Below are positions 1 to 58,792 of a stretch of DNA of 58,792 nt, one piece after another. The stretch lies in NCBI GenBank assembly GCA_964468955.1, contig CAYXXB010000001.1, forward strand, positions 1-58,792. The letters run 5' to 3'. Numbering within the stretch: the stretch's first letter is position 1; every line of letters starts with the position of its first letter. This stretch comes from an uncultured Clostridia bacterium. Lineage in GTDB: Bacteria > Bacillota > Clostridia > Christensenellales > Borkfalkiaceae. Both the position numbers and the translations under genes were made by a program. Below the pieces are notes generated by a model. The model was not told where the DNA came from. It saw nothing but the letters and a program-made list of their open reading frames with translations, and ran no database searches.

Positions 1-86
1 CAGGTATGCGCAAATTGGGGCGCGCTGCGCAAAAACGCGGTTTTGCTTGCTACATATGTTGTTTAGAATAAAGGAGTGAAAAAATT

Positions 87-1301
87 ATGAAGTACGTAGT
101 TGTACTTGGAGACGGTATGGCGGATTGGAAGATAGATAGTCTTGGCAACAGGACTTGTCTCGAAGCCGCTAAAACGCCTACGTTAGATAAAATTGCACCG
201 CTTTCCGAAGTTGGGCTTTGCAAGACCGTACCAGACGGAATGAAACCCGGTAGCGACGTTGCGAATATGTCCGTACTGGGCTTTGATCCGCACGAATACT
301 ACACGGGGCGCTCCCCCCTCGAAGCCGTTTCTATGGGGCTTAAGCTTGCCGAAACTGACGTAACGCTGAGGTGCAATCTCGTAACCCTTTCCGACGAAGA
401 AAATTACGAAGATAAAACTATGGTTGATTATTCCGCGGGAGAGATTTCCACCGAAGAAGCCGCGGAGCTTATCGCTTACCTTAAAGAGCATATAGACGGC
501 GATGATATGAAGCTTTATGCGGGTATTTCGTACAGGCACTGTCTGCTCGTTAATAACGGGGTTACGGGACACGACCTCACTCCCCCTCACGATATTTCCG
601 ACAAACCGATAAAAGGACATCTGCCCAAAGGTACTTGCGCAGATAAATATTTGGACATAATGAAGAAAAGCGCACAGCTTTTAAAGGACCACCCCGTAAA
701 TAAAAAGCGCATAGCGGCGGGCAAACGCCCCGCAAATTCCGTATGGCTTTGGGGCGAAGGCACGAAACCTGCGCTCAGCGCGTTTTCGAGCTTGCGCGGT
801 TTAAAAGGAAGCGTTATTTCCGCAGTCGATTTGGTTCGCGGTATAGGCTTGCTTGCCGATATGAGCGTTATCGAAGTTGAAAATATCACTGGCAATTACG
901 ACACAAACTTTGCGGGCAAAGCACAAGCGGCGGCGGAAGCGATGATAAGCGGAAAAGCGGACTTCGTTTACATTCATATGGAAGCGCCCGACGAATGCGG
1001 ACATCAGGGCGACCCCGCGCACAAGATTTACTCCATAGAGCAAATAGACGAAAAGGTTGTTTCCGCGCTTATTTCCTCATTTGAAAAGGCGGGCGAAGAT
1101 TATGCTATGCTTGTAACGCCCGACCACCCCACTCCCTGCGCTTGCAAAACCCACGTTTCCGAACCCGTTCCCTACCTTATTTATACGAACGTAAAGAACC
1201 TCGGCAACGGCGCGGCGCGCTACACCGAGGACGAAGCGGCAAAAACGGGCGTTTACGTTGCCGACGGTTATAAGCTTATCGAAAGACTGTTGGCGATTTA
1301 A
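87..1301 (+). CDS. apgM: cofactor-independent phosphoglycerate mutase family metalloenzyme (ApgM/archaeal type)
   Basis: 404-aa ORF with a strong RBS (aaaggag) 8 nt upstream. The N-terminus 'MKYVVVLGDGMAD' and the 'HMEAPDECGHQGD' metal-binding segment are typical of the alkaline-phosphatase-superfamily ApgM proteins. This is family recognition from memory. Confidence 0.7.
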   Translation: MKYVVVLGDGMADWKIDSLGNRTCLEAAKTPTLDKIAPLSEVGLCKTVPDGMKPGSDVANMSVLGFDPHEYYTGRSPLEAVSMGLKLAETDVTLRCNLVTLSDEENYEDKTMVDYSAGEISTEEAAELIAYLKEHIDGDDMKLYAGISYRHCLLVNNGVTGHDLTPPHDISDKPIKGHLPKGTCADKYLDIMKKSAQLLKDHPVNKKRIAAGKRPANSVWLWGEGTKPALSAFSSLRGLKGSVISAVDLVRGIGLLADMSVIEVENITGNYDTNFAGKAQAAAEAMISGKADFVYIHMEAPDECGHQGDPAHKIYSIEQIDEKVVSALISSFEKAGEDYAMLVTPDHPTPCACKTHVSEPVPYLIYTNVKNLGNGAARYTEDEAAKTGVYVADGYKLIERLLAI

Positions 1302-1320
1302 ATAAATTTTGCAAATTATA

Positions 1321-1353
1321 AAAGCCGTTCGGGTTTTCCCGAACGGCTTTTTG
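1321..1353. terminator. bidirectional intrinsic terminator between apgM and the XRE gene
   Basis: GC hairpin agccgttcggg/cccgaacggct, flanked by an A-run and a T-run. Confidence 0.7.
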
Positions 1354-1557
1354 TTACTCGTCTTTAATTCCTAAAATATAATCCGCGCTTTCATTAAAAA
1401 ATTTGCATAAAACAATTATATCTGAAACCGTAGGTTCTGACTGTGAAAGCTCCCACCTTGCAATTGCAGATTGACTAAGCCCCGTTTCTTTGGATAATTT
1501 CATTTGACTTAGTCCTTTTTCTTCCCTAAGTTCTTTTAGTCGTTCCGCAAATTTCAT
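1354..1557 (-). CDS. XRE-family helix-turn-helix transcriptional regulator (67 aa)
   Basis: 'LKELREEKGLSQMKLSKETGLSQSAIARWE' is a canonical Cro/C1-type HTH. The protein is only one HTH domain long. Confidence 0.85.
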   Translation of the reverse strand: MKFAERLKELREEKGLSQMKLSKETGLSQSAIARWELSQSEPTVSDIIVLCKFFNESADYILGIKDE

Positions 1558-1577
1558 ATTTGTATTATATGTTATTT

Positions 1578-1620
1578 AAGTCAAATATGACTTGACAACC
1601 CATAATCGGGTTGATATAAT
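1578..1620 (+). promoter_or_regulatory. consensus sigma-A promoter (TTGACA-17-TATAAT) overlapped by an inverted repeat (candidate XRE operator)
   Basis: ttgaca at 1592-1597 and tataat at 1615-1620 with a 17-nt spacer. The inverted repeat aagtca-N4-tgactt at 1578-1593 overlaps the -35 element. Confidence 0.6.
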
Positions 1621-1643
1621 ACTATGAAAAGAGAGCTGATTTT

Positions 1644-1790
1644 ATGCAAAATAAAATTCATCAATTCAACCTGCTTGAATTTAATTATAAGTTGATATAT
1701 AAGTATTATAAATTATGCAAAAGAGGCATTATAACTTATGAAGAGTTTGATTTTCAATGCTGCGGTTTAAAGCTTAACCATTTGAAATAG
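1644..1790 (+). CDS. small hypothetical protein (48 aa, below the ORF-track cutoff), divergent from the XRE gene
   Basis: Hand-translated ATG..TAG ORF: MQNKIHQFNLLEFNYKLIYKYYKLCKRGIITYEEFDFQCCGLKLNHLK. It lies between the consensus promoter and a strong terminator. The RBS is weak (agagag). Confidence 0.4.
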   Translation: MQNKIHQFNLLEFNYKLIYKYYKLCKRGIITYEEFDFQCCGLKLNHLK

Positions 1791-1793
1791 TTA

Positions 1794-1829
1794 AGCGGGG
1801 GCAATTTTTTGAAGTTGCCCCCGCTTTTT
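1794..1829 (+). terminator. intrinsic terminator
   Basis: Hairpin agcgggggcaa/ttgcccccgct followed by ttttt. Confidence 0.75.
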
Positions 1830-1834
1830 ACCGC

Positions 1835-2125
1835 TTATTTTGCAAGCTGTTTCTGTTGTTTTTTGAACGTTTCGTTTGTCTGGTCTATCATCTGCTTTTG
1901 TGCGGGCGTGGGCGTGTAATAGCCGCGCGAGGACATCTGGTTGAAAAGGCTGTACTGGTTTTCCGCAACCGAATCGAGATGGTTTGCAAATTCCTTTCTC
2001 ACGCTCTTGGAACTGCCCTCGAACAGTGCCGTTGCATAGAAAGAAATGAGCTGTTTTTCACTCTCTAACATATCCTGTATTGCGTCTTTTTCGTTTAACT
2101 GCGTATCGCTTTTCGAAGTTTTCAT
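1835..2125 (-). CDS. spore coat protein CotF-like (Coat_F domain)
   Basis: 96-aa protein. 'DAIQDMLESEKQLISFYATALFEGSSKSVRKEFANHL' matches the CotF-family helical pattern. An RBS (aggggg) lies upstream. Confidence 0.7.
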   Translation of the reverse strand: MKTSKSDTQLNEKDAIQDMLESEKQLISFYATALFEGSSKSVRKEFANHLDSVAENQYSLFNQMSSRGYYTPTPAQKQMIDQTNETFKKQQKQLAK

Positions 2126-2129
2126 CCCA

Positions 2130-2318
2130 TTAACCCCCTATAATGTTTAAAAGCGCGTTGTAGCGGCGCTGATGTTCGTCCGCTATCTTGGTCATACAAT
2201 CCGCGAGGTCGGTGTCCGTAAGCGTTTTGGAATACGCCCTCGCCTTTTTGCAAATAAGTCCTTCAAACGTAAGCGCGTCTGAAATCATAGTAAGTTCTTT
2301 TGACGTCAACTGTGTCAT
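2130..2318 (-). CDS. small hypothetical protein co-transcribed with the cotF-like gene
   Basis: The start is set at the internal Met (MTQLTSKEL...) because a ggaggt RBS lies 8 nt upstream of it. The stop is 4 nt from the cotF-like start. Confidence 0.55.
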   Translation of the reverse strand: MTQLTSKELTMISDALTFEGLICKKARAYSKTLTDTDLADCMTKIADEHQRRYNALLNIIGG

Positions 2319-2376
2319 AAAAAATACCTCCGCGTTTGTTATTGCCAAACTGCGGAGGTTACATTCATATTATTTT

Positions 2377-3219
2377 TTATTTATCGTCCGAGCCGTCCGC
2401 CGTGCCGAAAAGGTTTACCCCCTCTTTACTGCTGTGGGCGCTGATTGCCTGAAAATACGGGTCGAATGAAAAGTCGCGGGGTTTAGTGTAGCTGCCGCCA
2501 AGACTTTCGATTGCGTACTTCAATTCCTGAAATTCTATATAGCTTATCCCCTCTTCGTCTATTTTGTCGAGAAGATAGGGCAAAGCGCGTTCGTCGCCGT
2601 ATGCGGCAAGATAGCTTGCAAGCATAGGAAGATTGTCCGCGTCCGTTCTGAATTCCTTTATTAAGATATCGAAAATTTCGTCGTCGCGAAGCACGCAGCG
2701 GGAAAGAATTTCGAGCATATAGCCCTTCTGAACGCCGCTTTTATAATAGGCGAGCGCCTGTTCTTTCACGTCGTCCGCGAACTCTTTAACGTAGTCTACG
2801 CAAGTATTGCGGACGTCCTCGCTTTCCGACTGCGTTAAAAGGCGCAGATATTCGGGCAGAGCCTCTCTGCACGCGCCCAAAAGGTTGAGTGCAATGGCAA
2901 TTTCGTCCTCCGTTCCCGACAAAAGCGGAAGCAAAAGCGCGGGGTTGCTACGGCTTTCGATTGCGTTGCACAGGTACATACTTACGCCGATTTCCTGCTT
3001 TAAATACGATTTAAGGCAGTTGATGAGCTGTTCGTCCGTCATTTCGGCAAAGTACTGGTTGGGGGATTTGCCGAGTGATTTTATCACCGTGTCGCCGAAC
3101 CTTTCGTACATTTGGGGGATAATGTCCTCCCACTCTCTTTCGCTGTGCTTGTCGCCGTTCTTTTTTAAGTATTCGGAAAGTTTTTCGTCGAACATTCCGT
3201 CAAAATCGTAAAGTTTCAT
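2377..3219 (-). CDS. hypothetical HEAT/PBS-lyase-like repeat protein
   Basis: The start is chosen at MKLYDF (RBS gggtgag), so the ATG lies 1 nt downstream of the upstream gene's TAA stop (3221-3223). Helical repeats include 'DERALPYLL'-type motifs. Confidence 0.5.
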   Translation of the reverse strand: MKLYDFDGMFDEKLSEYLKKNGDKHSEREWEDIIPQMYERFGDTVIKSLGKSPNQYFAEMTDEQLINCLKSYLKQEIGVSMYLCNAIESRSNPALLLPLLSGTEDEIAIALNLLGACREALPEYLRLLTQSESEDVRNTCVDYVKEFADDVKEQALAYYKSGVQKGYMLEILSRCVLRDDEIFDILIKEFRTDADNLPMLASYLAAYGDERALPYLLDKIDEEGISYIEFQELKYAIESLGGSYTKPRDFSFDPYFQAISAHSSKEGVNLFGTADGSDDK

Positions 3220-3220
3220 T

Positions 3221-4888
3221 TTACTCACCCAAAAGCGCTTCGACTTTTTTTCTGTCCGCACCGAAGAAGGACAGCATATTTTCGTCCGTCAAGCCACTTT
3301 CTTTTATGTCTGAATATTTTATTATAGCCGCCGCAAGAGCGGGTACGCTTCTCACTTCCTCTAACTTGTCCTCGCGTTCCAGCTTATTGTACAGCTTGGT
3401 TGCCGCCGCGTTTAAAAGATAGCAATAGTCTTCGGCGAGCATTGCAAAGCGGGAATAAGCCATTCCGTAGGCGCGCAGAAACGTCTTGCGCTTGAACTTG
3501 CCCGTATCGAGCGGAAGAAGCGAAAGCCTTCTGTAAAGGTTACAAACGACTATTCCGTATTCGCCTGCGGTGTTGCGTTGAACGAGTTCATTCAGCGTTT
3601 CCATCTTTATTCCGTCGGGGAGAAAAGCATCCAAAAGTATGTCGCGAACGGTGTCGTTGAGTTCGGCTTTTACCGCGCACGTTGCGCCGAGCAGTTTTAG
3701 TTCGTAAGAGTTGTTGCCGTCGCCTTCGTCGAAGCACCAGCGCACACAGCTTTCAATATCAGCGTTTTCGCATAGCTTCTTTGCCGTTTTTTCAGTCAAA
3801 CGGGCAAATGCGGAAAGAAATTCGAGGTTAGTCTGGCTCTCTTCGCGGGGAAGGCGGTAGAAATATTCAAGCTCCTGCCTCTCTTCAGGGGGAAGCTTTG
3901 CGTTTTTTGAAACGATAAACCGCCAATATTCCGCCGTTATAGCGTTTGGATAGACAGTGAAAAGCGTGTCGAATGCCTGTAAGCTTTCGTCGATTTTACC
4001 GCTGTTATATGCGGAAATAGCCCTGAAAAAGAGTATCGAAAAGTCGTAAGCAAGCTCGTTTTCAAGCTTCTTAAACAGTCCGTAAGCTTGGGCGTGCATT
4101 TTGTTTTCGCAACAAACCGTGGCGATTTTGTATATATCGTCGGGCGCTTCAACGTTTAAAGAAAGAAGTCTGTTTGCAAGCTCTTTGGCTTCTTCGCTCT
4201 TTTTCTGCTGTGATTTGACTGCGGCAAGCGTGGTTAGCGCCTGAACGTCGGCGGGGTTGCGGGTTAATATCGCCCTGCACTCCTCCTCCGCCTGTTCGCA
4301 TCTGTCGCTTATAATTTCGCACATTGCGATATAGTTGCGGGCAGCGAGGTATTTTTCGTTGCCCTCGTCCACCTTTGAAAATTCAGCTATCGCGTTGTCG
4401 TATTCGTTGGAGCGCATAAAGTTTATGCCGCTTTCAATCTCTTCGGAATAGTCTGCAAGCTGAGGCGGATATGCAAACTTTAAAGGTTTCTTTTCCGTCT
4501 GCAGAAAGGACGAAAGAATTTCCTGCCTGTTTTCGGGGGTCAGTTCCACGTTCGTTTCCATAAGCAGTTTGTTGTAATAATAGGCGGCAAAGCTTTCCTG
4601 CCCCATATTCATAAAGCTTATGGCAAGCCCTTCGTAAGCTTCCGCAAAGTCGGCTAAGTCAGCCGCATAGTCAATATATTTGAACCAGCCGTTCACGCAC
4701 TTTTCGTACAGCCCCATATCGTCGAACGCTTCGGCGTACAGCATAAACGAGTCCTCGTCGTTGCCGTTAAGGACTGCGTTTTTGTTGAGCATTTTTAGCG
4801 CCGTTATATAGTTGTGACTTTCGATGTTGTCGGCGGCGATGTTTATAAGCCTGTCCGCACCGAAATCTATTTTGCTGGTTTTGTTCAT
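3221..4888 (-). CDS. tetratricopeptide-repeat (TPR) protein
   Basis: 555 aa with repeated A/Y/L-rich 34-residue-like helices ('YEKCVNGWFKYIDY', 'AIAEFSKV...YLAARNYIAMC', 'AQAYGLFKKL'). It starts 3 nt after the hslO stop. Confidence 0.65.
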   Translation of the reverse strand: MNKTSKIDFGADRLINIAADNIESHNYITALKMLNKNAVLNGNDEDSFMLYAEAFDDMGLYEKCVNGWFKYIDYAADLADFAEAYEGLAISFMNMGQESFAAYYYNKLLMETNVELTPENRQEILSSFLQTEKKPLKFAYPPQLADYSEEIESGINFMRSNEYDNAIAEFSKVDEGNEKYLAARNYIAMCEIISDRCEQAEEECRAILTRNPADVQALTTLAAVKSQQKKSEEAKELANRLLSLNVEAPDDIYKIATVCCENKMHAQAYGLFKKLENELAYDFSILFFRAISAYNSGKIDESLQAFDTLFTVYPNAITAEYWRFIVSKNAKLPPEERQELEYFYRLPREESQTNLEFLSAFARLTEKTAKKLCENADIESCVRWCFDEGDGNNSYELKLLGATCAVKAELNDTVRDILLDAFLPDGIKMETLNELVQRNTAGEYGIVVCNLYRRLSLLPLDTGKFKRKTFLRAYGMAYSRFAMLAEDYCYLLNAAATKLYNKLEREDKLEEVRSVPALAAAIIKYSDIKESGLTDENMLSFFGADRKKVEALLGE

Positions 4889-4891
4889 TTT

Positions 4892-5716
4892 TCAGTTAAA
4901 AGTCTTTTCTATTAACGCTTTATCGAACACGTAATCTTTGTTGCAGTAGTGGCAATGCACGCTTACGTTGCCCTGCTCTTCCGCTATTTTCAAAAGCTCT
5001 TCCTTGCCTACCGAGGCGAGAATCGACACGATTTTTCTTTCCGAACAATTGCACTTGTATTCGGGATAAAGTTCGTACTTGCCGCCTTCGGAAAGATGAG
5101 CGAAGAACTTTTCGTACACTCCGTCAGCACCGAGGTTTAAAAGCGCGTCGGGTGATTGCTGATATGAATAGAACGCTTCGCTCGCCGTGTCTATCGCGCC
5201 GTCGTCCGCGTCGGGAAGAAGCTGCATAATTACGCCGCCCGAAACCAAACACCGACCGTCCGCGCCGATTTCCGTGCAAAGAGCAACCGCAGTGGGAATT
5301 TGCTCGCTGATTTCAAAGTATGCGGAAAGCATATCGGAAATATCGTCCGAGGATATTTCGCAAGTGCCTACGAACGGCATTGCACCCTTTTCCTCCCTTA
5401 CTACGGTGAGAGTACCGCCTACAAGCGTGCGCGTACACGAACCGTCCGCATAACCGCGCACGTGCAGTTCGCCGTCGGAAGACACGGAAACCGCGCCGTC
5501 GCCGTCCTTAGATTTGACGGTGAGCGAAACGGACGTATCCGCCGACTTTAAAAGCACCGCAAGAAACGCTCCGCAAGTGAGAAGACCGCCGAGTATGCGG
5601 GAAGCTTCCCCGTCGGTTGAATGTGTGGTTATTGCGTCGTTGACAAGGCGGGTTGTATCCATAACCGTCAACGAAATCTGACCGCCGCAAATGAGCGAGC
5701 GCAAAATTTTGTTCAT
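4892..5716 (-). CDS. hslO: Hsp33 redox-regulated chaperone
   Basis: C-terminal zinc centre 'CNCSERK...CHYCNKDY' (CXC...CXXC) and Hsp33-like length and N-terminal domain. Confidence 0.85.
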   Translation of the reverse strand: MNKILRSLICGGQISLTVMDTTRLVNDAITTHSTDGEASRILGGLLTCGAFLAVLLKSADTSVSLTVKSKDGDGAVSVSSDGELHVRGYADGSCTRTLVGGTLTVVREEKGAMPFVGTCEISSDDISDMLSAYFEISEQIPTAVALCTEIGADGRCLVSGGVIMQLLPDADDGAIDTASEAFYSYQQSPDALLNLGADGVYEKFFAHLSEGGKYELYPEYKCNCSERKIVSILASVGKEELLKIAEEQGNVSVHCHYCNKDYVFDKALIEKTFN

Positions 5717-5818
5717 AAGCGTTTTAATTTAAGTTTGTTTATTATTGCAGTTAAAAATGCAAGCTTCCTTCTATTAAAACTGCGACTATACACAATAGCC
5801 GCAGTTCACTTGACTTAT

Positions 5819-7087
5819 TTACCTTAACAGGTTGTCCGAGCTTACGCTCTTGCCTTTGCCCTTTTTGCCCTTTGGTGTTTGCAAGGCTTTTTCTCGCTCG
5901 GCAAACAGTTTTTCGTATTCGACGTAACGGGTGTCGGATTTATGCTGTTCGTAATACTCATTGACGTTCGCCGCGATTTGTTCGCGCTCTTTTGCCGCCC
6001 GCGAGATATCGCCTCTGCCGAACGCAACGCCGATTTCTTCAACTACGTCACCTTCCTCTATCGGGCGTAGAGGTCTGCCTATAAGCTCGCTCTTGCCTGC
6101 CGCCAAAAGTTCGCGTGCGAGGGCTTTTTCGTCAGCTTCGTTTTCAGCTTCCAGCTGCTTGGGCGTCATCTTAGCGCGCTTCGCTTCCTTTTCGCTCTTG
6201 ATTGCGGGCGTTATAAACATATCGAACACCCACTGCGTAAACGCAAGCCAGCACAAAAGTATAAACGAAAAGCCGATAAAAATAAAGATTGCAGCACCAA
6301 ACCACAAGAAAAAGGTTACCTTTGTGCCGATGAGCATAAGCCAAACGGGTATGAGTGCGAAACCGAGCATAAACACAGTTTGAATAACGCTTCCTACCAG
6401 CAAAACGAGACTGTTTTTTACAAGATATCTGAATTTAACTTTATAGCTTACGCCGACGGCAAGGAACCACGCTGCTACTATGCCGACTATTACGGTGGCT
6501 ATAATGATAAATACCTTAGCAGTTATAGGTCCGCCTGCAGAATGTCCGTACGCTATCTGCTGTGCCGCCCAATCCGAAATAACAAACGACGCGAATATGA
6601 ATACCATAAACAGCGTTACGGGTATCATTGTGTTAAAATAACATACCTTTACGCCGTGAAAATAGCCTTTAAGCGTAAACTGACCGTGCGTGTTTATGAG
6701 CTTTTTAATTGAATACGAAGCACCTGCAATTCCTATAGACGCGATAAACCCCATCACTATCAGAAGCGAATAGAACAGCAAATCTGCGGAAAGCACTATA
6801 CTTTCGGCAACGCCCTGCGTATTAGGCGTGAACGGATAAGTGAAGAGAGCATTGGACGAAAACGGATACAGCACTCCCATCTGCGAAATATATCTCAGGC
6901 GGAAATACACCACCGCTATTCCCGGAACGAAAAACAACAGTGTCAGTACGTTTATCAACACTAACTTCCCGAAATTATTTTTTAAAACGTTCCAAGTGTC
7001 GGACCAACGCCCTTGAGGTACTTGGGTGCGTACGTAATCGTCGGCAAGCTCGTTGCCTTCGAGTGCGCTTACTTTTGACTGAGCCAT
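5819..7087 (-). CDS. multi-pass membrane protein (YesL/DUF624-like) with a charged C-terminal extension
   Basis: 'NVLKNNFGKLVLINVLTLLFFVPGI' N-terminal pattern, about 6 hydrophobic helices, and a C-terminal stretch of about 110 aa rich in K/E. Confidence 0.5.
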   Translation of the reverse strand: MAQSKVSALEGNELADDYVRTQVPQGRWSDTWNVLKNNFGKLVLINVLTLLFFVPGIAVVYFRLRYISQMGVLYPFSSNALFTYPFTPNTQGVAESIVLSADLLFYSLLIVMGFIASIGIAGASYSIKKLINTHGQFTLKGYFHGVKVCYFNTMIPVTLFMVFIFASFVISDWAAQQIAYGHSAGGPITAKVFIIIATVIVGIVAAWFLAVGVSYKVKFRYLVKNSLVLLVGSVIQTVFMLGFALIPVWLMLIGTKVTFFLWFGAAIFIFIGFSFILLCWLAFTQWVFDMFITPAIKSEKEAKRAKMTPKQLEAENEADEKALARELLAAGKSELIGRPLRPIEEGDVVEEIGVAFGRGDISRAAKEREQIAANVNEYYEQHKSDTRYVEYEKLFAEREKALQTPKGKKGKGKSVSSDNLLR

Positions 7088-7213
7088 TAAAAAATCCTTG
7101 CAATAATCCGCGCTTGTTTTATAAACGGATAGTTTTTCTTACATTATACAGCATAGACGGAATTATTTCAATTATTTTACAAGACAGAAATCAAAAAAAG
7201 AATATATTTTTCT

Positions 7214-7242
7214 TTGACTTTTACTGCCCGTTATGGTAATAT
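7214..7242 (+). promoter_or_regulatory. sigma-A promoter of the lysine-riboswitch leader
   Basis: ttgact (7214-7219), 17-nt spacer, taatat (7237-7242). Confidence 0.6.
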
Positions 7243-7249
7243 CGTTATG

Positions 7250-7493
7250 CGAAATAGAGGAGCGGCAGAGCAACAGTATCCGCGCGGTTTAAAGTCGGTG
7301 GCGGCTTGATTATTACGGCGCATTGGGAGAAAGGGCATCGCCGCCGAAGTCGGGGGACTGCCACCACCCTTTGGCTGGGCGCAAGGGTTAATACCCGTGC
7401 GACTGACACTGTTTTATGTGTTGCGCTATTTGCAATGAACTTTTTTCTTGTGTTAAGGTTCTTTAAGCGGCGCAATCTGCGCCGCTTATTTTT
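7250..7493 (+). promoter_or_regulatory. lysine riboswitch (L-box) with terminator expression platform
   Basis: Conserved L-box blocks are visible: AGAGGAGCG, cAGTAtcc, GGGAGAAAGGGcatcGCCGCCGAAG, gCTGGgcg and gACTGacACTG. The terminator aagcggcgca/gcgccgctt plus T-run lies at 7465-7493. It sits upstream of asd-dapA-dapB. Confidence 0.85.
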
Positions 7494-7550
7494 AATTATT
7501 GCGCTTTCTTCGCTTTAATCACAATTTCAGATTCCGGAGAATAATATTTT

Positions 7551-8636
7551 ATGAAAACATCACAGAAATACAAAGTAGGCGTTATAGGCGCGACCGGTAT
7601 GGTCGGTCAGCGCTTTTTATGCCTTTTGGAAAATCACCCTTGGTTCGACGTCGTTTGCCTTGCGGCAAGCGCCAATTCTGCGGGGAAAAAGTATAAAGAC
7701 GCGATTAAGGGTTGGCTTATGTCCTCCCCTATGCCCGCAAAATTCGCGGATATGATAGTTCTCGACGCGGACGCCGACAGACAGGCTATCGCTGATTCCG
7801 TAGACTTCTGTTTCTGCGCGGTCAATATGAAAAAGGACGATATTCGCGAACTCGAATACGCTTACGCGAAAATGGAATGTCCCATAGTTTCCAACAATTC
7901 CGCACACAGATTTACGGACGACGTACCTATGATTATTCCCGAGGTCAACGCCGAACATTTAGCGGTTATAGACGCTCAGAAAAAGCGGTTGGGTACGAAA
8001 CGCGGTTTTATCGCCGTAAAGAGCAATTGCTCGCTTCAATCCTACGTACCCCTTCTTCACCCGCTTAAGAAGTACGGCATTAAAAGCGCCGTCGTTACGA
8101 CTTATCAGGCGATTTCGGGTGCGGGCAAGACTTTCGAAACTATGCCGCAGATTATAGATAACGTTATACCTTATATCGGCGGCGAGGAAGAAAAGAGCGA
8201 AAGAGAACCGCTGAAAATTTGGGGCGAAGTGAAAGACGGCGCAATCGTTGCGGCAAGCTCGCCCGTTATTACGGCGCAATGCTTAAGAGTACCCGTTTCC
8301 GACGGGCATACTGCGGCTTGCTTCGTTTCTTTTGAGAATAAACCTTCCAAAGAAGAGATTATTTCCGCTTGGAAGCAATTTTACGGCGAACCTCAGACGC
8401 TCGCCCTCCCCTCCGCTCCCAAGCAGTTTATACACTATTTTGAAGAAGACGACAGACCTCAGCCCAAGCTTGACAGAAACACCGAAAACGGTATGGCTGT
8501 CTGTGCGGGCAGGCTGAGAGAGGACAATCTTTTCGATTACAAATTTATAGGTTTTTCCCACAATACCTTACGCGGCGCCGCGGGCGGTGCGGTGTTGCTG
8601 GCTGAGCTTTTAGCGGCTAAGGGATACTTTGACTGA
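7551..8636 (+). CDS. asd: aspartate-semialdehyde dehydrogenase
   Basis: 'KVGVIGATGMVGQRF' Rossmann N-terminus and an active-site 'SNCS' segment. The gene sits with dapA/dapB behind an L-box. Confidence 0.9.
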   Translation: MKTSQKYKVGVIGATGMVGQRFLCLLENHPWFDVVCLAASANSAGKKYKDAIKGWLMSSPMPAKFADMIVLDADADRQAIADSVDFCFCAVNMKKDDIRELEYAYAKMECPIVSNNSAHRFTDDVPMIIPEVNAEHLAVIDAQKKRLGTKRGFIAVKSNCSLQSYVPLLHPLKKYGIKSAVVTTYQAISGAGKTFETMPQIIDNVIPYIGGEEEKSEREPLKIWGEVKDGAIVAASSPVITAQCLRVPVSDGHTAACFVSFENKPSKEEIISAWKQFYGEPQTLALPSAPKQFIHYFEEDDRPQPKLDRNTENGMAVCAGRLREDNLFDYKFIGFSHNTLRGAAGGAVLLAELLAAKGYFD

Positions 8637-8658
8637 ATAGAAGATAAGGGATAAAAAT

Positions 8659-9546
8659 ATGGTGAATTTTTTAAAGGGCCTTGCCACGGCAATGATTACG
8701 CCCTTCGATGAAAACGGCGTCAATTTGAATGAATTCGGCAAACTGATTGAATATCAGATTGCGGGCGGAGCTGACGCTCTCGTGATATTGGGAACCACCG
8801 GCGAACCCTCCACTATGAGCGACAGCGAAAAAGTCGAGGTTATGGAATACGCCGTTAAAAAAGCGGCGAAGCGCGTTAAAATTATTTTCGGCACGGGCGG
8901 TAACTGCACGGCTAACGCCGTTGCCGCGAGCATACGCGCAGAAAAAATCGGCGCGGACGGACTGCTCGTAGTGACACCCTATTACAATAAATGCACTCAA
9001 AAGGGCATTGTCGAATACTACAAGAGCATTTGCGGTGCAGTTTCTATTCCAGTCATCGCCTACAACGTCCCCGGACGCACGGGCGTAAATATTCTTCCCG
9101 CTACTGCGGAGGAGCTTTCATACATACCCAACCTTGCGGGAATTAAAGAAGCGTGCGGCAATATGGAGCAGATTTGCGAAACCATGCGCAGGGTGCGCGG
9201 TCGCTGCGACGTTTATTCCGGCGACGACAACCTGAACGTTCCCATTCTTGCAATAGGCGGCGCGGGTGTGATTTCCGTTGCGAGCAACCTAGCCCCCGCA
9301 GAAGTAAAGAAGGTTGCTTCTCTGATGTTTGACTACAAGCTTAAAGAAGCAAACGAGTTACAGGACAGATTGCTGCCGCTAATCGACGCATGCTTCACGG
9401 AAGTCAACCCCATTCCCGTTAAGTACGGAAGCTGTGCCTTAGGCTTTAACGCGGGTGTTCCCCGTGCGCCTTTGACGGAATTGGAAGAAAGCCACAAAAC
9501 GGTTATGAACAAAGCGCTTGAAAGCGCAGGGATAAAAACATTATGA
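8659..9546 (+). CDS. dapA: 4-hydroxy-tetrahydrodipicolinate synthase
   Basis: 'TAMITPF...GTTGE...YNVPGRTG' are DapA hallmark segments. Confidence 0.9.
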   Translation: MVNFLKGLATAMITPFDENGVNLNEFGKLIEYQIAGGADALVILGTTGEPSTMSDSEKVEVMEYAVKKAAKRVKIIFGTGGNCTANAVAASIRAEKIGADGLLVVTPYYNKCTQKGIVEYYKSICGAVSIPVIAYNVPGRTGVNILPATAEELSYIPNLAGIKEACGNMEQICETMRRVRGRCDVYSGDDNLNVPILAIGGAGVISVASNLAPAEVKKVASLMFDYKLKEANELQDRLLPLIDACFTEVNPIPVKYGSCALGFNAGVPRAPLTELEESHKTVMNKALESAGIKTL

Positions 9547-10295
9547 TTAACATTGCTATTTGCGGCGTTTGCGGCAAAATGGGCGCAAACCTATTGGAAC
9601 TATTAAAAGGCGATAAAAACGCAACTGCGGTTTTCGGAATCGACCCGCGCGCGGAAGAATGTACCGCCGTACCCGCCTACACTTCTTTTGACAAAGCGGA
9701 CAAACGCCCAGACGTGATAATTGACTTCTCCTCCCCTGCGGCTTTGGCGAACGAACTTGAATACGCTAAGACAAATAAAGTGCCTGTTGTACTTGCCTCC
9801 ACTGGCTATAACGAACAACAGCTCGCTGCCATTGACGAAGCGTCAAAGAGCGTTGCAATATTCCGCACGGCGAACTTCTCGCTCGGTATTAACCTTATTT
9901 GTGAACTTGTGAAAAGAGCGGCTGAAACGCTTGGGGAAAAGTTTGATATCGAGATTGTGGAAAAGCATCACAACCTTAAAGTCGACGCACCCAGCGGAAC
10001 GGCGCTTATGCTTGCCGAGAGCGCAAATTCGGCTTTCGACGGAAGCAAGTCTTACCTTAACGGCAGAGACGGTCTGATAGGCAAACGCGGTAACGAGATA
10101 GGTATTCACGCAGTACGCGGCGGCACGATTGTCGGAGAACACGACGTAATGTTCTGCGGTGAGGACGAAATTGTAACTATATCCCATTCGGCACGCAGTA
10201 AAAAAGTATTCGCGGCGGGTGCTATTAAAGCGGCTAAATGGCTGTATAATAAACCTGCAGGGTTATACAATATGAGCGACCTTTTAAAAGACTGA
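9543..10295 (+). CDS. dapB: 4-hydroxy-tetrahydrodipicolinate reductase
   Basis: ATGA start/stop overlap with dapA. 'EIVEKHHNLKVDAPSGTAL' is the DapB signature. Confidence 0.9.
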   Translation: MINIAICGVCGKMGANLLELLKGDKNATAVFGIDPRAEECTAVPAYTSFDKADKRPDVIIDFSSPAALANELEYAKTNKVPVVLASTGYNEQQLAAIDEASKSVAIFRTANFSLGINLICELVKRAAETLGEKFDIEIVEKHHNLKVDAPSGTALMLAESANSAFDGSKSYLNGRDGLIGKRGNEIGIHAVRGGTIVGEHDVMFCGEDEIVTISHSARSKKVFAAGAIKAAKWLYNKPAGLYNMSDLLKD

Positions 10296-10311
10296 AAATA
10301 ATCTGATAAAT

Positions 10312-10346
10312 TAAAAACACGGTTGTATAGCGCAACCGTGTTTTTT
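10312..10346 (+). terminator. intrinsic terminator of the asd-dapAB operon
   Basis: aaaaacacggttg/caaccgtgttttt hairpin with a T-run. Confidence 0.8.
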
Positions 10347-10353
10347 ATAAATA

Positions 10354-10387
10354 TAATCGCGGTACGGCGATTTTGCCGTACCGCGAT
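10354..10387 (-). terminator. hairpin terminator downstream of the locus' last gene
   Basis: 13-bp stem atcgcggtacggc/gccgtaccgcgat. A T-rich tail follows on the minus strand. Confidence 0.6.
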
Positions 10388-10421
10388 TTATTACCGATTA
10401 TTCGGATTTCTTTAAAATTGA

Positions 10422-11219
10422 TTAGCCGCGTCTCTTGTTTTCTTCAAAACGAACGGATTCTAAATCTTTTGCATCAGCAGGATTATAAAAACCGTCAACG
10501 TCAAATATTCTGCCGTCGTCTTCGTTCAAACCTCTTGCACCGATATGTATAGGCTTAGGTGCAGGCGCGGGAGCGGGCTGCTGTGCAACGGGCTTAGGTG
10601 CGGGAGCAGGTGCAGGCGCGGGAGCGGGTTGCTGTGCAACGGGCTTAGGTGCGGGAGCAGGTGCAGGCGCGGGAGCGGGTTGCTGTGCAACAGGCTGCTG
10701 TACGGGCTGCTGATTATTAGGCATCATAACAGGCATAATCATGGGCTGAATCATAGGCTGACCCATCATCATGGGCATCTGACCCATCATCATAGGCTGA
10801 ACCATAGGTTGACCCATCATCATGGGCATCTGACCCATCATCATAGGCTGCTGCATAGGCATCGGCATTATGGGCTGAACCATAGGCATCTGCTGAACTA
10901 CGGGCTGTACAACGGGTTGCTGTGCAACAGGCTGTTGTACGGGCTGGGGAGCTACCTTCTGAGGTGCGGGCTGCTGAGCGGGCATCTGAATAATGATAGG
11001 CTGCACGGGAGCCGCCGCGCGCGCGGGTGCTTGTACCGCAGGAGCAGGCTGTTGGATTACAGTCTGATTGGTTTTGTTGTTTTCGTTCTTCTTACTGAAA
11101 CGCACCAACAAAACGCCTATAAAAGCTATGGCAGCAACCGCAGCGATAATACCTAATACTAACAGTATCATCTGCCAAGCTTCAAAGTTTATACTTGATG
11201 ATAACAGTGAAGTAAACAT
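10422..11219 (-). CDS. single-pass membrane protein with a P/Q/M-rich low-complexity tail (locus protein A)
   Basis: RBS agaggt. N-terminal TM helix 'MILLVLGIIAAVAAIAFIGVLLV' is followed by RFSKK (positive-inside). The tail is made of QP/PMMMGQ/APAPAPKP repeats, with a short charged non-repetitive C-terminal end. Confidence 0.75.
   Translation of the reverse strand: MFTSLLSSSINFEAWQMILLVLGIIAAVAAIAFIGVLLVRFSKKNENNKTNQTVIQQPAPAVQAPARAAAPVQPIIIQMPAQQPAPQKVAPQPVQQPVAQQPVVQPVVQQMPMVQPIMPMPMQQPMMMGQMPMMMGQPMVQPMMMGQMPMMMGQPMIQPMIMPVMMPNNQQPVQQPVAQQPAPAPAPAPAPKPVAQQPAPAPAPAPAPKPVAQQPAPAPAPKPIHIGARGLNEDDGRIFDVDGFYNPADAKDLESVRFEENKRRG
10552..10692 (-). repeat. in-frame tandem DNA repeat (39 + 51 + 51 nt) encoding 'KPVAQQPAPAPAPAPAP'
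   Basis: Unit ggcttaggtgcgggagcaggtgcaggcgcgggagcgggttgctgtgcaacg recurs at 10552 (short copy), 10591 and 10642. Confidence 0.85.
10752..10853 (-). repeat. in-frame 2 x 51-nt tandem repeat encoding 'QPMMMGQMPMMMGQPMV'
   Basis: Near-identical units at 10752-10802 and 10803-10853. Confidence 0.85.
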
Positions 11220-11587
11220 AACTTTATACCTCTGCTAACTTACAATAAATCCAAGTGCCGAATTGTTCGATTTGACAATATATTTACCGAATATTACGGC
11301 ACACTACTTTTTGTGTAATATATTATCTCACTATTTTTTCAATTCGTCAATACTTTTTTTAAAAAAATTTTAAAAATTATCCAAAATTAACAAATTTTAA
11401 TGCATTTTCTGCAATATTTTTAAAATCTTAAAAAATTCTATTGTTATTTGTAACTGTTTTTTATGCTGTTCAAGCTTCGGTTACCTGCATACCCGCAATA
11501 AATTTTGTTGCGGGTATGCGGTAATCCGTTAGTTTTTTTGTGTTTCAGTCCGTTTTATTACGGAAGCTGTTCACCCTCTCCCTTTAA

Positions 11588-14500
11588 TCAGTATTGAGGA
11601 TTATTGGGGTCTTGAGGAGTGATATAAACCGTCGTCTGTCCCGGCTGAGGCAACTGTGCCTGCTGAGGAGGCATCTGAACCTGCTGGGGAGGAGGCGCCT
11701 GAATGATTATGGGTTGAATCTGCTGTGCGGGCTGAGGTGAAGGCAAAGCCTGCGGTGCGGGAGGCGCAGTTACAATAATTGCGGGTTCTTCGTGACCGCC
11801 GTTCTTATTCCTGCGTACCAACAGTATTATAATCAATTCAGCAATTACAAGCACAACCAATACTACGAACATTATTATCCAGAACAGGTTGCTTCTTTCA
11901 CGCGTTATGTTAAGGGTAATCGTTCTAACAGGAACAGGTGCTTCATTGACTGCCGCTCTTCCCATTGCACCGGAAATATTATCATAAATTTCGATTACAA
12001 CCTGATTTGCGCCGTAATTCAATTGCTCGGAACCCTTAAACTCATAGCGGTACATAGCTTTATCGATGTCTACAACTAATCCAAGATAGTCTACGTTCGA
12101 TGAAACGTTGTACGAGTAATCGTCCTTTGCAGGGTCGAAATCATCCTTGAGCGTTGCAATACCGCTTGCACTCAAACCTAACAACGAAGCGCGCTCGCGC
12201 GAGAATACGAAGATAACCGTCTTTTTCGAGTAACCGTCGCTTGAATACATCGTGATGTTGAATACGTTTGTACCGTAATCAAGTTTAACATTTGCGGATC
12301 TACCAGAAATTGTTCTAGGTACGATAGTGTTACTGTTCTGACTGTCTACACGCAAGATTTCAAAGTCGCCACCGTAGAAAAGGTCTACAATCATTTCGAC
12401 CCTATCTATTTCATGATTGTAAGTATCAACCACTTTAACGAGAGCTTCTTCGGTATCGATATCAATATCAATATAATCGGGTTCGATATCGTATTTGTTG
12501 CTCCAAGTTATTCTTGCGTCGGGGCCACTTTTTTCACCCTGTTTTTCGCGGGTGATTTCGAATATGAAGCAATCCCTGCCGTCCACGTTAGCTCCGTTTT
12601 CCGCTACCGCATAAACGATAAGCGTTGTGGTGCTGTCTTCAGGCAAATCGAGATAACCGTTAGCGCTGAGTGAAGGATTTGTTACAACCGAACTCTTTAC
12701 GCTTGCCGTGGTAACGACAACCTTTACTCTGTTCTGACTTGCAGGAACAGTAATTTTTACAGGTTCGTTGTTATATTCGGAAGGAACGTCGTCGTAATAA
12801 TCTCTCGTACCGTTGATAACGATTCTTCTGATGTCGTAATTTTCGTCAATCACGACAGGCTTTTGTGAAATAGTTACGTTGTAAGTTCTTGTTGAACCGT
12901 CTTCAGCCGTTACCGTAATGGGATAGTTCATCGTGCTGGTTGAATCGCTTAAATTGAACGTGAACTTACCTATTCCCGCAACAGTTGAAGTGGTTACGTT
13001 GGGTTCCGCCTTAATTTCTACGTTGTACGAAGGGCTTTCGTCAACAAGAATCGTGTAATCAAGACGATCGGGATCGAACGAACCTTCGTTGAACGCTACC
13101 GCTCTGTTGCCAATCATAACTACCAGCGACTTCAATGCTACGTCCGAATTAGCGCTTTCTCTGCTAATGCGGATTTCGTACTCTTCGCTTATTTCGCCCT
13201 TATCGCTCTTAGCATGGAAATAAATGCTGGTTGCGACGCCTTCAGGCAAGTCGATAGTTCTTTCGTGGTTGCGGCCGTTGCCGCCGGGAGCCTTTTCAAA
13301 CTTATTATCCAAATAGTCGAACACTTCGGTATACATACCGTCAGTAGTAACCGTCATCTTGACTGATTTTACGGTATAAGGAACGGTTATATCATAGGAA
13401 GTCTTGCCTGCTTCGAATTTGAATACGTCCTGAGTAAGATTTTTACCGTCCGCCGTAATAACCACGTTTTCTATCGTGTTCTTTTCTTCGAAGAGGTTGA
13501 TAACGAATATGTATTCCTTCTCGCCTTCGCCGCTTGAAGCCTTCAGTTTATACTCGTTTCTGCCGGCAGCCACCGTTGCCGAATAAACATTGGCTATAGA
13601 AGTATCTTTGATATTACCTACAGTAGTTACCTTTGCTCCGCTTGTAGGAATGGCTTTGATACGCACGTTCGTACCAGCAGATACTTCCGAAAGCTTGAGG
13701 TCTACCGTGTAAGTCATTTCAACTTCGTCATACCTTGACGATGAGCGAACGTCCACGTAATTGTTGCCTGTTTCTGCAAATTCAAGCGTTTCGAAATCGC
13801 CGGCAATAACTACTCTCTTAACAGTTACCGTATAGGTACCTTTTGCACCCGATTCAGCTACAACCTCTATCTTATAATCGGTTGAATGGCTGCTATTACC
13901 TACGAATGCAAACGTATTCGTTATAGTGCTTGTTCCCGTCTTGCCTCCGATTTTGGACGTATCCGACGAAGGCGTAGCCGTGAACTCGACTACCGTAGAA
14001 GTTTCGTTTTCGGGCTTCTCGATTTCAACCACGTAATCATTATTTTCAGGGTCGAAATTGATAGGCATCTCTTTGCCGCCGATTTTTACGACAAGTTCCT
14101 TCAATGTCGTAGAAGGATCGGCATTTTCTCTGGTAATGTTGAAGGTATATTCCCTACCTTTTGCAGAACCGTCACTCTTGCCTTTGCCTTCGTTTGCTAC
14201 GCCGTATATTACAACCGTAGTAGTTTCGCCGCCCTTCAAAGTTACTTTAACTTCGTAAGCGTCGCCTTTCTTGCTGGTAAGGCGAGTGCCGTCCCTGTAA
14301 ACGTAGGTGTACTTGCCTTCTGGCGTTATATCGAAAGTTACACTGCTTACAGCATTGCGTACGCTTATATCATAAGTATCCGTGAACGCGTCGAAATCGT
14401 AATCGGATTTGTCAAGCTCCGCAGTGCCGTTGCTAATAGTTACATTGCTTAAATCATCGATATCTTCGGTAAGCTTTATGTTGAAATTATATTCGGTTTT

Positions 14501-17500
14501 GCTTGTCGCCGAGCTTGATGCCGTAATTTTGAAGTTATTATCGCCGAACTTGGACAGCGTGTATGCGTAAACGTATACGTTGCCTTCGCTGTTATCGAGC
14601 GTTACGCCCGTACCCGGTGTTGCCTTGGAGTCGGCATTCGCGGTAACTCTGACATAAATCTTAGAACCTACCGCCACGTCTTCTACGTTATACGTAAAGG
14701 AATACGTCTTTGCGTTAGTTCCCGAAGCTTCGAAATCAGTCATTACAGACAAGAAAGATGAATTATCTAAAGACGTTTCTACGTCGTCGAAATCACCCTT
14801 TGCCAATTCACGCTTAATGTTGATTGTATAAGTCTGAGCTGCGCCAGCTTCGGGCGTTACCACAATCTTATACGATTCGGTCTTTGCTGTCGTTCCGAAA
14901 GTGAACGTTTTAGTGCTTGTAGCCGTGTTTACAACTTGCGTATCAGAATCAATCTTGATCTTTGCTTTTTCACTATCCGTCGTTGCGGAAATAACTATCG
15001 AAGCGGTTGCGTTACCCGTATTCTTTATCGTGTGGTTATACGTAAACGTATTATTTAAGTCTAACGCTTCGTTAAACGATATAACTTCTCCGTCGATCGT
15101 TACCTCGAGTTCTTTCAGCTTATTGTTGTCGTCGGCTGCTTCTCTGGTAATATTGAAGGTATACAAAGGACCTATCTTGCTGGGGTCCTCTTTCGTGTAC
15201 AGATCGTTATCCGCAACGGAATGAATTATCACCGTTTTGGTTTTACCTGCCTCGAGGGGTATATCAAACGTATGAGTAAAATCAGCGCCAGCAGTGTGCG
15301 TAAACTTTTTGTTCGTACCGTCGAAAACTACCGTGTATTTACCTTCCGTAGTTACGGTCATCTTTACGGTGCCGTATCCAAGATAAGGTACTGTGATATC
15401 ATACGTCGTGTTGACGCTGTTCGAATCAAACGAGAACGGAACTTCCTGCAGTTCTTCCACTGCTGTACCGTTGGGCAACGTTATTTTAACGTCTTCTATT
15501 CCGCGTTTGTCTTCAATCAGATTAACTACTATCTTGTAAACCTTCGTCTTGCTACCCGCCTTAACCGTGAGCGAGTATTCGTTTTTGCCGAATGCAAGGC
15601 TGCCGTTCCAAGGGCCCGTTGTCGTGCTTGTTCCTACAAGACTGGTTCCCTTCTGTACGCTAGCTTCCTTAGATACCGCACCTTTCAAGTAAACGTACGA
15701 ATTAACGGGAACATCGTCAGTCTTCTGCGTTATAGTGTACGTACCCGTGTTTGCATCGTAGTCGGACGAATCAAGTACAGAATAATAATTATTCGTGTCC
15801 TTGAAGGAAATCTGCAAATCCGTAAATACGGGGTCGGGTATAACGTGCTTTACGGTAACAGTGTAGCTATTGCTTGAGCCGTCTTGCGCGGTAACCTTGA
15901 TAGTATACACCGTGGTGTTTTCCGTGCCTGCCGTGAACGTGAACGATTGATTTGAAACACCGTTCGTCATAGCGGTAAAGTTGGAAATACCGCACGTCAA
16001 CGAAGAAGTCGATGCAGTAGCCGTTGCGGTAAATACTAACGCCGCGGAAGTTGCTGTATCGGGCTTTTCCAATGCAACATAATAAGTGAGATTGCCGGAG
16101 GTGAAGTTAACGTCGTTATCGTAAGCGCTATCCAAGAAGCCTACGGGAGTTCCGTCAACCGTTAACGACAAAGAACTTAACGTTGCGTTACTGTTGGCTA
16201 CTTCCCTTTGAATATTGAACGTATAGGGCGAGCCGACGTCACCCGAAGTGCCGTCCGCCTGTGCATGAATAACAACTGTCGTTGTCGAACCTGCCGTAAG
16301 CGCCACGTTTGTGAGCGTATGCGTCGTTGTGCCTGCCGTATGCGCGAACGTCGTGCTGGGTTCACGCACAACTGACGTGTAGGTACCGTCTGTCGTTACG
16401 GTGAACGTGACGTTATCGTAACCCTGATAAGGAACGGTTATATTGTAAACATACTGTCCTGGGCTGAACGTAAAGCCGCCGACGTTATCCGAACCCTTGG
16501 CTATGGTAACGTTCGTGATCGTATTCTTACCTTCGGCAAGCGTAACGACAAACTTATAAGTGGTCGAGCCTACGCCCGGAGTGTTTGCCGTAAGGCTGAA
16601 TTCATTCTTACCCTGACTTATCGCCTTTGACCAACCTCCAGTTATAGTTGTCAAACCGCCCGTAACAGAAATCGTAGCGCCTTCGGAAGCAGTACCTTTA
16701 AGATAGAAAGTGTTTCCTGTTGCACCGTAAATCGAGGGGTCGTACGTAAGATTGTATGTATAGGTGTTGGTGTCCGCATCGTAAGACATATCCGTAATTG
16801 TGGAAACGTCCTGATGATTGGAGTTTGTTTTGAAAGCGTACTTAAGATCTTTGACAGTACCAGCTTGCAAATCTTTTGCAACCACGACACTATATGTCTT
16901 TGTGTTGCCGGCTTGAGCCGTAACTACAAACGTGTAAGTCTTAGCGGAACGCATCGTAGATGCGGAGAAATCCGCTCCGTCAACCTTTGCCGAAGCATTA
17001 GCAGAACCAAGGGTAAGATTGAACGTACCCTGGAAGCCCGAATCTTCACTAAGCAGGAAATAATATCCGCCCGACGGTGCTTTAGTTGAGTCGTTAGTTA
17101 CAGTCTTGTTCGTCGTCTTTTCCGTCATAGTCAATGATGAAATAGACGTATCGGTATCCAAAACGTTGAACGTGATTTTATATTTTTGGGTATTACCGCT
17201 CTTTGCCGTTGCGGTGAATTCAAGCGTCGCATTGTTTGTAATGCTTGAAACGGAAATCGAACCTCCGCTTGTAACTTTATTAGCCGCAGTACAACCGGTA
17301 GCAGCAACGCTTATATCTGTGCCGATACCGTAGTTGTCAGCAACTGCAGCACCTACGTCCACCGAGGTATAATCGCTGGGAACTTTTACGGTATATTCAA
17401 ACGTATTCTGATTGAAGTTTGCCGCCGTCAAGCCCATACCGGTATATGTGGGCGCTGTTGTCACCGTTAACGTTTTTAATCGTGCGTAACCGCTGACAAT

Positions 17501-18526
17501 TTTAAGAGTATAGTTCTGAGTTGCAGCTCCTCCCGCCGCCGTTACAAGGAATTTTACTATCGTTTCGCCGGAAGAATCAAGCGTAGGTATCGAAATAGTA
17601 CCGTTGTTTGCAATATTCGTGGTAGCAGACGACGAAGCGCCTACGCCGTATTTTATTGTAGAAGTTGCATCAGATACGGTAGGTATGACCTTGAAGTTTG
17701 TTCTATTATCGTTACCTGTGCCGTCGTCATTGTATACCATCTCGATATTGGTGCCTGCGGTGGAAGGGATTGTCACCGCAGTAGAAGCCGTAACGTGACC
17801 TACTTTGATATTCGATAAAGATGCGTTGGCAGCACCGACCATAATGCTTGCCAAGTTTATAGTCATACAGTCGCCTACGCCGGATTGCTTCTTATTATTG
17901 ACTCTGGTTTCTTGGTTAGCCGTATGCTTTGTGCTGGTAGAACCGTCCACAATAGTAACATAATTACCAACTATAGGAGCTATACCGAACTTTAAGTTGC
18001 CTAATTTTTCAGGCGCATCGCTTTTATACTTTATTTTTAATTTAAAAGTAAAATTTGTGCTTGTAGAAACAAGTGTTGCGCCTAACTGAGGACCGAAACC
18101 TATATACGCCGCACCGGCTGATTGAGAAAAGTCGTCTCTGACTATAAAACTATAACTATCTTCGGTAAAATCGGAGCCGAACTCATAGTCATATGTCCAT
18201 TCATCAGCCATACAGAATTCAAAGTACTGATTAACAGCGGCGTCACCCGTCAGTTTTTCACCGCTTTCCGACAAAGGCGCAATATTAAAACCAAACGCAG
18301 ACCAAGTACCCGAAAGAGTAGTTGTGACCGTACCGCTAATGGTAATTGTATCACCCGGTTCAATAGAAGTCTTATCCGCAGTTATTGTAACTACTGTCGG
18401 TGTGCTAGCTGCATCTGCCGTTATTGTATTTTTGCCGTTGAGAAAACTATTCCCGAAAACGCATAAAACTATTGCCCCTAAAGCGAGCAATAGTGATAAT
18501 GCAATTTTTTTAATAGATCTTTTCAT
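11588..18526 (-). CDS. 2,312-aa type-I membrane-anchored surface protein (locus protein B)
   Basis: Signal peptide MKRSIKKIALSLLLALGAIVL. The paralogous N-terminal domain is shared with proteins C and D. Repeated 'L(K/S)xLxVxIxG...Y(T/E)FNItRE' units resemble the cadherin-like beta-sandwich family. C-terminal TM 'LFWIIMFVVLVVLVIAELIIILLV' + RRNK is followed by a 75-aa P/Q tail. Confidence 0.8.
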   Translation of the reverse strand: MKRSIKKIALSLLLALGAIVLCVFGNSFLNGKNTITADAASTPTVVTITADKTSIEPGDTITISGTVTTTLSGTWSAFGFNIAPLSESGEKLTGDAAVNQYFEFCMADEWTYDYEFGSDFTEDSYSFIVRDDFSQSAGAAYIGFGPQLGATLVSTSTNFTFKLKIKYKSDAPEKLGNLKFGIAPIVGNYVTIVDGSTSTKHTANQETRVNNKKQSGVGDCMTINLASIMVGAANASLSNIKVGHVTASTAVTIPSTAGTNIEMVYNDDGTGNDNRTNFKVIPTVSDATSTIKYGVGASSSATTNIANNGTISIPTLDSSGETIVKFLVTAAGGAATQNYTLKIVSGYARLKTLTVTTAPTYTGMGLTAANFNQNTFEYTVKVPSDYTSVDVGAAVADNYGIGTDISVAATGCTAANKVTSGGSISVSSITNNATLEFTATAKSGNTQKYKITFNVLDTDTSISSLTMTEKTTNKTVTNDSTKAPSGGYYFLLSEDSGFQGTFNLTLGSANASAKVDGADFSASTMRSAKTYTFVVTAQAGNTKTYSVVVAKDLQAGTVKDLKYAFKTNSNHQDVSTITDMSYDADTNTYTYNLTYDPSIYGATGNTFYLKGTASEGATISVTGGLTTITGGWSKAISQGKNEFSLTANTPGVGSTTYKFVVTLAEGKNTITNVTIAKGSDNVGGFTFSPGQYVYNITVPYQGYDNVTFTVTTDGTYTSVVREPSTTFAHTAGTTTHTLTNVALTAGSTTTVVIHAQADGTSGDVGSPYTFNIQREVANSNATLSSLSLTVDGTPVGFLDSAYDNDVNFTSGNLTYYVALEKPDTATSAALVFTATATASTSSLTCGISNFTAMTNGVSNQSFTFTAGTENTTVYTIKVTAQDGSSNSYTVTVKHVIPDPVFTDLQISFKDTNNYYSVLDSSDYDANTGTYTITQKTDDVPVNSYVYLKGAVSKEASVQKGTSLVGTSTTTGPWNGSLAFGKNEYSLTVKAGSKTKVYKIVVNLIEDKRGIEDVKITLPNGTAVEELQEVPFSFDSNSVNTTYDITVPYLGYGTVKMTVTTEGKYTVVFDGTNKKFTHTAGADFTHTFDIPLEAGKTKTVIIHSVADNDLYTKEDPSKIGPLYTFNITREAADDNNKLKELEVTIDGEVISFNEALDLNNTFTYNHTIKNTGNATASIVISATTDSEKAKIKIDSDTQVVNTATSTKTFTFGTTAKTESYKIVVTPEAGAAQTYTINIKRELAKGDFDDVETSLDNSSFLSVMTDFEASGTNAKTYSFTYNVEDVAVGSKIYVRVTANADSKATPGTGVTLDNSEGNVYVYAYTLSKFGDNNFKITASSSATSKTEYNFNIKLTEDIDDLSNVTISNGTAELDKSDYDFDAFTDTYDISVRNAVSSVTFDITPEGKYTYVYRDGTRLTSKKGDAYEVKVTLKGGETTTVVIYGVANEGKGKSDGSAKGREYTFNITRENADPSTTLKELVVKIGGKEMPINFDPENNDYVVEIEKPENETSTVVEFTATPSSDTSKIGGKTGTSTITNTFAFVGNSSHSTDYKIEVVAESGAKGTYTVTVKRVVIAGDFETLEFAETGNNYVDVRSSSRYDEVEMTYTVDLKLSEVSAGTNVRIKAIPTSGAKVTTVGNIKDTSIANVYSATVAAGRNEYKLKASSGEGEKEYIFVINLFEEKNTIENVVITADGKNLTQDVFKFEAGKTSYDITVPYTVKSVKMTVTTDGMYTEVFDYLDNKFEKAPGGNGRNHERTIDLPEGVATSIYFHAKSDKGEISEEYEIRISRESANSDVALKSLVVMIGNRAVAFNEGSFDPDRLDYTILVDESPSYNVEIKAEPNVTTSTVAGIGKFTFNLSDSTSTMNYPITVTAEDGSTRTYNVTISQKPVVIDENYDIRRIVINGTRDYYDDVPSEYNNEPVKITVPASQNRVKVVVTTASVKSSVVTNPSLSANGYLDLPEDSTTTLIVYAVAENGANVDGRDCFIFEITREKQGEKSGPDARITWSNKYDIEPDYIDIDIDTEEALVKVVDTYNHEIDRVEMIVDLFYGGDFEILRVDSQNSNTIVPRTISGRSANVKLDYGTNVFNITMYSSDGYSKKTVIFVFSRERASLLGLSASGIATLKDDFDPAKDDYSYNVSSNVDYLGLVVDIDKAMYRYEFKGSEQLNYGANQVVIEIYDNISGAMGRAAVNEAPVPVRTITLNITRERSNLFWIIMFVVLVVLVIAELIIILLVRRNKNGGHEEPAIIVTAPPAPQALPSPQPAQQIQPIIIQAPPPQQVQMPPQQAQLPQPGQTTVYITPQDPNNPQY
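11895..16860 (-). repeat. array of about 330-aa three-domain supermodules (4 full copies plus a divergent C-terminal part) in protein B
   Basis: Recurring order: an 'F.DL...YD..T.TYT..' domain, then a 'T(I/L)xNV...YDITVPY...V.MTVTT.G.YT.V' domain, then a 'YTFNITRE..A....LK.L.V.I.G' domain. Copies are diverged at the DNA level. Confidence 0.7.
17822..18409 (-). other. cohesin-like N-terminal domain of protein B (approximate bounds)
   Basis: 'VVTITADKTSIEPGDTITISG...WSAFGF...NYFEF...FTFKLKIKYKSDAPEKLGNLKFGIAPI...VNNKKQSGVGDCMTIN' aligns by eye with the equivalent regions of proteins C and D. Confidence 0.45.
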
Positions 18527-18579
18527 ACTGTTTACCTTATATATAATAACGGAATTTGGATTTCCGATATTTTACAAAA

Positions 18580-19362
18580 TTAATTAGCTTTGGCTGTAAT
18601 GCTCAATGCTATTTTATTTATAGTAAAGCAAAATCCTGCTTCGCTATCTTCTTTATTATTCACGACCGTTGTATTATCAGCCCTGTGAATAACCGTAGTG
18701 CGTTCAGCCACATTGTAATATCTTAAGAAGAACGCCTTAATAGGAGCAACGCCGAAATTGAAAGACTGCATTGAAGGAGCGTCTTCCTTAACCTTGAGAG
18801 TAAATTCAAAGGTTATTTTATTCGTAGCCGCCGTATTACTATTTCTAACATTTCTATTACTTAAGCTTACGAGCATACCGTTGCCGATAACGGGATTCCA
18901 AGTACTCGTATCCATAAAATACTCAGTATCAACGGAGTGCGAAACGTATTCAAAATAATTTGTAACCGTAGTATCGATAATATTATCGCCGTCTAATGCG
19001 GTAAAAAGTAAAGATACAGAGTGCCAATTGTAATCGGTTAAATTAGACGATATTTCAAGGGTAACGGTAAAAGTATCACCTGCGGTAAGATCGTTCTTGT
19101 CCACCGACACTTTTACGCCCGAAGGGGTTGAAAAAGGATACTCTTCTTTATCGCCGGTGTTGTCCTTGTCTCCGGTATTGTCTTTATCACCGGTATTGTC
19201 TTTATCGCCGGTGTTACCACTATTGTCGGTTATACCGCTATCAGGGGTATTATCTGCAGGCTTCTTATTACAAGCAGGGAAAATAAATGCTATACTTAAT
19301 GCTATTACGCAAACTAAAACAAAGTGTAAAAATAAAGAAGTTAAATGTTTTGCCTTTTTCAT
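18580..19362 (-). CDS. 260-aa putative lipoprotein carrying one cohesin-like domain (locus protein C)
   Basis: Signal peptide with the lipobox-like 'IFPAC', a (GDKDNT)x4 linker, then a domain paralogous to the N-termini of B and D. It ends 53 nt upstream of gene B. Confidence 0.7.
   Translation of the reverse strand: MKKAKHLTSLFLHFVLVCVIALSIAFIFPACNKKPADNTPDSGITDNSGNTGDKDNTGDKDNTGDKDNTGDKEEYPFSTPSGVKVSVDKNDLTAGDTFTVTLEISSNLTDYNWHSVSLLFTALDGDNIIDTTVTNYFEYVSHSVDTEYFMDTSTWNPVIGNGMLVSLSNRNVRNSNTAATNKITFEFTLKVKEDAPSMQSFNFGVAPIKAFFLRYYNVAERTTVIHRADNTTVVNNKEDSEAGFCFTINKIALSITAKAN
18583..19128 (-). other. cohesin-like domain of protein C (approximate bounds)
   Basis: 'VKVSVDKNDLTAGDTFTVTLE...WHSVSLLF...NYFEY...ITFEFTLKVKEDAPSMQSFNFGVAPI...VNNKEDSEAGFCFTIN'. 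Confidence 0.45.
19150..19221 (-). repeat. 4 x 18-nt in-frame tandem repeat encoding GDKDNT
   Basis: Units atcgccggtgttgtcctt / gtctccggtattgtcttt / atcaccggtattgtcttt / atcgccggtgttaccact. Confidence 0.85.
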
Positions 19363-19515
19363 AATCAGATGATACCCTTTTTATTATCTCTCTTTTAAAA
19401 AATTTGGTTTAACATGCTCAGTTGCCCTGCCCTATTCCGTTTTCGGAACAGGGCAAAGCAAACTTGAAGCTTTTTTTTAATATTAGTTATATCTATTATA
19501 TTAATGCTTTACGAA

Positions 19516-21768
19516 TTAGAACGTACCGTAATAATCGTCGTGAATATTCTTTAAGCGGTTTGCATGTTCAGCAACTTCGGTGATGTCCGCCGCACTGACG
19601 TAGCCTGCGTTGGATATCAATGCCGCCAAGAAGAATTCTTCATCATCTAACATAGTGGTATTAGTTGCGCCTACGTGAGCAACGATTATGTTAATATCGT
19701 CGCCGTCGATATAACCGTCGCCGGTAACGTCGCCGAGCATAGAAACATAAATTACGTCTTCAACGTTTCCGCTCACCATAAGCTCTACTCTCCAACCCGT
19801 AGTAACATAGGTTTCGTAGTCGGGCTCGCTTAACATATCTTCGTCAAAGTCTGCGCCGGGATTACCGCAATCATAAACCAATTCGTCATCGTAGTTGTAT
19901 ATACGAAGCCTTGAACGCTGAGCGCTATCAAAGTTGGCAAGGAAATCGTTAACTACAGTTTGTTCTGAAACTTTGCCTATTACAACTTTAGCAAAATTAA
20001 CGTCGTCAATACCGTGAGTCAAGCTGTTCATCTTGTAAGATGCTATACGCTGGTATGTGAAGTTTGCGGTTACTTCTTCAGATCTATATACAAAATCTGC
20101 AGTTGCGTCGGAAGCTAATTTAATTACTTCCTGATTCTTTAAAATCATTGTATACGTTTCGGAATTGCCCGCTTCTGCTAAAACGGTAATTGTATAAGCA
20201 GGGTTGGAAGTCGTATTTGCATTAAGAGCCTTTGAAACGGTCTTCTTATTGGTTGTACCCGTAAGGCTTATGGTTGCTTCCGCAGAAGTAGCAGTAACAG
20301 TTACGTTAGCGGGAGTTGTCTGACCAACTATCATATAGTAGTAATCAACGCTGTTTTCCGTAGCTCTTAACTCACTGTTAGTGAAAGTATTGTTAGTACC
20401 TGCAACGGTTACAGTGTCGAGCGAAGTATCAACGTCCACTACGTCGAACGTAAGCGTGTAAGTCTTTGTTACGTAGCCGTCTACGTCTTTACACTTAATC
20501 TGAAGCGTATCGTTATCTGCAATCGCGTCCTTAATGTCCGTCAAAGAGAACATCGTGCCGCTGGTCGCAGACGTAGCCGACGTAAATGAACCGGACTTTA
20601 CAAGATCTACCTGAGAATCGCCGCCTTTGCTGTAATTAACCGTAGGGGTTATATCAATCTGAGTGCTGTCGTTGGGAACGTAAACGGTATACGCCTCTAT
20701 TGCGGGGTCAAATACACCGCTTGTAGCCGTCAAGTCCAAGTTGTTCTTGGTTAAGCCCGTCTTTGCCGTATTATTTGCAACAACAAGATTGCTAAGAGCC
20801 GCACCTTTGACAGTAATAGTTAATTCATAAGTTTTCTTATCGCCGTTTTCCGCAGTAACTTCGATTGTTACCTTGCCGTTGGCGGGAATATCTACTTTGC
20901 CGATTTCGCCGCTCTTAACGTCAACGTCACCGGGAAGAAGCTTAACGGTTGCGCCCGCGTCGTGTGTTATAGGCAAAACGCTTAAAGGCAAGCTGGGGTC
21001 TGTTACCGTAATAGCAGGCATACCTGTTTCGGTAATAGTCGTGATTGTTTGAAGCTTGGAAGCGTCGTCGCCCTGACCCACCTTTAAAGGCGTATCAAGA
21101 TTATTGTCATTGCTTGCATTTTTTACAAGAATGTCAACGTCCTGAACCGTTACCTTAGCAGAGTTGTCAAACTTGTAGCTATTTGATGTTGAATCAATAT
21201 TTACATAGTTAGCCGCCATTAACTGCGCGCCAAATTTGTACGAAGTATCTATAGGCGTATTTGCATCAACGGTTACGTCCAAACTCATTTCGAGAGCGTT
21301 TGCAGCTAAAGGTCTATATTGGTTACCGCTACGCTTACTCAATGAATACTTATACATACCCTTCTGACCTAGTTCGGAAGGAATAGCGCCTGCAGGACCC
21401 GAAGTATCTTGCATTGTATACGTATTTCCGACATTCGCCGATGTAGGTGCGTTTGTCGTATAGTTACTGAACGTAAACAAAGATTGATTTGCCGAATCGA
21501 AAGTTGTTTCATTTGAGAGCAAGCCTAAGAAGATTGAAACCGAGTGATAAACACCGGTTTCGCCGGTAACTTCTATTTTCATAGTGAGCTTAAACGTACC
21601 GCCGGGGTATACCGAAGCCTTATCCGTTGTAAAAGTTACGGTCATCGGTGTTGCAGCAGCGTCCGCAACATCGTTGTGTTTGACGAATAATAACCCGCTG
21701 AACAGTGCAAGCACCATTGAAAGAGCGAGTATTACCGCCATAACTGTCTTGTTTATTATCCTTTTCAT
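19516..21768 (-). CDS. 750-aa secreted protein with a cohesin-like N-terminal domain, beta-sandwich repeats and a dockerin-like C-terminus (locus protein D)
   Basis: Strong RBS gaggaggt and signal peptide 'AVILALSMVLALFSGLLF'. The N-terminal domain is paralogous to B and C. The C-terminal segment of about 157 aa is clearly homologous to the C-terminus of the 7,517-aa protein. Confidence 0.75.
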   Translation of the reverse strand: MKRIINKTVMAVILALSMVLALFSGLLFVKHNDVADAAATPMTVTFTTDKASVYPGGTFKLTMKIEVTGETGVYHSVSIFLGLLSNETTFDSANQSLFTFSNYTTNAPTSANVGNTYTMQDTSGPAGAIPSELGQKGMYKYSLSKRSGNQYRPLAANALEMSLDVTVDANTPIDTSYKFGAQLMAANYVNIDSTSNSYKFDNSAKVTVQDVDILVKNASNDNNLDTPLKVGQGDDASKLQTITTITETGMPAITVTDPSLPLSVLPITHDAGATVKLLPGDVDVKSGEIGKVDIPANGKVTIEVTAENGDKKTYELTITVKGAALSNLVVANNTAKTGLTKNNLDLTATSGVFDPAIEAYTVYVPNDSTQIDITPTVNYSKGGDSQVDLVKSGSFTSATSATSGTMFSLTDIKDAIADNDTLQIKCKDVDGYVTKTYTLTFDVVDVDTSLDTVTVAGTNNTFTNSELRATENSVDYYYMIVGQTTPANVTVTATSAEATISLTGTTNKKTVSKALNANTTSNPAYTITVLAEAGNSETYTMILKNQEVIKLASDATADFVYRSEEVTANFTYQRIASYKMNSLTHGIDDVNFAKVVIGKVSEQTVVNDFLANFDSAQRSRLRIYNYDDELVYDCGNPGADFDEDMLSEPDYETYVTTGWRVELMVSGNVEDVIYVSMLGDVTGDGYIDGDDINIIVAHVGATNTTMLDDEEFFLAALISNAGYVSAADITEVAEHANRLKNIHDDYYGTF
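19519..19737 (-). other. dockerin-like C-terminal segment of protein D
   Basis: 'GDVTGDGYIDGDDINII' fits the dockerin Ca-binding loop pattern D-x-(N/T)-x-D-G-x-(I/V)-x-x-x-D. The second half, 'ISNAGYVSAADITEV', is degenerate. Confidence 0.5.
21124..21657 (-). other. cohesin-like N-terminal domain of protein D (approximate bounds)
   Basis: 'MTVTFTTDKASVYPGGTFKLTMKIE...YHSVSIFLG...LFTFSNY...YKFGAQLMAANYV'. Confidence 0.4.
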
Positions 21769-21935
21769 AAGTACCTCCTCAAAAGAACTTATTTATTTGA
21801 TATTAATTTGGTTTTTTCGACGAAGCTTGTCGAATTTTCGCACATATTATACACCTGACATTGCATCTTGTCAAGAATAATTCAGACAAGAATGCAATGC
21901 TTCGGGTGTATTTTGTTTGTTTTAACTACTTCTGT

Positions 21936-24900
21936 TTAAACTAAGAAGTCTTCAACGTTTGAATATCCGTTACCGATTGAGCCAACTTCGCTTAAATCGG
22001 ACGCAGAAACGTAACCGGAGTTGGTAATCAATGCCGCCAACAGGAATTCCAAATCTTCCAAAGAGGAAGTATTTGAAGCAGCTACGTAGTTGGTAATTAC
22101 ACTCATATCGTCGCCGTCACAATAACCTTCACCTGTAACGTCCCCGAGAACTGAGAGATATACAACGTCTGCAGCCGATTCGTCCTTGCCGTACGTTACT
22201 TTCCAGCCTGTGCCGATCAAATAACTCTCATCGCTGCGCAGGTCTGAATCGTCAATTCCTATGTCCTTACCGCAATCGTATACCAATTCGCCGTCGTAAT
22301 TGTAAAGACGAATACTATCCAACTGAGCGGGATTAATGTTGTCAAGGAATTCACCGGCAAATGTTCCGGGCAAGATGTTGCCGAGAACTACTCTTTCAAA
22401 ATCAGTGTCGTCCTTGCCGTGTACCCAACCCTTTTCGTCATACGAAACACGATACATAAACATGAAACCGTACATTTCATTCGTATCAAGATGTAAGAAC
22501 TTAAAGGTTGAATCTTCAGTAAGCTGAAGTGCGGCATCGCCTGAGATTGTAAGCGTTGCGTTTGCCTCGGTATTAAGCTTGAATTCAGCTTCGTAGTTGG
22601 GGTTACCGCTAAGCTTACCCGTTACGTTGGTCAAATCAGCGGATAAACCATAAGTGCCGCGTGCGCCTACCGAGCTGACGGTGCTGCCGTCGCTAAGCTT
22701 GAACAGAGGATTAATCTTCAAGTTGTTGCTTGTGAAGATATCTTCCAAGCTGCTGCCTATATCGTCGCCGATCAAGCCGGATACGATAGAAAGCGTGTAC
22801 CAATCGGTAAGCTTAACCGCTTCGCCAGTATATTCCGCCGTCTGATTCATCGGGGTAACTAATACTTGGACCTTTTTAGGCGTAATCTTGAACTTGAACG
22901 ACTGCATATCGTCTGCAGACAGCTTATAGTCGGAGCTTGCCGAACCGCCAAGGCTGATGTACGTATCGTACTCGTCTACATTTACAGGAGTCACACCGCC
23001 GTCGAATATGTACGATATAGACAAGTTGCCAGTGTCGCTAGCGAAGACGTCGGGAATAAACGAAGGCTCTTGCGCTTCACCGTTGTATTCTACACTCGTC
23101 ACCTTACTGCTGAACGTCAACTCTTTCTTATCGATGTAGTAATCGGTAATAAGAGGTTCAGGCGTGCTGACATCCATTTTTCTTATCGAATTTCTTGTCG
23201 TAACCACAGAACCTGCGGTGTTCAACGTGTAGTTCGTATTACCGCTTATGCCTGTAGCCTGTGCCTGATAAGGTTTGTTGCTTGCATGAACGCAGCTGCC
23301 CGTATCCTCGCCGACGCCTTCAACCGTTACGTTAACAACTTCGCCTTTGAGTCCGACCGCCGTTGCCGTAGGTACGTTTACAGTGCCGGTGTACGTCAAG
23401 TGCAGGTCACCCCAATGGATGTTGACTGCGTAAGGCTTGATTTCGAACGTCGTTGTGATGTTCGTGCCTCCGTCAACCGTATAGTTGGAGTTGCTTACCG
23501 CTACTGCTTCCGCCGTAAGGTTCTCGCCTGCGTCAATCTGACCGTCTACGGTTACGTGTACAACGTCATTCTTAACCCTGTTAGTAACCGTTGCTTCGGG
23601 AGCCTGTTTTTCACCGTTGTAGATCAATTCACCGATCGTCCAACTGAGAATGACTTTACGGGGATTGATTACAAACGTCGTAGTCGCTGTGGTCGAACCT
23701 TCTAACGTGTAGTTCTCATTATTGAGAGCGGTTATAGTCGCCGTAGCTTCTTCGCTTGCGTATATCGAGCCCTCGTACTCCAAAGTGATATCGCCGTCGT
23801 TTATGTCGGGGTCAAATACCAGATTTGTAAACCCAACGACATCAGGATGCTGCTCTTCGCCGTTGTATTCGAACTCCGTATCGGTATCCCATACAAAGCC
23901 AAGTACGCGAGGCACTATCGTTATAGGAATACTCTTATCCGTTTCTCTGAAATCGTCGGTAGCATCAACGTGTAAATTGACGTAAACTATGCCGACCTTC
24001 ATTGCTTTGAATGCTGCGAGGCCGCTAACCAGCGCTTCACCCGTATTCTTTGCAACCTTATTAAGATCAAGCTCAACAAAATAGTCGAAATCGCCAAGAG
24101 CGTAACTATTATCGGTTACTATCGGGTTGAGGGATACTTCATCACCGAAGGTTACCGTCGTAACCTGAAGTTCGATAGGAGCTTCGGGCTTATCGACAAG
24201 AATATCACATTCAGCCTGACCGCCTTCGTAGTTATCGGTGGGCATTACGGTTACGGAAACGTGTACGTAACCGAGCTGCGTACCGGTAATCATACCTGTC
24301 ATTACGTCGTCGAAAGCAGCTACGCCAAGGTTATCCAACAATGCCGTATCTGTAACTTCGCCCATTGCAAACAACGTCTGACCGAATTCCATATTGCCGG
24401 CAATTTCCAGCTTGGTTGAAACGCCTATCGTGATTACCTTAGTTACGAAGGAAAGTGAAAGCTTAGCTCTGTTAATTACGAACTGAGGAGCTTTGATTAC
24501 CTTTCCGCCAAGCGAGTAGTTCTTGTTGGAAAGACATTCGTCATCGGCATAAGCCGTACCTTCTTTGTAAGTTCCGACGTTGAGCTGAGCGCCCTTTACG
24601 TTTATGGTACATTCGTCCGTTACGCCTTCGCTGTTCGTAACCAAACCGGTTCTTACGGTTGCCGTAGGCGCAAACATGTTTTTACCGTCATACGTGAACT
24701 CGAAGTTATGCCATACCAAATCTACTACTATAGGAGTTATGGTAACTTCAAATTCTGCTACCGTCTTCGCGTAATTTTCCGTTTCCATTATGGTCGCAGT
24801 AATAATTACCTTACCTGCTCCGTCGGGCATCAGCACGGTGTTGTCACTGATAAGGTGACACGAACCGTCCATATCGGTCTTATCGAAGTATACTTTTTGG

Positions 24901-27900
24901 TTTTCAACATTGCCTTCGACATCGAGAACAAGTCCCTTCTTGTCGCCGTATTGAATTGTGTTGTTCTTCAAGGTAAGCGTAAGCTTGCTCTTGTCGATTA
25001 TTATAAGCTTTGTCTTGGTATCGCCGAAGTAGTTCTGAGATTCTGCTACCGAAACGGTTACGTTTACGGAACCCTTATTCAAAGCAACGATAACGTCGGT
25101 AGTACCTTCTTTTATCTTCGCGTTGCCGGATTCGTCAACGGTTACTGTTACGGGCGCATCGCCTTCGTTGCCGGTGATAACCAACTTGACTTCGTCGTCA
25201 ACGTTGATACGATCGGTTACGATTTCGATTTTTATCGCCTTCTTGGCAATATCGAACATATGACCTGAAGCCGATATGCTGCCTTCGAACGTGTAGTCGG
25301 GGTTGGAAAGGCTTATTACGTGGGCATTTGTATAATGTCCTGCGTTTGTGCCGCCTCCGCCGACGGTAACTTCACACTCGTCGTCGTTAATAAGGTTTGC
25401 AACCTTTGCTTCGGGCTTCTTTTCCGTGCCATCGTATTCGAATTCGTGGTGCTGCCATTCGATTTCAACCACTCTGGGTTTGATGTGAACCTGAGCGGAT
25501 ACCGTTGCGGATTTGTAATTATCCGTTGCCGCTACCTGTACGATTACGGTAACGTAAGCCGCGTGTTTAGGCGTGAGCTTGTTGCCTACGATTACTGCGT
25601 AGTCGTTATCCGAAGCAGCGGGTGCGAACGATACCAAGCCGGGATCGTCGTCGTTGCCGCTTATTTCGAGAACAAGATCTTCACCGTATACGCCTTCTAA
25701 CGTCAACAGCTCTACGTTTCTTTCAGCTTTTACGACTTCTATTTCGAGTACGCCGTTGAAAGGATTGCAGTTAGTAGTTCCGTTAATCTTAACCTTAATC
25801 TTAACAGAACCGACTCTGGTCGCAGTAAACGTCCACTTTCCGTTATCATTGTTAACAACACCGTTACCGACGCTGTTAGAGCTATCTACCTGCAAATCAT
25901 AAGGAGCGCCGTCTATATTGCCGCCAAGCGTAAGAACTTCGGTCTTGCCGTATTCTATGCTTGCAGGTGTAAGCGTGGGCTTGAGATCTGCGGGAACAAT
26001 CTGGAACGTGGTTTCGTAGGTCTGGTCCAATTCGTAGTTATTATTGTCTACGCCTGTTGCTTTAACCGTATAGGTGCCTACGTTCTTATGAGGTCCTTCA
26101 ACCTCGAGAATGACGTTACATTCAGCCGTTTCGCCATCGACAAGCTCTACGATAGCTTCGGGAGTCTGGTCTTCGCCGTTATAAGGTAATGTCAAATCGC
26201 CCCATTCCAAGCTAAGAACGTAAGGATTAATGTGGAAATCCTTTTCCTTGTTCGTAGTTCTGTCCAAAGTATAGTTCTTGCTGTCAACACCGGTAAGACC
26301 TGTAACTTTTGCGGTATGGTCGCCGACGTTCTTGCCACCCGAAACAACTAATTCAACCTTATCGTTGCCGACAATGTTCGTTATTTCAACTTCGGGATGC
26401 TGGTCTTTAGCATTATAGGTAAACGTGCCGTCCTTCCAGCCAAGCGTTATGATGCGAGGCGTAATGGTAATTTCAACCGTTACGGCATTGTTACCCTTTG
26501 CCGCGTCGAAGTAGTCTGTTTCTTCCGTTTCCATCTTGACGTATACGGTACCAGCAGACTTGGGCTTGAGTACGTTGCCGTCTACGATTTCCGCAACGTT
26601 TGCGTATCTGGATACTACGGTGAACGTAACGTTACCGAACATCAGGTCACCATTTCCGTCGCGGAGAGCGCCGCCGTTGTCGTCCACAGTAAGCGTAAGC
26701 GTAGAGCCGTACATTACCGTGTTCCTTTCAAGCTTAAGAGGAGGCTGACCCTTGACGACGTTGATATCGCCTTCCACGTAAGCGGCGTTCGTATTGGAGG
26801 TTGCCGCTACGTCTACGCGTATTCTGACGGTACCGAGCATCTTGCCGTAAAGACTATCGCCGTTAAGTTCGCCGTAATCGCCGCCGGAAACAATCGTGTA
26901 AGTCATGTCGCCGTTGCCGATGTTGCCTTCTACTTCAATCTTCTTGGTAGTACCTATCTGAACTTCAGTCGTCTTTAACGTAAGCGTAGGCGTGGAAATT
27001 ACGATCTTGAAATCAACCGTGAGATCTACTATACCAACCAACGAGTAGTTAGAGTTGGAAAGACCGGTGATTTCAGCCGTATAATCGCCGACGTTTGTCT
27101 GCCAGCCGCTTACGGTTACCTTACATTCGTCTGGATAAATTATACCGCTTGCCGTAGCGTTAGGTCCCTGACTATCGCCGTTGTACTCGTAAGTTCTGTC
27201 CGAATCCCACGTAATCATCGTTACGGGAAGGGGCTGAATTGCGTAATTGGTAGTAATGTTAGTACCGCCCTCGATTGTGTAGTTATCGTTATCAACAGCG
27301 GTAACTTTAGCTTCGAGGTTTTCACCTGCATCCGTAGAACCGTCTATAGCTGTGACGTTGCAAGGATATCCGTCAACAACGTTAGAAACGCTTGCCGTAG
27401 GAGTCTGTTTTGTTCTGTTGTACGTGAATTCGCCGTCTACCCATTCGATAACTACGGGAAGCTTCTTAACGGTTACTTCAACTTCATCGTCCGCTTCGTC
27501 ATAGTTAGCGGATGACGCAACGTGTACACTTACTTTAACAGTACCTGCACCGGTAGCTTTAAACGTAGTGCCATCGGTTATACTTCCCGAACCCGTACCG
27601 CCTGTTACAATTGCAAACGTCGGGTCGTTGCCGGAAGGATTCTCTACCAACGACAGAGTGATTTCGGAACCGAATGTAACTTCGTCGTCTACAAGCTCAA
27701 TAGTAATCTTGCCTTTTACGATTTCGAATTCACATTCAATCTGAGTTCTCTTTTCAGGGTCGGTTTCGTCATCGTCGAATACCAACGTGTAGTTGGGATT
27801 GCTGAGCGATATTGCGGTTGCGGTATGCGTACCTACGTCGACAGCCGCACCGTCAAGGTTCACTGTACATTCGTCGCCTTCAACAAGATTTGTTATCTCA

Positions 27901-30900
27901 ACAGTAGGAAGCTGTTCGGAACCTGTATAAGGAAGCTCGGTGTCAGACCAGCTAAGCTTAGCAAGGCGCTGATAAATGTTGAACCTAACCGTTTCGTTTG
28001 CCGCGCCTTCAACCGTGTAGTTGGAGTTGGAAAGCTCGGTAATTTCCGCAACGATGTTCATACCCGCGTCTTTTGCACCCTTAACGGTTGCCGTACAGGT
28101 ATCGCCATCTTCAAGGTCGCCGATAGTCGCAGTAGGCGCGTGGTCGTCACCGTCGTACGTAAATTCGGTATTGCTCCAGGTTATCGTAACAACCTTCTTG
28201 TTGATTACAAATTCCTGCGATATGTCAGTGCCGCCTTCAAGCGTGTACTTATTGGTAAGGTCGCCGAGAAGCTTTATGCCCGTAACCGTAGCCGTGTAAG
28301 TACCCGCATTAGTCTGAGCGGCGGAAAGCGTTAATTCCAGAACTTCGCCACCAACCTGATTGGTTACCGTAGCCGTCGGATTGTGAGGATTTTTGTCGTA
28401 ATCGAATACGAGATCATCCCACGAAACTTCTATAGGACGAGGCTTAATAGGAAGCGTGTACTTCTGTTCAGTTACGCCGTTGTAATTCTGAGTAGCAGCC
28501 ACAGAAACTATTACTTCAATCGAACCTACGTCGATAGGAGTCAACAGGTTGCCTGAACCGAGCGTTGCGGTTACACCGTCACCCTCGCCGAGCGAGTACG
28601 TAACGGTACCGTTGCCGGCATTGCCGTCAATCTGAAGTATAAACTGCGTGCCGTAAATTGCTTCGGTCTGCTTCAACGTTATCGTAGGCGTTGCCTTTAC
28701 GATATTGAACTGCGTCGTATGATATACATCAGGATCAAGCTGATAGTTATGGTTGCTGAGGCTTGAAGCCGTTGCCGTATAAGGATTATCTGCGGGGTTA
28801 ACATTAACCTGCTCGCCGGTTACTACAACTTCCGTAGTATCGTCTTCCTCCAAGCCGTCGGCTTTACCAAGCAATCCGACTGCGGTTGCTTTGGGTGCCT
28901 GCCTTTCGCCCGTGTAAACAAGATCTGTTTCGCCCCAAGTTACGGTAACCGACTTAGGAGTGATTGTGAACTTTTCGGTCAGGTTCTTACCGCCCTCCAA
29001 CGTGTAGTTGGGGTTGGAAAGTTCCGTAGCTCTTGCGGTGAGGTTAGTACCTGCGTTCTTGGTGCCGACAACCGTTACGGTACATTCGTCCATTTCTCCG
29101 TCTATGATAACTATGTTGAATACGCCTGCCGTAGGAGCCTGTTCCTTGCCGTTGTATACAAGATTGGTATTGCTCCAAGAAAGATCTACAGGCAAAGGCT
29201 TAATCGTCAGATTCGCTGAGTAATCTTCGTCAATTACGTAGTTAGCGTTATCGAATATTGCCTTAATCTTATAATCGCCTGCATTGATAGCGCCGCCTTC
29301 AACCTTGACGTATTCGCCGTCCTTTAACTGGTAAGCTTCGTAGCCGGTTACTCCGCACAAATCGGAACCGACCAAAGTACCGGTTATCGTCGCCGTAGGA
29401 TACTGAGCCGTACCGTTATAGATATAGCCGTTTGTATCGAACGTCCAATCAACCTTTACGGGAAGAGGCTTGATAACCACTTCGAGGTCAACCGAGGTTT
29501 GCTTGTAAGGGCTTGCCGCAGGATGCTCTACGTGAATCTTGATAGTGCCTGCAGCCTTGGGAAGAATGCACTTCTTGCCGTCGATTTCTACTAATTCCGC
29601 AATGGCATTGTACGAGCTATCGAGCGAGATAACTGTTGCCGTAGCCGTTGCGGGAATAGGATTAGGATCGTTCGGGTTCTTATACGAAAGCTTAATTTCG
29701 GTTGCGGGGTCGCCGTAAGTCAATTCCGAAGGACTGATTTCCAAAGGAATATCGGTTTCCGCAATGGTGAATACGCCCCATATCGTCTTAGGGTTATAAT
29801 TCTTATCGCCCTCAAATACTGCCTTGAAGGTCATCGTACCTGTCGTATAAGCCGTGTATTCGCCGGTGGTGCGGTCTAAATCATAGTTACCCCTTATCGT
29901 ATCGCTTTCTTTCGTGATCTTAACATTAGAGCCTGCGGGATTGCCCGTAACTTCGGGCTTGAAAGGCACGCCGACTGAAGCCGAATAGCTCGTGAACTTG
30001 AAGACATCTTCGGTGAGATCGGCTTTTACAATCTCGAACGTTGCGAAGTAATCGCTATCATTTTCAAGCTTGTAGTTGACGGGATCCGAAAGAACAAGAC
30101 CTACGTCATACTTGCCTACTTCAGACCATGTAGGAGCCTGCTTCTTGCTGTCCCAACCTAAGAAGCCCGCTTTGTAAACGGATACGGTACAATTGTCAGA
30201 ACTGTTCGTACCTTCTAATGTAGGAGCCGCAAGTGTCTGAGGCGAACCGGAATAAGGAGTTGTAAGCGATGTACCCCAATTGACAGTCAATACCTTAGGT
30301 ATAATCTCTATAACAGCTTCGATAGTGGTTGCTTCGTAATCGACAGACTCTTCAACTGTAGCTGTTACGTATACCTTACCTACGCCGGTTGCCGTGAATA
30401 ATCCGGACTCGCTCAAGCTTGCCTGACCGTCGCCCGTAAGGGACTTGGTATACTTAATTGCGCCTATTATATCGGTAGCGCTGAATTCACCTTCAAGCGT
30501 AAGCTGTACGCTGGTGCCGAAAGTTACTTCAGCAGGAACGATAGTAGCATATAATTTTCCTCTTACGACGGTGATTTCCGCAGTCGCTTCGGACTGCTTG
30601 TAATTCTTGCTTTCGCCAGCCGTTACCTTAATCTTAACTATAACAGGCGTATCGGGATCGTATTTCTTTGCAATCAATTCGCCGTTTTCGTTGAATGATG
30701 CGAACGACTTGCAGGAAGCGTCCACCTCGTAGGTGAGCTTGCCGTTTTCAAGGTTGCCCGATACTTCTATCTTTGTAGGATAGTTGTAAGCTGCGGTCGT
30801 CGTAGTGATTTCGAACTCAGGGCGTTCTGCCTTGAGGACGTGGAACTTATATTCCACTTCCGCACCCGTGCCGAGCTTATAGTTGGAGTTGGAAAGACCG

Positions 30901-33900
30901 GTAGCTTTTGCGGTATGCCCATCAGGTCCGCTTGCGTCCTTCGTCGCGCCGCTAATTGCAACGGTGCATTCGTCAAGCTTTCCGGTGATAGCGTTCGTTA
31001 CAAGATAGCCGGCAGCCACTTCGACGAAAGGTTTATGCTCTGTTGTACCGTCGTAAACGCATATGGGGTCGATACCCAAATCGTCAAGGACAGGGTTACC
31101 GTCTACGTAGTGAGTTTCTTTCGACCACTTAAGCGCAACCGTCTTAGGCGTAACGGTCGTGTAAATTACCTTTACGTCGGTCGTGCCGTCTTTCCAGCAA
31201 TACGTGTCTTTAAGAGTGAACGCAACGTGGTATGTACCTGCGTTGACAGCTTCGATTTTGACAAGTCCGTCACTGCCGACGCTTTCTCTCATAACTGTTG
31301 TGTCATATTCGCCTATCGTCATCATGGACAAATCGATATTTTCTATAATCGACTGCCAGTTGCCGTTATAGGTTCTGGGAGTTTCCAAAGCGTTAGGCTC
31401 GGGATCAACGGGCGTACCGATAGAAGCTTCGATGTTTGTTACGTCGTCGCTTGCAGTCTTGGAAATCGCGAAAATGCTTCTATTTGATACGAACACCGTA
31501 TTGGGATGAACGTCGTTATACATACCGAAGCCGCTGGTGAATATGCCTGCGTTGAGACGGTAGATACCGATTTTCGCTTCTTCAGTGAATTCGGATACAA
31601 CGTTGAGCTTTTTCGTAGCTAAGTTGAAGAAGATATCACAGTAATCGTTAGGTTCTACTTCCCTATCTCCGCCAACGTTTGTTTTATCCATAGCGATATT
31701 GTTATAAATACGCGCGCTGCCGCCGACAGACATAGTACCTGCACCGTAAACGCGGATACCGTTTTCACCGGTGTTTGCGGTAATTTCGCCGCCCGTGACG
31801 GTTACATTGCCCGTACTTGTGACGTAAATTGCACCGCCACCGTCGTTTTCAGACGTACCGGTTGCTGTGTTGCCCGTAATCGTACCGCCGAGGATATCGG
31901 TCTTGCCCGCAGAATAAATACCGCCGGCGCCGATAGCTTTGTTGTTGGAAATAGTACCGCCGTTCATCGTAAAGTAGGTACCTGAACCGCTGTTTACGAA
32001 TACTGCGCCCGCGCTCGAACCGGTGTTAGCCGTGATAAGAGCGTCTCCGTCCATAGTGAACTTACCGTTGCTCGCCACGTAAACGCCGCCGATTACCGCG
32101 TAGTTTTTGGTTATAGTACCGCCAGTGAAGTTGACCGTACCGGTTGTGTAAACCGCACCGCCGCCCGATTCAGCCGTGTTGCTTTCAATCGTGCCGCCCG
32201 TCATAACGAACATTCCGCTGCCGGCAACATAAACCGCGCCGGAGTACTTTGCAGTGTTGGAAGAAATCGTGCCGCCGTTCATAAAGAACTTGCCTGCCGA
32301 GTAAACTGCGCCCGCACTTGCGGATTGCGATTCGCCCTTATTGTTGCTGATCTTGCCGTCGGTCAAGGTTACACTGCCCGTAGCGCCTATGTGCAGCGCG
32401 CCGCCGGAAGAACCGGTAAGGTTAGCACCGCCCGTGATGACGCCTTCAGATCTGTCGCAACAGGTAGGAGGAATAAGTCCCGCGGGATTATCCACCTTGT
32501 TATTTACAATTTCAAGTTCGCCGTCGGCATAGATAACCATACCGTTCTGAACGGAAGTCTTCAAATTCCTGTTAATCTTATGACCGTTGAGGTTAAGTGT
32601 TACCTTAGCACCTTCTGGAACATACAGAGCGCCGTTGCGGAATGCGGTGCCTGAACCGAACGAAGTCGTAAGCTCTTCGTCGGCAGCCGCCGTCCAGCAA
32701 CCGTAGAGCGTGAATTCCTGAGCTTCGCCCGTAGCCAAGCTCTTATCAACCGTGAACTGCCAATTTACCGCGTTGTCAAAGCTGGAAACTGACAATTCGG
32801 TATATCCGTCGAATACTTCCGTCTTGCGGTTGTAAATTGCAGGTTCTTCGGATACGAAGATGCTTGCGTAAGGATCTGCATCGTTGCCGTTTTTAGCGCC
32901 CCAGCCCTTAGTGAGCTGACCTACGCTCTGGCGCGAGAAGCCTATCTTCGCATCATTCGTCAATTTTGAAGCGACGTTGATAATGCCAAGAGGATTTTCA
33001 AGCCTTAAGCCTGTGCCTGCAGTTCTGTTTTCAGTATAGATGTAAGCGTTGTCGCCTACGCTTACGGAAGCAGCCGTGTTCTTGCTTACGAATACGTCCG
33101 CATTGGTGTTGCCTGTAATCTTACCGCCGGTCACGGTGAGCGAACCTGCATTTACGTTAATACCGTAAATCGAGTTGCTCGTAATTGTGCCTGCGCCGTA
33201 AGTACCGTAGAGGTTGGCTTCGTCGCCGTTCAATACTAAACCATCGGGCTTGATAAGTCCGCCGACCGTCAGGGAAGCCGTATCCTTATTGACGTAAACG
33301 CCGTAGCTGCCGCCCTTGATAACGCCCGTCTGCATTATCGAGGAGTCGACAATCTGCAACGTGCCTTCTACGATAATTACCACGTTTATCGCAGGATACT
33401 TGATATCGTTAGCCAAACCGTGGTTACGGTCGAGAACGTTACCGTTGAGGTCGAGAACTATGTTCGCGCCCGCAGGTACAAGCAATGCGCCGCTGCGATA
33501 TGCCGTCGAGTTAGTGCCGAACCTTGTAGTGTACGAACCGCCGCTGTAATTTGCCGCCGTCCAATTATCTACCAATGAGAAGTACTGAGGTTCTTTGTTA
33601 GACAAACTTGCCGTAACTGCGAATACCCAGTTATCGTTATTGTTGTTGGAAAGCATTACGGCTTCGCGCTGTGCGCCCGTACCCGTTGAAGCTACTCTGT
33701 AAGTGTTGACAGCCGCTTTGAAGCGCGTTTCGGGCTTGCTTGTAGGATTGTATTTACCCCAATCCTTCGTGAATTCGCCGATTATGTTTCTCTTTACGAA
33801 GATATCGTTCTTGGTTACGTCCTCACCTGTAACAAACGCCGATGCAATTTCGATTAACGGCGACGTGTTGCTCCAGAAAGTGATATCTTCTCTGCGTCCG

Positions 33901-36900
33901 TTGGTCAAGTAGTTGTCGGAGAACTGTACTGTGCCGCCCAACGCAAGCTTACCGCCGGTTATACTGATTGCACCCGCGCCGCCCGAACGGTTATCGGTAA
34001 TCAAGCCTGCAAGAATTGTGACTTTGCCTTTGCACGCACAAATTGCACCGCCGTAGGTTCCGCGGTAGCCGCCCGTAATCTTACCCTGAACGATATTTCC
34101 GTTTCTGTCGGTTTTAGCCTTGCTGTCGATAATGATAAGCTCGCCTTCGACGTGGAATACCGCGCCTTCTGAAATGCCTTCTACCCTGCCGTGGTAACCG
34201 CGGTCGATAGTGTTGCCGTTGAGGTCGAAAATAATCGACGCGTTGGTAGGAACGAAAAGTTCACCGCCGTTATAGCCCGTACCGGAGCCGAACGAAGTGC
34301 TGCTTGCACTCGTCTGCGTAGCCCTCCAATCGTCGTAGAGGACGAACGTCTGCGTTTTCTTCAGATCCTGACTTGCCTTAACCGTGTTAGCCCAGTTGAG
34401 CTTGTTGTCGCGCAGGGTCATCAACGCCTCGTGAGTGCCGTCCTGATTGTAATCCGCAAGCGAATAGCTTTCGGGATGGTCGGTCGAGAAGACTGTGGTT
34501 GCTTCGTATTCGTTGTTGAGAAGGTTCCAATCCTTCGTGATATATCTGCCTGCCGCAGGAACGTGGTTAACGTTTACGGACACGCCTATTCTTGCGTCTT
34601 CCCTAAAGTTATCGCTTATGAACAACTTGTTGGTGTTGGTTTGAATATATACGTTGGATTCCTGATCAACGACAGCATTCAAATTATCAAGCTGTTTGTT
34701 GCCGTGAATATAAGCCGAACCGCCCAATCTTACGGTAGCGCTGCCGTCTACGTAAACACCGCCGTAATCTTTTCCGTAGTTGCCCGTGATTTTACCGCCG
34801 AGCATAGAGAAAGTAGAGCCGCCGCTGAGGTATACGCCGCCCGCAAAATTCTTTGCTTTATTGCCTGTGATAGTACCGCCTTCGATGGAAAGCGTACCTT
34901 GGTAAACCGCAATACCGCCCGCTCTGCCGTTGGAATACGACGTGCTGTTACCGTCAGTGAAGCCGCCGGTGATTCTACCCTTCTGGTCCGGATCACTGTC
35001 TTTTATGACGAGAGTACCTCTTACGTAGATAACTTCGCCGTCCTTAATAGGCGACACAAGCGCACGGTCTATTATGTGACCGTTGAGGTCGAGAATGACG
35101 TGGCACTTTGCGGGAACGTACAACGCGCCGCGATAGAACGCGCTCAAGCCTGAAATATCGCCGAACGATTTAGTGAACGTACCGTGAGTATCCGCCGTCC
35201 AATCTTCGAAAAGCGTGCAGACCTGCGCCCTGCCGCCGTTGGCAAGACTCGTCTTGACCGCGTGCGCCCAGTTGGTAAGGTTATCCTTGCCGATGAACGC
35301 CGCTTCCATACTTGCGTCGTCTAAGTAGCCTTCGTCTACTATCATATAGCGGTTGTCATCCGACGTGAAGTACGTGGTGGGTTCAACCGTCTTATTGTAT
35401 TTACTGTAGTTGGTAGTAAGAGTACCGGAACCGAAGTTAGAACTACCTTTTGCCCTCATTACGCCGAACTGAGCGGATGAGCCGAATTCGGAAATAATGT
35501 TAATCATCTGCGTTTCGTTATGCAGATAAAGGTTTGTTACGTTGCCGTTGCTGAACTGATTGCCGGTAATTCTTGTCTTACCGCCGAGTGAGAACGTGTT
35601 GTTGCCCGCAAGGTATACGCCTACGCCGTTGTTGTCTGATACGGCGCCGCCTTCCATAGAAAGCTTACCTTTGCTTACAACGTGGATACCGCTCGCGTAC
35701 TTGGCGTCGTTGATGCTCGTACCCGTAGTCCAGCCGCCCGCAATCATACCCGAGCCGCCTGTCGACGTGTCGATTATGCTGAGTTTGCCTTCTACGTAGA
35801 TAACGTAGCCGTCATCGTTTGCACGGGGCAAGTCACGGTTAATCAAGCCGTCGTTGAGGTCAAGCACGATTTGCGCGCTTGCAGGAACGCGGAGAGCGCC
35901 TTTGGTGAACGCCGTCGTGTCCGAACCGAACGAAGTCGTTTCGTTGTTTCTCGTTGCGACCCATTCTCCGAACAGCTTGAAGGTCACTTCGGTCTTGCTG
36001 GTCGTACTGTAAGTTACTGCGTTCTTCCAGTTAGTAGCGTTGTCATAGCAGTACAGAGCCGCTTCAGTTGCGCCGCCGCTTGTCAAATCGATAACCTTGT
36101 GGAACGGGTCATCTGATGCGAAGAAGAACGTAGAAGCAGGTTCGCTGTTGTAACGGCTGTAATTGCTTGTTATCTTGCTTCCGCCCAGGCTACCATCTGC
36201 ATAGTTGTTAACCGACTTGTAAACGCCGATGTGAGCGCCTTCGGTAAGCGTATCGGTAACACCCATAACGCCGGTTTTAACGCCGAACACAACGTCCTTC
36301 TGAACGCCCGCGCCAGACTTGTTGCCTTCAACTACCGCCTTGCCGCTTACGCTGAACATTGCGCCGTCTTCGATATATACGCCCGCATAGGTGCTTTGGT
36401 TATTTATAACCGCAGCGTCCTGAAGCATGAACGTACCGCCCTTTACGACGTATACGCCGCTTGCCGAGTTGGTTGACGTAGAAGCGTTCCAGTTGCCCGA
36501 AACGGTACCGCCGAGCATTTTAAGAGTTGCTTTACCGCCGACGTGGATACCGCCCGCATAGAAGTTGGTGTTATTTCTGTCGTTCTTACCGCCGGTAATA
36601 ATTGCTTTATTATTTTCGTCCTTTTCAGCCGAATCATAAATAGTCAATTTGCCGAGAACGACGAATACAAGACCGTACTGACGTGCGGAAGTTATATTTC
36701 TGTTAATCGTCTTGCCGTTCAAATCCAGCTCGATGTTAGCAGTTTCGGGAACGTAAAGCGCACCGTTGCTAAAGCCCGTACCCGAGCCGAACGAAGTGCC
36801 TAAGCTTGCGTCGCCGTCCGCAGTCCAGTGGTCGGTAAGACGAACAGTCTGAAGCTTGCCGCCCGTTTTAACGCTTTGGTCAACCGCGTATTGCCAGTTG

Positions 36901-39900
36901 GTGAAGTTGTCGGGTGACAGGAAGAATAATTCGCCGTCGCCGCCTTCGATACCGTAATAATTGTCGTTTTCAGACTTGAAGCATTCGAGAGGCGAGTTGC
37001 CGGGCATATAAGTCTGGAAGCCCGACGTTACGGTGCCGTTGCCGAGTCTGGTAACGCCGATAACCTGCGTAGGTACAAGCTGTTTATCTACGTTTATAAG
37101 CGCGTCTTTGACTGCAATATAAACGTTTTTGGGAGCATTCGAAGCATCCGTGTTGCCGTAAATATCGATAGCTCCGCCGAGGGTAAGTTTGCCGCCTTTA
37201 ATTACGTGAATACCGGCGCCTTCGGTACCCTTATTCTCTGTAATCGTACCGCCGTGAACGGTAAGCACGCCCGTGCTGTCGACGATTATACCGCCGCCAC
37301 CGTTCTTGTTGTTGCCGCCGACAATCATACCGCCGCCGACAGAGTCTATAATTTCGAGGTTGCCGAGAATGGTGATTACAGCACCGTTGTCAACCGCAGC
37401 TCCGTCGAAAAGCCCTCTGTCGATAGTGAAGCCCTTAAGGTCGAGAATTATGGACTTCTTTGCGGGCAGGTAAATCGCACCGTTCTTGAACGCCGAAGTG
37501 TCCGAAGGATGGAACGTAGTACCGTACTTTTCGCTGGACTCCGCCGTCCAATTATCCGTAAGCTCGAAGGTTATCGTAGTCGTAGCGGAGCTTGCCGCGA
37601 CCGCGTTGACCCAGTTGGTGTAGTTTTCCATACACCAGAACGCGCCTTCTCTGCCGGTGTCGAGGTAAATGGTTGTAACGTCGTGCCATAAATACCAGCT
37701 GCCGAAGAAGTAACGGTCGGGAGTATCGTCCGCGTCAGGGTGGAAGTTCGAGAAATTCTTTGTGAACTGAACGCCGCCCTTGCCCTTTGTCGCATTATTG
37801 TAGTTGTTGACCTTGTCGTTGGGCGAAATGCCTATGTTCGCGCTCTTGTTGAACTTCTGAACGATTTCAACGTAATAGTTTGCGGCATTAAAGTGAACGT
37901 CGCTGCTGTATTCGCCGAAGTTGTGCTTATTGCCGAATATCTTTGCGCTGCCGCCGAGCTTGAGCGTTAAAGACGTTCTGAGGTTGATAGCGCCTGCGCC
38001 GGTATGCGCATCTTTAGGACCGCCGTAGTTTTCGGTAATCGTACCGCCCGTCATCGTGAAGGTGGTCGTCGTAAGGTCGAGAACTATCGCAGCACTCTGC
38101 TTGCCGGTAGCGCGGTTGCCCTTAATGGTGCCGCCTTCCATAGTAACGGCGCCGTTGCCGAGAATTGCTATAACCGACGACTGGTCGTATTCGTTGGTGC
38201 TTTCGCTGTTGTTGAAGCCGCCCGTAATTACGCCCTTTCCGGTTGTGGACGAGTCGATTATTTTAAGCATGCCTTCAACGCGGATAACGTAGCCCAAGTC
38301 AACTGCCGCCCTGAAGCCTCTGTCAAGAGTGCAGCCTGCGAGGTCGAGAACTATGTTTGCGTTAGCGGGAACGCGGAGCGCACCGCCGTTTGCCGCATAG
38401 AACGCGTTTACCGTGCTGTCTACGCCGAACGAACCTGCGTCCGAAAGCCAGTCGTCTACAAGCTTGAACGTAATCTGCTTTTTATTGCCCGTAACGCTCG
38501 CCTTAACCGCATACAGCCAGTTGAGCTGGTTGCTGCTGGTGTAAAGCGCGCCTTCGCCGTTTTCGAAGTTGTAAACGTACATCGGGTCGGTACTCGTGAA
38601 GAAGTCCGTAGGAACTTCCGAAGGCATAAACTTCTTGAAGTTAGTCGTGAAGTCGCCTACGCCGTCGCGGGTAAAGCCCGTCAGTCCCCTGCCCTTTTGC
38701 GTGAGCGGGGAAATAATGTCTATCATCTGAACCGCGTTGTTTGCAACGATGTCCGAAGCAAGCAGACGGTTATTCGTGTTGCCGGTAACGATTGCGCTGT
38801 CGCCGAATGAGAAAGGAAGAACCTTGTTGTCCGACCTTGCAATTTCAACGCCGCCCGCAATACCGATGTTGCCCGTGATTTTACCGCCGAGCAGGGTAAG
38901 CGCGCCGGTCGCGTCCTTATCGCGGTAAGTGATGCCGCCGCCCGTATCCGTGCTGTAGCCGCCTGTAATCACGCCCGACTTGCTTGCCGAACTGTCGATA
39001 ACCGTAAGGTTGCCGATTACGTTTATAACGTAGCCCATCGTTCTGGGCGTGGTAAGACGCCTGTCGAGCTTGTGGCCCGCAAGGTCCAAAATTATATACT
39101 TGCCCGCGGGAACGTTAAGTCCGCCGTTTGAGTACGCCGCCGTTTGAGTGCCGAACGCCGTAACGAAAGTGGTGTAATCTTCCGCAAGCCAGTCGCGGTT
39201 AAGCGTAACGGTTATAGGAGCCGCCGCGGTGCTTGTCGCCGCGATGCCCTGACGCCAGTTCTGCTCGTTATCAATGCAGATAAGCATACCTTCGATGCCG
39301 GAGCCGAGGTCGCGCTTGCCGATTACGTATTTTAAGGGGTCGGAAGCTTCGAAAACGTCCTTAGGCTCTATCGTCTTGTTGAGAGACGCGAAGCTTGAAG
39401 TGAAGACGTTATTGTCAAGGTTTCCGTAGTTGTTGCCAACGTAAGCAACCGCAATTCTTGCGCCGCTTTCGAACTGTGAGTAAACGTTGATTTTGTTTGC
39501 TACCGTGCCGCCGTTGTTCAAAACGTCGGAAGGCGCGCCTGAAAGAAGCTTGTTGCCGTAAATCTGCGCTTTGCCGCCGAGGTATACCTTTGCCGCGCCG
39601 GAAACATTTACACCGCCCGTGAAGGAGCCTGTGTTGTCGGTAATTACGCCGCCCGTCATTATAAACGTATTGTTCGCGTGCGTGTCGGTATAAACGCCGC
39701 CCGTTGACAGCGCGTGTCCTACCGCGCGGTTGCCCGTTATAATGCCGCCTTCCATTATGAACTTGCCGCGGTTGTTGATGCCGCCGCCGACGTAGTCGTC
39801 ACTCGAAGTAAACGTATTATTACCGCCGGTAATCTTGCCGCCGCCGACAGAGTCAATCAACTTAAGCGTACCGCCGTCGGCAATCAATATGACAAAACCA

Positions 39901-42900
39901 TTGTCGATGCCGGAACCAAGCGCTCTGTCTATAGTGTAGCCCGCGAGGTCGAGAATTATATTGGCGGCGTTAGTCCAAAGCGCACCGTTTGTAAGCGATT
40001 GATTATCGGACGCGTCGCCGAACCTGCCCATCGTATCCGCGGTCCAGTGTGAAACAAGCGTTACCTTACGCTGAGTACCGAGCTTGACGCTTTCGGTAAC
40101 CGCATTATACCAGTTGGTGTAGTTATCCCAGGTATACAAGGCAGCTTCGCCCGTTTCCGCACCCGAATCTATTACGAATCTGTCGGGATCGTCCGCTACG
40201 AAGTGAGCCGCCGCACCATCCGTATGGTAGTGAGCAAAGCCGTTTGTAAAGTCGCTGGAAGCTTCGAAATAAATACCGCTCTTTTCAGGTGAAGTGAGCT
40301 GAGATTCCGTTCTGTCGAACGTGATTACCTGTGCGTATTTTGCGCGCAGGTTGATATTCAAAGGCTTGTCGAACGTATTCTTATTGCCAGTAACGACAGC
40401 GCTTCCGCCCATTGCGAAGTAATTTGCTTTAGTAAAAGTGGTGTCTACAAACGTTGCGATACCGCCCGCGTCGCCGATATTGTCGGTAATCTTACCGCCG
40501 TAAATCGAAAGATACGTTGTTGCGGAGGTGATATTGATGCCGCCCGCCTCGCCTTCCGTCGAGTTGTAGCCGCCCGTAATGATACCGCCGCCGACAGAGT
40601 CTCTTATTTCGAGACGGCAAGTGCCGCTTGTGTTTAAAACGTAGCCGTGTTCTATGCTGCTGTCAAGTGCGCGGTCCAATCTGAAGCCGTTGAGGTCGAG
40701 AATAATATTACTCTTGGGCAAGTCTAAAGCGCCCGTAGCCGTAAAGCCCGTGCCTGTACCGAACACGCCGTCTACAGCAATCCAGTTTTCGTAAAGCTTA
40801 ACCGTTATGGGCTGCCCCGTAACCGCGTCTCTGCCCGCATTAACCGCGTCCGACCAGTTTTTAGCCGCACTGCGTATCCAGTAAGTAGCTTCCTTTGCCG
40901 CGCCCAAGCCGTATTCGAGAATAATACCGTAGCTTGTATCGGAAGAGAAGAAGAAATCCGAAGCGGGCTGCGTGTTATACGTGCCGTAACCGCGCGTGAA
41001 TATGTTGCCGTTCGTCGTTTCCAGCGTGATGTTGTTTGTATCCGGTCTGTGAATACCTATCTTCGCGGGAGAAGTGAGCGGGCTTATTATCTCTATTTTA
41101 TAATTGGCGCCATCGTTCATATGCGCGACGGTAGAACCCGCCGTTGCCGAAGGGTTGTAAATGTCGCTGGGATTGCCTACGCCGAATTCTTGACAATCGT
41201 CGCTTTGGAAGTTGTTTAAAATTCTGGGATTGCCGCCGAGCGAGAGCGTACCCGACTTAAGCGAAACCATACCTATACCGCCGGCAAAATTGCCGAGGTT
41301 GTTGGTAATAGTACCGCCCGTAACAGTGACTCTGCCGCCCGCAACCTGTATGCCGATTGCGCCCGCGCCGAACATAGTCGTTCCTTTCGAATCGGTTGCA
41401 TTGGACCTGTTGCCAGTTATATTGCCGCCTTGAACGACAAGCGTGGAAGACGCGTTGGTAAGCGTAATTGCGCCGCCCGTGTAAAGACCTTTATTGTTGG
41501 AAACAAAGCCGCCCGTAATGGTGCCTGTTCTTGCGGTAGAGCTATCCTTAATATATAATGTACCGCCGACTATATTTATAACGTTGCCGTACATCATACC
41601 GACGGAATAATCGGATAAGCCTCTGTCAAGAGTGTGACCGTTCAAATCGAGTACGATTGCGGAGCCTGTAACTACGTTCAGCGAACCGTACCAGTACGGG
41701 TTCGTAGCCGCCGTGCTTGTATCCGCTTCTTCGTCGCCTAAGAACGAGGTGCCGAAGTTTGCCGTTGCGTTGTCCACAGCCGTCCAGTCTTCGGTAAGCT
41801 TAACGGTGTACAGCTTGCCGTTGAGTATCTTACTCATCGTGACCGCGGTACTCCAGTTGTCCGCGCCATGCGCAGAAACCATAACTGCTTCGCCCGTAGT
41901 CTCGTCCGTATCTATGAAGCAACCGGGCTTTTGAGCCGTGAAGTAATTTGCAGGGTTTGCCGTACCGTTATTCGCGGGGTAGCCCGACGTAATGGTGAAG
42001 AGTATATCCCTGTAAACGCCTATTTTCTTGGTGGTCGTAAGGGGTTTAACTATGGTGATAAGACCGTTATCAATCTTATCAGTATCCGTAAGCTTAACGG
42101 AAGGAAGATGGACGTCGTTTGCCGCGCCGTTGGCGGTGTTGCCCTCTATTACGGGGTTGTCGCCTATGGCGAAGTAATTGTTTTTAAAGCCGAAGCCTAT
42201 GCCGCCCGCTTCCGTTTCCGCTACGTTGTTTATAATTTTGCCGCCGAGCATCGTAAGCCTTAACGCAGCCTGTTTTGCGGTCGTCGTACCGCCGAGGTAA
42301 ACACCGCCTCCCTTTAACGCGTGGTTGCCCGAAATTTCGCCGCCGTTTATATTGATGTCTGCCTTGCCCGCGTCAACGGCATTTATGCCGCCGCCGTTGC
42401 CTAACGTGCCGTCCGACCTGGTTATAGCCGTATTATTGCGGACAATACCGCCGTTGATGTTGACAGTGCCGGTATTTATGTATATACCTGCGCCTTGGTT
42501 AGCGTAGTTGTCTTCGATAATACCGCCGCTCAGGGTAAACGTTCCCGAACTCGATACGTGAATGCCGCCGCCGTTGCCGGCAGTGGTGGCGGAACTATTT
42601 ATGTTGTAGCCGCCAGTGATTTTACCGGTCTGAGCTGCGGAAGTATCCGTAAGCTCCATAGTACCGCCGTCAACCTTAATTACGTGTCCGGTTGTCTGAA
42701 CTGCGGTAGCCGCGGTCAGACCTCTGTCTATCGTGTGACCGTTCAAATCGAGAACGATACTCTTAGCTGCAGGAACCTTTAACCACAAGTCCGACGTGGA
42801 GTTGTAGCCTTCGTTATGGTCGGTAAACATCTTGCCGTTAGCGTCTGCAGTAAGTTCCGCAGGCGCTACGAATTTGCCGCCAACAGCGATTATATCGGCA

Positions 42901-44489
42901 TTGAGCTTAACCGTCATCGTACCGGTAGTGGCGGTGCTTGCAAGCACCGCGTTCTGCCAGTTGAGGATATCGAGCTTGTTAGTCCACCTTACTTCCGAAC
43001 CCGCACTTGTAGTAACGCGCTTATTATCGGGGTCGATCCAGTAATGGTCGGGATTGGAAGGCTTGAAGAATTGCGTCGGGTCGTCGTTGCCGTTAGCCGC
43101 GCCGTAGCCCGAAGTAATCGCAGCCCAGGTCATACTCGCAATGGGCGTAGATACGTAGTTATCCGTGTATTTTACTACGTGAATTTCCGCGCCGGGCAAC
43201 AGCTTTTCAGAAACCGCTATAACATTGGTTCTTATTGATTTGGCAATGCCTGTACCCTGTCTGCCGCAGTATAAATCCAAGTCGTTGGGGTATTTAGGAG
43301 AAGATGAGTTGTACTCGTCCTGAACGTAGTTGTCCTTTATTACGATTGTTCCGCCTACGTAAAATTTGCTACTGGTATTGCTTCTTACACCGCCCGAAAT
43401 GTAACCGATATTGCCCGATATTTCGCCGCCGAGCAAATATACCTTCGGTGTTGTGTTCGTACCATTCGTAGCATCAATGCCGCCTGCGCCCTGTTGTTTA
43501 CCCATGCCGACGTTGCCCGTAATTTTGCCGCCCTTTATCGTGGTCGTAGAGCTGCCGTGCGTAAAAATGCCGCCCGTACCGTGGGTTGTTTTAGTGCTTG
43601 CTCCGTCGCATAAACATTTATTGTTGCTTATTTCGCCGTTGTGCATTGTAAACGACGTGCCGTTATTGTAAACGCCGCCGACGTTGCGGGGATCACCCGA
43701 AGCCAGATAGCATGTGTTATCGGTGATTTTGCCACCGTACATATCGAACGTAGAGCTACCTGTAAGGGTAACCGCACCGCCCCAACTACTTTTATTGCCC
43801 GTAATTGAGCCGCCGTACATTTCCACATGACCACCGTTAACGGCTACGCCTGCGCCCATATAAGATCCGTTAGAAGAAGAATAAGAATTCCATCCGCCCG
43901 TGATTTTACCGCCGCCTACGGAGTCGGTTATCTTCAGATAGCCTTGAACATATATTACGAAGCCGCCCTGAGTCATAGCCTTGCCGAGACTGCTGACGTT
44001 ACGGTCTATCGTGTGACCCGCCAAATCGAGTTCTATGTACCAACCGCTGGGAACGCGGAGCGCACCCCCATAACGATAGTCGGTACTTGAGGGTTTATAG
44101 TACGCGTTGGAGTTGCCCGTGCCGAACTCCGTTCTGAACGTAGTGGCGTTGGTTGAGTCCTTTACTTCCGCAATCCAGTCGCCCGCAAGCGTTACCTTTG
44201 CGTAATTCGCCGCGTTACCTTTCGCCGTGATAGCCGCAAGCCACGCAGTCTGGTTTGCCGAGTTGGCGTTTGCCGCGTACGCCGTGGTCGTTTCCGCGTT
44301 ATCCGAAGCTTCGTTGTTCCAGAACTTAAATCCCGAAATACCGAATACCGCGGTAAGCACCGTCAGCATAAACAGTATGCAAATAACCGCCGTGCGCCAT
44401 AAACCTGCACGACGAACCGTCCTTACGGAATTCATTCCGTTGCGGTTGTTTGCTTCATTTATCCTGTTTTCCGTGTTCTTGTTTTTCAT
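21936..44489 (-). CDS. 7,517-aa giant surface protein (locus protein E)
   Basis: Uninterrupted 22,554-nt ORF with RBS aggtga. The N-terminus is basic with a hydrophobic helix 'TAVICILFMLTVLTAVFGI'. It carries 14 beta-helix-type modules, an MBG-like/Ig-like repeat array and a dockerin-like C-terminus. Periodic protein-level repeats exist only in this frame. Confidence 0.85.
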   Translation of the reverse strand: MKNKNTENRINEANNRNGMNSVRTVRRAGLWRTAVICILFMLTVLTAVFGISGFKFWNNEASDNAETTTAYAANANSANQTAWLAAITAKGNAANYAKVTLAGDWIAEVKDSTNATTFRTEFGTGNSNAYYKPSSTDYRYGGALRVPSGWYIELDLAGHTIDRNVSSLGKAMTQGGFVIYVQGYLKITDSVGGGKITGGWNSYSSSNGSYMGAGVAVNGGHVEMYGGSITGNKSSWGGAVTLTGSSTFDMYGGKITDNTCYLASGDPRNVGGVYNNGTSFTMHNGEISNNKCLCDGASTKTTHGTGGIFTHGSSTTTIKGGKITGNVGMGKQQGAGGIDATNGTNTTPKVYLLGGEISGNIGYISGGVRSNTSSKFYVGGTIVIKDNYVQDEYNSSSPKYPNDLDLYCGRQGTGIAKSIRTNVIAVSEKLLPGAEIHVVKYTDNYVSTPIASMTWAAITSGYGAANGNDDPTQFFKPSNPDHYWIDPDNKRVTTSAGSEVRWTNKLDILNWQNAVLASTATTGTMTVKLNADIIAVGGKFVAPAELTADANGKMFTDHNEGYNSTSDLWLKVPAAKSIVLDLNGHTIDRGLTAATAVQTTGHVIKVDGGTMELTDTSAAQTGKITGGYNINSSATTAGNGGGIHVSSSGTFTLSGGIIEDNYANQGAGIYINTGTVNINGGIVRNNTAITRSDGTLGNGGGINAVDAGKADININGGEISGNHALKGGGVYLGGTTTAKQAALRLTMLGGKIINNVAETEAGGIGFGFKNNYFAIGDNPVIEGNTANGAANDVHLPSVKLTDTDKIDNGLITIVKPLTTTKKIGVYRDILFTITSGYPANNGTANPANYFTAQKPGCFIDTDETTGEAVMVSAHGADNWSTAVTMSKILNGKLYTVKLTEDWTAVDNATANFGTSFLGDEEADTSTAATNPYWYGSLNVVTGSAIVLDLNGHTLDRGLSDYSVGMMYGNVINIVGGTLYIKDSSTARTGTITGGFVSNNKGLYTGGAITLTNASSTLVVQGGNITGNRSNATDSKGTTMFGAGAIGIQVAGGRVTVTGGTITNNLGNFAGGIGMVSLKSGTLSLGGNPRILNNFQSDDCQEFGVGNPSDIYNPSATAGSTVAHMNDGANYKIEIISPLTSPAKIGIHRPDTNNITLETTNGNIFTRGYGTYNTQPASDFFFSSDTSYGIILEYGLGAAKEATYWIRSAAKNWSDAVNAGRDAVTGQPITVKLYENWIAVDGVFGTGTGFTATGALDLPKSNIILDLNGFRLDRALDSSIEHGYVLNTSGTCRLEIRDSVGGGIITGGYNSTEGEAGGINITSATTYLSIYGGKITDNIGDAGGIATFVDTTFTKANYFAMGGSAVVTGNKNTFDKPLNINLRAKYAQVITFDRTESQLTSPEKSGIYFEASSDFTNGFAHYHTDGAAAHFVADDPDRFVIDSGAETGEAALYTWDNYTNWYNAVTESVKLGTQRKVTLVSHWTADTMGRFGDASDNQSLTNGALWTNAANIILDLAGYTIDRALGSGIDNGFVILIADGGTLKLIDSVGGGKITGGNNTFTSSDDYVGGGINNRGKFIMEGGIITGNRAVGHALSTGGVYTDTHANNTFIMTGGVITDNTGSFTGGVNVSGAAKVYLGGKAQIYGNKLLSGAPSDVLNNGGTVANKINVYSQFESGARIAVAYVGNNYGNLDNNVFTSSFASLNKTIEPKDVFEASDPLKYVIGKRDLGSGIEGMLICIDNEQNWRQGIAATSTAAAPITVTLNRDWLAEDYTTFVTAFGTQTAAYSNGGLNVPAGKYIILDLAGHKLDRRLTTPRTMGYVINVIGNLTVIDSSASKSGVITGGYSTDTGGGITYRDKDATGALTLLGGKITGNIGIAGGVEIARSDNKVLPFSFGDSAIVTGNTNNRLLASDIVANNAVQMIDIISPLTQKGRGLTGFTRDGVGDFTTNFKKFMPSEVPTDFFTSTDPMYVYNFENGEGALYTSSNQLNWLYAVKASVTGNKKQITFKLVDDWLSDAGSFGVDSTVNAFYAANGGALRVPANANIVLDLAGCTLDRGFRAAVDLGYVIRVEGMLKIIDSSTTGKGVITGGFNNSESTNEYDQSSVIAILGNGAVTMEGGTIKGNRATGKQSAAIVLDLTTTTFTMTGGTITENYGGPKDAHTGAGAINLRTSLTLKLGGSAKIFGNKHNFGEYSSDVHFNAANYYVEIVQKFNKSANIGISPNDKVNNYNNATKGKGGVQFTKNFSNFHPDADDTPDRYFFGSWYLWHDVTTIYLDTGREGAFWCMENYTNWVNAVAASSATTTITFELTDNWTAESSEKYGTTFHPSDTSAFKNGAIYLPAKKSIILDLKGFTIDRGLFDGAAVDNGAVITILGNLEIIDSVGGGMIVGGNNKNGGGGIIVDSTGVLTVHGGTITENKGTEGAGIHVIKGGKLTLGGAIDIYGNTDASNAPKNVYIAVKDALINVDKQLVPTQVIGVTRLGNGTVTSGFQTYMPGNSPLECFKSENDNYYGIEGGDGELFFLSPDNFTNWQYAVDQSVKTGGKLQTVRLTDHWTADGDASLGTSFGSGTGFSNGALYVPETANIELDLNGKTINRNITSARQYGLVFVVLGKLTIYDSAEKDENNKAIITGGKNDRNNTNFYAGGIHVGGKATLKMLGGTVSGNWNASTSTNSASGVYVVKGGTFMLQDAAVINNQSTYAGVYIEDGAMFSVSGKAVVEGNKSGAGVQKDVVFGVKTGVMGVTDTLTEGAHIGVYKSVNNYADGSLGGSKITSNYSRYNSEPASTFFFASDDPFHKVIDLTSGGATEAALYCYDNATNWKNAVTYSTTSKTEVTFKLFGEWVATRNNETTSFGSDTTAFTKGALRVPASAQIVLDLNDGLINRDLPRANDDGYVIYVEGKLSIIDTSTGGSGMIAGGWTTGTSINDAKYASGIHVVSKGKLSMEGGAVSDNNGVGVYLAGNNTFSLGGKTRITGNQFSNGNVTNLYLHNETQMINIISEFGSSAQFGVMRAKGSSNFGSGTLTTNYSKYNKTVEPTTYFTSDDNRYMIVDEGYLDDASMEAAFIGKDNLTNWAHAVKTSLANGGRAQVCTLFEDWTADTHGTFTKSFGDISGLSAFYRGALYVPAKCHVILDLNGHIIDRALVSPIKDGEVIYVRGTLVIKDSDPDQKGRITGGFTDGNSTSYSNGRAGGIAVYQGTLSIEGGTITGNKAKNFAGGVYLSGGSTFSMLGGKITGNYGKDYGGVYVDGSATVRLGGSAYIHGNKQLDNLNAVVDQESNVYIQTNTNKLFISDNFREDARIGVSVNVNHVPAAGRYITKDWNLLNNEYEATTVFSTDHPESYSLADYNQDGTHEALMTLRDNKLNWANTVKASQDLKKTQTFVLYDDWRATQTSASSTSFGSGTGYNGGELFVPTNASIIFDLNGNTIDRGYHGRVEGISEGAVFHVEGELIIIDSKAKTDRNGNIVQGKITGGYRGTYGGAICACKGKVTILAGLITDNRSGGAGAISITGGKLALGGTVQFSDNYLTNGRREDITFWSNTSPLIEIASAFVTGEDVTKNDIFVKRNIIGEFTKDWGKYNPTSKPETRFKAAVNTYRVASTGTGAQREAVMLSNNNNDNWVFAVTASLSNKEPQYFSLVDNWTAANYSGGSYTTRFGTNSTAYRSGALLVPAGANIVLDLNGNVLDRNHGLANDIKYPAINVVIIVEGTLQIVDSSIMQTGVIKGGSYGVYVNKDTASLTVGGLIKPDGLVLNGDEANLYGTYGAGTITSNSIYGINVNAGSLTVTGGKITGNTNADVFVSKNTAASVSVGDNAYIYTENRTAGTGLRLENPLGIINVASKLTNDAKIGFSRQSVGQLTKGWGAKNGNDADPYASIFVSEEPAIYNRKTEVFDGYTELSVSSFDNAVNWQFTVDKSLATGEAQEFTLYGCWTAAADEELTTSFGSGTAFRNGALYVPEGAKVTLNLNGHKINRNLKTSVQNGMVIYADGELEIVNNKVDNPAGLIPPTCCDRSEGVITGGANLTGSSGGALHIGATGSVTLTDGKISNNKGESQSASAGAVYSAGKFFMNGGTISSNTAKYSGAVYVAGSGMFVMTGGTIESNTAESGGGAVYTTGTVNFTGGTITKNYAVIGGVYVASNGKFTMDGDALITANTGSSAGAVFVNSGSGTYFTMNGGTISNNKAIGAGGIYSAGKTDILGGTITGNTATGTSENDGGGAIYVTSTGNVTVTGGEITANTGENGIRVYGAGTMSVGGSARIYNNIAMDKTNVGGDREVEPNDYCDIFFNLATKKLNVVSEFTEEAKIGIYRLNAGIFTSGFGMYNDVHPNTVFVSNRSIFAISKTASDDVTNIEASIGTPVDPEPNALETPRTYNGNWQSIIENIDLSMMTIGEYDTTVMRESVGSDGLVKIEAVNAGTYHVAFTLKDTYCWKDGTTDVKVIYTTVTPKTVALKWSKETHYVDGNPVLDDLGIDPICVYDGTTEHKPFVEVAAGYLVTNAITGKLDECTVAISGATKDASGPDGHTAKATGLSNSNYKLGTGAEVEYKFHVLKAERPEFEITTTTAAYNYPTKIEVSGNLENGKLTYEVDASCKSFASFNENGELIAKKYDPDTPVIVKIKVTAGESKNYKQSEATAEITVVRGKLYATIVPAEVTFGTSVQLTLEGEFSATDIIGAIKYTKSLTGDGQASLSESGLFTATGVGKVYVTATVEESVDYEATTIEAVIEIIPKVLTVNWGTSLTTPYSGSPQTLAAPTLEGTNSSDNCTVSVYKAGFLGWDSKKQAPTWSEVGKYDVGLVLSDPVNYKLENDSDYFATFEIVKADLTEDVFKFTSYSASVGVPFKPEVTGNPAGSNVKITKESDTIRGNYDLDRTTGEYTAYTTGTMTFKAVFEGDKNYNPKTIWGVFTIAETDIPLEISPSELTYGDPATEIKLSYKNPNDPNPIPATATATVISLDSSYNAIAELVEIDGKKCILPKAAGTIKIHVEHPAASPYKQTSVDLEVVIKPLPVKVDWTFDTNGYIYNGTAQYPTATITGTLVGSDLCGVTGYEAYQLKDGEYVKVEGGAINAGDYKIKAIFDNANYVIDEDYSANLTIKPLPVDLSWSNTNLVYNGKEQAPTAGVFNIVIIDGEMDECTVTVVGTKNAGTNLTARATELSNPNYTLEGGKNLTEKFTITPKSVTVTWGETDLVYTGERQAPKATAVGLLGKADGLEEDDTTEVVVTGEQVNVNPADNPYTATASSLSNHNYQLDPDVYHTTQFNIVKATPTITLKQTEAIYGTQFILQIDGNAGNGTVTYSLGEGDGVTATLGSGNLLTPIDVGSIEVIVSVAATQNYNGVTEQKYTLPIKPRPIEVSWDDLVFDYDKNPHNPTATVTNQVGGEVLELTLSAAQTNAGTYTATVTGIKLLGDLTNKYTLEGGTDISQEFVINKKVVTITWSNTEFTYDGDDHAPTATIGDLEDGDTCTATVKGAKDAGMNIVAEITELSNSNYTVEGAANETVRFNIYQRLAKLSWSDTELPYTGSEQLPTVEITNLVEGDECTVNLDGAAVDVGTHTATAISLSNPNYTLVFDDDETDPEKRTQIECEFEIVKGKITIELVDDEVTFGSEITLSLVENPSGNDPTFAIVTGGTGSGSITDGTTFKATGAGTVKVSVHVASSANYDEADDEVEVTVKKLPVVIEWVDGEFTYNRTKQTPTASVSNVVDGYPCNVTAIDGSTDAGENLEAKVTAVDNDNYTIEGGTNITTNYAIQPLPVTMITWDSDRTYEYNGDSQGPNATASGIIYPDECKVTVSGWQTNVGDYTAEITGLSNSNYSLVGIVDLTVDFKIVISTPTLTLKTTEVQIGTTKKIEVEGNIGNGDMTYTIVSGGDYGELNGDSLYGKMLGTVRIRVDVAATSNTNAAYVEGDINVVKGQPPLKLERNTVMYGSTLTLTVDDNGGALRDGNGDLMFGNVTFTVVSRYANVAEIVDGNVLKPKSAGTVYVKMETEETDYFDAAKGNNAVTVEITITPRIITLGWKDGTFTYNAKDQHPEVEITNIVGNDKVELVVSGGKNVGDHTAKVTGLTGVDSKNYTLDRTTNKEKDFHINPYVLSLEWGDLTLPYNGEDQTPEAIVELVDGETAECNVILEVEGPHKNVGTYTVKATGVDNNNYELDQTYETTFQIVPADLKPTLTPASIEYGKTEVLTLGGNIDGAPYDLQVDSSNSVGNGVVNNDNGKWTFTATRVGSVKIKVKINGTTNCNPFNGVLEIEVVKAERNVELLTLEGVYGEDLVLEISGNDDDPGLVSFAPAASDNDYAVIVGNKLTPKHAAYVTVIVQVAATDNYKSATVSAQVHIKPRVVEIEWQHHEFEYDGTEKKPEAKVANLINDDECEVTVGGGGTNAGHYTNAHVISLSNPDYTFEGSISASGHMFDIAKKAIKIEIVTDRINVDDEVKLVITGNEGDAPVTVTVDESGNAKIKEGTTDVIVALNKGSVNVTVSVAESQNYFGDTKTKLIIIDKSKLTLTLKNNTIQYGDKKGLVLDVEGNVENQKVYFDKTDMDGSCHLISDNTVLMPDGAGKVIITATIMETENYAKTVAEFEVTITPIVVDLVWHNFEFTYDGKNMFAPTATVRTGLVTNSEGVTDECTINVKGAQLNVGTYKEGTAYADDECLSNKNYSLGGKVIKAPQFVINRAKLSLSFVTKVITIGVSTKLEIAGNMEFGQTLFAMGEVTDTALLDNLGVAAFDDVMTGMITGTQLGYVHVSVTVMPTDNYEGGQAECDILVDKPEAPIELQVTTVTFGDEVSLNPIVTDNSYALGDFDYFVELDLNKVAKNTGEALVSGLAAFKAMKVGIVYVNLHVDATDDFRETDKSIPITIVPRVLGFVWDTDTEFEYNGEEQHPDVVGFTNLVFDPDINDGDITLEYEGSIYASEEATATITALNNENYTLEGSTTATTTFVINPRKVILSWTIGELIYNGEKQAPEATVTNRVKNDVVHVTVDGQIDAGENLTAEAVAVSNSNYTVDGGTNITTTFEIKPYAVNIHWGDLHLTYTGTVNVPTATAVGLKGEVVNVTVEGVGEDTGSCVHASNKPYQAQATGISGNTNYTLNTAGSVVTTRNSIRKMDVSTPEPLITDYYIDKKELTFSSKVTSVEYNGEAQEPSFIPDVFASDTGNLSISYIFDGGVTPVNVDEYDTYISLGGSASSDYKLSADDMQSFKFKITPKKVQVLVTPMNQTAEYTGEAVKLTDWYTLSIVSGLIGDDIGSSLEDIFTSNNLKINPLFKLSDGSTVSSVGARGTYGLSADLTNVTGKLSGNPNYEAEFKLNTEANATLTISGDAALQLTEDSTFKFLHLDTNEMYGFMFMYRVSYDEKGWVHGKDDTDFERVVLGNILPGTFAGEFLDNINPAQLDSIRLYNYDGELVYDCGKDIGIDDSDLRSDESYLIGTGWKVTYGKDESAADVVYLSVLGDVTGEGYCDGDDMSVITNYVAASNTSSLEDLEFLLAALITNSGYVSASDLSEVGSIGNGYSNVEDFLV
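21939..22148 (-). other. dockerin-like C-terminal segment of protein E
   Basis: 'GDVTGEGYCDGDDMSVI...ITNSGYVSASDLSEV' is collinear with the protein D C-terminus. Confidence 0.5.
22900..31400 (-). repeat. alternating array of about 20 MBG-like ('Y(N/D/T)G..Q.P.a.V') and about 14 Ig-like ('.YG......i.G') domains
   Basis: Motifs such as LVYNGKEQAPTAGV, LVYTGERQAPKATAVG, EFTYDGDDHAPTATIGD and LPYNGEDQTPEAIVEL are each followed by 'SN(S/P)NYTLEG....F.I.P'. They are interleaved with modules like 'TEAIYGTQFILQIDGNAGNGTVTYSLG'. Confidence 0.7.
31420..44270 (-). repeat. 14 diverged modules of about 290-310 aa, each with an 'NW..AV' cap, an 'LDL(N/A)G.(T/I)(I/L)(D/N)R' signature and G-rich beta-helix turns
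   Basis: Counted in the translation: IELDLAGHTIDRN, IVLDLNGHTIDRG, IVLDLNGHTLDRG, IILDLNGFRLDRA, IILDLAGYTIDRA, IILDLAGHKLDRR, IVLDLAGCTLDRG, IILDLKGFTIDRG, IELDLNGKTINRN, IVLDLNDGLINRD, VILDLNGHIIDRA, IIFDLNGNTIDRG, IVLDLNGNVLDRN, VTLNLNGHKINRN. Each is followed by 'GG.ITGN.....GG(A/G)(I/V)(Y/H)'-type turns. Confidence 0.8.
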
Positions 44490-44718
44490 AGTTTCACCTA
44501 CTTATCAAACAATGACTTTTAAACTTGTTTTCCTTTTGATTTTGCCTTCGGCTTTTTCAGCCTTGACAATTTTTGTCTTGGTTTTGTTTCGTGTTGTAAT
44601 TGACCGCATTTACCTGCCGATTCAATTACCTAAGTCCCCCTACGGGGGAAGGTTTTTTTCTTGCTTTTTTTATATAGCAAAAGGACATAGGGGTACACTT
44701 TTACACCTATACGATTGT

Positions 44719-44747
44719 ATTTTATCATAGGGCTATATGAATTTCAA
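44719..44747 (-). promoter_or_regulatory. putative sigma-A promoter of the giant gene (TTGAAA-17-TAAAAT) with an adjacent A/T-tract UP-like element
   Basis: On the minus strand: ttgaaa (44747-44742), 17-nt spacer, taaaat (44724-44719). A T6A9T3 tract at 44751-44768 lies immediately upstream. This implies a 5' leader of about 220 nt. Confidence 0.5.
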
Positions 44748-45017
44748 GTCTTTTTTAAAAAAAAATTTATAATTATTGTCTATTTTGACTTAAAACTGCT
44801 ACTTTTTCGACATTTTTTTGTTTTTGAATGAATTTTACTTGTTAAATTTAACTTTGGAAATTTTTTTCACTTTTTTTAAGTAAGTTAAGGAAAGTTTAGT
44901 TGCCGTTCGTCGGTTCTTGTCTGCACGCCGACGGCATTATACTATATGCGCGCGGGCGGGAAATTAGTTATAGGGGGTTAAAAGCCCCACCGAGTTGGTC
45001 CGCTTTACGAGGAGCAA

Positions 45018-45056
45018 ATCCTCCCGAATTTGCCGAACTCGGGAGGGGATTTTTTA
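45018..45056 (+). terminator. orphan plus-strand intrinsic terminator in the intergenic region between genes F and E
   Basis: 8-bp GC stem cctcccga/tcgggagg followed by gga-tttttt. The U-run exists only on the plus strand, where no ORF-track gene is credible. Confidence 0.55.
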
Positions 45057-45086
45057 TGCGCACACGCTTGCCAAATTATGTGCAAG

Positions 45087-45131
45087 CATAATAAAAGCGG
45101 GGTTGCCGATATATGGGCAACCCCGCTTTGG
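45087..45131 (-). terminator. intrinsic terminator of gene F
   Basis: 14-bp stem aaagcggggttgcc/ggcaaccccgcttt starting 15 nt after the F stop codon. A T-rich tail follows on the minus strand. Confidence 0.75.
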
Positions 45132-45143
45132 TTTTTATGTAAT

Positions 45144-48100
45144 TTAATCCTGTTCTCCGTCGTCGGGCTGTTCGCCATCCTCAGGCTTACTTTCTTCTGC
45201 AGGCTCGTCGAATACGGGCGGTGCGATTTCGGGTTCTTCTTCGGCAGATTGCTCTTCAACCTCGGGTTCTTCCGCAGGCGCTTGTTCTTCGGCGGGTTCG
45301 TCGAATACAGGCGGTGCGATTTCTTCCGCCTGCTCGGCAGGTTCTTCCGAGGCAGGTTGTTCTTCAACAGGCTCGTCGAATACGGGCGGTGCGATTTCCT
45401 CTTCAACAGGCTCTTGAACGGCCGTTTCAGCTTCTTCCTGCTCCGCTTCGGGCTGGGCTTCTACCGCCTCTTCCGCATCTTCCTGCTCCGTTTCAAGCTG
45501 CTCCTCTGCCGTTTCCGCTTCTTCCTCTGCGGGAGCTTCCGAAACGGATTGCTCTTCAAAAGGCTCGTCCGCTTCGGGTACTACTTCTTCAATCTCGGGT
45601 TCTTCCTCGACAGGCTGATTGTATACGGGCTGTGCAACAGGCTGATTGTATACGGGCTGCTGATAAATAGGTCTTCCGTATATATCGTACATAGGTCTGC
45701 CGTACATATCGTACATAGGCTGACCGTATACAGGCTGTTGTGCGGCTGGTTGAGCCGTAGGCTGTTCGTAAACAGGCTCTTCTACGGGTTCAACCTCGGG
45801 TTCGACTTCCTCAACCTCGGGTTCAGTCTCTTCAAATTTTTCAACCTCGGGTTCGTCCTCTTCTGGTTCGATTTCAGGTTCAACCTCTTCAGCTACTTCA
45901 GCCGCTTTAATCTCGGGTTGCTCCCCGACGGATTCTTCAACGGCGGGTTCTTCCCCGATATTTTCCTTATTATGCGCATGTTCCGCCTCGTTGTTTGCTT
46001 CAAGCACGTGCATAATCGAAATCTGCTGAGCATCGGATTCGCCGTCGTGTTCAGCCCCTTCGTGATGCTCAGTATTGTGACCTTCGGGAGTGTGTCCGCC
46101 GCCTCCGTTACCGCCATGAGGCGTACCGTCTCCGTCGTGTCCGCCCTTCTTGCGCTTGTAGTAAAGCATTAAAATTACTAATACAACTACCGCACACACG
46201 AGAAGCGCTATTAAAACGCAAAGTAAAATTATTACAACGTCGTTTAAGGAATTGTAAATTAGGAACGTTTTAGAAAATTGTATGCCTTTATACGTATCCG
46301 TCGTACCCTCTACGCTCGCTATCAGAACGTAAGAACCCGCTTTCATTCCGACAAGCCTGTTTAAGCCGCTTACGCTGTCGTAATAAACGTCGTCCATATC
46401 GTCTTCGGCAACAATTTTGAACGTTACCGTGCCGTATTTGGGCGTTGCCGTAGGGTATTTAGGGGTTTGGCTGTCAGACCAGCTTTTAATGTCGGGTTCG
46501 GCTATCCAGCCGTTATCCGCAAGCTCGACCGTAAACTCATACGCAGCCTTTTCAATCTCCTTATGAGTATCCGTTTCCAAAACAAAACACCACAAATAAT
46601 ATGTGCCGGCTTTAAGTTTATTGAACGCGGCTTCCGCTTCCGCAGATACTACGCCGTTTTCCGCCGTGAACGATTCCAAACTGGCAACGTAGTTTAAACC
46701 TTCCGCGTCGTAAGTCACGCCGAATACGGGCGAGAAAACCAACGGCTTAGCCGCGATTAAATTGATCGTACGGTCAAACGAATTCCACTGATAATCTGCA
46801 AGATTAGGGTTGGTAAGCCATCTGTTGGTTGCTTTATCTATTATATAATTGACTTTGCAGACTGCGCCTTCGATTCCCTTCCAGCGGTAATGCACGTTAT
46901 CCAACAACGTGAGGGTCGCTTCGTAAGTTCCGATTGCCGTCTGAACGTTGTCTTCTATCGTATAGCGCGCGTCTTCTTCCGCAGGAGTCACTGTCTGAGC
47001 TTCGCCCGTATATTCTACAACTACGAATTCGGGAATTTCAAGAACTTCGTAAAGTATGATATCGAAGTATTTGCCGCCGTCAGCAACCGCTTCGCTTTCG
47101 TAGTTGCGCAAATTTATCTGATAATAAATTCGGTAAGTGTCCGCTCCCGCAATGAGAGCAGCCCATTCCTCGGCTGATGCGGGCAGGTATTCGGCATCTT
47201 CAATGACAAGACTGAATGTAAGGTAAGGTTTTTCGTCGAAATAATCGTCGAAAACTTCCGCCCAATAAGTGTTGCTGTTTACGATTGTCTGCTTGCTGAA
47301 AGCGCCTTCAACAAACGTTTTGCCTGCCGTAACGCCGAAGAAATTGTTATAATCGCCTTTTATTGAACCAAAATCGACCTCGTAAGGCTTCATTTGATCG
47401 TTATCTTTGAAATTTACGTCCAAATCGTCGTAAATACAGGTATCTGCCGTTACTTCGAAATCGAACGACAGTGTTGTACCCATATATGCGTTGCCGCAAT
47501 TAGAGCTGTTACCAAGCCACCAATCAACGTGGGCGCCGTATAAGGTTACAAGTTTGGTATTGAACGTAATCGTATACACGCCTACGGGCGTATATTCGTT
47601 TATATAGTAGCTGAAACGCGAACGGGGTTGATCGCGGCAAATAAGCGTATCTCCGCGCATTATCGTGAACGTTACGATATCTTTACTGCCGTCACGCCAC
47701 CCATCATCGTAATATTTGATTGTTAAAAGCTGTTCGCCGTTTTCATCTAGAATAGGATTACCTTCTTCGTCGGTACTTTCAATAACCGTAAACGCCAATA
47801 TAAGGTCAACGTCAAGCTTGTAGCCGTTGGGTTGCTCATACCTGCTCACACCGCTTAAAATTTCGTCGCCGTGAGCAACGCAGGGTGCGTATATTCCGCC
47901 TTCGGGCAATTTCCCGAAGGTCCATCCCGTCGGAAATACGTATTCATCTTTATCCCTTGACTCCGCACTCGAACGATCCATATATTCGTTGAAATACTGA
48001 ACCACGTACCAATCCTTTGTTACAAGGTACGTGCCGTCGTCGTTTTTCCGGACAGTCATACCAAGATCGGATTCGGTTTTTCCGGCTGCTTCCAAGTCAA

Positions 48101-49244
48101 AATACAGCGAATAGTTTGCAATAGGTTTAACTATCGCGGTAGCTTTGTAACTGCCTAATTCGCTCGCCTCGTTATCAGTGTATTCGGCGTTAAAGTATGC
48201 ATCCGAACCGCTGTCGAGATAGAGCTTTATAATATTATTAACGCCTTCGCAGTACGACACTAACGACCGCTCATTGGGATTAGAAGAGGATACAGCCGTC
48301 CAATTTTCCCAATCAGAATAAGGGGCCTTAGCCAATTCGGAAGCGGAATAGAACTTCTTCACTTCCCCGCTGTCGGTAACGTTATAAGAATATTCGTACG
48401 CAGCGCCAAGGTTAAGTTCGTTATGTCCAGACCTGCCGCGAACCCACGCCAATTTTTCGGCGAGATTTAAGCTTAACGGCTTGATTACAAGTCTGAACGT
48501 GGGATTTTCGTAATTGCTTTCGTCTGAAACGGTGAAATCGTAAGTTCCGACGTCAATTACCTGACTATCCCTCGTTGATTCTTTATCTGTACCCGAGTCC
48601 TTGATTATCGTTAAATTATTGTAATTTTTTTCTTTCGAATACTTTATGCTGCCAAGAAAAGCCCAAACGTGTTCGATTCTGTTAGGGTCCGGCGCTCTCC
48701 AATATGAGGTTTCCGCATAAGCTTCCTCGTTTATCTTTCCCGCTAAATCGGCATGATCGGTAGAGTTCGGTTCCTTATACCACCATTCGAGATGAGCTTT
48801 CTCTATTGTGAGCTGAAATGTTTTTTCTCCCGTACCGCCGTCAGAACGCCATACGCAGTTTTCGGCAGGGATTACAGTGACGGTATATTCGCCGGCGTCC
48901 TTCGCGCCGGGTTCTTTTACCGTGTTTCCCGTGCCGTCATCATGCGTAACAAACGCTTCTTCCTCGGACACTACATTTCCTTCACTGTCAAAAATCTTTT
49001 TTAAAAATTTTTTATATTGGAAACGCTCTCTGTCAACATTTTCCGCAGTCCAAGGATCTCCGTTGAAAATCATGGATTGATCATCGGGATCGTCAATTTC
49101 AATCTGCCCTTCGTCAGCAACGGCAACAGGCGTTTGAACACCCTCTCCACGCGCAAAACAAATAAAAGGTATCGCTGCGCTTATTAGCATCACCAACAAA
49201 ATCAAGTTCAAAACGTTTACTATTTTACGTACGTGTTTTGACAT
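45144..49244 (-). CDS. 1,366-aa type-I membrane protein (locus protein F)
   Basis: RBS gagagga and signal peptide 'LNLILLVMLISAAIPFICFA'. The ectodomain is about 1,000 aa with MBG-like units, e.g. 'EYTGEAQTVTPAEEDARYTIEDNVQTAIGTYEATLTL'. TM 'VVIILLCVLIALLVCAVVVLVILMLYY' + KRKK is followed by a tail of about 339 aa that is acidic and P/H-rich. Confidence 0.8.
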   Translation of the reverse strand: MSKHVRKIVNVLNLILLVMLISAAIPFICFARGEGVQTPVAVADEGQIEIDDPDDQSMIFNGDPWTAENVDRERFQYKKFLKKIFDSEGNVVSEEEAFVTHDDGTGNTVKEPGAKDAGEYTVTVIPAENCVWRSDGGTGEKTFQLTIEKAHLEWWYKEPNSTDHADLAGKINEEAYAETSYWRAPDPNRIEHVWAFLGSIKYSKEKNYNNLTIIKDSGTDKESTRDSQVIDVGTYDFTVSDESNYENPTFRLVIKPLSLNLAEKLAWVRGRSGHNELNLGAAYEYSYNVTDSGEVKKFYSASELAKAPYSDWENWTAVSSSNPNERSLVSYCEGVNNIIKLYLDSGSDAYFNAEYTDNEASELGSYKATAIVKPIANYSLYFDLEAAGKTESDLGMTVRKNDDGTYLVTKDWYVVQYFNEYMDRSSAESRDKDEYVFPTGWTFGKLPEGGIYAPCVAHGDEILSGVSRYEQPNGYKLDVDLILAFTVIESTDEEGNPILDENGEQLLTIKYYDDGWRDGSKDIVTFTIMRGDTLICRDQPRSRFSYYINEYTPVGVYTITFNTKLVTLYGAHVDWWLGNSSNCGNAYMGTTLSFDFEVTADTCIYDDLDVNFKDNDQMKPYEVDFGSIKGDYNNFFGVTAGKTFVEGAFSKQTIVNSNTYWAEVFDDYFDEKPYLTFSLVIEDAEYLPASAEEWAALIAGADTYRIYYQINLRNYESEAVADGGKYFDIILYEVLEIPEFVVVEYTGEAQTVTPAEEDARYTIEDNVQTAIGTYEATLTLLDNVHYRWKGIEGAVCKVNYIIDKATNRWLTNPNLADYQWNSFDRTINLIAAKPLVFSPVFGVTYDAEGLNYVASLESFTAENGVVSAEAEAAFNKLKAGTYYLWCFVLETDTHKEIEKAAYEFTVELADNGWIAEPDIKSWSDSQTPKYPTATPKYGTVTFKIVAEDDMDDVYYDSVSGLNRLVGMKAGSYVLIASVEGTTDTYKGIQFSKTFLIYNSLNDVVIILLCVLIALLVCAVVVLVILMLYYKRKKGGHDGDGTPHGGNGGGGHTPEGHNTEHHEGAEHDGESDAQQISIMHVLEANNEAEHAHNKENIGEEPAVEESVGEQPEIKAAEVAEEVEPEIEPEEDEPEVEKFEETEPEVEEVEPEVEPVEEPVYEQPTAQPAAQQPVYGQPMYDMYGRPMYDIYGRPIYQQPVYNQPVAQPVYNQPVEEEPEIEEVVPEADEPFEEQSVSEAPAEEEAETAEEQLETEQEDAEEAVEAQPEAEQEEAETAVQEPVEEEIAPPVFDEPVEEQPASEEPAEQAEEIAPPVFDEPAEEQAPAEEPEVEEQSAEEEPEIAPPVFDEPAEESKPEDGEQPDDGEQD
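45202..45398 (-). repeat. three dispersed copies of a 29-nt unit encoding 'IAPPVFDEP' in the tail of protein F
   Basis: ggctcgtcgaatacgggcggtgcgatttc at 45202 and 45370. A 2-mismatch copy is at 45294. Confidence 0.85.
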
Positions 49245-49331
49245 TACAATTCCTCTCTAAATTGACCGTTCGTATACGGATTAACCCGAAAAATGTGTAT
49301 AATAAGGTACGATACACAATTATACGTATAT

Positions 49332-49360
49332 ATTTTAACATTTACTTTATTGTCAGTCAA
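49332..49360 (-). promoter_or_regulatory. putative sigma-A promoter of gene F (TTGACT-17-TAAAAT)
   Basis: Minus-strand ttgact (49360-49355), 17-nt spacer, taaaat (49337-49332), about 90 nt upstream of the F start. Confidence 0.55.
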
Positions 49361-49435
49361 GCGCCGTAACGAAAAATTATTTGACTAATTGTAGAAATTA
49401 GCCAAAGAAATTTGTCATTAAGGTGCGTATAAAAT

Positions 49436-49478
49436 AAGACGGCTTGCGCCAAAAACCGCGCAAGCCGTCTTTATTTTT
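49436..49478. terminator. bidirectional intrinsic terminator after the DeoC-like gene
   Basis: 14-bp stem aagacggcttgcgc/gcgcaagccgtctt with A/T runs on both sides. Confidence 0.75.
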
Positions 49479-49499
49479 CCCGATTAGGTCTTCTCAATT

Positions 49500-50249
49500 T
49501 TAAATTTCAGACTGACTTTTTATGAGTGAAGCCAACTCGCAGGCATTCTTACTGTTGACGTAGTCCGCACCCATCACGCAAAAATTAGCGAATGAAGAAA
49601 GCGAGTTGGCGCAATCGGCTTTTATCAGGCATTTCCCGCGGACCGCCTGTTTGACCTTTGAAACAATTTCACCGTCCGCACCGTTAAGGCGAATACAATG
49701 CACCCCCGCATCGGCGGCAGCAGCGCACGCTTTAACAAGCCCCGCCGCATCCAAGAGCGAACACTCGAAAACAATGCGCGCGGAAATTTTCTTTGCCGCC
49801 TTTCTTAGTTTTTTACATTCACGCTTAAAATATGCGTAATTGCCGTCCTTGATAAGCTGAATCGGAGCATAGACTTCGACCTCGTCCACTCCGTCCTTTA
49901 CGGCGCGCTTTACCGCGTCGGCTTTAATTTCCGTCGTATCCATACCGTGCGGATATGATATCGCCGCTATAAGCGAGCATTTGGGGTCCTTGCCCAAAAA
50001 AGCTACGCACGCTTTTACATATGCGGGAAAGACAACCACCGCGCCTAGGACAAGCCGTTCGGCATTAATGCACGTTTCCCTTAAAACGGCTTTGTCAGAA
50101 TAAGGCGAAAGGCAGTCGCACTCTATTTTTGCGATGTTAGCCCTTGCCTCCTCTTCACGTTTCATTCTCTTGAATTCTTTAAAAGCGTTCTCGTCGTCTA
50201 TCGAGTTTGAATCATCTGTAATATTTCGGTTATCCGTAACGTCCTGCAT
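49500..50249 (-). CDS. DeoC/LacD-fold aldolase-like protein, apparently lacking the catalytic lysines
   Basis: Collinear with deoxyribose-phosphate aldolase ('ISYPHGMDTTEIKADAVKRAVKDGVDEVEV...IKDGNY'). The 'F(V/I)KTSTG' Schiff-base segment reads 'HCIRLNGADG'. Confidence 0.5.
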   Translation of the reverse strand: MQDVTDNRNITDDSNSIDDENAFKEFKRMKREEEARANIAKIECDCLSPYSDKAVLRETCINAERLVLGAVVVFPAYVKACVAFLGKDPKCSLIAAISYPHGMDTTEIKADAVKRAVKDGVDEVEVYAPIQLIKDGNYAYFKRECKKLRKAAKKISARIVFECSLLDAAGLVKACAAAADAGVHCIRLNGADGEIVSKVKQAVRGKCLIKADCANSLSSFANFCVMGADYVNSKNACELASLIKSQSEI

Positions 50250-50313
50250 AAAAACTCCTTAAAATATATAATTTTACAATAATCCTCATTCGCCAGTGCC
50301 GTAATATGAAAGT

Positions 50314-50553
50314 ATGGGAATGTTAGGTCTTTTGTATATCGTTTTAATATTTTCGGTGTGTTTTGCTTTGGTGCTTTTTATAAAACTTGCGCTGATAGGG
50401 TTGAAGAGCTTACGCAAGAAACCCGAACCCAAACCGCCCGTGGAGAAAAAGCCGGAAAAGAAAGTCGAACCCGTGTACTACATAGTGGAAAAGAAGCGCG
50501 CAAAACGCAGCAGCTATTCCGCTCCGAAAGAAATCACTTTCAAGGAAAAATAA
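50314..50553 (+). CDS. small membrane protein with a K/P-rich tail (79 aa)
   Basis: N-terminal hydrophobic helix 'LLYIVLIFSVCFALVLFIKLALIGL', then 'KKPEPKPPVEKKPEKKVEP'. Confidence 0.45.
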   Translation: MGMLGLLYIVLIFSVCFALVLFIKLALIGLKSLRKKPEPKPPVEKKPEKKVEPVYYIVEKKRAKRSSYSAPKEITFKEK

Positions 50554-50580
50554 ACTTTATACTTTTATCAAACTCGTCAC

Positions 50581-50697
50581 TCCGTTGATAAGCGAGCAAG
50601 ACAAGGCGTGCGCGGCTTGACCGCATGGAGTTTACTAAGTGTAAATGACCAAGGGTAAACGCAAGCACAACGCAGTATTACAAAGCTTATCAACGGA
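50581..50697. other. 117-nt element closed by a perfect 13-bp stem (candidate structured RNA or REP-like element)
   Basis: tccgttgataagc (50581-50593) pairs with gcttatcaacgga (50685-50697). Internal complementary pairs include gtttac/gtaaac and gcgg/ccgc. Confidence 0.3.
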
Positions 50698-50702
50698 TAA
50701 TT

Positions 50703-51053
50703 TTAATCTTCATACTTAGTCAAATTTTTTCCGTCCTCCCACAGCCTCTCAAGGCAATAGAAGTCTCGGGCGTCGTCGTTGAAAATATGCACGATTACGT
50801 CCTGATAATCTAGCACCGCCCACCTGCCTTCGCGAACGCCTTCCTGGCGGCGGGGAGTTATGCCGTACTCCTTATCAAGTTTCTCGTCTAAATTTTCCGC
50901 GAGCGATTTAACCTGCGTGGACGAAGTTCCGCTGCAAATTACAAAATAATCGCAAAGCGAAGTCTTATCCTCCACGTCTATATAAACTATATTTCGTCCT
51001 TTTTTTGCACTGAGATAAGCGCAAATCAAATTGACTTTTTCTTTACTTGTCAT
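50703..51053 (-). CDS. rsfS: ribosome silencing factor RsfS (iojap family)
   Basis: 'DYFVICSGTSSTQVKSLAENL...WAVLDYQDVIVHIF' is the hallmark. It overlaps the nadD-yqeK stop by 4 nt. Confidence 0.9.
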   Translation of the reverse strand: MTSKEKVNLICAYLSAKKGRNIVYIDVEDKTSLCDYFVICSGTSSTQVKSLAENLDEKLDKEYGITPRRQEGVREGRWAVLDYQDVIVHIFNDDARDFYCLERLWEDGKNLTKYED

Positions 51054-52180
51054 TGGTTGTTCTCCTTAATAAAATCATATGCCTTCTGAGTGAGTTCGTA
51101 AACTTTTCCGCCCGTGCCGTTCAGATATTCGATCTGACGTTTCAACTGCTCCTTAAGGCATTTATCTATGTCTTCTTTAAAAATTGCGCGAAGCTCTTCC
51201 ACGCCGGCGAACGTTCTACTTTCTTCCAAGACGTCGGCAAGGAACAAAAGCTTGTCGGCGGACGACATATTTTCTTTGCCGCTCGTATGGCAGGCAATCG
51301 CGTCGAGTACCGTCCTATCCGTAATTCCGAAAGCGTGTTTTGCAAGATACGCCCCCGCATATTGGTGAACGACGGGTTCGGGGACGCCCTGCGGGCAGGT
51401 AAAACCTTGGAGCTGCGGGCTGGTTTCGTCGAGATATTTTGCACTGTCGTGAAGCGCCGCCATCGTTACCGCCTGTTCTTCTGATACGTGCGCACGGGGC
51501 GCGTTTTCCGCGCAGATTACCGCAACGCCGAGCGTATGAAGCCACCGCTTTTGTGGCATCAGCTCTTTGACCTTCCACAGATTGGGCAAGGCATATAAGC
51601 CGTTCTCTTTAATATATTGACAAACTTTTTCGTCCACATACCCCGAAAAATCTTCGCCGAGAGCCGCGAGCGTGCGGATACGCGTAGAGCTTACCGCGTC
51701 GCCGACGTAGGATATCGTTTCGACATGAGTATTAAATTGCTTTTCAACGTTTTGCTTGTATGAAAGAAACCTTTCCGTCGTTTCTCTTGCGCACGCGGCG
51801 AGAGTTAAGTTTGCAAGAATTTCCTGCGGATTTTTCCACGTAGGGAAGCTTTTCAGCATATCCGCGCCGATTAAAAAAAACAGCTCGTCATGCGGGTATA
51901 AAGCACGGAAATAACTGCTGGTAAGGCATGTGTAGGAAACGCCGCCGCGGGTGAGTTCGTAGTTGCTCACTTCCGCCTGCTTAACGCACGAAAAAGCGAG
52001 ACGGCACATCTCGAACCGCCGCCAGAAATCGACGACGGGTCTGCCCTGTTTGTGCGGACTTATCGCCGACGGCATGATTATTATTTTGTCGAGAGCAAGC
52101 TCCTTTACCGCCGCTTTTGCGAGGTTGACATGCTCGCGGTGGACGGGATTGAACGCTCCGCCGAAAATCGCTATTCTCAT
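51050..52180 (-). CDS. nadD: fused nicotinate-nucleotide adenylyltransferase (NadD) and YqeK HD-domain phosphohydrolase
   Basis: N-terminal half has 'IFGGAFNPVHREH' and 'SSTRIR'. C-terminal half has 'HTLGVAV...AALHDSAK' and 'HTSG'. Confidence 0.85.
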   Translation of the reverse strand: MRIAIFGGAFNPVHREHVNLAKAAVKELALDKIIIMPSAISPHKQGRPVVDFWRRFEMCRLAFSCVKQAEVSNYELTRGGVSYTCLTSSYFRALYPHDELFFLIGADMLKSFPTWKNPQEILANLTLAACARETTERFLSYKQNVEKQFNTHVETISYVGDAVSSTRIRTLAALGEDFSGYVDEKVCQYIKENGLYALPNLWKVKELMPQKRWLHTLGVAVICAENAPRAHVSEEQAVTMAALHDSAKYLDETSPQLQGFTCPQGVPEPVVHQYAGAYLAKHAFGITDRTVLDAIACHTSGKENMSSADKLLFLADVLEESRTFAGVEELRAIFKEDIDKCLKEQLKRQIEYLNGTGGKVYELTQKAYDFIKENNQ

Positions 52181-52229
52181 AATATTTTCTTACTGTATAA
52201 ATTTTGCTTATTCCGTCAATAACCGCGGT

Positions 52230-52979
52230 ATGAAAAAAATAAATTTCGCACTTATTTCGGACAGCGTATTCGTTGCGCTCTGCACGTTTTTATTCGGGTT
52301 TACGCTTATCAGATTTTACTTGAAATCAGCTGTGTTGGCGCTCGTTTTAGCTATCGCCGCCGCATTGTTTTTCGGCTTTCTGTCTTTCGCTTTAATGTAC
52401 AGAAAGCGCAAGAAAAAACTGATTTTTTTTATGAACTCCCGCGAGAAAAAAACTCTCACCCTGCACCTTTCGGTATGCAGTGAAAAATACGTTTCAGATC
52501 TGTTCCAAAAAGCGTTGGACGGCACATATGCCGTGGGTAACCGCCTTGAAGACGACGAAAATGCTTATTTTTTCTATTTTACGATATCCCCGCTTTCGCC
52601 CGACGACGTTGCAAACACTATCAAATGCGGAACGGAAAAACGCAAAATAATTTATTGCTGTATTGCAGGTGCGGAAGCTTTAAATCTTGCCGCAGACTTC
52701 GACGTAAAAATTAAACAGATAGGCGAAGTTTACGAACTTCTTAAAGAGAAAAATCTTCTGCCCGAAAAATACGCCTGCGGGGAATTTAAAAAGCAAAGCG
52801 TATGGAAAACCATAAAAAAACGCTTTAACAGAAAGCTCTGCCCGACGCTGTTTTACTGCGGGCTGAGCCTGCTGTTTTTCAGCTTTTTTACGTTTTATAA
52901 AATCTACTATATCGTGTTCGGAGGACTGCTTTTAGTGCTTGCCTCTATCAGCCTGCTGTTCGGTCAACCTAACCGTTGA
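52230..52979 (+). CDS. hypothetical membrane protein (249 aa)
   Basis: The start is set at MKKINFALISD, because the longer ORF would overlap nadD on the opposite strand. It has two N-terminal and two C-terminal hydrophobic helices around a soluble middle domain. Confidence 0.5.
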   Translation: MKKINFALISDSVFVALCTFLFGFTLIRFYLKSAVLALVLAIAAALFFGFLSFALMYRKRKKKLIFFMNSREKKTLTLHLSVCSEKYVSDLFQKALDGTYAVGNRLEDDENAYFFYFTISPLSPDDVANTIKCGTEKRKIIYCCIAGAEALNLAADFDVKIKQIGEVYELLKEKNLLPEKYACGEFKKQSVWKTIKKRFNRKLCPTLFYCGLSLLFFSFFTFYKIYYIVFGGLLLVLASISLLFGQPNR

Positions 52980-52987
52980 AAACAGCT

Positions 52988-53281
52988 TTAATCAAGCTGA
53001 ATATGCTTAAAATCTTTCTTGGAAGATTTGCGGTATAACACTGCTTTCCGTCCGATAACTATAACACATTCGGCGTTCAATCTTGCCGCAAGTTCCCTTC
53101 CTATCGCCTGAGGTTCACCGTCCGCATTTTCAAGAATATGCACCTTGATAAGCTCTCTCGCCTCTAAACAGTCCGAAAAGGACTTCAGCATATTTTCGCC
53201 TATTCCCTCCTTGCCTACCTGACCTATAGGGTCAAGATTGGCGGCGAGGGATTTTAATTTACTCCTTTGTTTACTTGTCAT
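52988..53281 (-). CDS. yhbY: YhbY/CRM-domain RNA-binding protein
   Basis: 'LKSLAANLDPIGQVGKEGI...ELIKV' matches the YhbY pattern. Confidence 0.85.
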   Translation of the reverse strand: MTSKQRSKLKSLAANLDPIGQVGKEGIGENMLKSFSDCLEARELIKVHILENADGEPQAIGRELAARLNAECVIVIGRKAVLYRKSSKKDFKHIQLD

Positions 53282-53301
53282 AACTTTTCCTCTTTCTTTT
53301 C

Positions 53302-54585
53302 TTACGGCACGTAATCGAATTCAACGCCGCCGACTACAACCGTGTCGCGTTCTTTTATGCCCATCTTTACAAGTGTTGATATGACGCCCTTTTCACGCAA
53401 TATTTTCTGAAAGTACGCCATAGAGTCGGGGTCGTTTAAGGCGACGTTACGGCACAGCATATCCACGAGCGAACCGACCAAAACGTAAGCCCCGTCGTCG
53501 TCCCTGTAAATTTCGTAATCGAGGTTGCCGCTCTTCCTGTACGTGAAGTTCTCGTCCGCGGGTATTGGTTTGGATTTGGGTAAAGCCGAAAGCTTTTCCC
53601 ACAGCGCCTGAATAAGCTCTTCCGTACCCTCGCCGTTCATTGCGGTGATAGTAAAAATTTCGTACTTTTTCCCGTACTTCTTTTTGAACTCTTTAACGTT
53701 TTCTTCCGCTCCGTAAACGTCGCATTTATTGAGAGCGACGATTTGCGGCAATGCGGCGAGCGCCTTAGAATAACCTTCGAGTTCCGCATTTATTTTCTGA
53801 AAATCTTCAATCGGGTTTCTGCCCTCGATACCCGATATATCGACCACGTGCAGAAGCATACGCGTGCGCTCGATATGTCTTAAAAAGTCGTGGCCCAAAC
53901 CGGCGCCGTCAGCCGCGCCCTCGATAAGACCGGGAATATCCGCCGCGACAAAGCTGTCATCGTAAACGCGGACGACTCCGAGATTTGGCGAAAGCGTGGT
54001 GAAATGATAGTTGGCTATCTTGGGACGGGCTGCTGAAATTTTTGAAAGCAATGTGGATTTTCCCACGTTGGGAAAACCTATAATGCCGACGTCCGCAATG
54101 ACTTTGAGTTCGAGTATAAGAACGTGCAATTCTGTCTTTTCGCCCTTCTGCGCAAAGTTGGGCGCGTGCCTTCTCGACGTGGTGAAACGCACGTTGCCTT
54201 TGCCGCCCCTGCCCCCTTCGCAGATAAGCTTTTTTTCGCCGTCCTCGAACATATCGCAGATGACCGTATCAGTTTCCGCGTCCCTAACCAAAGTACCTAC
54301 GGGGACGTGAATTATCACGTCGTCGCCGCCCTTGCCGAAGCAGAGATTACTGCCCCCTCTTTCGCCGTTGCCCGCGACATATTTGGTCTTGTAGCGGAAA
54401 GGCAAAAGGGTATTGAGCGTGCTGTCGGCAAGCAAATAGACGTCGCCGCCCTTGCCTCCGTCGCCGCCGTCCGGTCCGCATGCGGGCTTGCCCTTGTACG
54501 ACTTGAACGAATTCATACCGTCGCCGCCGTCGCCCGACTTTATCGTTATTTTGACTTTATCAATAAATATGTTTTTATCTGCCAT
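53302..54585 (-). CDS. obg: GTPase Obg/CgtA
   Basis: The start is set at 'MADKNIFIDKVKITIKSGDGGDG', the canonical Obg N-terminus. It has the G1 motif 'GFPNVGKST' and a C-terminal OCT-like domain. The 34-codon upstream extension would overlap rho. Confidence 0.9.
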   Translation of the reverse strand: MADKNIFIDKVKITIKSGDGGDGMNSFKSYKGKPACGPDGGDGGKGGDVYLLADSTLNTLLPFRYKTKYVAGNGERGGSNLCFGKGGDDVIIHVPVGTLVRDAETDTVICDMFEDGEKKLICEGGRGGKGNVRFTTSRRHAPNFAQKGEKTELHVLILELKVIADVGIIGFPNVGKSTLLSKISAARPKIANYHFTTLSPNLGVVRVYDDSFVAADIPGLIEGAADGAGLGHDFLRHIERTRMLLHVVDISGIEGRNPIEDFQKINAELEGYSKALAALPQIVALNKCDVYGAEENVKEFKKKYGKKYEIFTITAMNGEGTEELIQALWEKLSALPKSKPIPADENFTYRKSGNLDYEIYRDDDGAYVLVGSLVDMLCRNVALNDPDSMAYFQKILREKGVISTLVKMGIKERDTVVVGGVEFDYVP

Positions 54586-56011
54586 TGTAAACCTTAAAAA
54601 ATACCTGCGCTTTCTGACAGAACTCCGCGTTCGATGCCGTCTTTTTAATAGTATCGAAAAGTTCGCGGGTTTCCAACTTTTTGGCAAGTGCGCCCCTTAT
54701 GAGCGCAACCGCGTTCAGCTCCTCTTCGGAAAGCAGAAGCTCTTCCTTTCTCGCACCCGACGAGCGGATATCTATTGCGGGGAACAAACACCTTTCCGCC
54801 ATTTCGCGCGATAAAATTATTTCCATATTTCCCGTCGATTTAAACTCTTCGTAAATGACGTCGTCCAAACGGCTTCCCGTATCGACAAGCGCCGTTGCTA
54901 TTATCGTGAGAGAACCGCCGTTTTCTATATTGCGAGCTGCGCCGAAAAAGCGCTTGGGTTCGACGAGAGCCTGCGGGTCGAGACCGCCCGAAAGCGTTCT
55001 GCCCGAATTGCAAACCGAGTTGTACGCACGCGATAAACGGGTGATACTGTCTACTAAAATAACGACGTCGCGCCCCGTTTCAACAAGCCTTTTCGCATAT
55101 TCCAAAGTGAGCGTAGCCGTGTGTATATGATGGTTTTCGCCCTTATCGAAAGTTGAAAAGAAAAGCTCCGCGCCTTCTACCGAACGCTGCATATCCGTAA
55201 CCTCTTCGGGGCGTTCGTCTATGAGCAGAATTATTACCTTCGTCTGCGGATGTTTGCGGCATATACTGCGGGCAATCTCTTTAAGCATAGTGGTTTTACC
55301 CGCTTTCGGGGGCGACACGATGAGCGCCCTTTGACCGTAGCCGACGGGGGAAAACAAATCCACTACCCTGTCCGTCAGCGAACAGCCGTCGTACTCCAAA
55401 GTATAGCGCTTGTCGGGATAACAGGGCGTAAGGCTTTCGAAATACGGACCGCGGTTAGGATCGGGCGTTTTACCGTTTATGCTTATTATAAACGTCACCC
55501 CCGGACATTCGCCCGTCTTGCGGCGCCTTGCCTTGCACACGATATAATCGCCCGTGCGCAGGTGGTAGCGGTTGACAAAAGAGCTGTGAACGAACACGTC
55601 CGCGCCCGAACTAATCTGCATATTCTGAGTACGCAAAAAGCAGAACTTTTCGGTATATTCGAGTACGCCCGAATACGTCCGCTCCTCGTCGTCTTCAACT
55701 TCGGGAGATTTGAAAACTCCGAGCGTAGACTGCTGAGACTGCTCCTCGTTCACGCCGCTGAAATACTGTCTGCACCTTTCGATATCGTCGACTATTTCCC
55801 TGTCGAAATCAGCCGATTTGGGCGGAGCGCCCCTTGTCGAACGCTCGCACGGGGAAGCCTCTCCGCGGGCGATAGCCATTATATCCGAAATAAGTTCTTC
55901 CTTTTTCTTCTGCGTGGGAAAGTGTACGCCTATAACCCTGCCTATCTGCCTCAGCGTATGTATGCCGCGGCTTTCCAACTTAGCTTTAAGCGCTTCAGAA
56001 ATATCTTCCAT
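54575..56011 (-). CDS. rho: transcription termination factor Rho
   Basis: Walker A 'PPKAGKTTML', RNA-binding OB region 'GVLEYTEKFCFLR', and the conserved 'FFGAARNIENGGSLTI' segment. Confidence 0.9.
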   Translation of the reverse strand: MEDISEALKAKLESRGIHTLRQIGRVIGVHFPTQKKKEELISDIMAIARGEASPCERSTRGAPPKSADFDREIVDDIERCRQYFSGVNEEQSQQSTLGVFKSPEVEDDEERTYSGVLEYTEKFCFLRTQNMQISSGADVFVHSSFVNRYHLRTGDYIVCKARRRKTGECPGVTFIISINGKTPDPNRGPYFESLTPCYPDKRYTLEYDGCSLTDRVVDLFSPVGYGQRALIVSPPKAGKTTMLKEIARSICRKHPQTKVIILLIDERPEEVTDMQRSVEGAELFFSTFDKGENHHIHTATLTLEYAKRLVETGRDVVILVDSITRLSRAYNSVCNSGRTLSGGLDPQALVEPKRFFGAARNIENGGSLTIIATALVDTGSRLDDVIYEEFKSTGNMEIILSREMAERCLFPAIDIRSSGARKEELLLSEEELNAVALIRGALAKKLETRELFDTIKKTASNAEFCQKAQVFFKVYNGR

Positions 56012-56012
56012 T

Positions 56013-56660
56013 TCACTCCCTCTCCATAACGATTATTTTAGTGCGTTCCCCGTCTATATCCTCGCGCGAAAGGGAAATTTCGTTCGCGCCTTCTTCTATC
56101 TCGACCCCATCGTCGAACAGCCCTAAGAACTCGTCGACTTTGTCTATATCGAGGGTGTGATTTTTCGTGCGGTAGTGCATCGGAATTACTACGTCGGGCA
56201 TAATCCTGTCCACGTATTCCTTTGCCATAGCCGCGTCTATCGTATACGTACCGCCGACGGGAATAAGCAGTATGTTTACGGGCAGAATTGATTCGATAAG
56301 TTCGGGCGAACATTCCTCGCCCAAATCGCCGAGGTGGCACACGTCCAGCCCGTCCATGCGGAACTTGAATATCACGTTTTCCCCGCGCAGACTCCCGCCC
56401 ATATCGTCGTGAAAACTTTTAATAGCCGAAATCTTAACCCCCGACAGTTCGTACCCCTGCTCTTTATCGAGTATGACTGGCGAACCGGAAACCGCCGCAA
56501 CGTTGTCGTGGTCGTAGTGGTGATGGGAAACGGTAACAGCGTCCGCACTGACTGCGGGCATAGCAAAGCCCACGCCTTCGTCATACGGGTCGCAGACTAC
56601 CGAAGTACCAGTACTCTCGGTCAGAAGAAAACTCGAATGCCCTAAGTATTTGATTTTCAT
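56013..56660 (-). CDS. metallo-beta-lactamase-fold hydrolase (UPF0173-like)
   Basis: 'MKIKYLGHSSFLL...VTVSHHHYDH' motif. Confidence 0.75.
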   Translation of the reverse strand: MKIKYLGHSSFLLTESTGTSVVCDPYDEGVGFAMPAVSADAVTVSHHHYDHDNVAAVSGSPVILDKEQGYELSGVKISAIKSFHDDMGGSLRGENVIFKFRMDGLDVCHLGDLGEECSPELIESILPVNILLIPVGGTYTIDAAMAKEYVDRIMPDVVIPMHYRTKNHTLDIDKVDEFLGLFDDGVEIEEGANEISLSREDIDGERTKIIVMERE

Positions 56661-56740
56661 TTTTATTTTTATCCTCGTAAGACTTTTTTTAGAATTGATT
56701 TTAATATATCAGGAAAGATTTTTAAGACTTTTTATGGAAT

Positions 56741-57130
56741 TTATTTGACGGCGTATGCGGTTATATTTTTGACTGATTTACCGCTATCGTCCGCGACGAC
56801 GGAAAATGTTATGCGCGCGCTACAGCCGTTTTGGGTCAGAATTATTTTGAGTTCGTGCGTGAATATATCGAGGCTACCGCCCATATCCCCGCTTTTTATC
56901 GTTCCGACGGTATGCTTTCCGCCGATAAACTCCAGCGACATACGCGTGTCGCCGTAGCGGTTGTGTAAGACGTAATTACTGCCGATAACCAAACTGTAAT
57001 CCGCGCCGTCGAATATGTAATCGAGTTTAAGTACTCCGCCGTCGCAGCCGCCTTCCGCTATCACGGAAAGCGCTTCCCCGCAAGGTAAACCGTCCGAGCC
57101 GCAGTCCTCTATTTTCAAATGATATCTCAA
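56741..57130 (-). CDS. hypothetical small beta-rich protein (possibly DUF1934/YwiB-like)
   Basis: 129 aa. Only the overall pattern of alternating beta-strand-like segments supports the call. No motif was recognised with certainty. Confidence 0.35.
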   Translation of the reverse strand: MRYHLKIEDCGSDGLPCGEALSVIAEGGCDGGVLKLDYIFDGADYSLVIGSNYVLHNRYGDTRMSLEFIGGKHTVGTIKSGDMGGSLDIFTHELKIILTQNGCSARITFSVVADDSGKSVKNITAYAVK

Positions 57131-57133
57131 AAG

Positions 57134-58009
57134 CTATTCACCGCCTTTAAGCTCGGTTACAGTTATGCCCTCGCCCGTAAATTCTTCGGCTTTCCCCGCG
57201 CGGTAAGCATTTGCTCCTACGCTTAAAAAACCGATTAACTGCGATATATCCCCGCTTGATTGCGCTTGTTTTAACGTTTTTGTAAAAGCAGTTAAAGACG
57301 AAATAAGGTTTTCGCACTTATCTACAAGGTTATCCGAATTCTTAAGATAGAGCGCCGCCCACACCTTTTCGTCCACGCCCGCAATGCGGGTCATATCCTG
57401 AAAGCTTCCGCCCGTAAAACCAAGGCAGGCGGAAATTTCCTTATCGTTGACGTAGCAGTTGGAAACGACGTGCGCAAGCTGTGAAGTATAGGCAATTTTC
57501 TTATCGTGCAGTTCCGCGGAACATTCCACAATACGCGCAAAGCCCATAGCTTTAACAAACGTTTTTATAAGCGTTAAAGCGCTTTCGTCCGTATATATAC
57601 CGCGGGTAATAACCATACTCGCACTGTCGAAGAGGGTTGCTTCCGCGTTTTCCGCGCCCGAAACCTCCTTGCCGGCCATAGGATGCGCGCCGATATATCT
57701 GATATCCCTGCGGCGAGCGTAAACGCCGTCTTCGATAAACTTTTTTACGCCGCATATATCGCACACAACTGCATTAGGTTTAAATTGAGTGTTTAAAATG
57801 AAATCGAGAGTATCCTGCGGAGGAAGAGCAACAAACACAACGTCGTATAAACTAAAGTCTTCTGCGAAGCCGCCGATTATTCCGTTTGCAAGAAAGTAAC
57901 GTACCGCTTCTTCCGAACAATCGTACCCGTCCGCCTTATATCCGCCGCGTTCGAGCGCCATACATATCGAACCGCCTATAAGCCCGAGACCGGCAACACA
58001 GATTTTCAT
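57134..58009 (-). CDS. tyrA: prephenate dehydrogenase
   Basis: 'KICVAGLGLIGGS' Rossmann motif and 'HPMAG' catalytic segment. Confidence 0.8.
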   Translation of the reverse strand: MKICVAGLGLIGGSICMALERGGYKADGYDCSEEAVRYFLANGIIGGFAEDFSLYDVVFVALPPQDTLDFILNTQFKPNAVVCDICGVKKFIEDGVYARRRDIRYIGAHPMAGKEVSGAENAEATLFDSASMVITRGIYTDESALTLIKTFVKAMGFARIVECSAELHDKKIAYTSQLAHVVSNCYVNDKEISACLGFTGGSFQDMTRIAGVDEKVWAALYLKNSDNLVDKCENLISSLTAFTKTLKQAQSSGDISQLIGFLSVGANAYRAGKAEEFTGEGITVTELKGGE

Positions 58010-58212
58010 ACTCTATCTCCGAAAGAAATCATACGTTGTTATTATACCACTTAAACGGAAATTTGTACAATGATTTTCAGTAATTTGTACAAAATTTTTC
58101 CGCTATGGCAAATACTTCCAACCACCCCGATTTTGTTTGACTTTACCCGCGTAATTTTCTATAATAATATCCGTTAAAAAATTTATTAAAAATAAGGAGT
58201 TCGAATTAGTTT

Positions 58213-58792
58213 ATGAACAAGATGTCGGTTAAAGACCTTAAAGACCTTAAAGGCAAGAAAGTACTTGTAAGATGCGACTTCAACGTGCCTATGAAAGACG
58301 GCGTTATCACCGATGAAAACAGAATTATCGGCGCGCTTCCCACAATCAAATATTTATTGGAAGCAGGTGCGCGCGTTACGCTCTGTTCGCATATGGGCAA
58401 GCCCCACTCCATTTTCTCGGATAAGGTTAAGCTCAACAAAAAGGACTTGAAGAAGGTCGAAAAGGGCGAAGCTACCGAAGAAGAAATTATTGCGAAAGCT
58501 CTGAAGGACGAACCCAAGAAGCTCACGCTTGCACCCGTTGCAAAAAGACTTGCCGAACTTACCGGCGGAAAGGTCGTATTTGCAACCGACGTTATCGGCG
58601 CGAACGCTAAAGCTAAACGCGACGCACTCAAGGACGGCGAAGCGGTTTTAATCGAGAACCTCCGCTTCCACTGGGAAGAAGAAAAGAAGGACGAAGCTTT
58701 CTGCAAGGCGCTTGCTTACGACGCTGAAATCTATGTAAACGACGCGTTCGGCACGGCACACCGCTCCCACGCTTCCACCGCCGCTATCGTCG
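58213..58792 (+). CDS. pgk: phosphoglycerate kinase (5' part, runs off the window)
   Basis: '[22 protein letters not shown]...LENLRFH..EE...[11 protein letters not shown]'. The antisense ORF 58206-58706 is spurious. Confidence 0.9.

Follow-up and report, generated by a model that had tools for sequence, protein, structure and literature searches.

A candidate divergent cohesin/X-dockerin cassette for surface assembly of a giant adhesin-like protein in an uncultured Clostridia bacterium

Described systems and the layout of the locus

Cohesin-dockerin assembly is best known from the enzyme machines of cellulolytic bacteria. The cohesin fold, which binds a dockerin with high affinity, is a nine-stranded beta-sandwich jelly-roll, while the dockerin comprises ~60-70 aa in two duplicated segments, folds into three helices and has a pair of Ca2+-binding loops with the pattern DxNxDGxxxxxD. 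In the type II system of C. thermocellum (CipA X-dockerin II with SdbA, OlpB and Orf2p; 5K39, 4FL4), N-terminal cohesins are combined with a C-terminal envelope anchor, the dockerin has an X module in front of it and the parts follow an adaptor logic. The glycoside hydrolase pairs of Clostridium perfringens (cohesin 2VO8) show that a gut Firmicute can employ the modules for purposes other than the breakdown of plant cell walls. In R. flavefaciens, the non-enzymatic, substrate-binding protein CttA plugs its X-dockerin dyad into the envelope-fixed single-cohesin protein ScaE, a link that bears the mechanical load of adhesion, so that fastening a non-enzymatic adhesive protein through cohesin and X-dockerin is a principle already known (PMC4266597). 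Fibrillar adhesins are an established concept (PMC8286594); they typically use stalk repeats (MBG or cadherin-like) and beta-helix repeats, and known members are held by a covalent anchor or an anchor domain of their own.

Here, we analysed a window (the full 58,792-nt stretch, with coordinates counted from its first letter) from an uncultured Clostridia bacterium near Christensenellaceae / Ca. Coproplasma. The ORF list contains six minus-strand genes, A to F, with exactly the coordinates and lengths given by an earlier sequence-only reading (Table 1). As that reading had also described, they take up ~66% of the window between ordinary genes, with asd, dapA and dapB on one side and nadD-HD, obg and rho on the other, and our Pfam scans agreed with it in finding no LPXTG, SLH, choline-binding, glycoside hydrolase, transposase or integrase family.

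The proposal that all six genes form one system had to be narrowed. It is supported for the core E-D-C-B-A, whereas F is at most a putative member, since Pfam scans found neither cohesin nor dockerin in it and it has its own 14-bp terminator-like hairpin (45129-45094) just past its stop codon; no strong hairpin of this kind lies between E, D, C and B. F, apparently a transcription unit of its own, encodes a signal peptide, a ~970-aa ectodomain, a transmembrane helix (1003-1025) and an acidic tail, and an F-like protein adjoins the giant X-dockerin gene in one other contig only (L010). Gene A encodes an N-terminal transmembrane helix, a P/Q/M-rich low-complexity region and a conserved C-terminal motif, EDDGRxFDVxGFY; the gene contains 51-bp tandem repeats, and neither cohesin nor dockerin was found in it. 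A-like genes (228-271 aa) come after the B-like gene in contigs L083-L086, and A, to which the sequence-only reading had assigned no role, is a conserved member of the cassette. We consider it probable that genes E-D-C-B-A, the core of the locus, form a five-gene cassette for a divergent surface-assembly system of the cohesin/X-dockerin type.

Table 1. Genes and predicted modules of the locus, in nucleotide positions of the window and residues of the encoded protein
Feature	Position (nt)	Residues	Strand	Remarks
Gene A	10422..11219	265 aa	minus	conserved fifth cassette gene
Gene B	11588..18526	2,312 aa	minus	predicted anchoring scaffold
B transmembrane helix	11807-11878	2217-2240	minus	C-terminal (hydropathy scan)
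B cohesin	17798-18409	40-243	minus	predicted; N-terminal, after signal peptide
Gene C	18580..19362	260 aa	minus	predicted membrane- or lipid-anchored cohesin
C cohesin	18583-19146	73-260	minus	predicted
Gene D	19516..21768	750 aa	minus	ORF list; predicted adaptor
D dockerin	19519-19743	676-750	minus	predicted
D X-like domain	19744-20118	551-675	minus	predicted
D cohesin	21076-21660	37-231	minus	predicted; N-terminal, after signal peptide
Gene E	21936..44489	7,517 aa	minus	ORF list; predicted cargo
E dockerin	21939..22151	7447-7517	minus	predicted; first loop DVTGEGYCDGDD; second segment ITNSGYVSASD degenerate
E X-like domain	22152..22538	7318-7446	minus	predicted alpha/beta, directly before dockerin
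E repeat region 2		~4480-7317	minus	MBG-type Ig-like repeats
E repeat region 1		~80-4300	minus	~14 putative beta-helix-type units, ~270-290 aa each
Gene F	45144..49244	1,366 aa	minus	without cohesin, without dockerin

Cohesin-fold and X-dockerin modules

B, C and D had been said to begin with one paralogous domain of cohesin type. Indeed, BLASTP matches their N-terminal domains (~190 aa) to one another, with 27% identity over 202 aa and an E-value of 4e-12 for B-C, and E-values of 3e-9 for B-D and 1e-4 for C-D. For C residues 73-260, a single-domain AF2 model built on a 52-sequence alignment reached a pLDDT of 96.5 and a pTM of 0.90, and about 40 of its top 50 Foldseek matches in the PDB were type I, II or III cohesins with probability 1.0. 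These include 4dh2_A as the best match (E-value 8e-8), 2vo8 as the third-best, and 6kgf, 5lxv, 1qzn and 1aoh, at target-normalised TM-scores of 0.56-0.70; the domain is ~40 residues longer than typical cohesins. The postulated cohesin-type jelly-roll is thus borne out by the predicted fold. By sequence, the domains of the window stay below the Pfam Cohesin (PF00963) cut-off of 24.1 bits (C, 15 bits), 9 of the 52 family members give sub-threshold matches (best E-value 2.6e-4), alignment of the 52-sequence profile to the verified CipA cohesin 2 with hhalign was not significant (probability 0.2), and the PDB profile search found no cohesin. Membership of the cohesins therefore rests on fold, not on sequence. 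Scanned with the cohesin profile, the whole window contains exactly one module each in B, C and D and none elsewhere; B, C and D carry one cohesin-fold module each.

The C-terminal ~200 aa of D and E are one homologous module, as had been claimed (BLASTP: 42-43% identity over ~195 aa, E-values of 1e-47 to 1e-49). We modelled the last 200 aa of E as a single chain with AF2 (pLDDT 93.3; helices 142-152, 163-169 and 179-189) and obtained a ~130-aa alpha/beta X-like domain followed by a three-helix dockerin. Foldseek places the last ~65 residues of the module on solved dockerins with an rmsd of 1.5-2.0 A over 60-64 columns and a probability of ~1.0, the dockerin-normalised TM-scores of the E dockerin against 4fl4, 4uyp and 1ohz_B being 0.76-0.85; 4iu2_B and 4iu3_B are also among the matches of the E module. 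The Foldseek E-values of this part are weak (0.07-1) because the domain is small. In a PDB profile search with the D/E module, the top matches were dockerins. D (13.6 bits, profile positions 1-50 of 57) and E (13.9 bits, positions 1-52 of 57) themselves remain below the Pfam Dockerin_1 (PF00404) cut-off of 22.9 bits, and 5 of the 10 module homologues scanned exceed it over the full profile (34.1, 26.4, 26.3, 24.1 and 23.6 bits); those that pass match the module profile at E-values of 1e-35 to 1e-41. PF00404 is precomputed for two proteins (P0077 and P0088), the first of which is a dockerin in NCBI naming, and a homologue at 43% identity bears the NCBI name 'dockerin type I repeat-containing protein'. 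Both D and E terminate in an X-like domain with a dockerin-fold module behind it, and the dockerin-like character ascribed to this C-terminus was upheld.

The account of the Ca2+-binding part needed one correction. Loop one comes close to the canonical form (DVTGDGYIDGDD in D, DVTGEGYCDGDD in E; family consensus DVDGDG.....D), but the second segment is degenerate: in the whole family it keeps N4, G6 and D12 alone and has lost the Ca-ligand positions 1, 3 and 5, which leaves one canonical loop instead of two. The X-like domain (~130 aa) always stands immediately in front of the dockerin, and 17 sequences conserve the two together; Foldseek found no convincing PDB fold match for it (TM-scores of 0.24-0.31 against 4wkz_A and 4iu2_B).

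The remainder of each protein fits the proposed logic of anchors (B, C), adaptor (D) and cargo (E) in the topologies that a hydropathy scan returned. B has a distal cohesin, a long stalk of at least six cadherin-like beta-sandwiches and a transmembrane helix with a P/Q-rich cytoplasmic tail beyond it; the C-terminal anchor claimed for it was found. C starts with a hydrophobic segment ending in FPAC and continues in a D/N/T/G-rich linker of ~45 residues; its orthologue P0002 has a canonical LSAC lipobox, and other C-like proteins have an N-terminal transmembrane anchor. The anchor claimed for C is thus predicted as an N-terminal lipid or transmembrane anchor. D has an N-terminal signal-like segment, two cadherin-like beta-sandwiches in its middle part and no anchor. 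Self-BLAST resolves two repeat regions in E, where the Pfam scan detects MBG_2 (31.2 bits against a cut-off of 25). We infer the beta-helix type of its other units from their pattern (LDLNGHTIDR..., GGxIxxN) and a Chlam_PMP match in a short homologue. From its domain types, E appears to be a non-enzymatic, adhesin-like protein. Distal cohesin, cadherin-like repeats and transmembrane helix in B, together with the MBG_2 repeats of E, make up a fibrillar-adhesin layout; known fibrillar adhesins have an anchor, whereas E has an X-dockerin end and no recognised anchor.

How does this locus differ from the described systems? CttA:ScaE (type III; 4IU2/4IU3) likewise pairs a non-enzymatic protein ending in an X module and a dockerin with an envelope-anchored single cohesin. 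ScaE, however, has a sortase anchor, in contrast to the transmembrane helix of B and the lipobox or transmembrane segment of C; the CttA X module does not match the X-like domain (TM-score ~0.24-0.28), and the CttA cargo consists of two CBMs, whereas E would bring ~7,500 aa of beta-helix units and MBG repeats. Cellulases are missing from the system described here, and the cohesin family is invisible to Pfam. The arrangement of N-terminal cohesin, C-terminal envelope anchor, adaptor and extra module ahead of the dockerin recalls C. thermocellum, and type II cohesins occur among the Foldseek matches of the window's cohesin, but C. thermocellum anchors by SLH repeats and has an enzyme-loaded nine-cohesin scaffoldin, as opposed to one cohesin per protein and no CBM3, SLH domain or enzyme in our Pfam scans. 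The C. perfringens modules join secreted toxin-associated glycoside hydrolases, and those described here are predicted to connect giant non-catalytic surface proteins with membrane anchors. Scans of the six proteins and of 10 X-dockerin relatives gave no match to a glycoside hydrolase, esterase or lyase family. The hallmarks of a cellulosome were looked for and not found: no enzyme-borne dockerin, multi-cohesin scaffoldin, CBM, SLH or sortase signal was seen.

Co-occurrence and conserved gene order

Do the two module types occur together in other genomes, as the sequence-only reading had anticipated? Among 49 proteins found through the cohesin profile alone, 14 end in a complete X-dockerin module, so that the D-type architecture (cohesin, X-like domain, dockerin) recurs in 14 proteins of an exhaustive search. 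The same gene order recurs in at least 15 further metagenome or MAG contigs (L002-L004, L006-L009, L011, L013, L015, L080, L083-L086): the giant X-dockerin protein (6,000–8,600 aa), the adaptor with cohesin and X-dockerin (~750 aa), usually a small anchored cohesin protein, the cohesin protein with a transmembrane helix (1,500–2,300 aa) and, where the contig reaches that far, the A-like protein. The small cohesin gene is absent from L008, L009, L011 and L013. In L015, the small cohesin precedes the adaptor. Identity across these contigs is 20-45%, the carriers are labelled Christensenellaceae, Christensenella, Ca. Coproplasma or other Clostridia, and L084 shares the dapB-dapA-asd flank of the window. 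The expected co-occurrence is thereby confirmed.

Some Christensenella MAGs encode dozens of X-dockerin proteins that lie more than 10 kb from any cohesin of the family. The MAG MGBC120187 has >20 loci of short X-dockerin proteins. These short relatives (500-1,100 aa) combine a lipobox with a beta-helix unit, MBG repeats and the X-dockerin.

Proposed assembly and alternative readings

Three of the four refutation tests that the sequence-only reading had set itself were run and none refuted it, which leaves the reading supported. We propose that, after secretion, the dockerin of E would plug non-covalently into a cohesin, its canonical first loop probably binding Ca2+ and the X-like domain probably steadying the dockerin or extending the interface. 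E could bind the cohesin of D, whose own dockerin would engage B or C, or E could bind B or C directly. Either way, E with its beta-helix and MBG-type Ig-like repeats would be kept as a 7,517-residue fibre outside the cell, either on top of the ~2,000-residue cadherin-like stalk of B or near the membrane on C, and the link would act as a load-bearing joint like that between the CttA X-dockerin and the ScaE cohesin of R. flavefaciens.

The folds may be right and the partners different: the cohesin-fold domains of B and D would then be adhesive tips for a host or glycan ligand, the X-dockerin would bind a cell-wall polymer or another protein, and the genes would be neighbours merely as surface-protein genes. 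Such a reading suits the classic fibrillar-adhesin layout of B (tip, stalk, membrane anchor), the X-dockerin proteins that occur by the dozen per genome with no cohesin nearby, and the non-cohesin beta-sandwiches that the cohesin model also matches (the CLIPPER stalk domain 9ifr, integrin domains and YcnI). We nevertheless consider it unlikely, since both modules share one polypeptide in the D-type proteins, one gene order persists at such low identity, the fold matches are mostly cohesins, and C, which is hardly more than a cohesin on an anchor, looks more like a receptor than like a long-reach adhesin.

Binding could also occur in trans, with E and its short relatives attached N-terminally and their distal X-dockerin entering the distal N-terminal cohesin of a B protein that sits on an adjacent cell or, by looping back, on the same one, which would lead to aggregation and not to tethering. 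The signal-like N-terminus of E has a 23-residue hydrophobic segment behind a long basic N-region, and the short relatives start with a lipobox-like ...LLVVGC; self-anchoring is therefore possible and counts against the tethering model, and the cohesin of B lies opposite its membrane-anchored end. However, behind the segment of E lies a plausible signal-peptidase site (AYA), and a correctly placed lipobox cysteine is absent; the linker of C keeps its cohesin near the membrane, as fits a cis receptor, and D, the adaptor, combines a normal signal peptide with the lack of an anchor; trans binding thus appears distinctly unlikely. Superficial likeness of a generic beta-sandwich and an EF-hand-like helical tail in an ordinary surface-protein cluster would agree with the sub-threshold Pfam scores, the hhalign result against one cohesin and the dockerin E-values, but is disfavoured and highly improbable given ~40 different cohesins matched with probability 1.0 and E-values down to 8e-8, the low dockerin rmsd over the whole small domain and the close homologues that pass Dockerin_1 over its full profile.

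Returning to the tethering of E by a cohesin, we speculate that the cohesin/X-dockerin pair could be a general display system ('adhesosome') for non-enzymatic surface proteins in Christensenellaceae / Ca. Coproplasma, with the X-like domain a new fold and part of the interface and with some tip-to-tip contacts of anchored partners that join cells to each other or to the host; this extension is tentative and rather doubtful. The candidate cargo differs between species, being single giants of 6,000-8,600 aa in some and dozens of short lipobox proteins in others.

In summary, the modules described here have diverged beyond the reach of standard profiles, and they appear wired to membrane anchors, not to SLH domains or sortase, in a cassette in which no enzyme is seen. 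E is among the largest bacterial proteins and lies within a conserved cassette. To our knowledge, the cell surfaces of the uncultured gut Clostridia that carry it are essentially uncharacterised. If the predicted binding holds, the pairs would provide gut-genome annotators with a new cohesin family, protein engineers with a new, possibly orthogonal, load-bearing cohesin/X-dockerin pair, and the biology of these bacteria with a testable model of attachment to hosts, particles or partners.

Cohesin fold of the N-terminal domain of B, C and D

The sequence-only reading had assigned one paralogous, cohesin-like N-terminal domain to B and C, the predicted anchors, and to D, the predicted adaptor. 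BLASTP bore out the paralogy over ~190 aa (B-C, 27% identity, E 4e-12; B-D, E 3e-9; C-D, E 1e-4). The Pfam Cohesin match of the window's domain was sub-threshold (15 bits against a cut-off of 24.1), PDB sequence-profile searches with 3-sequence and 52-sequence profiles returned no cohesin and only weak first-strand matches to alpha-2-macroglobulin, and hhalign of the family profile against the single CipA cohesin 2 sequence, confirmed to be identical to 1ohz_A/2ccl_A along its entire length, was not significant. Sub-threshold matches to BatD, Big_8, Big_12 and Arrestin_C covered the first beta-hairpin only (xVxVxxDKxxxxxGDTFTLT) and were discarded as shared-strand similarity.

Word-indexed homologue searches, in an index that represents this lineage poorly, yielded only 1, 1 and 15 proteins. 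The family was instead uncovered by a genome scan and by an exhaustive HMMER search, in which a four-sequence profile run over 1.84 billion representatives picked out 74 proteins, about 49 of them with the full domain. Using a 52-sequence alignment, AlphaFold2 modelled residues 73-260 of C as an all-beta sandwich (pLDDT 96.5, pTM 0.90). In a Foldseek search of the PDB with this model, cohesins made up about 40 of the top 50 matches (probability 1.0, TM 0.56-0.70 target-normalised), led by the OlpC type I cohesin 4dh2_A (E 8e-8) and including the non-cellulosomal C. perfringens GH33 cohesin (2vo8), C. acetobutylicum CohA2 (6kgf), R. flavefaciens ScaC (5lxv), type II cohesins (1qzn, 2y3n, 5k39) and CipA (1aoh). 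The CLIPPER domain, an isopeptide-bonded stalk domain of Gram-negative adhesins, appeared at rank 9 (9ifr) and was rejected as the identity of the domain, being outnumbered by the cohesins. By its predicted fold, and with a sequence that does not reach the cut-off, the B/C/D domain is a member of the cohesin family, as had been proposed; it is ~40 residues longer than classical cohesins.

The X-dockerin module of D and E

A common C-terminal module had also been proposed for D and the giant E; indeed, their last ~195 aa align at 42-43% identity (BLASTP, E 1e-47 or better). This X-dockerin module comprises an X-like domain followed by a dockerin-fold part. Dockerin_1 scored 13.6 and 13.9 bits on the D and E copies (profile positions 1-50 of 57), below the threshold of 22.9, which homologues of the whole module exceed (34.1, 26.4, 26.3, 24.1 and 23.6 bits); one 43%-identical homologue carries the NCBI name 'dockerin type I repeat-containing protein', and the best PDB sequence-profile matches of the module are dockerins (9gvb_B, 6kge_D). 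AlphaFold2 modelled the last 200 aa of E with a pLDDT of 93.3. Residues ~132-198 of the model form three helices that superpose on solved dockerins with an rmsd of 1.5-2.0 A over 60-64 columns (TM 0.76-0.85 dockerin-normalised, probability about 1.0), the weak Foldseek E-values (0.07-1) being due to the small size of the domain. Residues 1-130, the alpha/beta X-like domain, found no convincing PDB counterpart in Foldseek. We conclude that the C-terminal part of D and E is a dockerin by predicted fold and, transitively via its homologues, by sequence.

The dockerin-type Ca-loop that had been read in this module lies in the first dockerin segment. A 17-sequence alignment (consensus ...VYxSVLGDVDGDGxxxxxDxxxIxxYI...ExRLAAYxxNxGxIxAxD) shows it there in near-canonical form, with Thr at position 3 in the window copies; the second segment is degenerate and retains N4, G6 and D12 alone, which makes a single dockerin binding mode likely. 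P0001, an ENA fragment of 170 aa and the sole match of the first word-index search, ends in ...LSLVHISEPTRRS; we take this end to resemble a translated sequencing-adapter remnant, and it was trimmed from the alignment. Six proteins end in two tandem X-dockerin copies (L024:197-3253, L026:4620-7952, L029:8126-11050, L056:8141-11008, L059:195-2906, L068:904-3921), recalling the double-dockerin of C. thermocellum Clo1313_0689 (8x39), itself among the fold matches.

Protein architecture and a conserved cassette

Both module types are set in large surface-type architectures. In B, a signal peptide and a cohesin are followed by a long stalk that contains at least 6 cadherin-like beta-sandwiches. A TM helix at 2217-2240 agrees with the C-terminal anchor expected for B, and the 72-aa P/Q-rich tail behind it is cytoplasmic by the positive-inside rule. 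The lipobox expected for C is seen as LSAC in an orthologue, while the window's C has a hydrophobic N-terminus that ends FPAC, followed by a ~45-aa D/N/T/G-rich linker and a C-terminal cohesin; many relatives of C carry a plain N-terminal TM anchor. D has a signal peptide, the cohesin, two cadherin-like domains and the X-dockerin. E begins with a signal-like N-terminus. Its repeat units, about 14 in number and ~270-290 aa in size, all start LDLNGHTIDR and are rich in GGxIxxN turns; MBG-type Ig-like repeats then extend over ~2,800 aa, and the X-dockerin comes last. The units are probably of beta-helix type, as a Chlam_PMP match in a short homologue suggests. Pfam on whole proteins detected Cadherin-like domains in B and D only and left E and F without a match; E scanned in 600-aa pieces gave MBG_2 only (31.2 bits). 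GC content is 0.51-0.54 over 32000-44000, the beta-helix-repeat half of E, versus 0.39-0.48 elsewhere in the locus and flanks, probably because of the Gly-rich repeats (11.5% Gly).

A spans the membrane once, contains a P/Q/M-rich low-complexity region and carries the conserved motif EDDGRxFDVxGFY at its C-terminus. Its 51-bp tandem arrays encode PAPAPKPVAQQ and MMGQMPM repeats and could give rise to length variation. When A was compared by BLASTP with the first loci collected, low-complexity masking and the limits of the flanks left no match. A QPIIIQxP-type motif is common to A and the B cytoplasmic tail, and the B-like proteins P0027, P0034 and P0072 have a terminal ...VKITGMGxNDGxY sequence that may be related. 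F, a type I membrane protein, combines an ectodomain of ~970 aa with an acidic tail of 340 aa that contains IAPPVFDEP repeats; it has no Pfam family and neither a cohesin nor a dockerin module. In a Christensenellaceae MAG, the gene right behind a giant X-dockerin gene encodes an F-like protein with 28% identity (L010:10873-15063).

Coordinates of genes, repeats and unassigned flanking ORFs (window positions unless a locus is named)
Feature	Position	Strand	Length	Remark
Gene A	10422-11219	minus	265 aa	ORF list
Gene B	11588-18526	minus	2,312 aa	ORF list
Gene C	18580-19362	minus	260 aa	ORF list
Gene D	19516-21768	minus	750 aa	ORF list
Gene E	21936-44489	minus	7,517 aa	ORF list
Gene F	45144-49244	minus	1,366 aa	ORF list
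51-bp tandem array in gene A	10557-10696			2.7 copies; 93-97% matches in the two arrays
51-bp tandem array in gene A	10734-10850			2.3 copies; 93-97% matches in the two arrays
A-like gene	L083:18956-19756			seen directly in L083-L086
A-like gene	L084:17640-18326			seen directly in L083-L086
A-like gene	L085:16735-17550			seen directly in L083-L086
Flanking ORF	2377-3261		294 aa	no Pfam family at E 1e-5
Flanking ORF	5819-7087		422 aa	no Pfam family at E 1e-5
Flanking ORF	49500-50249		249 aa	no Pfam family at E 1e-5
Flanking ORF	58206-58706		166 aa	no Pfam family at E 1e-5

The ORF list places the six consecutive minus-strand genes exactly as first read, between the ordinary chromosomal genes expected there: apgM, a TPR protein, Hsp33, asd, dapA and dapB on one side, and nadD-HD, obg, rho, an MBL-fold protein and prephenate dehydrogenase on the other. 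Origin from a mobile element or phage was rejected in view of these housekeeping flanks, of the scans, which gave no integrase or transposase, and of a dapB-dapA-asd flank also found in the related locus L084. A consensus scan gave terminator-like 14-bp hairpins after F (45129-45094) and after A (10388-10355) and none between E, D, C and B, which suggests three transcription units, F alone, E-D-C-B and A. The 167-bp E-D gap contains a perfect 12/12 sigma-70 consensus (TTGACA, 17 nt, TATAAT) at 21846-21874 on the minus strand, which suggests that D-C-B need not depend on the 22.5-kb E gene for transcription. These promoter and terminator calls are pattern matches and no evidence of function.

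Do the two domain types occur together elsewhere? They share both polypeptides and gene order. The complete C-terminal module was present in 14 proteins retrieved solely by the cohesin profile (E 1e-17 to 1e-85), D-type adaptors of 727-960 aa. The module profile, run against one genome for each GTDB species, gave 123 relatives at 78 loci, carried, with the exception of one contig, by MAGs of uncultured Clostridia, Christensenellaceae, Christensenella and Ca. Coproplasma. The exception, a 2,914-aa X-dockerin protein on L033 (CAZDPJ010000029.1), is the sole match outside Clostridia; its contig label, 'uncultured Staphylococcaceae', may be a binning or labelling error.

Local HMM searches across the loci, together with four context look-ups, found the gene order E-D-C-B-A again in at least 15 contigs. 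It starts with a giant X-dockerin protein (6,041, 7,796, 8,022, 8,094 or 8,558 aa where a gene call was given), followed by a ~750-aa cohesin and X-dockerin protein and, in most cases, a small N-terminally anchored cohesin, which is absent from L008, L009, L011 and L013 and precedes the adaptor in L015. Next comes a protein of 1,500-2,300 aa that has a cohesin at its N-terminus and a TM helix at its C-terminus, and an A-like protein of 228-271 aa follows if the contig reaches that far. Separately, the MAGs MGBC120187, MGBC162486 and SRR15634022_bin.6 (mouse-gut and other) each hold from at least 13 to more than 20 X-dockerin genes of ~500-1,100 aa. Such genes lie in L017-L079 (e.g. L017:8333-10552, L037:7331-10576, L060:7292-10558), and no cohesin of the window's family lies within 10 kb of the genes in these MAGs. 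Most of the proteins inspected combine a lipobox-like N-terminus, one E-like beta-helix unit, MBG-type repeats and an X-dockerin, and by this composition they look like miniature versions of E.

Predicted tethering and its relation to cellulosomes

Module identities by fold, anchors by sequence and their conserved linkage are shown, and we consider it probable that cohesin and X-dockerin act as a tether in cis. The dockerin of E would bind the cohesin of D, whose own dockerin would then bind B or C, or it would bind B or C directly; this link would hold the giant fibre on the cell surface. The first dockerin loop would bind Ca2+. Like the X modules of type II and III complexes (PMC4266597), the X-like domain would stabilise the dockerin or contribute further interface. 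This interpretation is supported computationally, at the level of single-domain folds, sequences and gene order.

In nearest-neighbour tests across genomes, cohesins of the B, C and D types fell with their own type in 32 of 43 cases, a weak grouping compatible with distinct specificities without establishing them, and dockerins in 26 of 33; together these are suggestive and too weak to assign binding partners. That the cohesin- and dockerin-fold modules have different partners altogether is unlikely, both domains occurring in the same polypeptides and cassettes. Binding in trans, tip-to-tip between anchored proteins, we regard as slightly less likely still.

Tethering in cis would resemble what the anchoring branch of a cellulosome does. 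The nearest known counterpart is the R. flavefaciens pair CttA X-dockerin:ScaE, in which an X-dockerin attaches a non-enzymatic binding protein to the cell. The window system is, however, not a cellulosome: it lacks a carbohydrate-active enzyme, a multi-cohesin scaffoldin, a CBM and an SLH or sortase anchor. As first read, LPXTG, SLH, choline-binding, glycoside hydrolase, transposase and integrase families did not turn up in the Pfam scans. Pfam-detectable dockerins and one cohesin case in Christensenellales are mentioned in passing for cockroach single-cell genomes and interpreted as cellulosome components (PMC10266427); our literature searches found no description of this cassette or this cohesin family.

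In summary, the principle is already known. New and testable are the divergence of the cohesin family, an X-like domain that lacks a convincing PDB counterpart, anchoring in the membrane, the cargo of 6,000-8,600 aa, the lineage-wide conservation and, in some Christensenella MAGs, the dozens of short X-dockerin proteins per genome.

Follow-up and report, generated by a model that had tools for sequence, protein, structure and literature searches.

The window analyzed in this study is the whole 58,792-nucleotide stretch of DNA from an uncultured Clostridia bacterium, and its minus strand, on which all features given below are located, carries four genes referred to as B, C, D, and E. Gene E (21936..44489) encodes a giant secreted protein of 7,517 amino acids, in which an N-terminal hydrophobic segment is followed by at least 13 repeats of a unit of 250–430 amino acids, then by Ig-like repeats with a YNGxxQxP motif, and last by an X-module–dockerin-type (XDoc) module. 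No transmembrane segment was found in E apart from the N-terminal one, and the sole LPXTG-like string found in the search for a sorting signal, LPYTG at residue 5519, was internal and not C-terminal. It is possible that the hydrophobic segment at the N-terminus remains uncleaved and acts as an anchor, in which case the topology of E would differ. Gene D (19516..21768) encodes an adaptor-like protein of 750 amino acids, in which a signal peptide and a predicted cohesin-fold domain are followed by cadherin-like domains (PF12733), with an XDoc module at the C-terminus; neither a transmembrane nor a C-terminal sorting anchor was found in it. Upstream of D, the E–D intergenic region contains a perfect sigma-70 consensus, TTGACA-17-TATAAT (21846..21874), which is a pattern match only. 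Gene C (18580..19362) encodes a lipoprotein-like product of 260 amino acids with a signal peptide ending in FPAC, a GDKDNT repeat linker, and a cohesin-like domain. Gene B (11588..18526) encodes a protein of 2,312 amino acids, whose signal peptide is followed by an N-terminal cohesin-like domain, a cadherin-like domain (nine matched stretches), a C-terminal transmembrane helix (~11819–11887), and a Pro/Gln-rich tail.

The C-termini of D and E were aligned by BLASTP with 37% identity across 255 amino acids (E = 1e-55), indicating that their similarity at the sequence level is far above chance. The common C-terminal module described in the first-pass annotation is thereby upheld, and the peptide strings quoted there were found on the minus strand at the places given. 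However, the length of ~150 amino acids assigned to it was too short. The module is ~200 amino acids long by family conservation and the AlphaFold domain, and its copies, which had been placed at 19519–19989 and 21939–22394, extend to 19519–20121 in D (family conservation and AlphaFold domain) and 21939–22535 in E (family conservation). The module family comprises 199 representative clusters (E ≤ 1e-3), across which the whole ~200 amino acids are conserved as one unit, almost always at the extreme C-terminus of the protein. Among the 150 best listed of the 199 representatives, nine are proteins of 6,969–7,994 amino acids, and 35 contain a cohesin-like domain and an XDoc module in one protein. 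The AlphaFold model of the D module (201 amino acids) had a pLDDT of 96 and a pTM of 0.91. The shared C-terminus is best read as an XDoc-type module, which would consist of a novel beta-rich domain of ~127 amino acids and a divergent dockerin of ~60 amino acids with no linker between them. In the model, the last beta-strand (residues 119–126) continues directly into the dockerin, and the two parts are predicted to form a single rigid packed unit. The module ends, after the dockerin, in a short extra helix (model residues 193–200 in D; 19519..19557), and the tail at this position is conserved in the family as hydrophobic-x-D-Y-F/Y.

The dockerin part corresponds to residues 677–737 of D (19558..19740; profile, AlphaFold, Foldseek, and loop pattern) and residues 7447–7507 of E (21969..22151; Pfam score and loop pattern). 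When examined singly, D and E scored 13.6–17.2 bits against Dockerin_1 (PF00404), below the gathering score of 22.9. At the family level, Dockerin_1 was matched by 25 of 42 members (E ≤ 0.01), with P0054 and P0055 exceeding the cutoff (33.6 and 28.6 bits, respectively). A profile of the 42 sequences was compared with PDB sequences, and the significant matches (E ≤ 0.001) were all dockerin-bearing chains, with E-values down to 4.7e-8 (8x39) and with 4uyp_B (1e-6) and 2ccl_B (2.9e-6) among them, the matches covering both repeats. The top 10 Foldseek matches of the D module model were also all dockerins, with a target-normalized TM of 0.83–0.87 and an rmsd of 1.3–1.7 Å over 63–64 residues; the type I dockerin 2ccl_B was superposed with a TM of 0.87 and an rmsd of 1.3 Å over 63 columns. 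The arrangement of loop-helix, linker helix, and loop-helix was present, with helices at model residues 140–150, 161–167, and 177–187. Of the outcomes that the first-pass annotation had named as refuting, namely a lack of any dockerin HMM match, a lack of an EF-hand-like fold, or identity with some other known anchor, none was observed, and its suggestion of dockerin homology agrees with the family-level profile as well as with the predicted fold.

Loop 1 was D-V-T-G-D-G-Y-I-D-G-D-D in D (19696–19731; DVTGDGYIDGDD) and D-V-T-G-E-G-Y-C-D-G-D-D in E (22107–22142; DVTGEGYCDGDD), both with acidic residues at positions 1, 5, 9, and 12, as expected from the calcium-binding pattern that had been recognized there earlier. 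Loop 2 was degenerate, being L-I-S-N-A-G-Y-V-S-A-A-D in D (19585–19620; LISNAGYVSAAD) and L-I-T-N-S-G-Y-V-S-A-S-D in E (21996–22031; LITNSGYVSASD), and it retained only G6, the hydrophobic position 8, and D12. The loss of its first acidic ligand had been pointed out in the first-pass annotation, which understated the degeneracy, as the ligand at position 5 is also gone and position 3 is Ser/Thr. These features were common to the family. Over 137 modules, D1 (99%), D5 (89%), G6 (100%), and D12 (100%) were conserved in repeat 1, and repeat 2 had L/Y/M at position 1, variable residues at position 3, and K/S/N at position 5, with N4 (97%), G6 (91%), and D12 (96%) conserved. Hence, with regard to the ligands at positions 1, 3, 5, 9, and 12, repeat 1 is canonical and repeat 2 is not. 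A search of all six frames of the window with a calcium-loop regex found no further occurrence. The profile and the model together support that the last ~60 amino acids are a divergent dockerin with one canonical loop and one calcium-less loop. Because the repeats are asymmetric and the X domain is predicted to pack against the dockerin, it is reasonable to expect binding in one orientation only, as for type II and type III XDocs.

The X part, residues 550–676 of D (19741..20121; profile, AlphaFold, and Foldseek) and 7319–7446 of E (22152..22535; family conservation), is a beta-rich segment of ~127 amino acids in the model of D. Y29, H36, and G37 were invariant across the family, and D39 and D40 were kept in at least 90% of it, forming an HGxDD motif. 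Profile positions 1–128 matched none of the PDB sequences, and the known XDoc entries 4wkz, 4iu2, and 4iu3 matched the whole-module model weakly in Foldseek (probability 0.23–0.54, rmsd 6–19 Å); the X part matched neither a known fold nor a known family. The likeness to an X-module noted in the first-pass annotation therefore holds for position and predicted packing, by which the X part may be called an X-module, but no homologue was found among known X-modules.

The N-terminal domains of B (residues ~39–244; 17795–18412), C (residues ~77–259; 18586–19134), and D (residues 38–215; 21124..21657) are mutually homologous, with 20–30% identity. The model of the D domain had a pLDDT of 81 and a pTM of 0.79, and its Foldseek matches in the PDB at ranks 1–32 were all cohesins (best E = 1.5e-7, 5lxv_A), outranking generic beta-sandwiches. 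The target-normalized TM was up to 0.77 (4uyq_A), and ScaE 2zf9 and CohG 4n2o were also among the matches. By these matches the D domain is predicted to have the nine-stranded cohesin jelly roll, and B and C were assigned through their homology to D. Pfam gave no significant match to Cohesin (PF00963) for these three domains, the closest being a partial match in C alone (24 residues, E = 0.029), and a 22-sequence profile of the cohesin-like domain found no cohesin among PDB sequences. On the strength of the one model, that of D, and its Foldseek matches, the N-terminal domains of B, C, and D are predicted to be of the cohesin fold. A cellulosome was considered and rejected, as searches of B, C, D, E, and nine other module-bearing proteins revealed no CAZyme or CBM domain, and each cohesin-bearing protein has one cohesin.

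The gene order of a giant XDoc protein, a cohesin–XDoc adaptor, an optional small cohesin protein, and a long cohesin protein was found at 13 other loci, which belong to MAGs of related gut Clostridia that bear the labels Christensenella, Christensenellaceae, Candidatus Coproplasma, or uncultured, and orthologues of B were present in 12 of them. In genomes with at least 10 XDoc genes, no cohesin-like domain was found within the 10-kb flanks. Between giant and adaptor, the dockerin parts showed a mean identity of 52% within a genome, compared with 39–41% between genomes, and there was no comparable excess for the X parts (40% compared with 36–38%). In the window, D and E were 61% identical in the dockerin part and 33% identical in the X part; the dockerin parts were closer to each other than to their own orthologues, whereas the X parts grouped by orthology rather than paralogy. 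The within-genome agreement was largest in repeat 1, at position 10 of the loop and at positions 13, 14, 17, and 18 of the helix, which we take to be on the helix-1 face that contacts the cohesin in canonical dockerins. Of five putative helix-1 contact positions, four differ between D and E in the window, so that a shared specificity of the two can only be called putative.

Taken together, these results suggest that a non-cellulosomal cohesin–XDoc system, in which the binding is putative, probably serves to present giant adhesin-like proteins at the cell surface. The homology of the domains, the predicted cohesin fold of D, and the synteny indirectly support the N-terminal domains of B, C, and D as candidate partners of the XDoc modules. 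In this system, E and D would be exported but would themselves lack any anchor in the wall or membrane, and their XDoc modules would dock noncovalently, in pairings that are likewise putative and presumably in a calcium-dependent manner, onto cohesin-fold domains located at the N-terminal ends of the partner proteins. B, which would span the membrane once, would offer its cohesin on a long stalk built of cadherin-like domains, C would do so apparently as a lipoprotein, and D, having both a cohesin and an XDoc module, would serve as an adaptor. Together they would form a cohesin–dockerin scaffold of a non-cellulosomal kind that keeps giant surface proteins on the cell.

It is also conceivable, although unlikely, that cohesins are not the partners of the dockerin-fold module, which would instead be a calcium-stabilized C-terminal domain directed to a different ligand (for example, a polymer of the cell wall, a host glycan, or a secretion/sorting factor), with the co-encoded beta-sandwiches being unrelated Ig-like or adhesin domains. 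The derivation of the cohesin assignment from structure prediction alone, the many XDoc genes that have no cohesin-like neighbor in multi-copy genomes, and the nearly constant extreme C-terminal position, as of a sorting tag, are in line with this possibility. However, the top 32 fold matches of the D domain are specifically cohesins, the module and the N-terminal domain are strictly syntenic across the 13 loci, the two also occur together in the cohesin–XDoc proteins of the family, and known wall-binding families gave no match. The within-genome agreement of the helix-1 face, moreover, fits a common protein partner.

With respect to the role of D, if the cohesin–dockerin binding is real, D might bind mainly to itself head to tail, the cohesin of one D taking the XDoc module of another, and so form a noncovalent filament with B or C as the base and E as the cap, instead of a one-step adaptor. 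The conservation of D-like proteins (35 of the 150 best listed representatives) and the 61% identity of the D and E dockerins, which might accordingly compete for the same cohesins, including that of D itself, are favorable to such a filament. Self-binding and hetero-binding fit the evidence alike, however, and the three cohesins are only 20–30% identical, so that distinct specificities are equally possible; we regard the filament as rather improbable. That the likeness of D and E is a functionless remnant of local duplication or gene conversion is very improbable. Gene conversion could yield dockerin parts that are nearer to each other than to their orthologues, but the module is conserved whole in all 199 representative clusters, has invariant residues, and is predicted to fold with very high confidence, the X parts track orthology and not paralogy, and purifying selection across the family is already evident from this conservation.

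Non-cellulosomal pairs of the Clostridium perfringens and Archaeoglobus type join enzymes or toxins. Their cohesins 2vo8 and 2xdh, which were among the fold matches of the D domain, are modules outside cellulose degradation, as proposed here, but the present system differs in having a giant fibrillar protein as its cargo and an operon that recurs across MAGs of gut Clostridia. The type II XDocs of Clostridium thermocellum ScaA (CipA) and CipB (PDB 2b59, 5k39; PMC5141474) resemble the present module in that a beta-rich module is fused to and packed on a C-terminal dockerin, a single binding mode is expected, and the role, putative in the present case, is cell-surface attachment to a cohesin on an anchoring protein (anchoring scaffoldins) rather than enzyme loading. 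They differ in that the type II X-module is an Ig-like domain of 98 amino acids, compared with ~127 amino acids and no known X-module match here; both of their calcium loops are occupied, whereas loop 2 here is without ligands 1, 3, and 5; and they are anchored by SLH repeats in a CAZyme/cellulosome context, which is not present here, where a transmembrane helix or lipobox-like signal is found. The type III XDoc of Ruminococcus flavefaciens CttA and the ScaH XDoc–CohG entries (4iu2, 4iu3, 4wkz) represent, as proposed here, adhesin-type cargo tethered through an XDoc–cohesin pair to the cell, but the D module shows little likeness to them outside the dockerin core, and ScaE is sortase-anchored, whereas the cargo here is a giant of 7,517 amino acids with an adaptor of one cohesin and one XDoc. 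Group-2 dockerins of R. flavefaciens (9gvb; PMC12270676), functional with one calcium loop, provide a precedent for a single-calcium cohesin binder; they are truncated without the second repeat, whereas the second loop-helix here is complete, with its ligands lost and Asn 4 conserved. Acetivibrio cellulolyticus ScaB (dockerin chains 4uyp_B and 4uyq_B), among the best matches by sequence and fold, has a cohesin and a dockerin in one protein and links its cargo with an anchoring scaffoldin, the role suggested above for D, but it is a multi-cohesin cellulosomal protein, whereas D combines a single cohesin with cadherin-like spacers and an XDoc module.

In a wider sense, the new X domain and an obligately single-calcium dockerin may constitute a previously undescribed, non-cellulosomal cohesin–XDoc system throughout this lineage of gut Clostridia (MAGs of Christensenella, Christensenellaceae, and Candidatus Coproplasma), a reading that we offer tentatively. 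Such a system would tether giant adhesins of 7,000–8,000 amino acids, together with many smaller beta-helix proteins, to a stalk anchored in the membrane, perhaps as a mechanically strong single-orientation anchor, and D-type adaptors may polymerize. If true, the dockerins would gain a subtype whose second calcium site is replaced family-wide with the loop-helix kept and whose X domain matches no known fold, and this subtype would be a natural test of the roles of calcium and the X-module in dockerin stability, orientation, and mechanical strength, as well as a possible new orthogonal pair for protein-assembly engineering. Because Pfam thresholds miss both the dockerin and the cohesin in this lineage, cohesin–dockerin systems are probably undercounted in gut genomes. 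Finally, the proposed system would explain how these mostly uncultured and poorly known gut Clostridia keep surface proteins of 7,000–8,000 residues without sortase or SLH anchoring.

The C-termini of protein E, a giant of 7,517 aa encoded at 21936-44489 on the minus strand, and of the adaptor-like protein D (750 aa; 19516-21768, minus strand) were 37% identical across 255 aa (E=1e-55), and the peptides quoted from both proteins in the first-pass annotation were present in them. The shared module, for which a length of about 150 aa had been proposed there, extends to about 200 aa as judged from family conservation and the predicted domain (D, 19519-20121; E, 21939-22535; both minus strand), and is composed of a beta-rich X part followed by a divergent dockerin (XDoc). 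A regular-expression search for the calcium loop in all six frames of the window matched only the D and E sites. Against the Pfam model Dockerin_1, D and E alone scored 13.6-17.2 bits (cutoff, 22.9), covering profile positions 1-52 of 57, and their best match among PDB sequences was a dockerin at E=0.058. When a 42-sequence profile of the module (alignment A3) was compared with PDB, the significant matches (E≤0.001) were all dockerin-bearing chains, among them 8x39 (4.7e-8), 4uyp_B (1e-6), 2ccl_B (2.9e-6), and 1ohz_B, and the matches to dockerins spanned both repeats (profile positions 130-187). Dockerin_1 was matched by 25 of the 42 profile members, and other module relatives exceeded its gathering score (33.6 and 28.6 bits). 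The suggestion of a dockerin was likewise supported by structure prediction. The AlphaFold model of D's module (pLDDT 96, pTM 0.91) had dockerins as its ten best Foldseek matches in PDB, with target-normalised TM of 0.83-0.87 and rmsd of 1.3-1.7 Å over 63-64 residues for 2ccl_B and 4fl4. Taken together, the relationship to dockerins is clear at the family level, with D and E alone below the Pfam cutoff.

Repeat 1 was a canonical calcium loop across 137 modules, with D1 in 99%, N, T, or D at position 3, D5 in 89%, and G6 and D12 in 100%. The loop of repeat 2 in the same modules had L, Y, or M at position 1, a variable residue at position 3, and K, S, or N at position 5, and kept N4 (97%), G6 (91%), and D12 (96%). 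This composition indicates that the second calcium site is, as read from the aligned modules, lost throughout the family with the loop-helix retained. The description of the motif as half-degenerate was right, and the loss exceeds what was described. In group 2 of R. flavefaciens, dockerins with one calcium loop are functional, but they are truncated (PMC12270676).

The X part of D (19741-20121, minus strand; D residues 550-676, model residues 1-127) was predicted by AlphaFold to be beta-rich, with its last strand continuing straight into the dockerin and both parts together forming one rigid body. Within it, Y29, H36, and G37 were invariant and D39, D40, T108, G109, and W110 nearly so; the HGxDD segment formed by the invariant H-G and nearly invariant D-D sits inside a long predicted loop and may pack against the second loop of the dockerin, the calcium-less one with the 97% conserved Asn. 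The resemblance to an X-module noted at first held for position and predicted packing, but no match was obtained by profile comparison with PDB sequences, and known XDoc structures were matched only weakly by the model of D's module (Foldseek probability 0.23-0.54). The X part is thus an X-module by position and by the packing predicted in the model, not by homology. In type II systems, the X-module is an Ig-like domain of 98 aa that stabilises the dockerin and is associated with a single mode of binding (PMC5141474).

A profile search run exhaustively over 1.84 billion representative proteins returned 199 module relatives at E≤1e-3, including 143 at E≤1e-10, whereas a word-index homologue search, which misses this family, had found none with D's module and one with the 42-sequence profile. 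The module was the extreme C-terminus in nearly all relatives and was present as two tandem copies in some; many relatives were D-like in length (about 730-830 aa), and nine proteins of 6,969-7,994 aa were among the 150 best relatives listed. With one genome scanned per species, 78 module loci were recovered, all in metagenome-assembled genomes (MAGs) of gut or uncultured Clostridia that bear labels such as Christensenella, Christensenellaceae, Candidatus Coproplasma, and Bacillota, and several genomes had ten or more copies. XDoc genes numbered 10-15 or more in some MAGs among loci L016-L078 (for example, on contigs of the CANSGN, CAJTYW, CAJTZR, CAJUOU, and CAJTNA assemblies), and many of these genes encode two modules in tandem, separated by about 165 aa; no cohesin-like domain was found within 10 kb of any XDoc gene in these multi-copy MAGs.

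In the window, E and D are followed by C (18580-19362, 260 aa) and B (11588-18526, 2,312 aa) in a run of four minus-strand genes with gaps of 167, 153, and 53 nt. The cluster is flanked by the housekeeping genes asd, dapA, dapB, and Hsp33 and, by inspection, rho-, obg-, and nadD-like genes, and the window is therefore bacterial chromosome. Within the 167-nt E-D gap, all 12 positions of the sigma-70 consensus TTGACA-17 nt-TATAAT are matched (21846-21874, minus strand), so that transcription of D and the following genes may be separate from that of the giant gene. The order of giant-XDoc, Coh-XDoc adaptor, optional small cohesin protein, and long cohesin protein was kept in 13 loci (including L001-L006, L008, L009, and L012-L015), and B orthologues were present in 12 loci. 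The N-terminal half of E is an array of at least 13 repeats (31300-44200; E residues ~100-4300) with a unit of 250-430 aa marked by an LDLNGHTIDR-like motif, and no Pfam family was matched by either half of E. Sequences resembling the N-terminal half occurred in ORFs of 52 related loci, including XDoc proteins of 966-1,006 aa, and the repeat unit may therefore be the usual cargo of the module. The product of the minus-strand gene upstream of E (45144-49244) is 1,366 aa long and carries a signal peptide, a transmembrane helix around residue 1012, and an acidic Pro-rich tail of about 340 aa with repeats; since its homologue in locus L011 (10795-14985; 28% identity) is encoded immediately downstream of the giant gene there, this protein may belong to the system. 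Downstream of B, a 265-aa ORF (10422-11219, minus strand) weakly matched the TIGR04561 membrane-protein model, and a 41%-identical homologue follows the B orthologue at the same position in L001 of Candidatus Coproplasma sp. (19009-19683).

The N-terminal domains of B, C, and D were 28-30% identical in pairs, and one HMM matched all three at 1e-42 to 1e-59. A profile of these domains matched no cohesin among PDB sequences, with only a chance-level match to YfhM, and Pfam gave no convincing family for any member of the set; NCBIfam models matched none of D, C, the C-terminus of E, and the N-terminus of B. When the AlphaFold-predicted structure of the domain from D (pLDDT 81, pTM 0.79) was compared by Foldseek, cohesins occupied all of ranks 1-32 (best, 5lxv_A, 1.5e-7; 4uyq_A, TM 0.77; ScaE and CohG also matched). 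Because sequence methods do not identify these domains as cohesins, the assignment rests on fold, and that of all three as cohesins depends on one structure model, that of D's domain. Of 150 XDoc proteins taken as representatives, 35 also carried a cohesin-like domain. At its C-terminal end, B has a transmembrane helix and a Pro/Gln-rich tail, and C has a lipoprotein-like signal. An 18-nt tandem repeat of 3.8 copies (19145-19212) encodes the GDKDNT linker that joins this signal to C's cohesin-like domain, and it is possibly a length-variable spacer. D and E lack a C-terminal sorting signal, and the one hydrophobic segment in each is N-terminal. The alternative that the module is a cell-wall-binding or other known anchor was rejected, as the searches revealed neither an anchor family (SLH, CWB, or other) nor an LPXTG signal at the C-terminus.

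The two parts of the module differed in how they vary. The X parts of D and E were 33% identical, each being nearest its own orthologues (D to P0002, 63%; E to P0003, 57%), whereas their dockerin parts were 61% identical, compared with 43-47% between the dockerin of E and that of any other giant. Over 13 loci, giant-adaptor dockerin identity averaged 52% within a genome versus 39-41% between genomes, and X-part identity was 40% versus 36-38%; the own-genome partner ranked first for the dockerin in 7 of the 13 loci and for the X part in 3. The driving columns were loop position 10 and helix positions 13, 14, 17, and 18 in repeat 1 and positions 14, 15, and 21 in repeat 2. In canonical dockerins, these positions lie on the cohesin-contacting helix faces. 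The within-genome pattern fits dockerins tracking shared cohesins, and gene conversion could contribute to the likeness. D and E of the window carry different residues at four of the five driving positions of repeat 1, so their specificities may be shared or distinct.

In the mechanism that we propose, E and D would be exported, and we infer, for every binding step, that the XDoc modules of both dock onto cohesins of D, C, or B. Anchored in the membrane, B would form a long stalk of cadherin-like domains, C would offer a membrane-proximal binding site, and D, with both types of module, could act as a bridge. The repeat asymmetry, together with the packed X domain, leads to the prediction of a single binding orientation. 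The alternative of a cellulosome was rejected, as no CAZyme or CBM domain was found in B, C, D, E, or nine further proteins with the module. In a literature search, we found no description of the B-C-D-E operon and only a mention that single-cell genomes of Christensenellales contain Pfam dockerins and one cohesin (PMC10266427). The system resembles type II and type III XDoc in the proposed anchoring and ScaB in the adaptor role proposed for D. Unlike these systems, it has a new X domain, a full-length dockerin with a single calcium site, transmembrane and lipoprotein-like anchors, one cohesin in each cohesin-bearing protein, and a giant, non-enzymatic cargo.

Follow-up and report, generated by a model that had tools for sequence, protein, structure and literature searches.

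A 7,517-codon reading frame from an uncultured gut bacterium is proposed to encode a secreted, adhesin-like fiber that is held to the cell through cohesin–dockerin binding to membrane anchors encoded by neighboring genes, a reading to which we give a probability of roughly 0.6 on the basis of sequence and predicted structure. The protein, hereafter the giant, was identified in a stretch of 58,792 nucleotides (the window) comprising positions 1 to 58,792 of contig CAYXXB010000001.1, assembly GCA_964468955.1, from a member of the Clostridia. Its features and those of its neighbors are collected in Table 1.

Table 1. Features of the giant gene and adjoining genes; positions refer to the window.
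Feature	Residues (aa)	Position	Strand	Description
Giant gene		21936..44489	minus	7,517 codons plus stop; 797 kDa, pI 4.7
Promoter-like site		44719..44747	minus	TTGAAA-17-TAAAAT with extended -10 TG; consensus match only
N-terminal region	1-74	44268..44489	minus	basic, one hydrophobic helix, then AYA motif
Predicted β-helix (PMP-like) modules	75-4370	31380..44267	minus	14 modules of 236-467 aa each
Putative stalk	4371-7315	22545..31379	minus	~19-20 MBG-like and 14-16 Ig-like domains of ~85 aa, interleaved
X-like domain	7316-7445	22155..22544	minus	β-rich, ~130 aa, precedes the dockerin
Apparent divergent dockerin	7446-7517	21939..22154	minus	~70 aa
750-aa neighbor		19516..21768	minus	signal peptide, predicted cohesin-fold domain (aa ~41-197), Cadherin-like repeats, X-dockerin tail; candidate adaptor
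260-aa lipoprotein		18580..19362	minus	signal peptide with lipobox Cys, DKDNTG-repeat linker, predicted cohesin-fold domain; candidate membrane anchor
2,312-aa protein		11588..18526	minus	signal peptide, predicted N-terminal cohesin-fold domain, Cadherin-like repeats; candidate membrane-anchored scaffold

The initial annotation described a basic N-terminus with one helix, about 4,300 aa of β-helix, about 2,800 aa of MBG/Ig repeats, and a C-terminal module of about 150 aa. This architecture stands, with the repeat region at ~2,900 aa, except for the length of the last element, which extends over about 200 aa and combines an X-like domain with a divergent dockerin. The giant's own tail scores 17.5 bits against Pfam Dockerin_1 (PF00404), under the cutoff of 22.9, and aligns with that model end to end (profile positions 1–52 of 57). 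Dockerin_1 is matched at E ≤ 0.01 by 39 of the 43 members of the tail family (best, 1.6e-8), and the homologous tail of L047, a giant from the human gut, passes the same cutoff with 37.9 bits. Searching the PDB with the 43-member tail profile retrieved, among numerous others, 4dh2_B (2.5e-9), 4uyq_B (7.6e-9), 2ccl_B (1.1e-8), and 1ohz_B (6.4e-8); several of the dockerin matches, which derive from solved cohesin–dockerin complexes, span the whole module. By this homology to experimentally defined dockerins, the tail looks like a divergent dockerin. Loop 1 (DVTGEGYCDGDD) fits the pattern D-x-T-G-E-G...D, and relatives display the canonical DxDGDG. Loop 2 (LITNSGYVSASD) is atypical, with a hydrophobic residue at position 1 and an invariant Asn at position 4, and conserved acidic residues at positions 1, 3, and 5 are missing family-wide. 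An exhaustive profile search yielded 237 representatives containing the C-terminal module, and in 143 of 168 domains this module lies no more than 30 aa from the end of the protein.

The X-like domain is family-specific and corresponds to no known fold or family; a profile built from it alone retrieved nothing from the PDB. AF2 modeling of the giant's C-terminus from a four-sequence alignment gave an overall pLDDT of 58.6, with blocks of 70–86 in the X-like domain (roughly aa 7350–7430) and three helices predicted in the dockerin tail at pLDDT below 50. A Foldseek search with this poor model returned nothing significant. A non-covalent C-terminal anchor had earlier been regarded as unusual; given that the module consists of an X-like domain and a dockerin, such an anchor is not unusual in kind, dockerin–cohesin anchoring of surface proteins being well-known. 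Four other assignments were considered and rejected: a type V autotransporter (the protein finishes with X plus dockerin, and searches detected no β-barrel family), a sortase/LPXTG anchor (the sole LPxTG-like string, LPYTG at aa 5519, lies inside an MBG-like domain, and no C-terminal TM helix is present), an SLH anchor (no SLH match in the giant by Pfam), and a toxin tip.

Candidate partners, which the initial annotation had missed, are encoded by the adjoining genes. A domain of predicted cohesin-like fold is present on all three genes immediately downstream of the giant, and the 750-aa neighbor additionally bears the same type of X-dockerin tail, 37% identical to aa 7270–7514 of the giant. 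AF2 modeled the shared neighbor domain with a pLDDT of 80.9 and a pTM of 0.78. Among the best 50 Foldseek matches in the PDB, most were type I, II, or III cohesins (E 1.3e-6 to 4e-4, probability 1.00), at moderate TM scores of 0.41–0.66 (up to 0.66 target-normalized) and 9–17% identity. Pfam Cohesin (PF00963) does not recognize these domains (E = 0.026 in one of the three), and a cohesin-like profile retrieved no PDB sequence at E ≤ 10; the fold search alone worked. A cohesin-type β-sandwich is the predicted fold of the neighbor domains. Orthologues of the 260-aa protein retain its lipobox Cys, and the 2,312-aa protein displays a C-terminal TM helix (aa ~2210–2240) followed by a P/Q-rich tail.

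The gene order of giant (X-dockerin), cohesin plus X-dockerin protein (~740–820 aa), and cohesin protein, whose core recurs in each of the related lineages that were sampled, is present in the window and at L015, L075, L077, L078, L079/L080, and L081, a set that includes a locus with a ~30%-identical giant. At L017, the cohesin domain of the middle protein was not detected. The third protein of this order ends in a TM helix wherever its C-terminus is on the contig, and 21 family representatives unite a cohesin-like domain and an X-dockerin in one chain, as in adaptor scaffoldins. The other genes in the window are housekeeping genes, among which no carbohydrate-active enzyme or sugar transporter was detected. 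From domain identity and conserved synteny, we infer that the X-dockerin of the giant would plug non-covalently into the cohesin-fold domain of the downstream-encoded proteins. The sockets would be the 2,312-aa TM protein, the 260-aa lipoprotein, and the 750-aa adaptor, the last of which could bridge or extend the assembly.

At the other end of the gene, a ribosome-binding AGGTG is located 6 nt upstream of the ATG at 44489. The promoter-like site implies a leader of ~230 nt, in which no RNA element was found by Rfam at gathering thresholds, and a hairpin terminator of the upstream gene lies at 45129–45094. The first 74 residues may act as a signal peptide or, alternatively, as a signal anchor. 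They are basic (pI 10), and aa 30–54 constitute the sole hydrophobic segment of the whole giant, with the AYA motif ~20 aa beyond the helix. AYA or VYA is present in four of seven giants, and P0148 contains AEA at the equivalent place. Export would proceed via Sec, directed by the basic and hydrophobic N-terminus, with cleavage probably at the conserved A-x-A. Because the putative A-x-A is unusually distant from the hydrophobic core, the helix could alternatively stay as an anchor.

An uncleaved signal anchor would invert the topology, with the N-terminus holding the fiber and the distal dockerin capturing cohesin-bearing proteins, either the 750-aa adaptor or the cohesins of neighboring cells, to give cell–cell aggregation or a surface network. 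We consider this arrangement unlikely, though it accounts for several observations: a single 25-residue hydrophobic segment follows a long basic N-region, the nearest A-x-A is atypically far downstream for signal peptidase I, and the coexistence of a cohesin-like domain and an X-dockerin in the 750-aa protein allows chains or networks. However, the neighboring cohesin proteins likewise possess a long spacer between the hydrophobic core and an A-x-A just before the first domain, which suggests that such distant motifs are true cleavage sites. Moreover, two of the cohesin carriers are membrane-tethered, by a TM helix and a lipobox, respectively, which fits anchoring better than capture. Finally, adhesins of Gram-positive bacteria usually have N-terminal binding modules, an Ig-like stalk, and a C-terminal anchor, the order that a cell-held dockerin would give here. 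By parallel with these adhesins, in the preferred reading of a dockerin-held fiber the ~2,900-aa MBG-like/Ig-like array would form the cell-proximal stalk and the 14 positionally conserved β-helix modules the distal, ligand-binding part. The most evident candidate ligands are glycans of the host or its diet, or other cells; the searches revealed no signature of a ligand or an enzyme.

Repeats of the putative stalk share 25–51% (MBG-like) and 19–42% (Ig-like) amino acid identity. When 18 MBG-like repeats were compared with Pfam, including the MBG superfamily models PF17883, PF18676, and PF18887 and YDG (PF18657), six matched MBG_2 (best E 1.5e-4), three YDG, two MBG_3, and one MBG, with printed scores under the cutoffs (MBG_2, 16.7 vs 25 bits; YDG, 17 vs 25). 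Their Y(N/D)G...NYTL motifs are consistent with the MBG family, and a profile of these repeats gave only noise against PDB sequences. Matches of the Ig-like repeats fell under curated thresholds (Big_3_5, 0.0011; Filamin, 0.0036; Big_2, 0.0077), and their profile matched the phage Hoc-like protein 7x30_P at 2.6e-7. As Hoc proteins consist of Ig-like domains, this match is taken as consistent with an Ig-like fold.

Every module of the N-terminal half displays an xNWxxAV head, an ILDLNGxTIDR motif, and GGxI coils, with 26–36% identity among modules. The conserved block highlighted in the initial annotation (GTTGAGGTCGAGAA) reads as the I-L-D-L-N codons on the opposite strand and is found eight times at ≤2 mismatches, compared with 0.42 expected. 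GGx[ILVM] was counted 53 times, compared with 9.1 ± 2.9 for shuffled sequences. Pfam searches of two large and five module-sized pieces of the giant gave nothing significant, and the only NCBIfam match is TIGR01376 POMP_repeat in module 14 (16.7 bits, cutoff 15). In homologues, the module HMM overlaps Pfam Beta_helix and Chlam_PMP matches, and NosD matches are also present. Assignment of the β-helix fold to the modules is indirect, through the POMP_repeat match and the link to homologues.

Right-handed parallel β-helices include pectate lyases and glycosidases, and cohesin–dockerin systems classically organize carbohydrate-active enzymes. Together with the Beta_helix and NosD matches in homologues, these precedents would accommodate a second alternative, in which the modules are lyase- or hydrolase-like catalytic units of a cellulosome-like degradative complex. 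Such an enzymatic machine is improbable: neither the 7,517 aa of the giant nor the neighbors matched a catalytic family of Pfam or NCBIfam, the module profile retrieved no PDB sequence and hence no structurally solved enzyme (E ≤ 1), the repeats bear a signature of the PMP/GGxI adhesin type, and the remainder of the window is housekeeping. A cellulosome as such was rejected, no carbohydrate-active enzyme family being detected in the giant or the scanned genes of the window (one contig).

The 22.5-kb frame is a real gene that selection has maintained in an uncultured bacterium of the gut. Its uninterrupted extent agrees with the initial annotation, with the strand corrected to minus. The remaining five frames of 21936..44489 contain 86–639 stops each, and 7,517 stop-free codons would arise by chance at the given base composition with a probability of ~1e-178. 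Antisense ORFs within the gene, of at most 326 aa, are regarded as shadow ORFs. Earlier claims that the repeats are diverged in DNA apart from short conserved blocks, and that this divergence argues against assembly collapse, were borne out by a longest exact repeat of 26 bp and a total of nine weak DNA self-matches; the reads are 200–250 bp, far above that repeat length. In the Logan assembly of the single run SRR9122728 (prairie-vole stool, the sole sample of known provenance), the same 7,517-aa product is called and identity to the window is 100% across the 20.4 kb compared, a semi-independent support only, as the NCBI contig may derive from reads of the same project. Based on the repeat length and the identical single-run assembly, the giant ORF is not an assembly artifact. 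Intact ORFs of 7–8 k aa are found in several Logan, NCBI, and ENA assemblies, on contigs of up to 267 kb.

Six further proteins of 7,169–7,994 aa share the architecture of the giant. Four of them align with it colinearly, in one HSP that covers ~7,400 aa with 42–52% identity, demonstrating the long-term maintenance of full length that had been proposed from repeat divergence. Modules 2–14 match their positional counterparts, the best score being 1.3–5.3 times the second-best and mostly at least ~2-fold higher, and P0136 is 41–71% identical to the giant of this contig in all 250-aa windows. Giant variants with more than 90% identity are represented by P0283–P0290. A scan of species-representative genomes with aa 1–900 of the giant retrieved best relatives of ~31% identity, and related loci were also found in human-gut metagenomes. 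That the frame instead reflects a chimeric or collapsed repeat assembly, or a pseudogene remnant from which no single protein is made, has a negligible probability even with short-read metagenome data as the source and two assemblies possibly built from shared reads, given exact repeats far shorter than the reads, an identical single-run assembly, the odds against so long an open frame, and same-size colinear orthologues that come from several unrelated assemblies and show no stretch where identity has decayed.

Several known systems invite comparison. CttA from Ruminococcus is an X-dockerin-anchored adhesin carried on the cell-surface cohesin ScaE through a type III cohesin–dockerin interaction (PMC7456326). 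The predicted arrangement here is alike in that a surface adhesin would use a C-terminal X-module and dockerin to engage the cohesin of a cell-anchored protein, with the binding part distal and the X-dockerin proximal, and the fold matches of the neighbor domain include the cohesin of R. flavefaciens ScaE (2zf9). The differences are that the giant is roughly ten times larger, its X domain matches no known X-module, the second repeat of its dockerin is atypical, searches gave no sign of a cellulose-binding or carbohydrate-active enzyme context, and a TM helix or lipid anchor holds the cohesin carriers. In classical systems, attachment is through sortase (ScaE) or SLH modules.

Use of cohesin and dockerin outside cellulose degradation is shared with the glycosidase complexes of C. 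perfringens and the amylosome of R. bromii. The fold search with the neighbor domain also matched cohesin-like modules from the former (2vo8, 2jh2, 2w1n), and the Amy16 and Amy12 dockerins of the latter are matched by the tail-family profile. Those systems assemble enzymes, whereas the dockerins here are on repeat-only, adhesin-like fibers and the predicted cohesins on membrane-anchored Cadherin-like repeat proteins. Predicted GGxI-type parallel β-helix coils link the giant to chlamydial Pmp and other β-helix adhesins, as do the POMP_repeat match in module 14 and the Chlam_PMP and Beta_helix matches in its homologues. Pmp proteins, however, are autotransporters with a C-terminal β-barrel, while the giant has a dockerin end, no barrel, and a predicted β-helix divided into 14 discrete capped modules. 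Giant proteins with dockerin repeats were known earlier from gut Clostridia (West-Roberts et al., bioRxiv 10.1101/2023.11.21.568195). The accessible text of that survey describes very large, predicted extracellular repeat proteins of mammalian-gut Clostridia with an inferred role in adhesion, which differ in their size of 10,000–30,000 aa and their Listeria-Bacteroides, YG, and LRR repeats; a family of 14-module β-helix and MBG/Ig architecture with adjoining cohesin partners is not reported in that text.

A broader and more tentative interpretation is that these loci constitute a conserved, undescribed cohesin–dockerin "fiber display" system of non-cellulolytic gut Clostridia, composed of an adhesin of ~8,000 aa and new X-dockerin and cohesin subfamilies. 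The 14 individually conserved β-helix binding modules would possibly serve as a multi-ligand array. The tail may represent a new X-dockerin subfamily with one canonical Ca loop, which would imply a single binding mode, and the lipoprotein and type-I membrane protein may bear a new cohesin subfamily that Pfam does not recognize. Through its long cytoplasmic tail of low complexity, the membrane protein could couple the fiber to the cell interior.

If the proposed pairing is true, cohesin–dockerin assembly would serve not only enzyme complexes but also the display of adhesive fibers of ~800 kDa, and TM helices and lipid anchors would join SLH modules and sortase as tethers. Three sequence families that escape standard annotation are defined here: there is no significant Pfam match across the 7,517 aa, and the cohesins are visible by fold alone. 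The compact locus of three or four genes makes partner specificity directly testable. With related loci in the human gut, the system may be relevant to the attachment of uncultured gut Clostridia to particles, mucus, or other cells, and the 14 diverged, positionally conserved modules offer a natural case for asking why giant proteins retain every module.

The giant gene (window 21936-44489, minus strand) is a single open frame of 7,517 codons with one terminal stop, as the initial annotation held and as ORF listing and translation confirm. The remaining five frames over this stretch contain 86-639 stops, and 7,517 stop-free codons would arise by chance with a probability of ~1e-178 at the base composition of the window. 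The encoded protein has a mass of 797 kDa and a pI of 4.7. The RBS previously claimed was located as AGGTG, 6 nt upstream of the ATG at 44489, and the promoter-like site listed in the table would give a leader of ~230 nt, in which Rfam searching found no known RNA element. No terminator-like hairpin was found 3′ of the stop codon. A perfect sigma-70 consensus (TTGACA-17-TATAAT, 12/12) is present at 21846-21874 (minus strand), in the 167-nt gap between this stop and the gene for a 750-aa protein. Within the giant gene (window 22866-38810, plus strand; e.g., 34191-35153), antisense ORFs reach ~326 aa; all lie in one plus-strand frame, which has 86 stops versus 301-639 in the other plus frames, and they are taken to be shadow ORFs of the coding frame.

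The gene is real and conserved. The last 218 aa of the protein, used as query in a word-seeded search, retrieved only two relatives. An exhaustive HMMER search from their alignment yielded 237 representatives (57 at E ≤ 1e-30), among them the window's protein and six further giants of 7,169-7,994 aa; the library is built so that pairwise identities among these stay <50%. All seven share the same plan, with exactly 14 "LDLNG" motifs in five (same regex). Alignment of the window's protein with each of four giants gave a single colinear HSP of ~7,400 aa at 42-52% identity, and comparison with the homologue P0136 gave 41-71% identity in every 250-aa window. Modules 2-14 each match their positional counterpart, the best score being 1.3-5.3 times the runner-up, and ~2-fold or more for most. 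Given these colinear orthologues and positional matches, full length, module number, and module order are kept across lineages, bearing out the long-term maintenance first proposed and excluding a pseudogene. Additional near-identical giants are present in the clusters; they come from Logan, NCBI, and ENA assemblies, and their contigs reach 267 kb.

Features of the window and regions of the giant protein (residues a..b of the giant correspond to window 44489-3b+1 .. 44489-3(a-1), minus strand)
Feature	Position	Strand	Remarks
Giant N-terminus	aa 1-74	-	basic stretch, pI 10; sole hydrophobic segment of the protein at aa 30-54
14 modules	aa 75-4370	-	236-467 aa each
MBG-like and Ig-like domains	aa 4371-7315	-	~19-20 MBG-like and 14-16 Ig-like, ~85 aa, interleaved
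X-like domain	aa 7316-7445	-	beta-rich
Dockerin-like tail	aa 7446-7517	-	
Promoter-like site	44747-44719	-	TTGAAA-17-TAAAAT with TG; consensus match, not evidence of function
Hairpin terminator, 14 bp	45129-45094	-	end of gene upstream of giant
1,366-aa type-I membrane protein	45144-49244	-	upstream of giant
Lysine riboswitch, RF00168	7247-7436	+	Rfam, 69.3 bits; ahead of asd-dapA-dapB operon
asd-dapA-dapB operon	7551-10295	+	semialdehyde dehydrogenase, DHDPS, DapB
Obg ORF	53302-54687	-	mechanical call, TTG start
Rho ORF	54575-56011	-	

The architecture initially described, comprising a basic N-terminus with one hydrophobic helix, beta-helix modules, MBG-like/Ig-like repeats, and a distinct C-terminal module, was recovered; the C-terminal module is indeed separate, but its proposed size of ~150 aa gave way to an X-like domain plus a dockerin-like tail. 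Each of the 14 N-terminal modules has a head of the form "xNWxxAV...DWxA" and contains an invariant-type "ILDLNGxTIDR" motif and G-rich "GGxI" coils; the module tail is conserved as well, and the modules share 26-36% identity with one another. Pfam returned no significant family in any part of the giant, and NCBIfam only POMP_repeat in module 14 (16.7 bits versus a cutoff of 15). The modules are assigned as beta-helices indirectly, through the Pfam matches of homologues and an excess of GGx[ILVM] (53 occurrences versus 9.1 ± 2.9 in shuffles). Residues 1-900 retrieved 413 homologues, all <1,600 aa and at most ~30% identical across long alignments; 25 of the best 120 match Beta_helix or Chlam_PMP, and in three homologues (P0002, P0016, P0026) these matches overlie the module HMM. 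The names of the distant homologues, together with the types of module, suggest a Clostridia-like source organism. Among 18 MBG-like repeats (within-class identity 25-51%), Pfam matches below threshold were to MBG_2 (6), YDG (3), MBG_3 (2), and MBG (1). The Ig-like repeats (19-42%) weakly match Big_3_5, Filamin, and Big_2, and a profile built from them hits 7x30_P, a phage Hoc-like protein, at 2.6e-7.

By profile comparison, the tail of the giant belongs to the dockerin family. It aligns end to end with Pfam Dockerin_1 at 17.5 bits, below the 22.9 threshold, and on its own reaches only E of about 0.2 against PDB dockerins. A profile of 43 family tails matches dockerins from solved complexes (4dh2_B, 2.5e-9; 4uyq_B, 7.6e-9; 2ccl_B, 1.1e-8; 1ohz_B, 6.4e-8) and about twenty more PDB dockerins, and 39 of these 43 tails match Dockerin_1 at E ≤ 0.01. 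In a human-gut giant (locus L047), the homologous tail clears the Dockerin_1 cutoff at 37.9 bits. The first loop is EF-hand-like (DVTGEGYCDGDD in the giant, DxDGDG in relatives). The second is atypical family-wide: position 1 is hydrophobic, position 4 is always N, and acidic residues are not conserved at positions 1/3/5. A family-conserved domain of ~130 aa precedes the tail; it matches nothing known, and only its position earns it the name X-like. AF2 modeled the C-terminus poorly (pLDDT 58.6; <50 in the tail), and a fold search with that model was uninformative. The C-terminal module as a whole is assigned from its sequence as a divergent X-dockerin.

Candidate binding partners are encoded directly downstream. 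The adjoining 750-aa protein ends in the same X-dockerin (37% identity, 255 aa, E = 6e-46), and it and the 260- and 2,312-aa proteins share a ~170-aa domain straight after their signal peptides. This domain gave a Pfam Cohesin match in only one of the three (E = 0.026) and no match to PDB sequences. Its confident AF2 model (pLDDT 80.9, pTM 0.78) predicts a cohesin fold: the Foldseek top 50 in the PDB are mostly type I, II, and III cohesins, many of them from structures that include their dockerins, at probability 1.00, E down to 1.3e-6, and target-normalized TM up to 0.66. Two of the three neighbors carry predicted membrane tethers. A lipobox Cys ("..AC|NK") is present in the 260-aa protein and its two orthologues, along with a linker of low complexity. 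Six stretches of the 2,312-aa protein are Cadherin-like, and it carries a C-terminal TM helix (aa ~2210-2240) and a tail rich in P and Q. A cohesin-like domain and X-dockerin in one chain occur in 21 family representatives.

The arrangement is syntenic across lineages. The order giant (X-dockerin), signal peptide-cohesin-X-dockerin protein (740-820 aa), and signal peptide-cohesin-TM protein recurs in loci L015, L075 (with the lipoprotein gene), L077, L078, and L079/L080/L081, the last three around a giant only ~30% identical. It recurs in part in L017 (like L015, from a metagenome scan), where no cohesin domain was detected in the middle protein and the third is cut by the contig end. The third protein ends in a TM helix in every case with its C-terminus on the contig (window, L015, L075, L078, L079, and L081). 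In L016, the gene directly after the giant instead encodes a homologue (28% over 578 aa) of the window's 1,366-aa membrane protein. The latter has a signal peptide and an ectodomain in which MBG-like "GxYxxT" motifs are seen by eye, then a TM helix (~aa 1003-1030) and a repeat tail of ~335 aa rich in acidic residues and Pro; neither Pfam nor NCBIfam matches it. The gene that follows the 2,312-aa gene (10422-11219, minus strand) encodes a small protein with a TM helix at its N-terminus and a long tail of low complexity, rich in P, Q, and M; a similar 229-aa gene occupies the same place in L075 (20333-21022). Elsewhere in the window, the lysine riboswitch before asd-dapA-dapB is a textbook arrangement. 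The called Obg ORF shares 113 nt with the end of the Rho ORF, and Pfam GTP1_OBG starts only at aa 42; the true start is probably further downstream than the TTG.

We favor, with a probability of roughly 0.6, a fiber with distal beta-helix modules held on the cell by pairing of X-dockerin with membrane-tethered cohesins. The giant would be exported by Sec and its signal peptide cleaved at a conserved A-x-A: "AYA"/"VYA" lies ~20 residues past the hydrophobic helix in four of seven giants, and the neighbor proteins have the same long spacer before an A-x-A directly preceding their first domain. The X-dockerin would then bind the tethered cohesins, possibly with the 750-aa protein as adaptor. Gram-positive adhesins usually have N-terminal functional modules, an Ig-like stalk, and a C-terminal anchor; since the giant's order matches this layout, the 14 modules are placed distally as the putative binding part. 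The main rival, to which we give about one chance in four, is an inverted topology, in which the N-terminal helix would be a signal anchor and the dockerin at the tip would capture cohesin proteins or other cells. We consider it improbable that the modules are enzymatic and found no positive evidence for such a role.

That the ORF is an artefact is the least probable reading and is contradicted by the data. The repeats, said to be too diverged at the DNA level for an assembly collapse, proved so: the longest exact repeat is 26 bp (source reads, 200-250 bp), and blastn self-matches number nine, all weak. The conserved short block reported, GTTGAGGTCGAGAA, is the reverse complement of the I-L-D-L-N codons (8 matches versus 0.42 expected). 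Assembly artefact is unlikely given this maximum repeat, an identical Logan contig, an identical second-run fragment (2.6 kb over two genes just downstream), and a window that is the complete NCBI contig of 58,792 bp. The Logan assembly of the single run SRR9122728, prairie-vole stool (PMC6952658), gives the same 7,517-aa product and neighbors at 100% identity across the 20.4 kb compared, and counts as only semi-independent because the NCBI contig may stem from the same project; orthologue conservation is the stronger argument.

The closest functional analogue of the proposed fiber is found in ruminococci, where the X-dockerin-anchored adhesin CttA binds the cell-surface cohesin ScaE (PMC7456326); noncellulosomal cohesin-dockerin systems, known from C. 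perfringens and R. bromii, come close as well. The giant system differs in the scale of its fiber, a 14-module beta-helix array, a dockerin with an atypical second repeat, X and cohesin subfamilies unrecognized by annotation, TM and lipoprotein tethers instead of SLH or sortase, and a compact, conserved gene set. Dockerin repeats on giant gut-Clostridia proteins are mentioned in an earlier preprint (bioRxiv 10.1101/2023.11.21.568195), and our literature search found no paper combining MBG domains and dockerins. Some two dozen gut-metagenome assemblies (L047-L071), several titled human gut, contain a different giant; in L047 its ORF (positions 2-10408, at least 3,469 aa, reaching the locus edge) has seven BspA-type LRR_5 stretches, MBG_3, and the Pfam-passing Dockerin_1. 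Many proteins of 650-1,100 aa, on ENA metagenome contigs (L018-L046 and L065-L073; OF* accessions) in which no cohesin-like gene was detected, carry one to five of the giant's beta-helix modules, sometimes one MBG-like domain, and the X-dockerin module in one or two copies. Because so many smaller proteins combine the same modules with X-dockerin, the giant appears to be an expanded representative of a wider family of proteins with dockerins.

Follow-up and report, generated by a model that had tools for sequence, protein, structure and literature searches.

What kind of protein carries fourteen copies of the same module in a row, and what might such an array do for the cell that makes it? The question is raised by a stretch of 58,792 nucleotides (the window) from an uncultured Clostridia bacterium of the family Borkfalkiaceae (Christensenellales), in which an earlier note, written from the letters alone, had described fourteen repeats of a β-helix-like unit with the signature LDLNGHTIDR. 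The flagged modules make up the front half of a giant protein of 7,517 aa, and the best explanation for it, to which we give a probability of roughly 0.65, is a dockerin-tethered, adhesin-like surface fibre whose distal N-terminal half is a segmented β-helix rod.

The module array and the gene that carries it

The repeats had been placed at positions 31420-44270, and our delimitation of fourteen tandem modules, 31377-44264, agrees closely with this. Module starts were set by the cap anchors NW..AV (Table 1), which gives module lengths of 239-463 aa (median about 289; n=14). The module repeats far beyond chance: 181 of the 182 ordered module pairs gave a mutual BLASTP match, with a median E of about 3e-12 (at a database size of 1e8 residues), 25-48% identity and a median alignment of 243 aa. 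All four parts that had been ascribed to each module are visible in the module alignment, where N1, W2, L21, F37, L63, R70, V81, G86, I101, G103, G104, G133, N138, T246 and F262 (M11 numbering) are invariant in 14/14 modules, and W25, A27, G49, L51, L61, D62, G65, G79, G99 and E282 are nearly so. The exact LDLNGHTIDR string occurs only once among the modules (Table 1); a strict signature pattern fits 10/14, and the other four deviate from it at one or two positions. The described expansion of M14 into roughly ten turns was also found, with nine rungs of ~25 aa counted by eye (aa 4031-4255), seven of which match the strict regular expression G[GADNS]x[ILV]xxN.

All fourteen modules lie inside one reading frame, uninterrupted over 22.5 kb, and a public protein collection contains an identical 7,517-aa sequence (P0121). 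The giant open reading frame runs on the minus strand past the modules and takes in an Ig-like stalk and a dockerin-like domain, a continuation that is absent from the earlier note. Its start codon is preceded by a Shine-Dalgarno sequence and, further upstream, by a promoter-like site (Table 1), and since a terminator-like hairpin closes the upstream gene, the giant gene probably has a transcript of its own.

Four other giants, 42-52% identical to this one, have the same fourteen modules in the same order, with conserved module spacing. Best matches between them were positional in 55 of 56 cases, and over 219 core columns in the five giants the nearest neighbours pair by position in 70/70 modules, with a module identity of 0.53 between orthologues vs 0.33 between paralogues. 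Because the pairing holds position by position in giants that have diverged this far, the array is ancient and has not been homogenised; and because the modules keep their own identity and length across these lineages, the array argues for a position-specific function and not for a generic spacer. Fourteen paralogous modules, each with a retained identity, constitute an unusual case of repeat evolution. Identity among the orthologous giants rises along the array from 0.37 in M1 to 0.58 in M14, the N-terminal modules varying most in both sequence and length. M13 and M14 are the most conserved, and a functional site could sit there, not at the tip. A scan of metagenomes for orthologous 3' ends, for synteny, found no relatives, and the P0005 locus ends at a contig edge. 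An origin of the array from a two-module (short plus long) super-repeat, as suggested by the pairing of best paralogues, was considered and set aside, since the core-column signal is marginal (identity 0.352 short-short, 0.343 long-long and 0.331 short-long) and tree support partial.

Table 1. Features of the giant gene and its surroundings (positions in the window; aa numbering of the giant protein)
Feature	Coordinates	Strand	Description
Intrinsic-terminator-like hairpin	45094..45129	minus	14-bp stem; end of gene upstream of giant
Promoter-like site	44719..44747	minus	TTGAAA-17-TAAAAT with TG; consensus match only; ~230 nt upstream of giant's ATG
Shine-Dalgarno	about 44495-44500	minus	AGGTGA, 5 nt ahead of giant's ATG
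Giant surface protein, complete ORF	21936..44489	minus	7,517 aa; ATG at 44489, stop 21936-21938
N-terminal leader, aa 1-75	44265..44489	minus	basic n-region, hydrophobic segment aa ~30-55, AYA aa 70-72
M1, aa 76-509	42963..44264	minus	tip module; expanded, most variable
M2, aa 510-877	41859..42962	minus	bears exact LDLNGHTIDR
M3, aa 878-1210	40860..41858	minus	
M4, aa 1211-1458	40116..40859	minus	short type
M5, aa 1459-1743	39261..40115	minus	long type
M6, aa 1744-1989	38523..39260	minus	short type
M7, aa 1990-2291	37617..38522	minus	long type
M8, aa 2292-2530	36900..37616	minus	short type
M9, aa 2531-2819	36033..36899	minus	long type
M10, aa 2820-3072	35274..36032	minus	short type; first half of two-module model
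M11, aa 3073-3364	34398..35273	minus	long type; AF2-modelled module
M12, aa 3365-3619	33633..34397	minus	short type
M13, aa 3620-3908	32766..33632	minus	long type
M14, aa 3909-4371 (array end)	31377..32765	minus	~nine canonical rungs; most conserved; sole POMP_repeat match
Connecting segment, aa 4372-4473	31071..31376	minus	
Stalk, aa 4474-7202	22884..31070	minus	18 MBG-like + 14 Big-like β-sandwich domains, ~80 aa each
C-terminal 'X' region, aa 7203-7440	22170..22883	minus	conserved
Dockerin-like domain, aa 7441-7517	21939..22169	minus	GDVTGEGYCDGDD loop
n750 (750 aa)	19516..21768	minus	signal peptide, shared N-terminal domain, Cadherin-like repeats, X + dockerin-like C-terminus
n260	18580..19362	minus	lipoprotein-like (FPAC), shared N-terminal domain
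n2312	11588..18526	minus	signal peptide, shared N-terminal domain, at least 6 Cadherin-like repeats, C-terminal TM helix, P/Q-rich tail

Fold and family of the module

The β-helix that had been proposed for the modules is borne out by a confident AF2 model of M11 (pLDDT 89.1, pTM 0.91), in which short strands come after a helix at residues 2-11 and recur regularly about every 25 aa, and by the Foldseek neighbours of this model, nearly all of which are right-handed β-helices (RBH). RBH proteins account for at least 30 of the 36 PDB neighbours, as well as for the top viral neighbour, and the neighbours include PL3 pectate lyase, pectin methylesterase, AlgE4, tapirin, SRRP, Ag43, SepA, IgA1 protease and pertactin. 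The Foldseek E-values are weak throughout (best 3.8e-3 viral and 0.018 PDB; TM-score at most 0.35), and the fold class rests on consistent neighbours together with sequence motifs, not on any single strong match. A two-module model of M10-M11 (pLDDT 86.5, pTM 0.80) has neighbours that lean to autotransporter adhesin passengers, and pertactin was also the top match in a profile-vs-PDB sequence search (E = 0.13). In the two-module model the M10 strand 242-248 runs directly into the M11 cap helix 251-264, and the linkerless modules are expected to pack as a rod that is segmented and fairly stiff.

According to these models, the module would be a self-contained, short right-handed parallel β-helix of four elements, with handedness, rung geometry, inter-module packing and the positions of D and R as predicted. 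The first element is an amphipathic α-helix cap (NW..AV..S) plus a strand; the second consists of a first rung of specialised sequence, I.LDLNG.TIDR, and a second rung that closes with ITGG; the third is made up of canonical PMP-like rungs, from one to about nine in number; and the fourth is a small C-terminal β-subdomain (IG..R...FT.G..., FF.S, GEA). An N-terminal α-helical cap is presented as a general feature of β-helix folds in PMC11532034, with reference to Bryan 2011. When signature strands (57) are aligned to canonical rungs of the type FTMxGGxIxGN (156), the D of the signature falls on an outward-facing Thr position and its R on a turn Gly position; LDLNGHTIDR is, by this alignment, the form that the rung takes at the capped end. 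The D-R pair, singled out earlier as a possible ligand or Ca site, is indeed conserved, with Arg in 14/14 modules, and with Arg at 89% and Asp at 80% across the family. None of the results supports such a site, however, and the rung alignment points to a role of the pair in capping or structure. Among the conserved residues of the module in general, the structural kinds (Gly, Asn, hydrophobic) predominate.

The impression that the module belongs to no named family also stood up to database searches. No Pfam-A model, PF13229 Beta_helix and PF02415 included, matched any of the fourteen modules at E up to 1 in scans of both protein halves and then of single modules and shorter pieces, nor did any PL/GH/CE or other enzyme-family model at the same limit. 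In NCBIfam there was one marginal match, of M14 alone to TIGR01376 POMP_repeat (16.8 bits vs a cutoff of 15, E = 0.0044, over a 21-aa stretch), and none to this model in the other 13 modules. Named homologues are all 'hypothetical' or generic repeat proteins, and a literature search for the signature motif string gave no match. The family is nevertheless large. A full-module search found at least 2,376 matches, and a cap-only profile (cap plus first-rung core) found at least 2,781, 844 and 112 representative clusters (50% identity) at E up to 1e-3, 1e-10 and 1e-30, respectively. A back-translated scan placed the exact motif in 103 genomic stretches vs ~0.4 estimated by chance, and 101 ORFs in these loci also match the cap HMM. 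The hosts are mostly gut and rumen Clostridia, with scattered occurrences in Bacteroidales, Coriobacteriia, Treponema and Kiritimatiellae. Among the homologues, precomputed assignments to PF13229 occur in some and to PF02415 in many, and the Pfam domains that co-occur in them (Chlam_PMP, Beta_helix, Flg_new, LRR_5, YDG, MBG_2, SLH) are of surface-protein types. The cap-plus-signature unit is two-layered, consisting of a signature core of ~55 aa that is very widespread and an NW helix that is rarer, being detected in only about a third of the family domains. The family has no model in Pfam or NCBIfam and its members bear no informative source-given name, and a curated model of the domain would give an annotation to thousands of surface proteins now labelled 'hypothetical'.

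Stalk, C-terminal tail and neighbouring genes

Behind the array and a connecting segment follows a long stalk, whose MBG-like copies were counted with a self-built HMM; Pfam's MBG_2 (PF18676) itself matches at 27.6 bits vs a threshold of 25, in four stretches at aa ~5001-5830. No autotransporter β-barrel translocator was found in the C-terminal half, where the only matches were to MBG_2, YDG, Big and dockerin-like domains.

The X region is, from about aa 7270, common to the neighbouring protein n750 (37% identity) and all giant orthologues, and it leads into the dockerin-like domain. The giant's own score against Dockerin_1 (PF00404) is 17.3 bits vs a cutoff of 22.9, over profile positions 1-52 of 57, and PDB dockerins are the top matches of the domain. 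Its first F-hand loop, DVTGEGYCDGDD, is recognisable against the pattern DxNxDGxIxxxD, and the second, ITNSGYVSASD, is degenerate. Homologous tails, which are 34-49% identical to that of the giant over about 210-250 aa, pass the Dockerin_1 gathering threshold in 7/7 cases (23.3-33.4 bits), so that the giant's C-terminus is homologous to dockerins that pass the Pfam cutoff. This comparison was made by local BLAST among the retrieved homologues; a wider homology search gave two matches. All giant orthologues, and small single-module proteins as well, carry the C-terminal region at their very end, and the small proteins argue for the single module as the functional unit.

Three neighbouring genes (Table 1) encode proteins with a shared N-terminal domain. 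Of these, n750 is a candidate adaptor, and n260 and n2312 are, purely hypothetically, candidates for a membrane-proximal and an anchored partner, respectively. The shared domain gave no PDB match with a three-sequence profile and one homologue in a large homology search. A cohesin was not identified in Pfam, PDB-profile or homology searches, or in the other loci examined; the idea that the shared domain is a cohesin is kept as a mere hypothesis, as the match to PF00963, in a single one of the three proteins, reached 15 bits and covered 24 profile positions.

Proposed function and relation to known systems

As a dockerin-tethered fibre, the giant would be exported by the Sec pathway via its N-terminal signal and held by its dockerin on a cell-bound partner, while the stalk would push the β-helix rod outward from the cell. 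Exposed module faces, above all those of the variable M1-M3, may then bind external ligands, the most plausible being glycans on host, food or other microbes. Secretion with cleavage, the rigidity of the rod, tethering by the dockerin, the orientation of the fibre and ligand binding are what we infer from sequence and models.

Several known systems share parts of this architecture. Chlamydial PMP/POMP proteins (PF02415, TIGR01376) and autotransporter passengers have similar G-rich rungs of ~22-25 aa with GGxI and xxN motifs, and a presumed role in adhesion, as for the giant, but they form one continuous solenoid, whereas the giant has fourteen discrete helix-capped solenoids, each with a C-terminal subdomain, lacks a β-barrel translocator, comes from a Gram-positive-type lineage and is apparently anchored by a dockerin. 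The Gram-positive surface β-helices that bind polysaccharides, the L. reuteri SRRP (5ny0) and the Caldicellulosiruptor tapirins (6n2b), are Foldseek neighbours of M11, although very weak ones (E 2.8-6.2, TM at most 0.2), and differ from the giant in having a single β-solenoid domain and a different anchoring. To our knowledge, the lineage of the giant includes no cellulosome producer. XDoc-anchored proteins of gut and rumen Ruminococcus such as CttA (PMC7456326) have a C-terminal X-module-dockerin and an N-terminal binding part, and R. flavefaciens has a large set of non-enzymatic dockerin proteins (PMC2930009). The giant resembles the XDoc proteins in its X region and putative type I dockerin at the extreme C-terminus, and is unlike them in that its cargo is a β-helix rod and not a CBM or enzyme, its own dockerin is degenerate and no cohesin was found. 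Similar in overall plan are the adhesin-like proteins (ALPs) of Methanobrevibacter smithii and Methanosphaera stadtmanae, which combine up to seven N-capped RBH domains with Ig-like domains and an anchoring module (PMC11532034). These are likewise gut surface proteins with several capped β-helices, Ig-like domains and an anchor, but they come from archaea and have a membrane-anchoring domain where the giant has its dockerin-like one, and the likeness noted is one of architecture. Since tandem capped β-helix plus Ig-like gut surface proteins have already been described (PMC11532034), the giant is a variation on that theme, with twice as many β-helix domains and with an order conserved by position.

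The orientation of the fibre might also be the reverse, with an uncleaved N-terminal anchor, the rod close to the cell and a distal dockerin that recruits cohesin-bearing proteins or other cells, which we consider improbable. The hydrophobic segment of the leader is ~25 aa long and has no AxA site directly after it, the AYA lying ~15 aa downstream, a combination that makes an uncleaved signal anchor, and hence the reversed orientation, possible; the dockerin sits at the extreme C-terminus, and n750, which has the shared putative partner domain, has a dockerin of its own. Yet the AYA motif is common to three of the four giant orthologues (AEA in the fourth), and an AYA-type motif at this distance in four of five orthologues suggests cleavage. 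The greater variation of the N-terminal modules in sequence and length is typical of exposed tips, and in known systems C-terminal X-dockerins anchor adhesins to the cell (PMC7456326).

Equally doubtful is a purely structural role, in which a rod that has no specific ligand would serve as a protective or spacing surface layer (coat, spacer or sheath) or as a length-defined strut, fourteen being the required length. The conservation of module count and per-position lengths in five lineages would fit this, as would the mostly structural nature of the conserved residues. The difference in identity by position (0.53 vs 0.33), however, exceeds what length alone needs, variability at the tip is rather to be expected of a part that faces a ligand, and in the small relatives this dockerin tail carries a single module.

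A series of tandem β-helix enzymes (lyases, hydrolases, esterases or epimerases), with the Asp/Arg of the signature as catalytic or Ca-binding residues, is considerably less likely still. PL3 pectate lyases, pectin methylesterases, AlgE epimerases and PL6 lyases are among the structural neighbours, the two residues are conserved family-wide, and PL1 pectate lyases use an Arg as catalytic base and bind Ca through Asp residues. Against this, no CAZyme or enzyme family matched any module, the helices are short with minimal loops, the conserved polar residues are at turn positions, and D and R are part of the first rung, directly under the cap, where an ordinary rung has Thr and Gly. The best sequence-level relatives (pertactin, POMP) are adhesin-type, and we know of no precedent for fourteen catalytic modules in series.

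Returning to the tethered fibre, a bolder and rather unlikely version would make the giant the cargo of a non-cellulosomal cohesin-dockerin-like display in small-genome gut Christensenellales, with an unrecognised cohesin-like domain on n260, n2312 and n750 as the partner, and with the fourteen modules as a multi-ligand 'reading head', each with its own specificity, attaching to host mucus or partner microbes. Christensenellales are well known for their co-occurrence and physical association with other gut organisms, and such a display system, if true, could give a molecular handle on this association. The giant array is in any case of interest for the biology of gut-microbe adhesion. Genomes of Ca. 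Coproplasma measure 1.4-1.7 Mbp (PMC8035907), and if these relatives are a guide, the 22.5-kb giant gene takes up >1% of the genome, a large investment, which suggests that the fibre is central to the gut attachment of these organisms.

That the array is an artefact, a mis-assembled or non-coding repetitive region, is next to inconceivable: metagenome assemblies of repetitive genes are error-prone and long antisense ORFs lie within the giant-gene region, but the frame is open throughout, the DNA-level repeats in the module region (32-79 nt, 60-88% identical) are too short and too diverged for an assembly artefact or a recent amplification, and four independent orthologues share the modules and their order.

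Module architecture and predicted fold

The 14-module region lies wholly inside a single minus-strand open reading frame of 7,517 aa without an internal stop, the giant surface protein of the window (see table). Using the N-terminal NW..AV cap helix as the anchor for module boundaries, we delimited the tandem modules M1 to M14 (N- to C-terminal), which range from 239 to 463 aa in length and agree, within about 45 nt at either end, with the region 31420-44270 that the earlier note had assigned to 14 modules; all four parts that it had described per module are visible in the module alignment. Residues constant in 14/14 modules include N1, W2, L21, F37, L63, R70, V81, G86, I101, G103, G104, G133, N138, T246 and F262. 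The other modules are 30-40% identical to M11, and 181 of the 182 ordered pairs were significant by BLASTP (median E ~3e-12 at a database size of 1e8 residues). At the DNA level, repeats extend over only 32-79 nt at 60-88% identity, which points to long-past module duplications and gives no reason to doubt the assembly; an artefact, one of the rival readings, is very unlikely. The G+C content of the module-coding half (window 32001-44000) is 0.51-0.54, versus 0.39-0.50 in the rest of the window, and is compatible with Gly-rich (GGN) coding, without foreign origin being required. Four antisense ORFs within the giant gene are most likely spurious, resulting from its biased codon composition.

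To compare the LDLNGHTIDR signature strand with the G-rich β-helix turns (rungs, ~22-25 aa), sequence logos were drawn up across five orthologues (57 signature strands, 156 canonical rungs) and registered on the conserved Ile. In this register L-D-L-N-G-H-T-I-D-R-(N/G/A) lines up with F-T-M-x-G-G-x-I-x-G-N, so that the signature represents rung 1 of the solenoid repeat to which the canonical rungs belong, with Asp replacing the outward-facing Thr and Arg replacing the turn Gly. Core conservation among 666 non-redundant family domains was D 80% (N in another 12%), L 95%, N 75%, G 92% and R 89%, values that are partly circular since the domains were picked by the profile; downstream of the signature these domains carry G/V/G/L/D and then G-x-I-T-G-G at 79-89% (Thr 71%), and the NW helix was detectable in only about one third of them. 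A capping or structural role would be the simplest reading of the signature D and R. About nine canonical rungs were counted in M14, in keeping with the expansion noted there earlier.

An AlphaFold2 model of M11, run with the 14 modules as alignment (pLDDT 89.1, pTM 0.91), shows an α-helix at 2-11, then short strands in regular succession, and a β-subdomain at the C-terminal end (217-287). Foldseek against the PDB found no close relative (best E = 0.9, TM <=0.33) and the best viral match was a Tupanvirus 'right handed beta helix' protein (E = 3.8e-3), but the match lists consist almost wholly of right-handed parallel β-helices, i.e. PL3 pectate lyases, pectin methylesterases, AlgE4/6, tapirin, SRRP, Ag43, SepA, tailspikes and Rhombotarget A; a profile search against PDB sequences placed pertactin on top, not significantly (E = 0.13). 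The predicted fold class is thus a right-handed β-helix, in line with the earlier guess from the sequence, and a helix caps its N-terminal end. In a two-module M10-M11 model (pLDDT 86.5, pTM 0.80) the final strand of M10 (242-248) is followed at once by the M11 cap helix (251-264), and the best structural neighbours are the autotransporter passengers IgA1 protease (E = 0.018), Ag43, SepA and pertactin. From these models we infer that the modules would form a segmented, fairly stiff rod.

An undescribed family and an array fixed by position

None of the 14 modules matches any Pfam-A family, even at E up to 1, and in NCBIfam only M14 matches, marginally, TIGR01376 POMP_repeat (16.8 bits versus a cutoff of 15), which bears out the earlier impression that the module is not a named family. 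Profile searches, the check proposed at that stage, returned thousands of matches, mostly from gut and rumen Clostridia and without informative names. With the full-module profile, at least 2,376 proteins were matched at E up to 1e-3 (8,000 candidates scored), called by their sources, in so far as these name them, 'hypothetical protein' or, in two cases, generically 'outer membrane repeat / parallel beta-helix repeat protein'; named source organisms were Clostridia MAGs (Oscillospiraceae, Lachnospiraceae, Eubacterium, Ruminococcaceae), and among the precomputed domains that accompany the module are Chlam_PMP, Beta_helix, Flg_new, LRR_5, YDG, MBG_2 and SLH. An exhaustive search of 1.84 billion representatives with a profile restricted to the cap plus the first two rungs matched 2,781 clusters at E up to 1e-3, 844 at up to 1e-10 and 112 at up to 1e-30.

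The exact signature, back-translated, occurs in 103 stretches of species-representative genomes, versus ~0.4 expected by chance by our own estimate from codon degeneracy. Most derive from gut or rumen Clostridia and a few from Bacteroidales/Muribaculaceae, Coriobacteriia, Treponema and Kiritimatiellae. In these loci 101 ORFs also match the cap HMM, some with 5-7 tandem caps, and of 350 proteins or ORFs with a cap, 178 also have the C-terminal subdomain. Outside Bacillota, the signature and cap-core HMM matches are seen in a few gut and rumen MAGs of Bacteroidales/Prevotella (L013, L018, L020, L021, L059, L101, L102), Coriobacteriia (L003, L071), Treponema (L042) and Kiritimatiellae (L061), which suggests either that the module has spread horizontally between inhabitants of the gut or that bins were contaminated. 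The LDLNGHTIDR motif drew no match in the literature. Judged by sequence, the module appears to be an undescribed, very widespread domain family.

The representative search recovered the window protein itself (P0121) together with other giants, of which P0122-P0125 (7,680-7,994 aa, 14 caps each) are 42-52% identical to it over about 7,400 aa. Module spacing in the 14-cap giants is kept position by position, with ~250-aa and ~290-aa modules alternating from M4 to M13. Best matches between giants were positional in 55/56 cases, and for all 70 modules the nearest neighbour had the same index (219 length-independent core columns), core-column identity being 0.53 for orthologous modules versus 0.33 for paralogues. 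This positional pairing implies that the 14-module array was in place before these lineages arose and that concerted evolution has not acted on it; an origin from a two-module super-repeat is only weakly suggested. Conservation climbs from M1 (0.37, with length also variable) to M14 (0.58), and is 0.38-0.47 in the stalk. P0126, P0127, P0129 and P0131 have 12, 11, 8 and 7 caps, respectively; they are ~7,000 aa long and share the dockerin tail, with different cap spacing (for some caps ~350 aa, or 600-1,000 aa). Between deeper lineages the rod has therefore been remodelled, though it is fixed at 14 in the closest group. Only one orthologue is named, a partial Ca. Coproplasma sp. protein with 48% identity over aa 303-2662. 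This genus is equivalent to GTDB UBA11940 (Christensenellales, Borkfalkiaceae) and has genomes of 1.4-1.7 Mbp (PMC8035907); the nearest loci in the genome collection are from uncultured Clostridia MAGs, one from rabbit gut (40-44% identity). The window probably derives from a gut lineage related to these.

Anchoring, proposed role and gene neighbourhood

The stalk (aa 4474-7202) comprises 18 MBG-like and 14 Big-like domains, with MBG_2 above the Pfam cutoff in one piece. The last ~250 aa share 37% identity with the C-terminal end of n750, the next gene, and are likewise conserved at the very end of all giant orthologues and of small Christensenellaceae MAG proteins with a single module. The final ~75 aa score 17.3 bits against Dockerin_1, below the cutoff of 22.9 yet spanning almost the whole profile; PDB dockerins lead their sequence matches, and 7/7 homologous tails exceed the cutoff (23.3-33.4 bits). 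We conclude that proteins of the family end in a conserved X-region and a type I dockerin, the window protein carrying a divergent, putative copy. No LPxTG sorting signal was found at the C-terminus. At the N-terminus, a basic region, hydrophobic segment and AYA motif are common to four of five giants, the fifth (P0125) having AEA.

The best-supported reading is that the giant would be an adhesin-like fibre, secreted and tethered through its dockerin. The 14 capped β-helix modules, each conserved in its own right, would make up its distal rod, and glycan binding seems their most plausible role. We infer this function by analogy with β-helix adhesins: gut-methanogen adhesin-like proteins likewise combine RBH and Ig-like domains (PMC11532034), and Ruminococcus adhesins are XDoc-anchored, an analogue for the tethering (PMC7456326). 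The architecture is remarkable in its strict positional conservation; the concept, a β-helix adhesin on an Ig-like stalk, is already known. Rival readings are that the fibre has the reverse orientation, that the rod is a purely structural strut, or that the modules are enzymes; pectate lyases are among the structural neighbours, and tests for membership in enzyme families, as in Chlam_PMP and autotransporters, gave no match or at best a marginal one.

Together with n1366, n750, n260 and n2312, the adhesin-like giant makes up an island of surface-protein genes that all run in one direction, surrounded by housekeeping genes (gpmI-like, hsp33, asd-dapA-dapB behind a lysine riboswitch in textbook arrangement, nadD, obg, rho, tyrA-like). 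A terminator follows n1366, promoter-like sites lie ahead of the giant and of n750, and no clear terminator was seen downstream of the giant gene. No Pfam match was found for n1366, whose ~340-aa cytoplasmic tail is extremely acidic and Glu/Pro-rich, with repeated IAPPVFDEP(A/V)EE units. The three genes downstream of the giant share an N-terminal domain (~180 aa, 24-30% identity), carried by two membrane-bound proteins and one dockerin-bearing protein, as one would expect for the cohesins of anchoring and adaptor scaffoldins. Hypothetically, the domain may thus be a cohesin-like partner of the dockerins that has escaped recognition, but all direct tests of it as a cohesin failed, with no Pfam or PDB match.

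Features of the window, with coordinates and strand
Feature	Position	Strand	Details
Lysine riboswitch	7247-7436	+	RF00168, 69.3 bits, full-length; directly upstream of asd
asd	7551-8636		downstream of riboswitch
dapA	8659-9546		downstream of riboswitch
dapB	9543-10295		downstream of riboswitch
265-aa protein	10422-11219	-	one N-terminal TM helix, then Pro/Gln/Met-rich low-complexity repeats (MPMMMGQPM..., APAPAPKPVAQQP...); no family match
n2312	11588-18526	-	shared N-terminal domain, at least 6 Cadherin-like repeats, C-terminal TM helix
n260	18580-19362	-	lipobox-like FPAC (lipoprotein-like), shared N-terminal domain
n750	19516-21768	-	signal peptide, shared N-terminal domain, Cadherin-like repeats, X-dockerin-like end
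Promoter, sigma-70-type	21846-21874	-	TTGACA-17-TATAAT, 12/12 consensus; between giant's stop codon and n750
Giant	21936-44489	-	7,517 aa
Modules M1-M14	31377-44264	-	starts at aa 76, 510, 878, 1211, 1459, 1744, 1990, 2292, 2531, 2820, 3073, 3365, 3620, 3909; last ends at aa 4371
Antisense ORFs	22866-23705, 27522-28334, 34191-35153, 38004-38810	+	268-320 aa
n1366	45144-49244	-	1,366-aa type I membrane protein; signal peptide, ~1,000-aa ectodomain, TM at aa ~1003-1030
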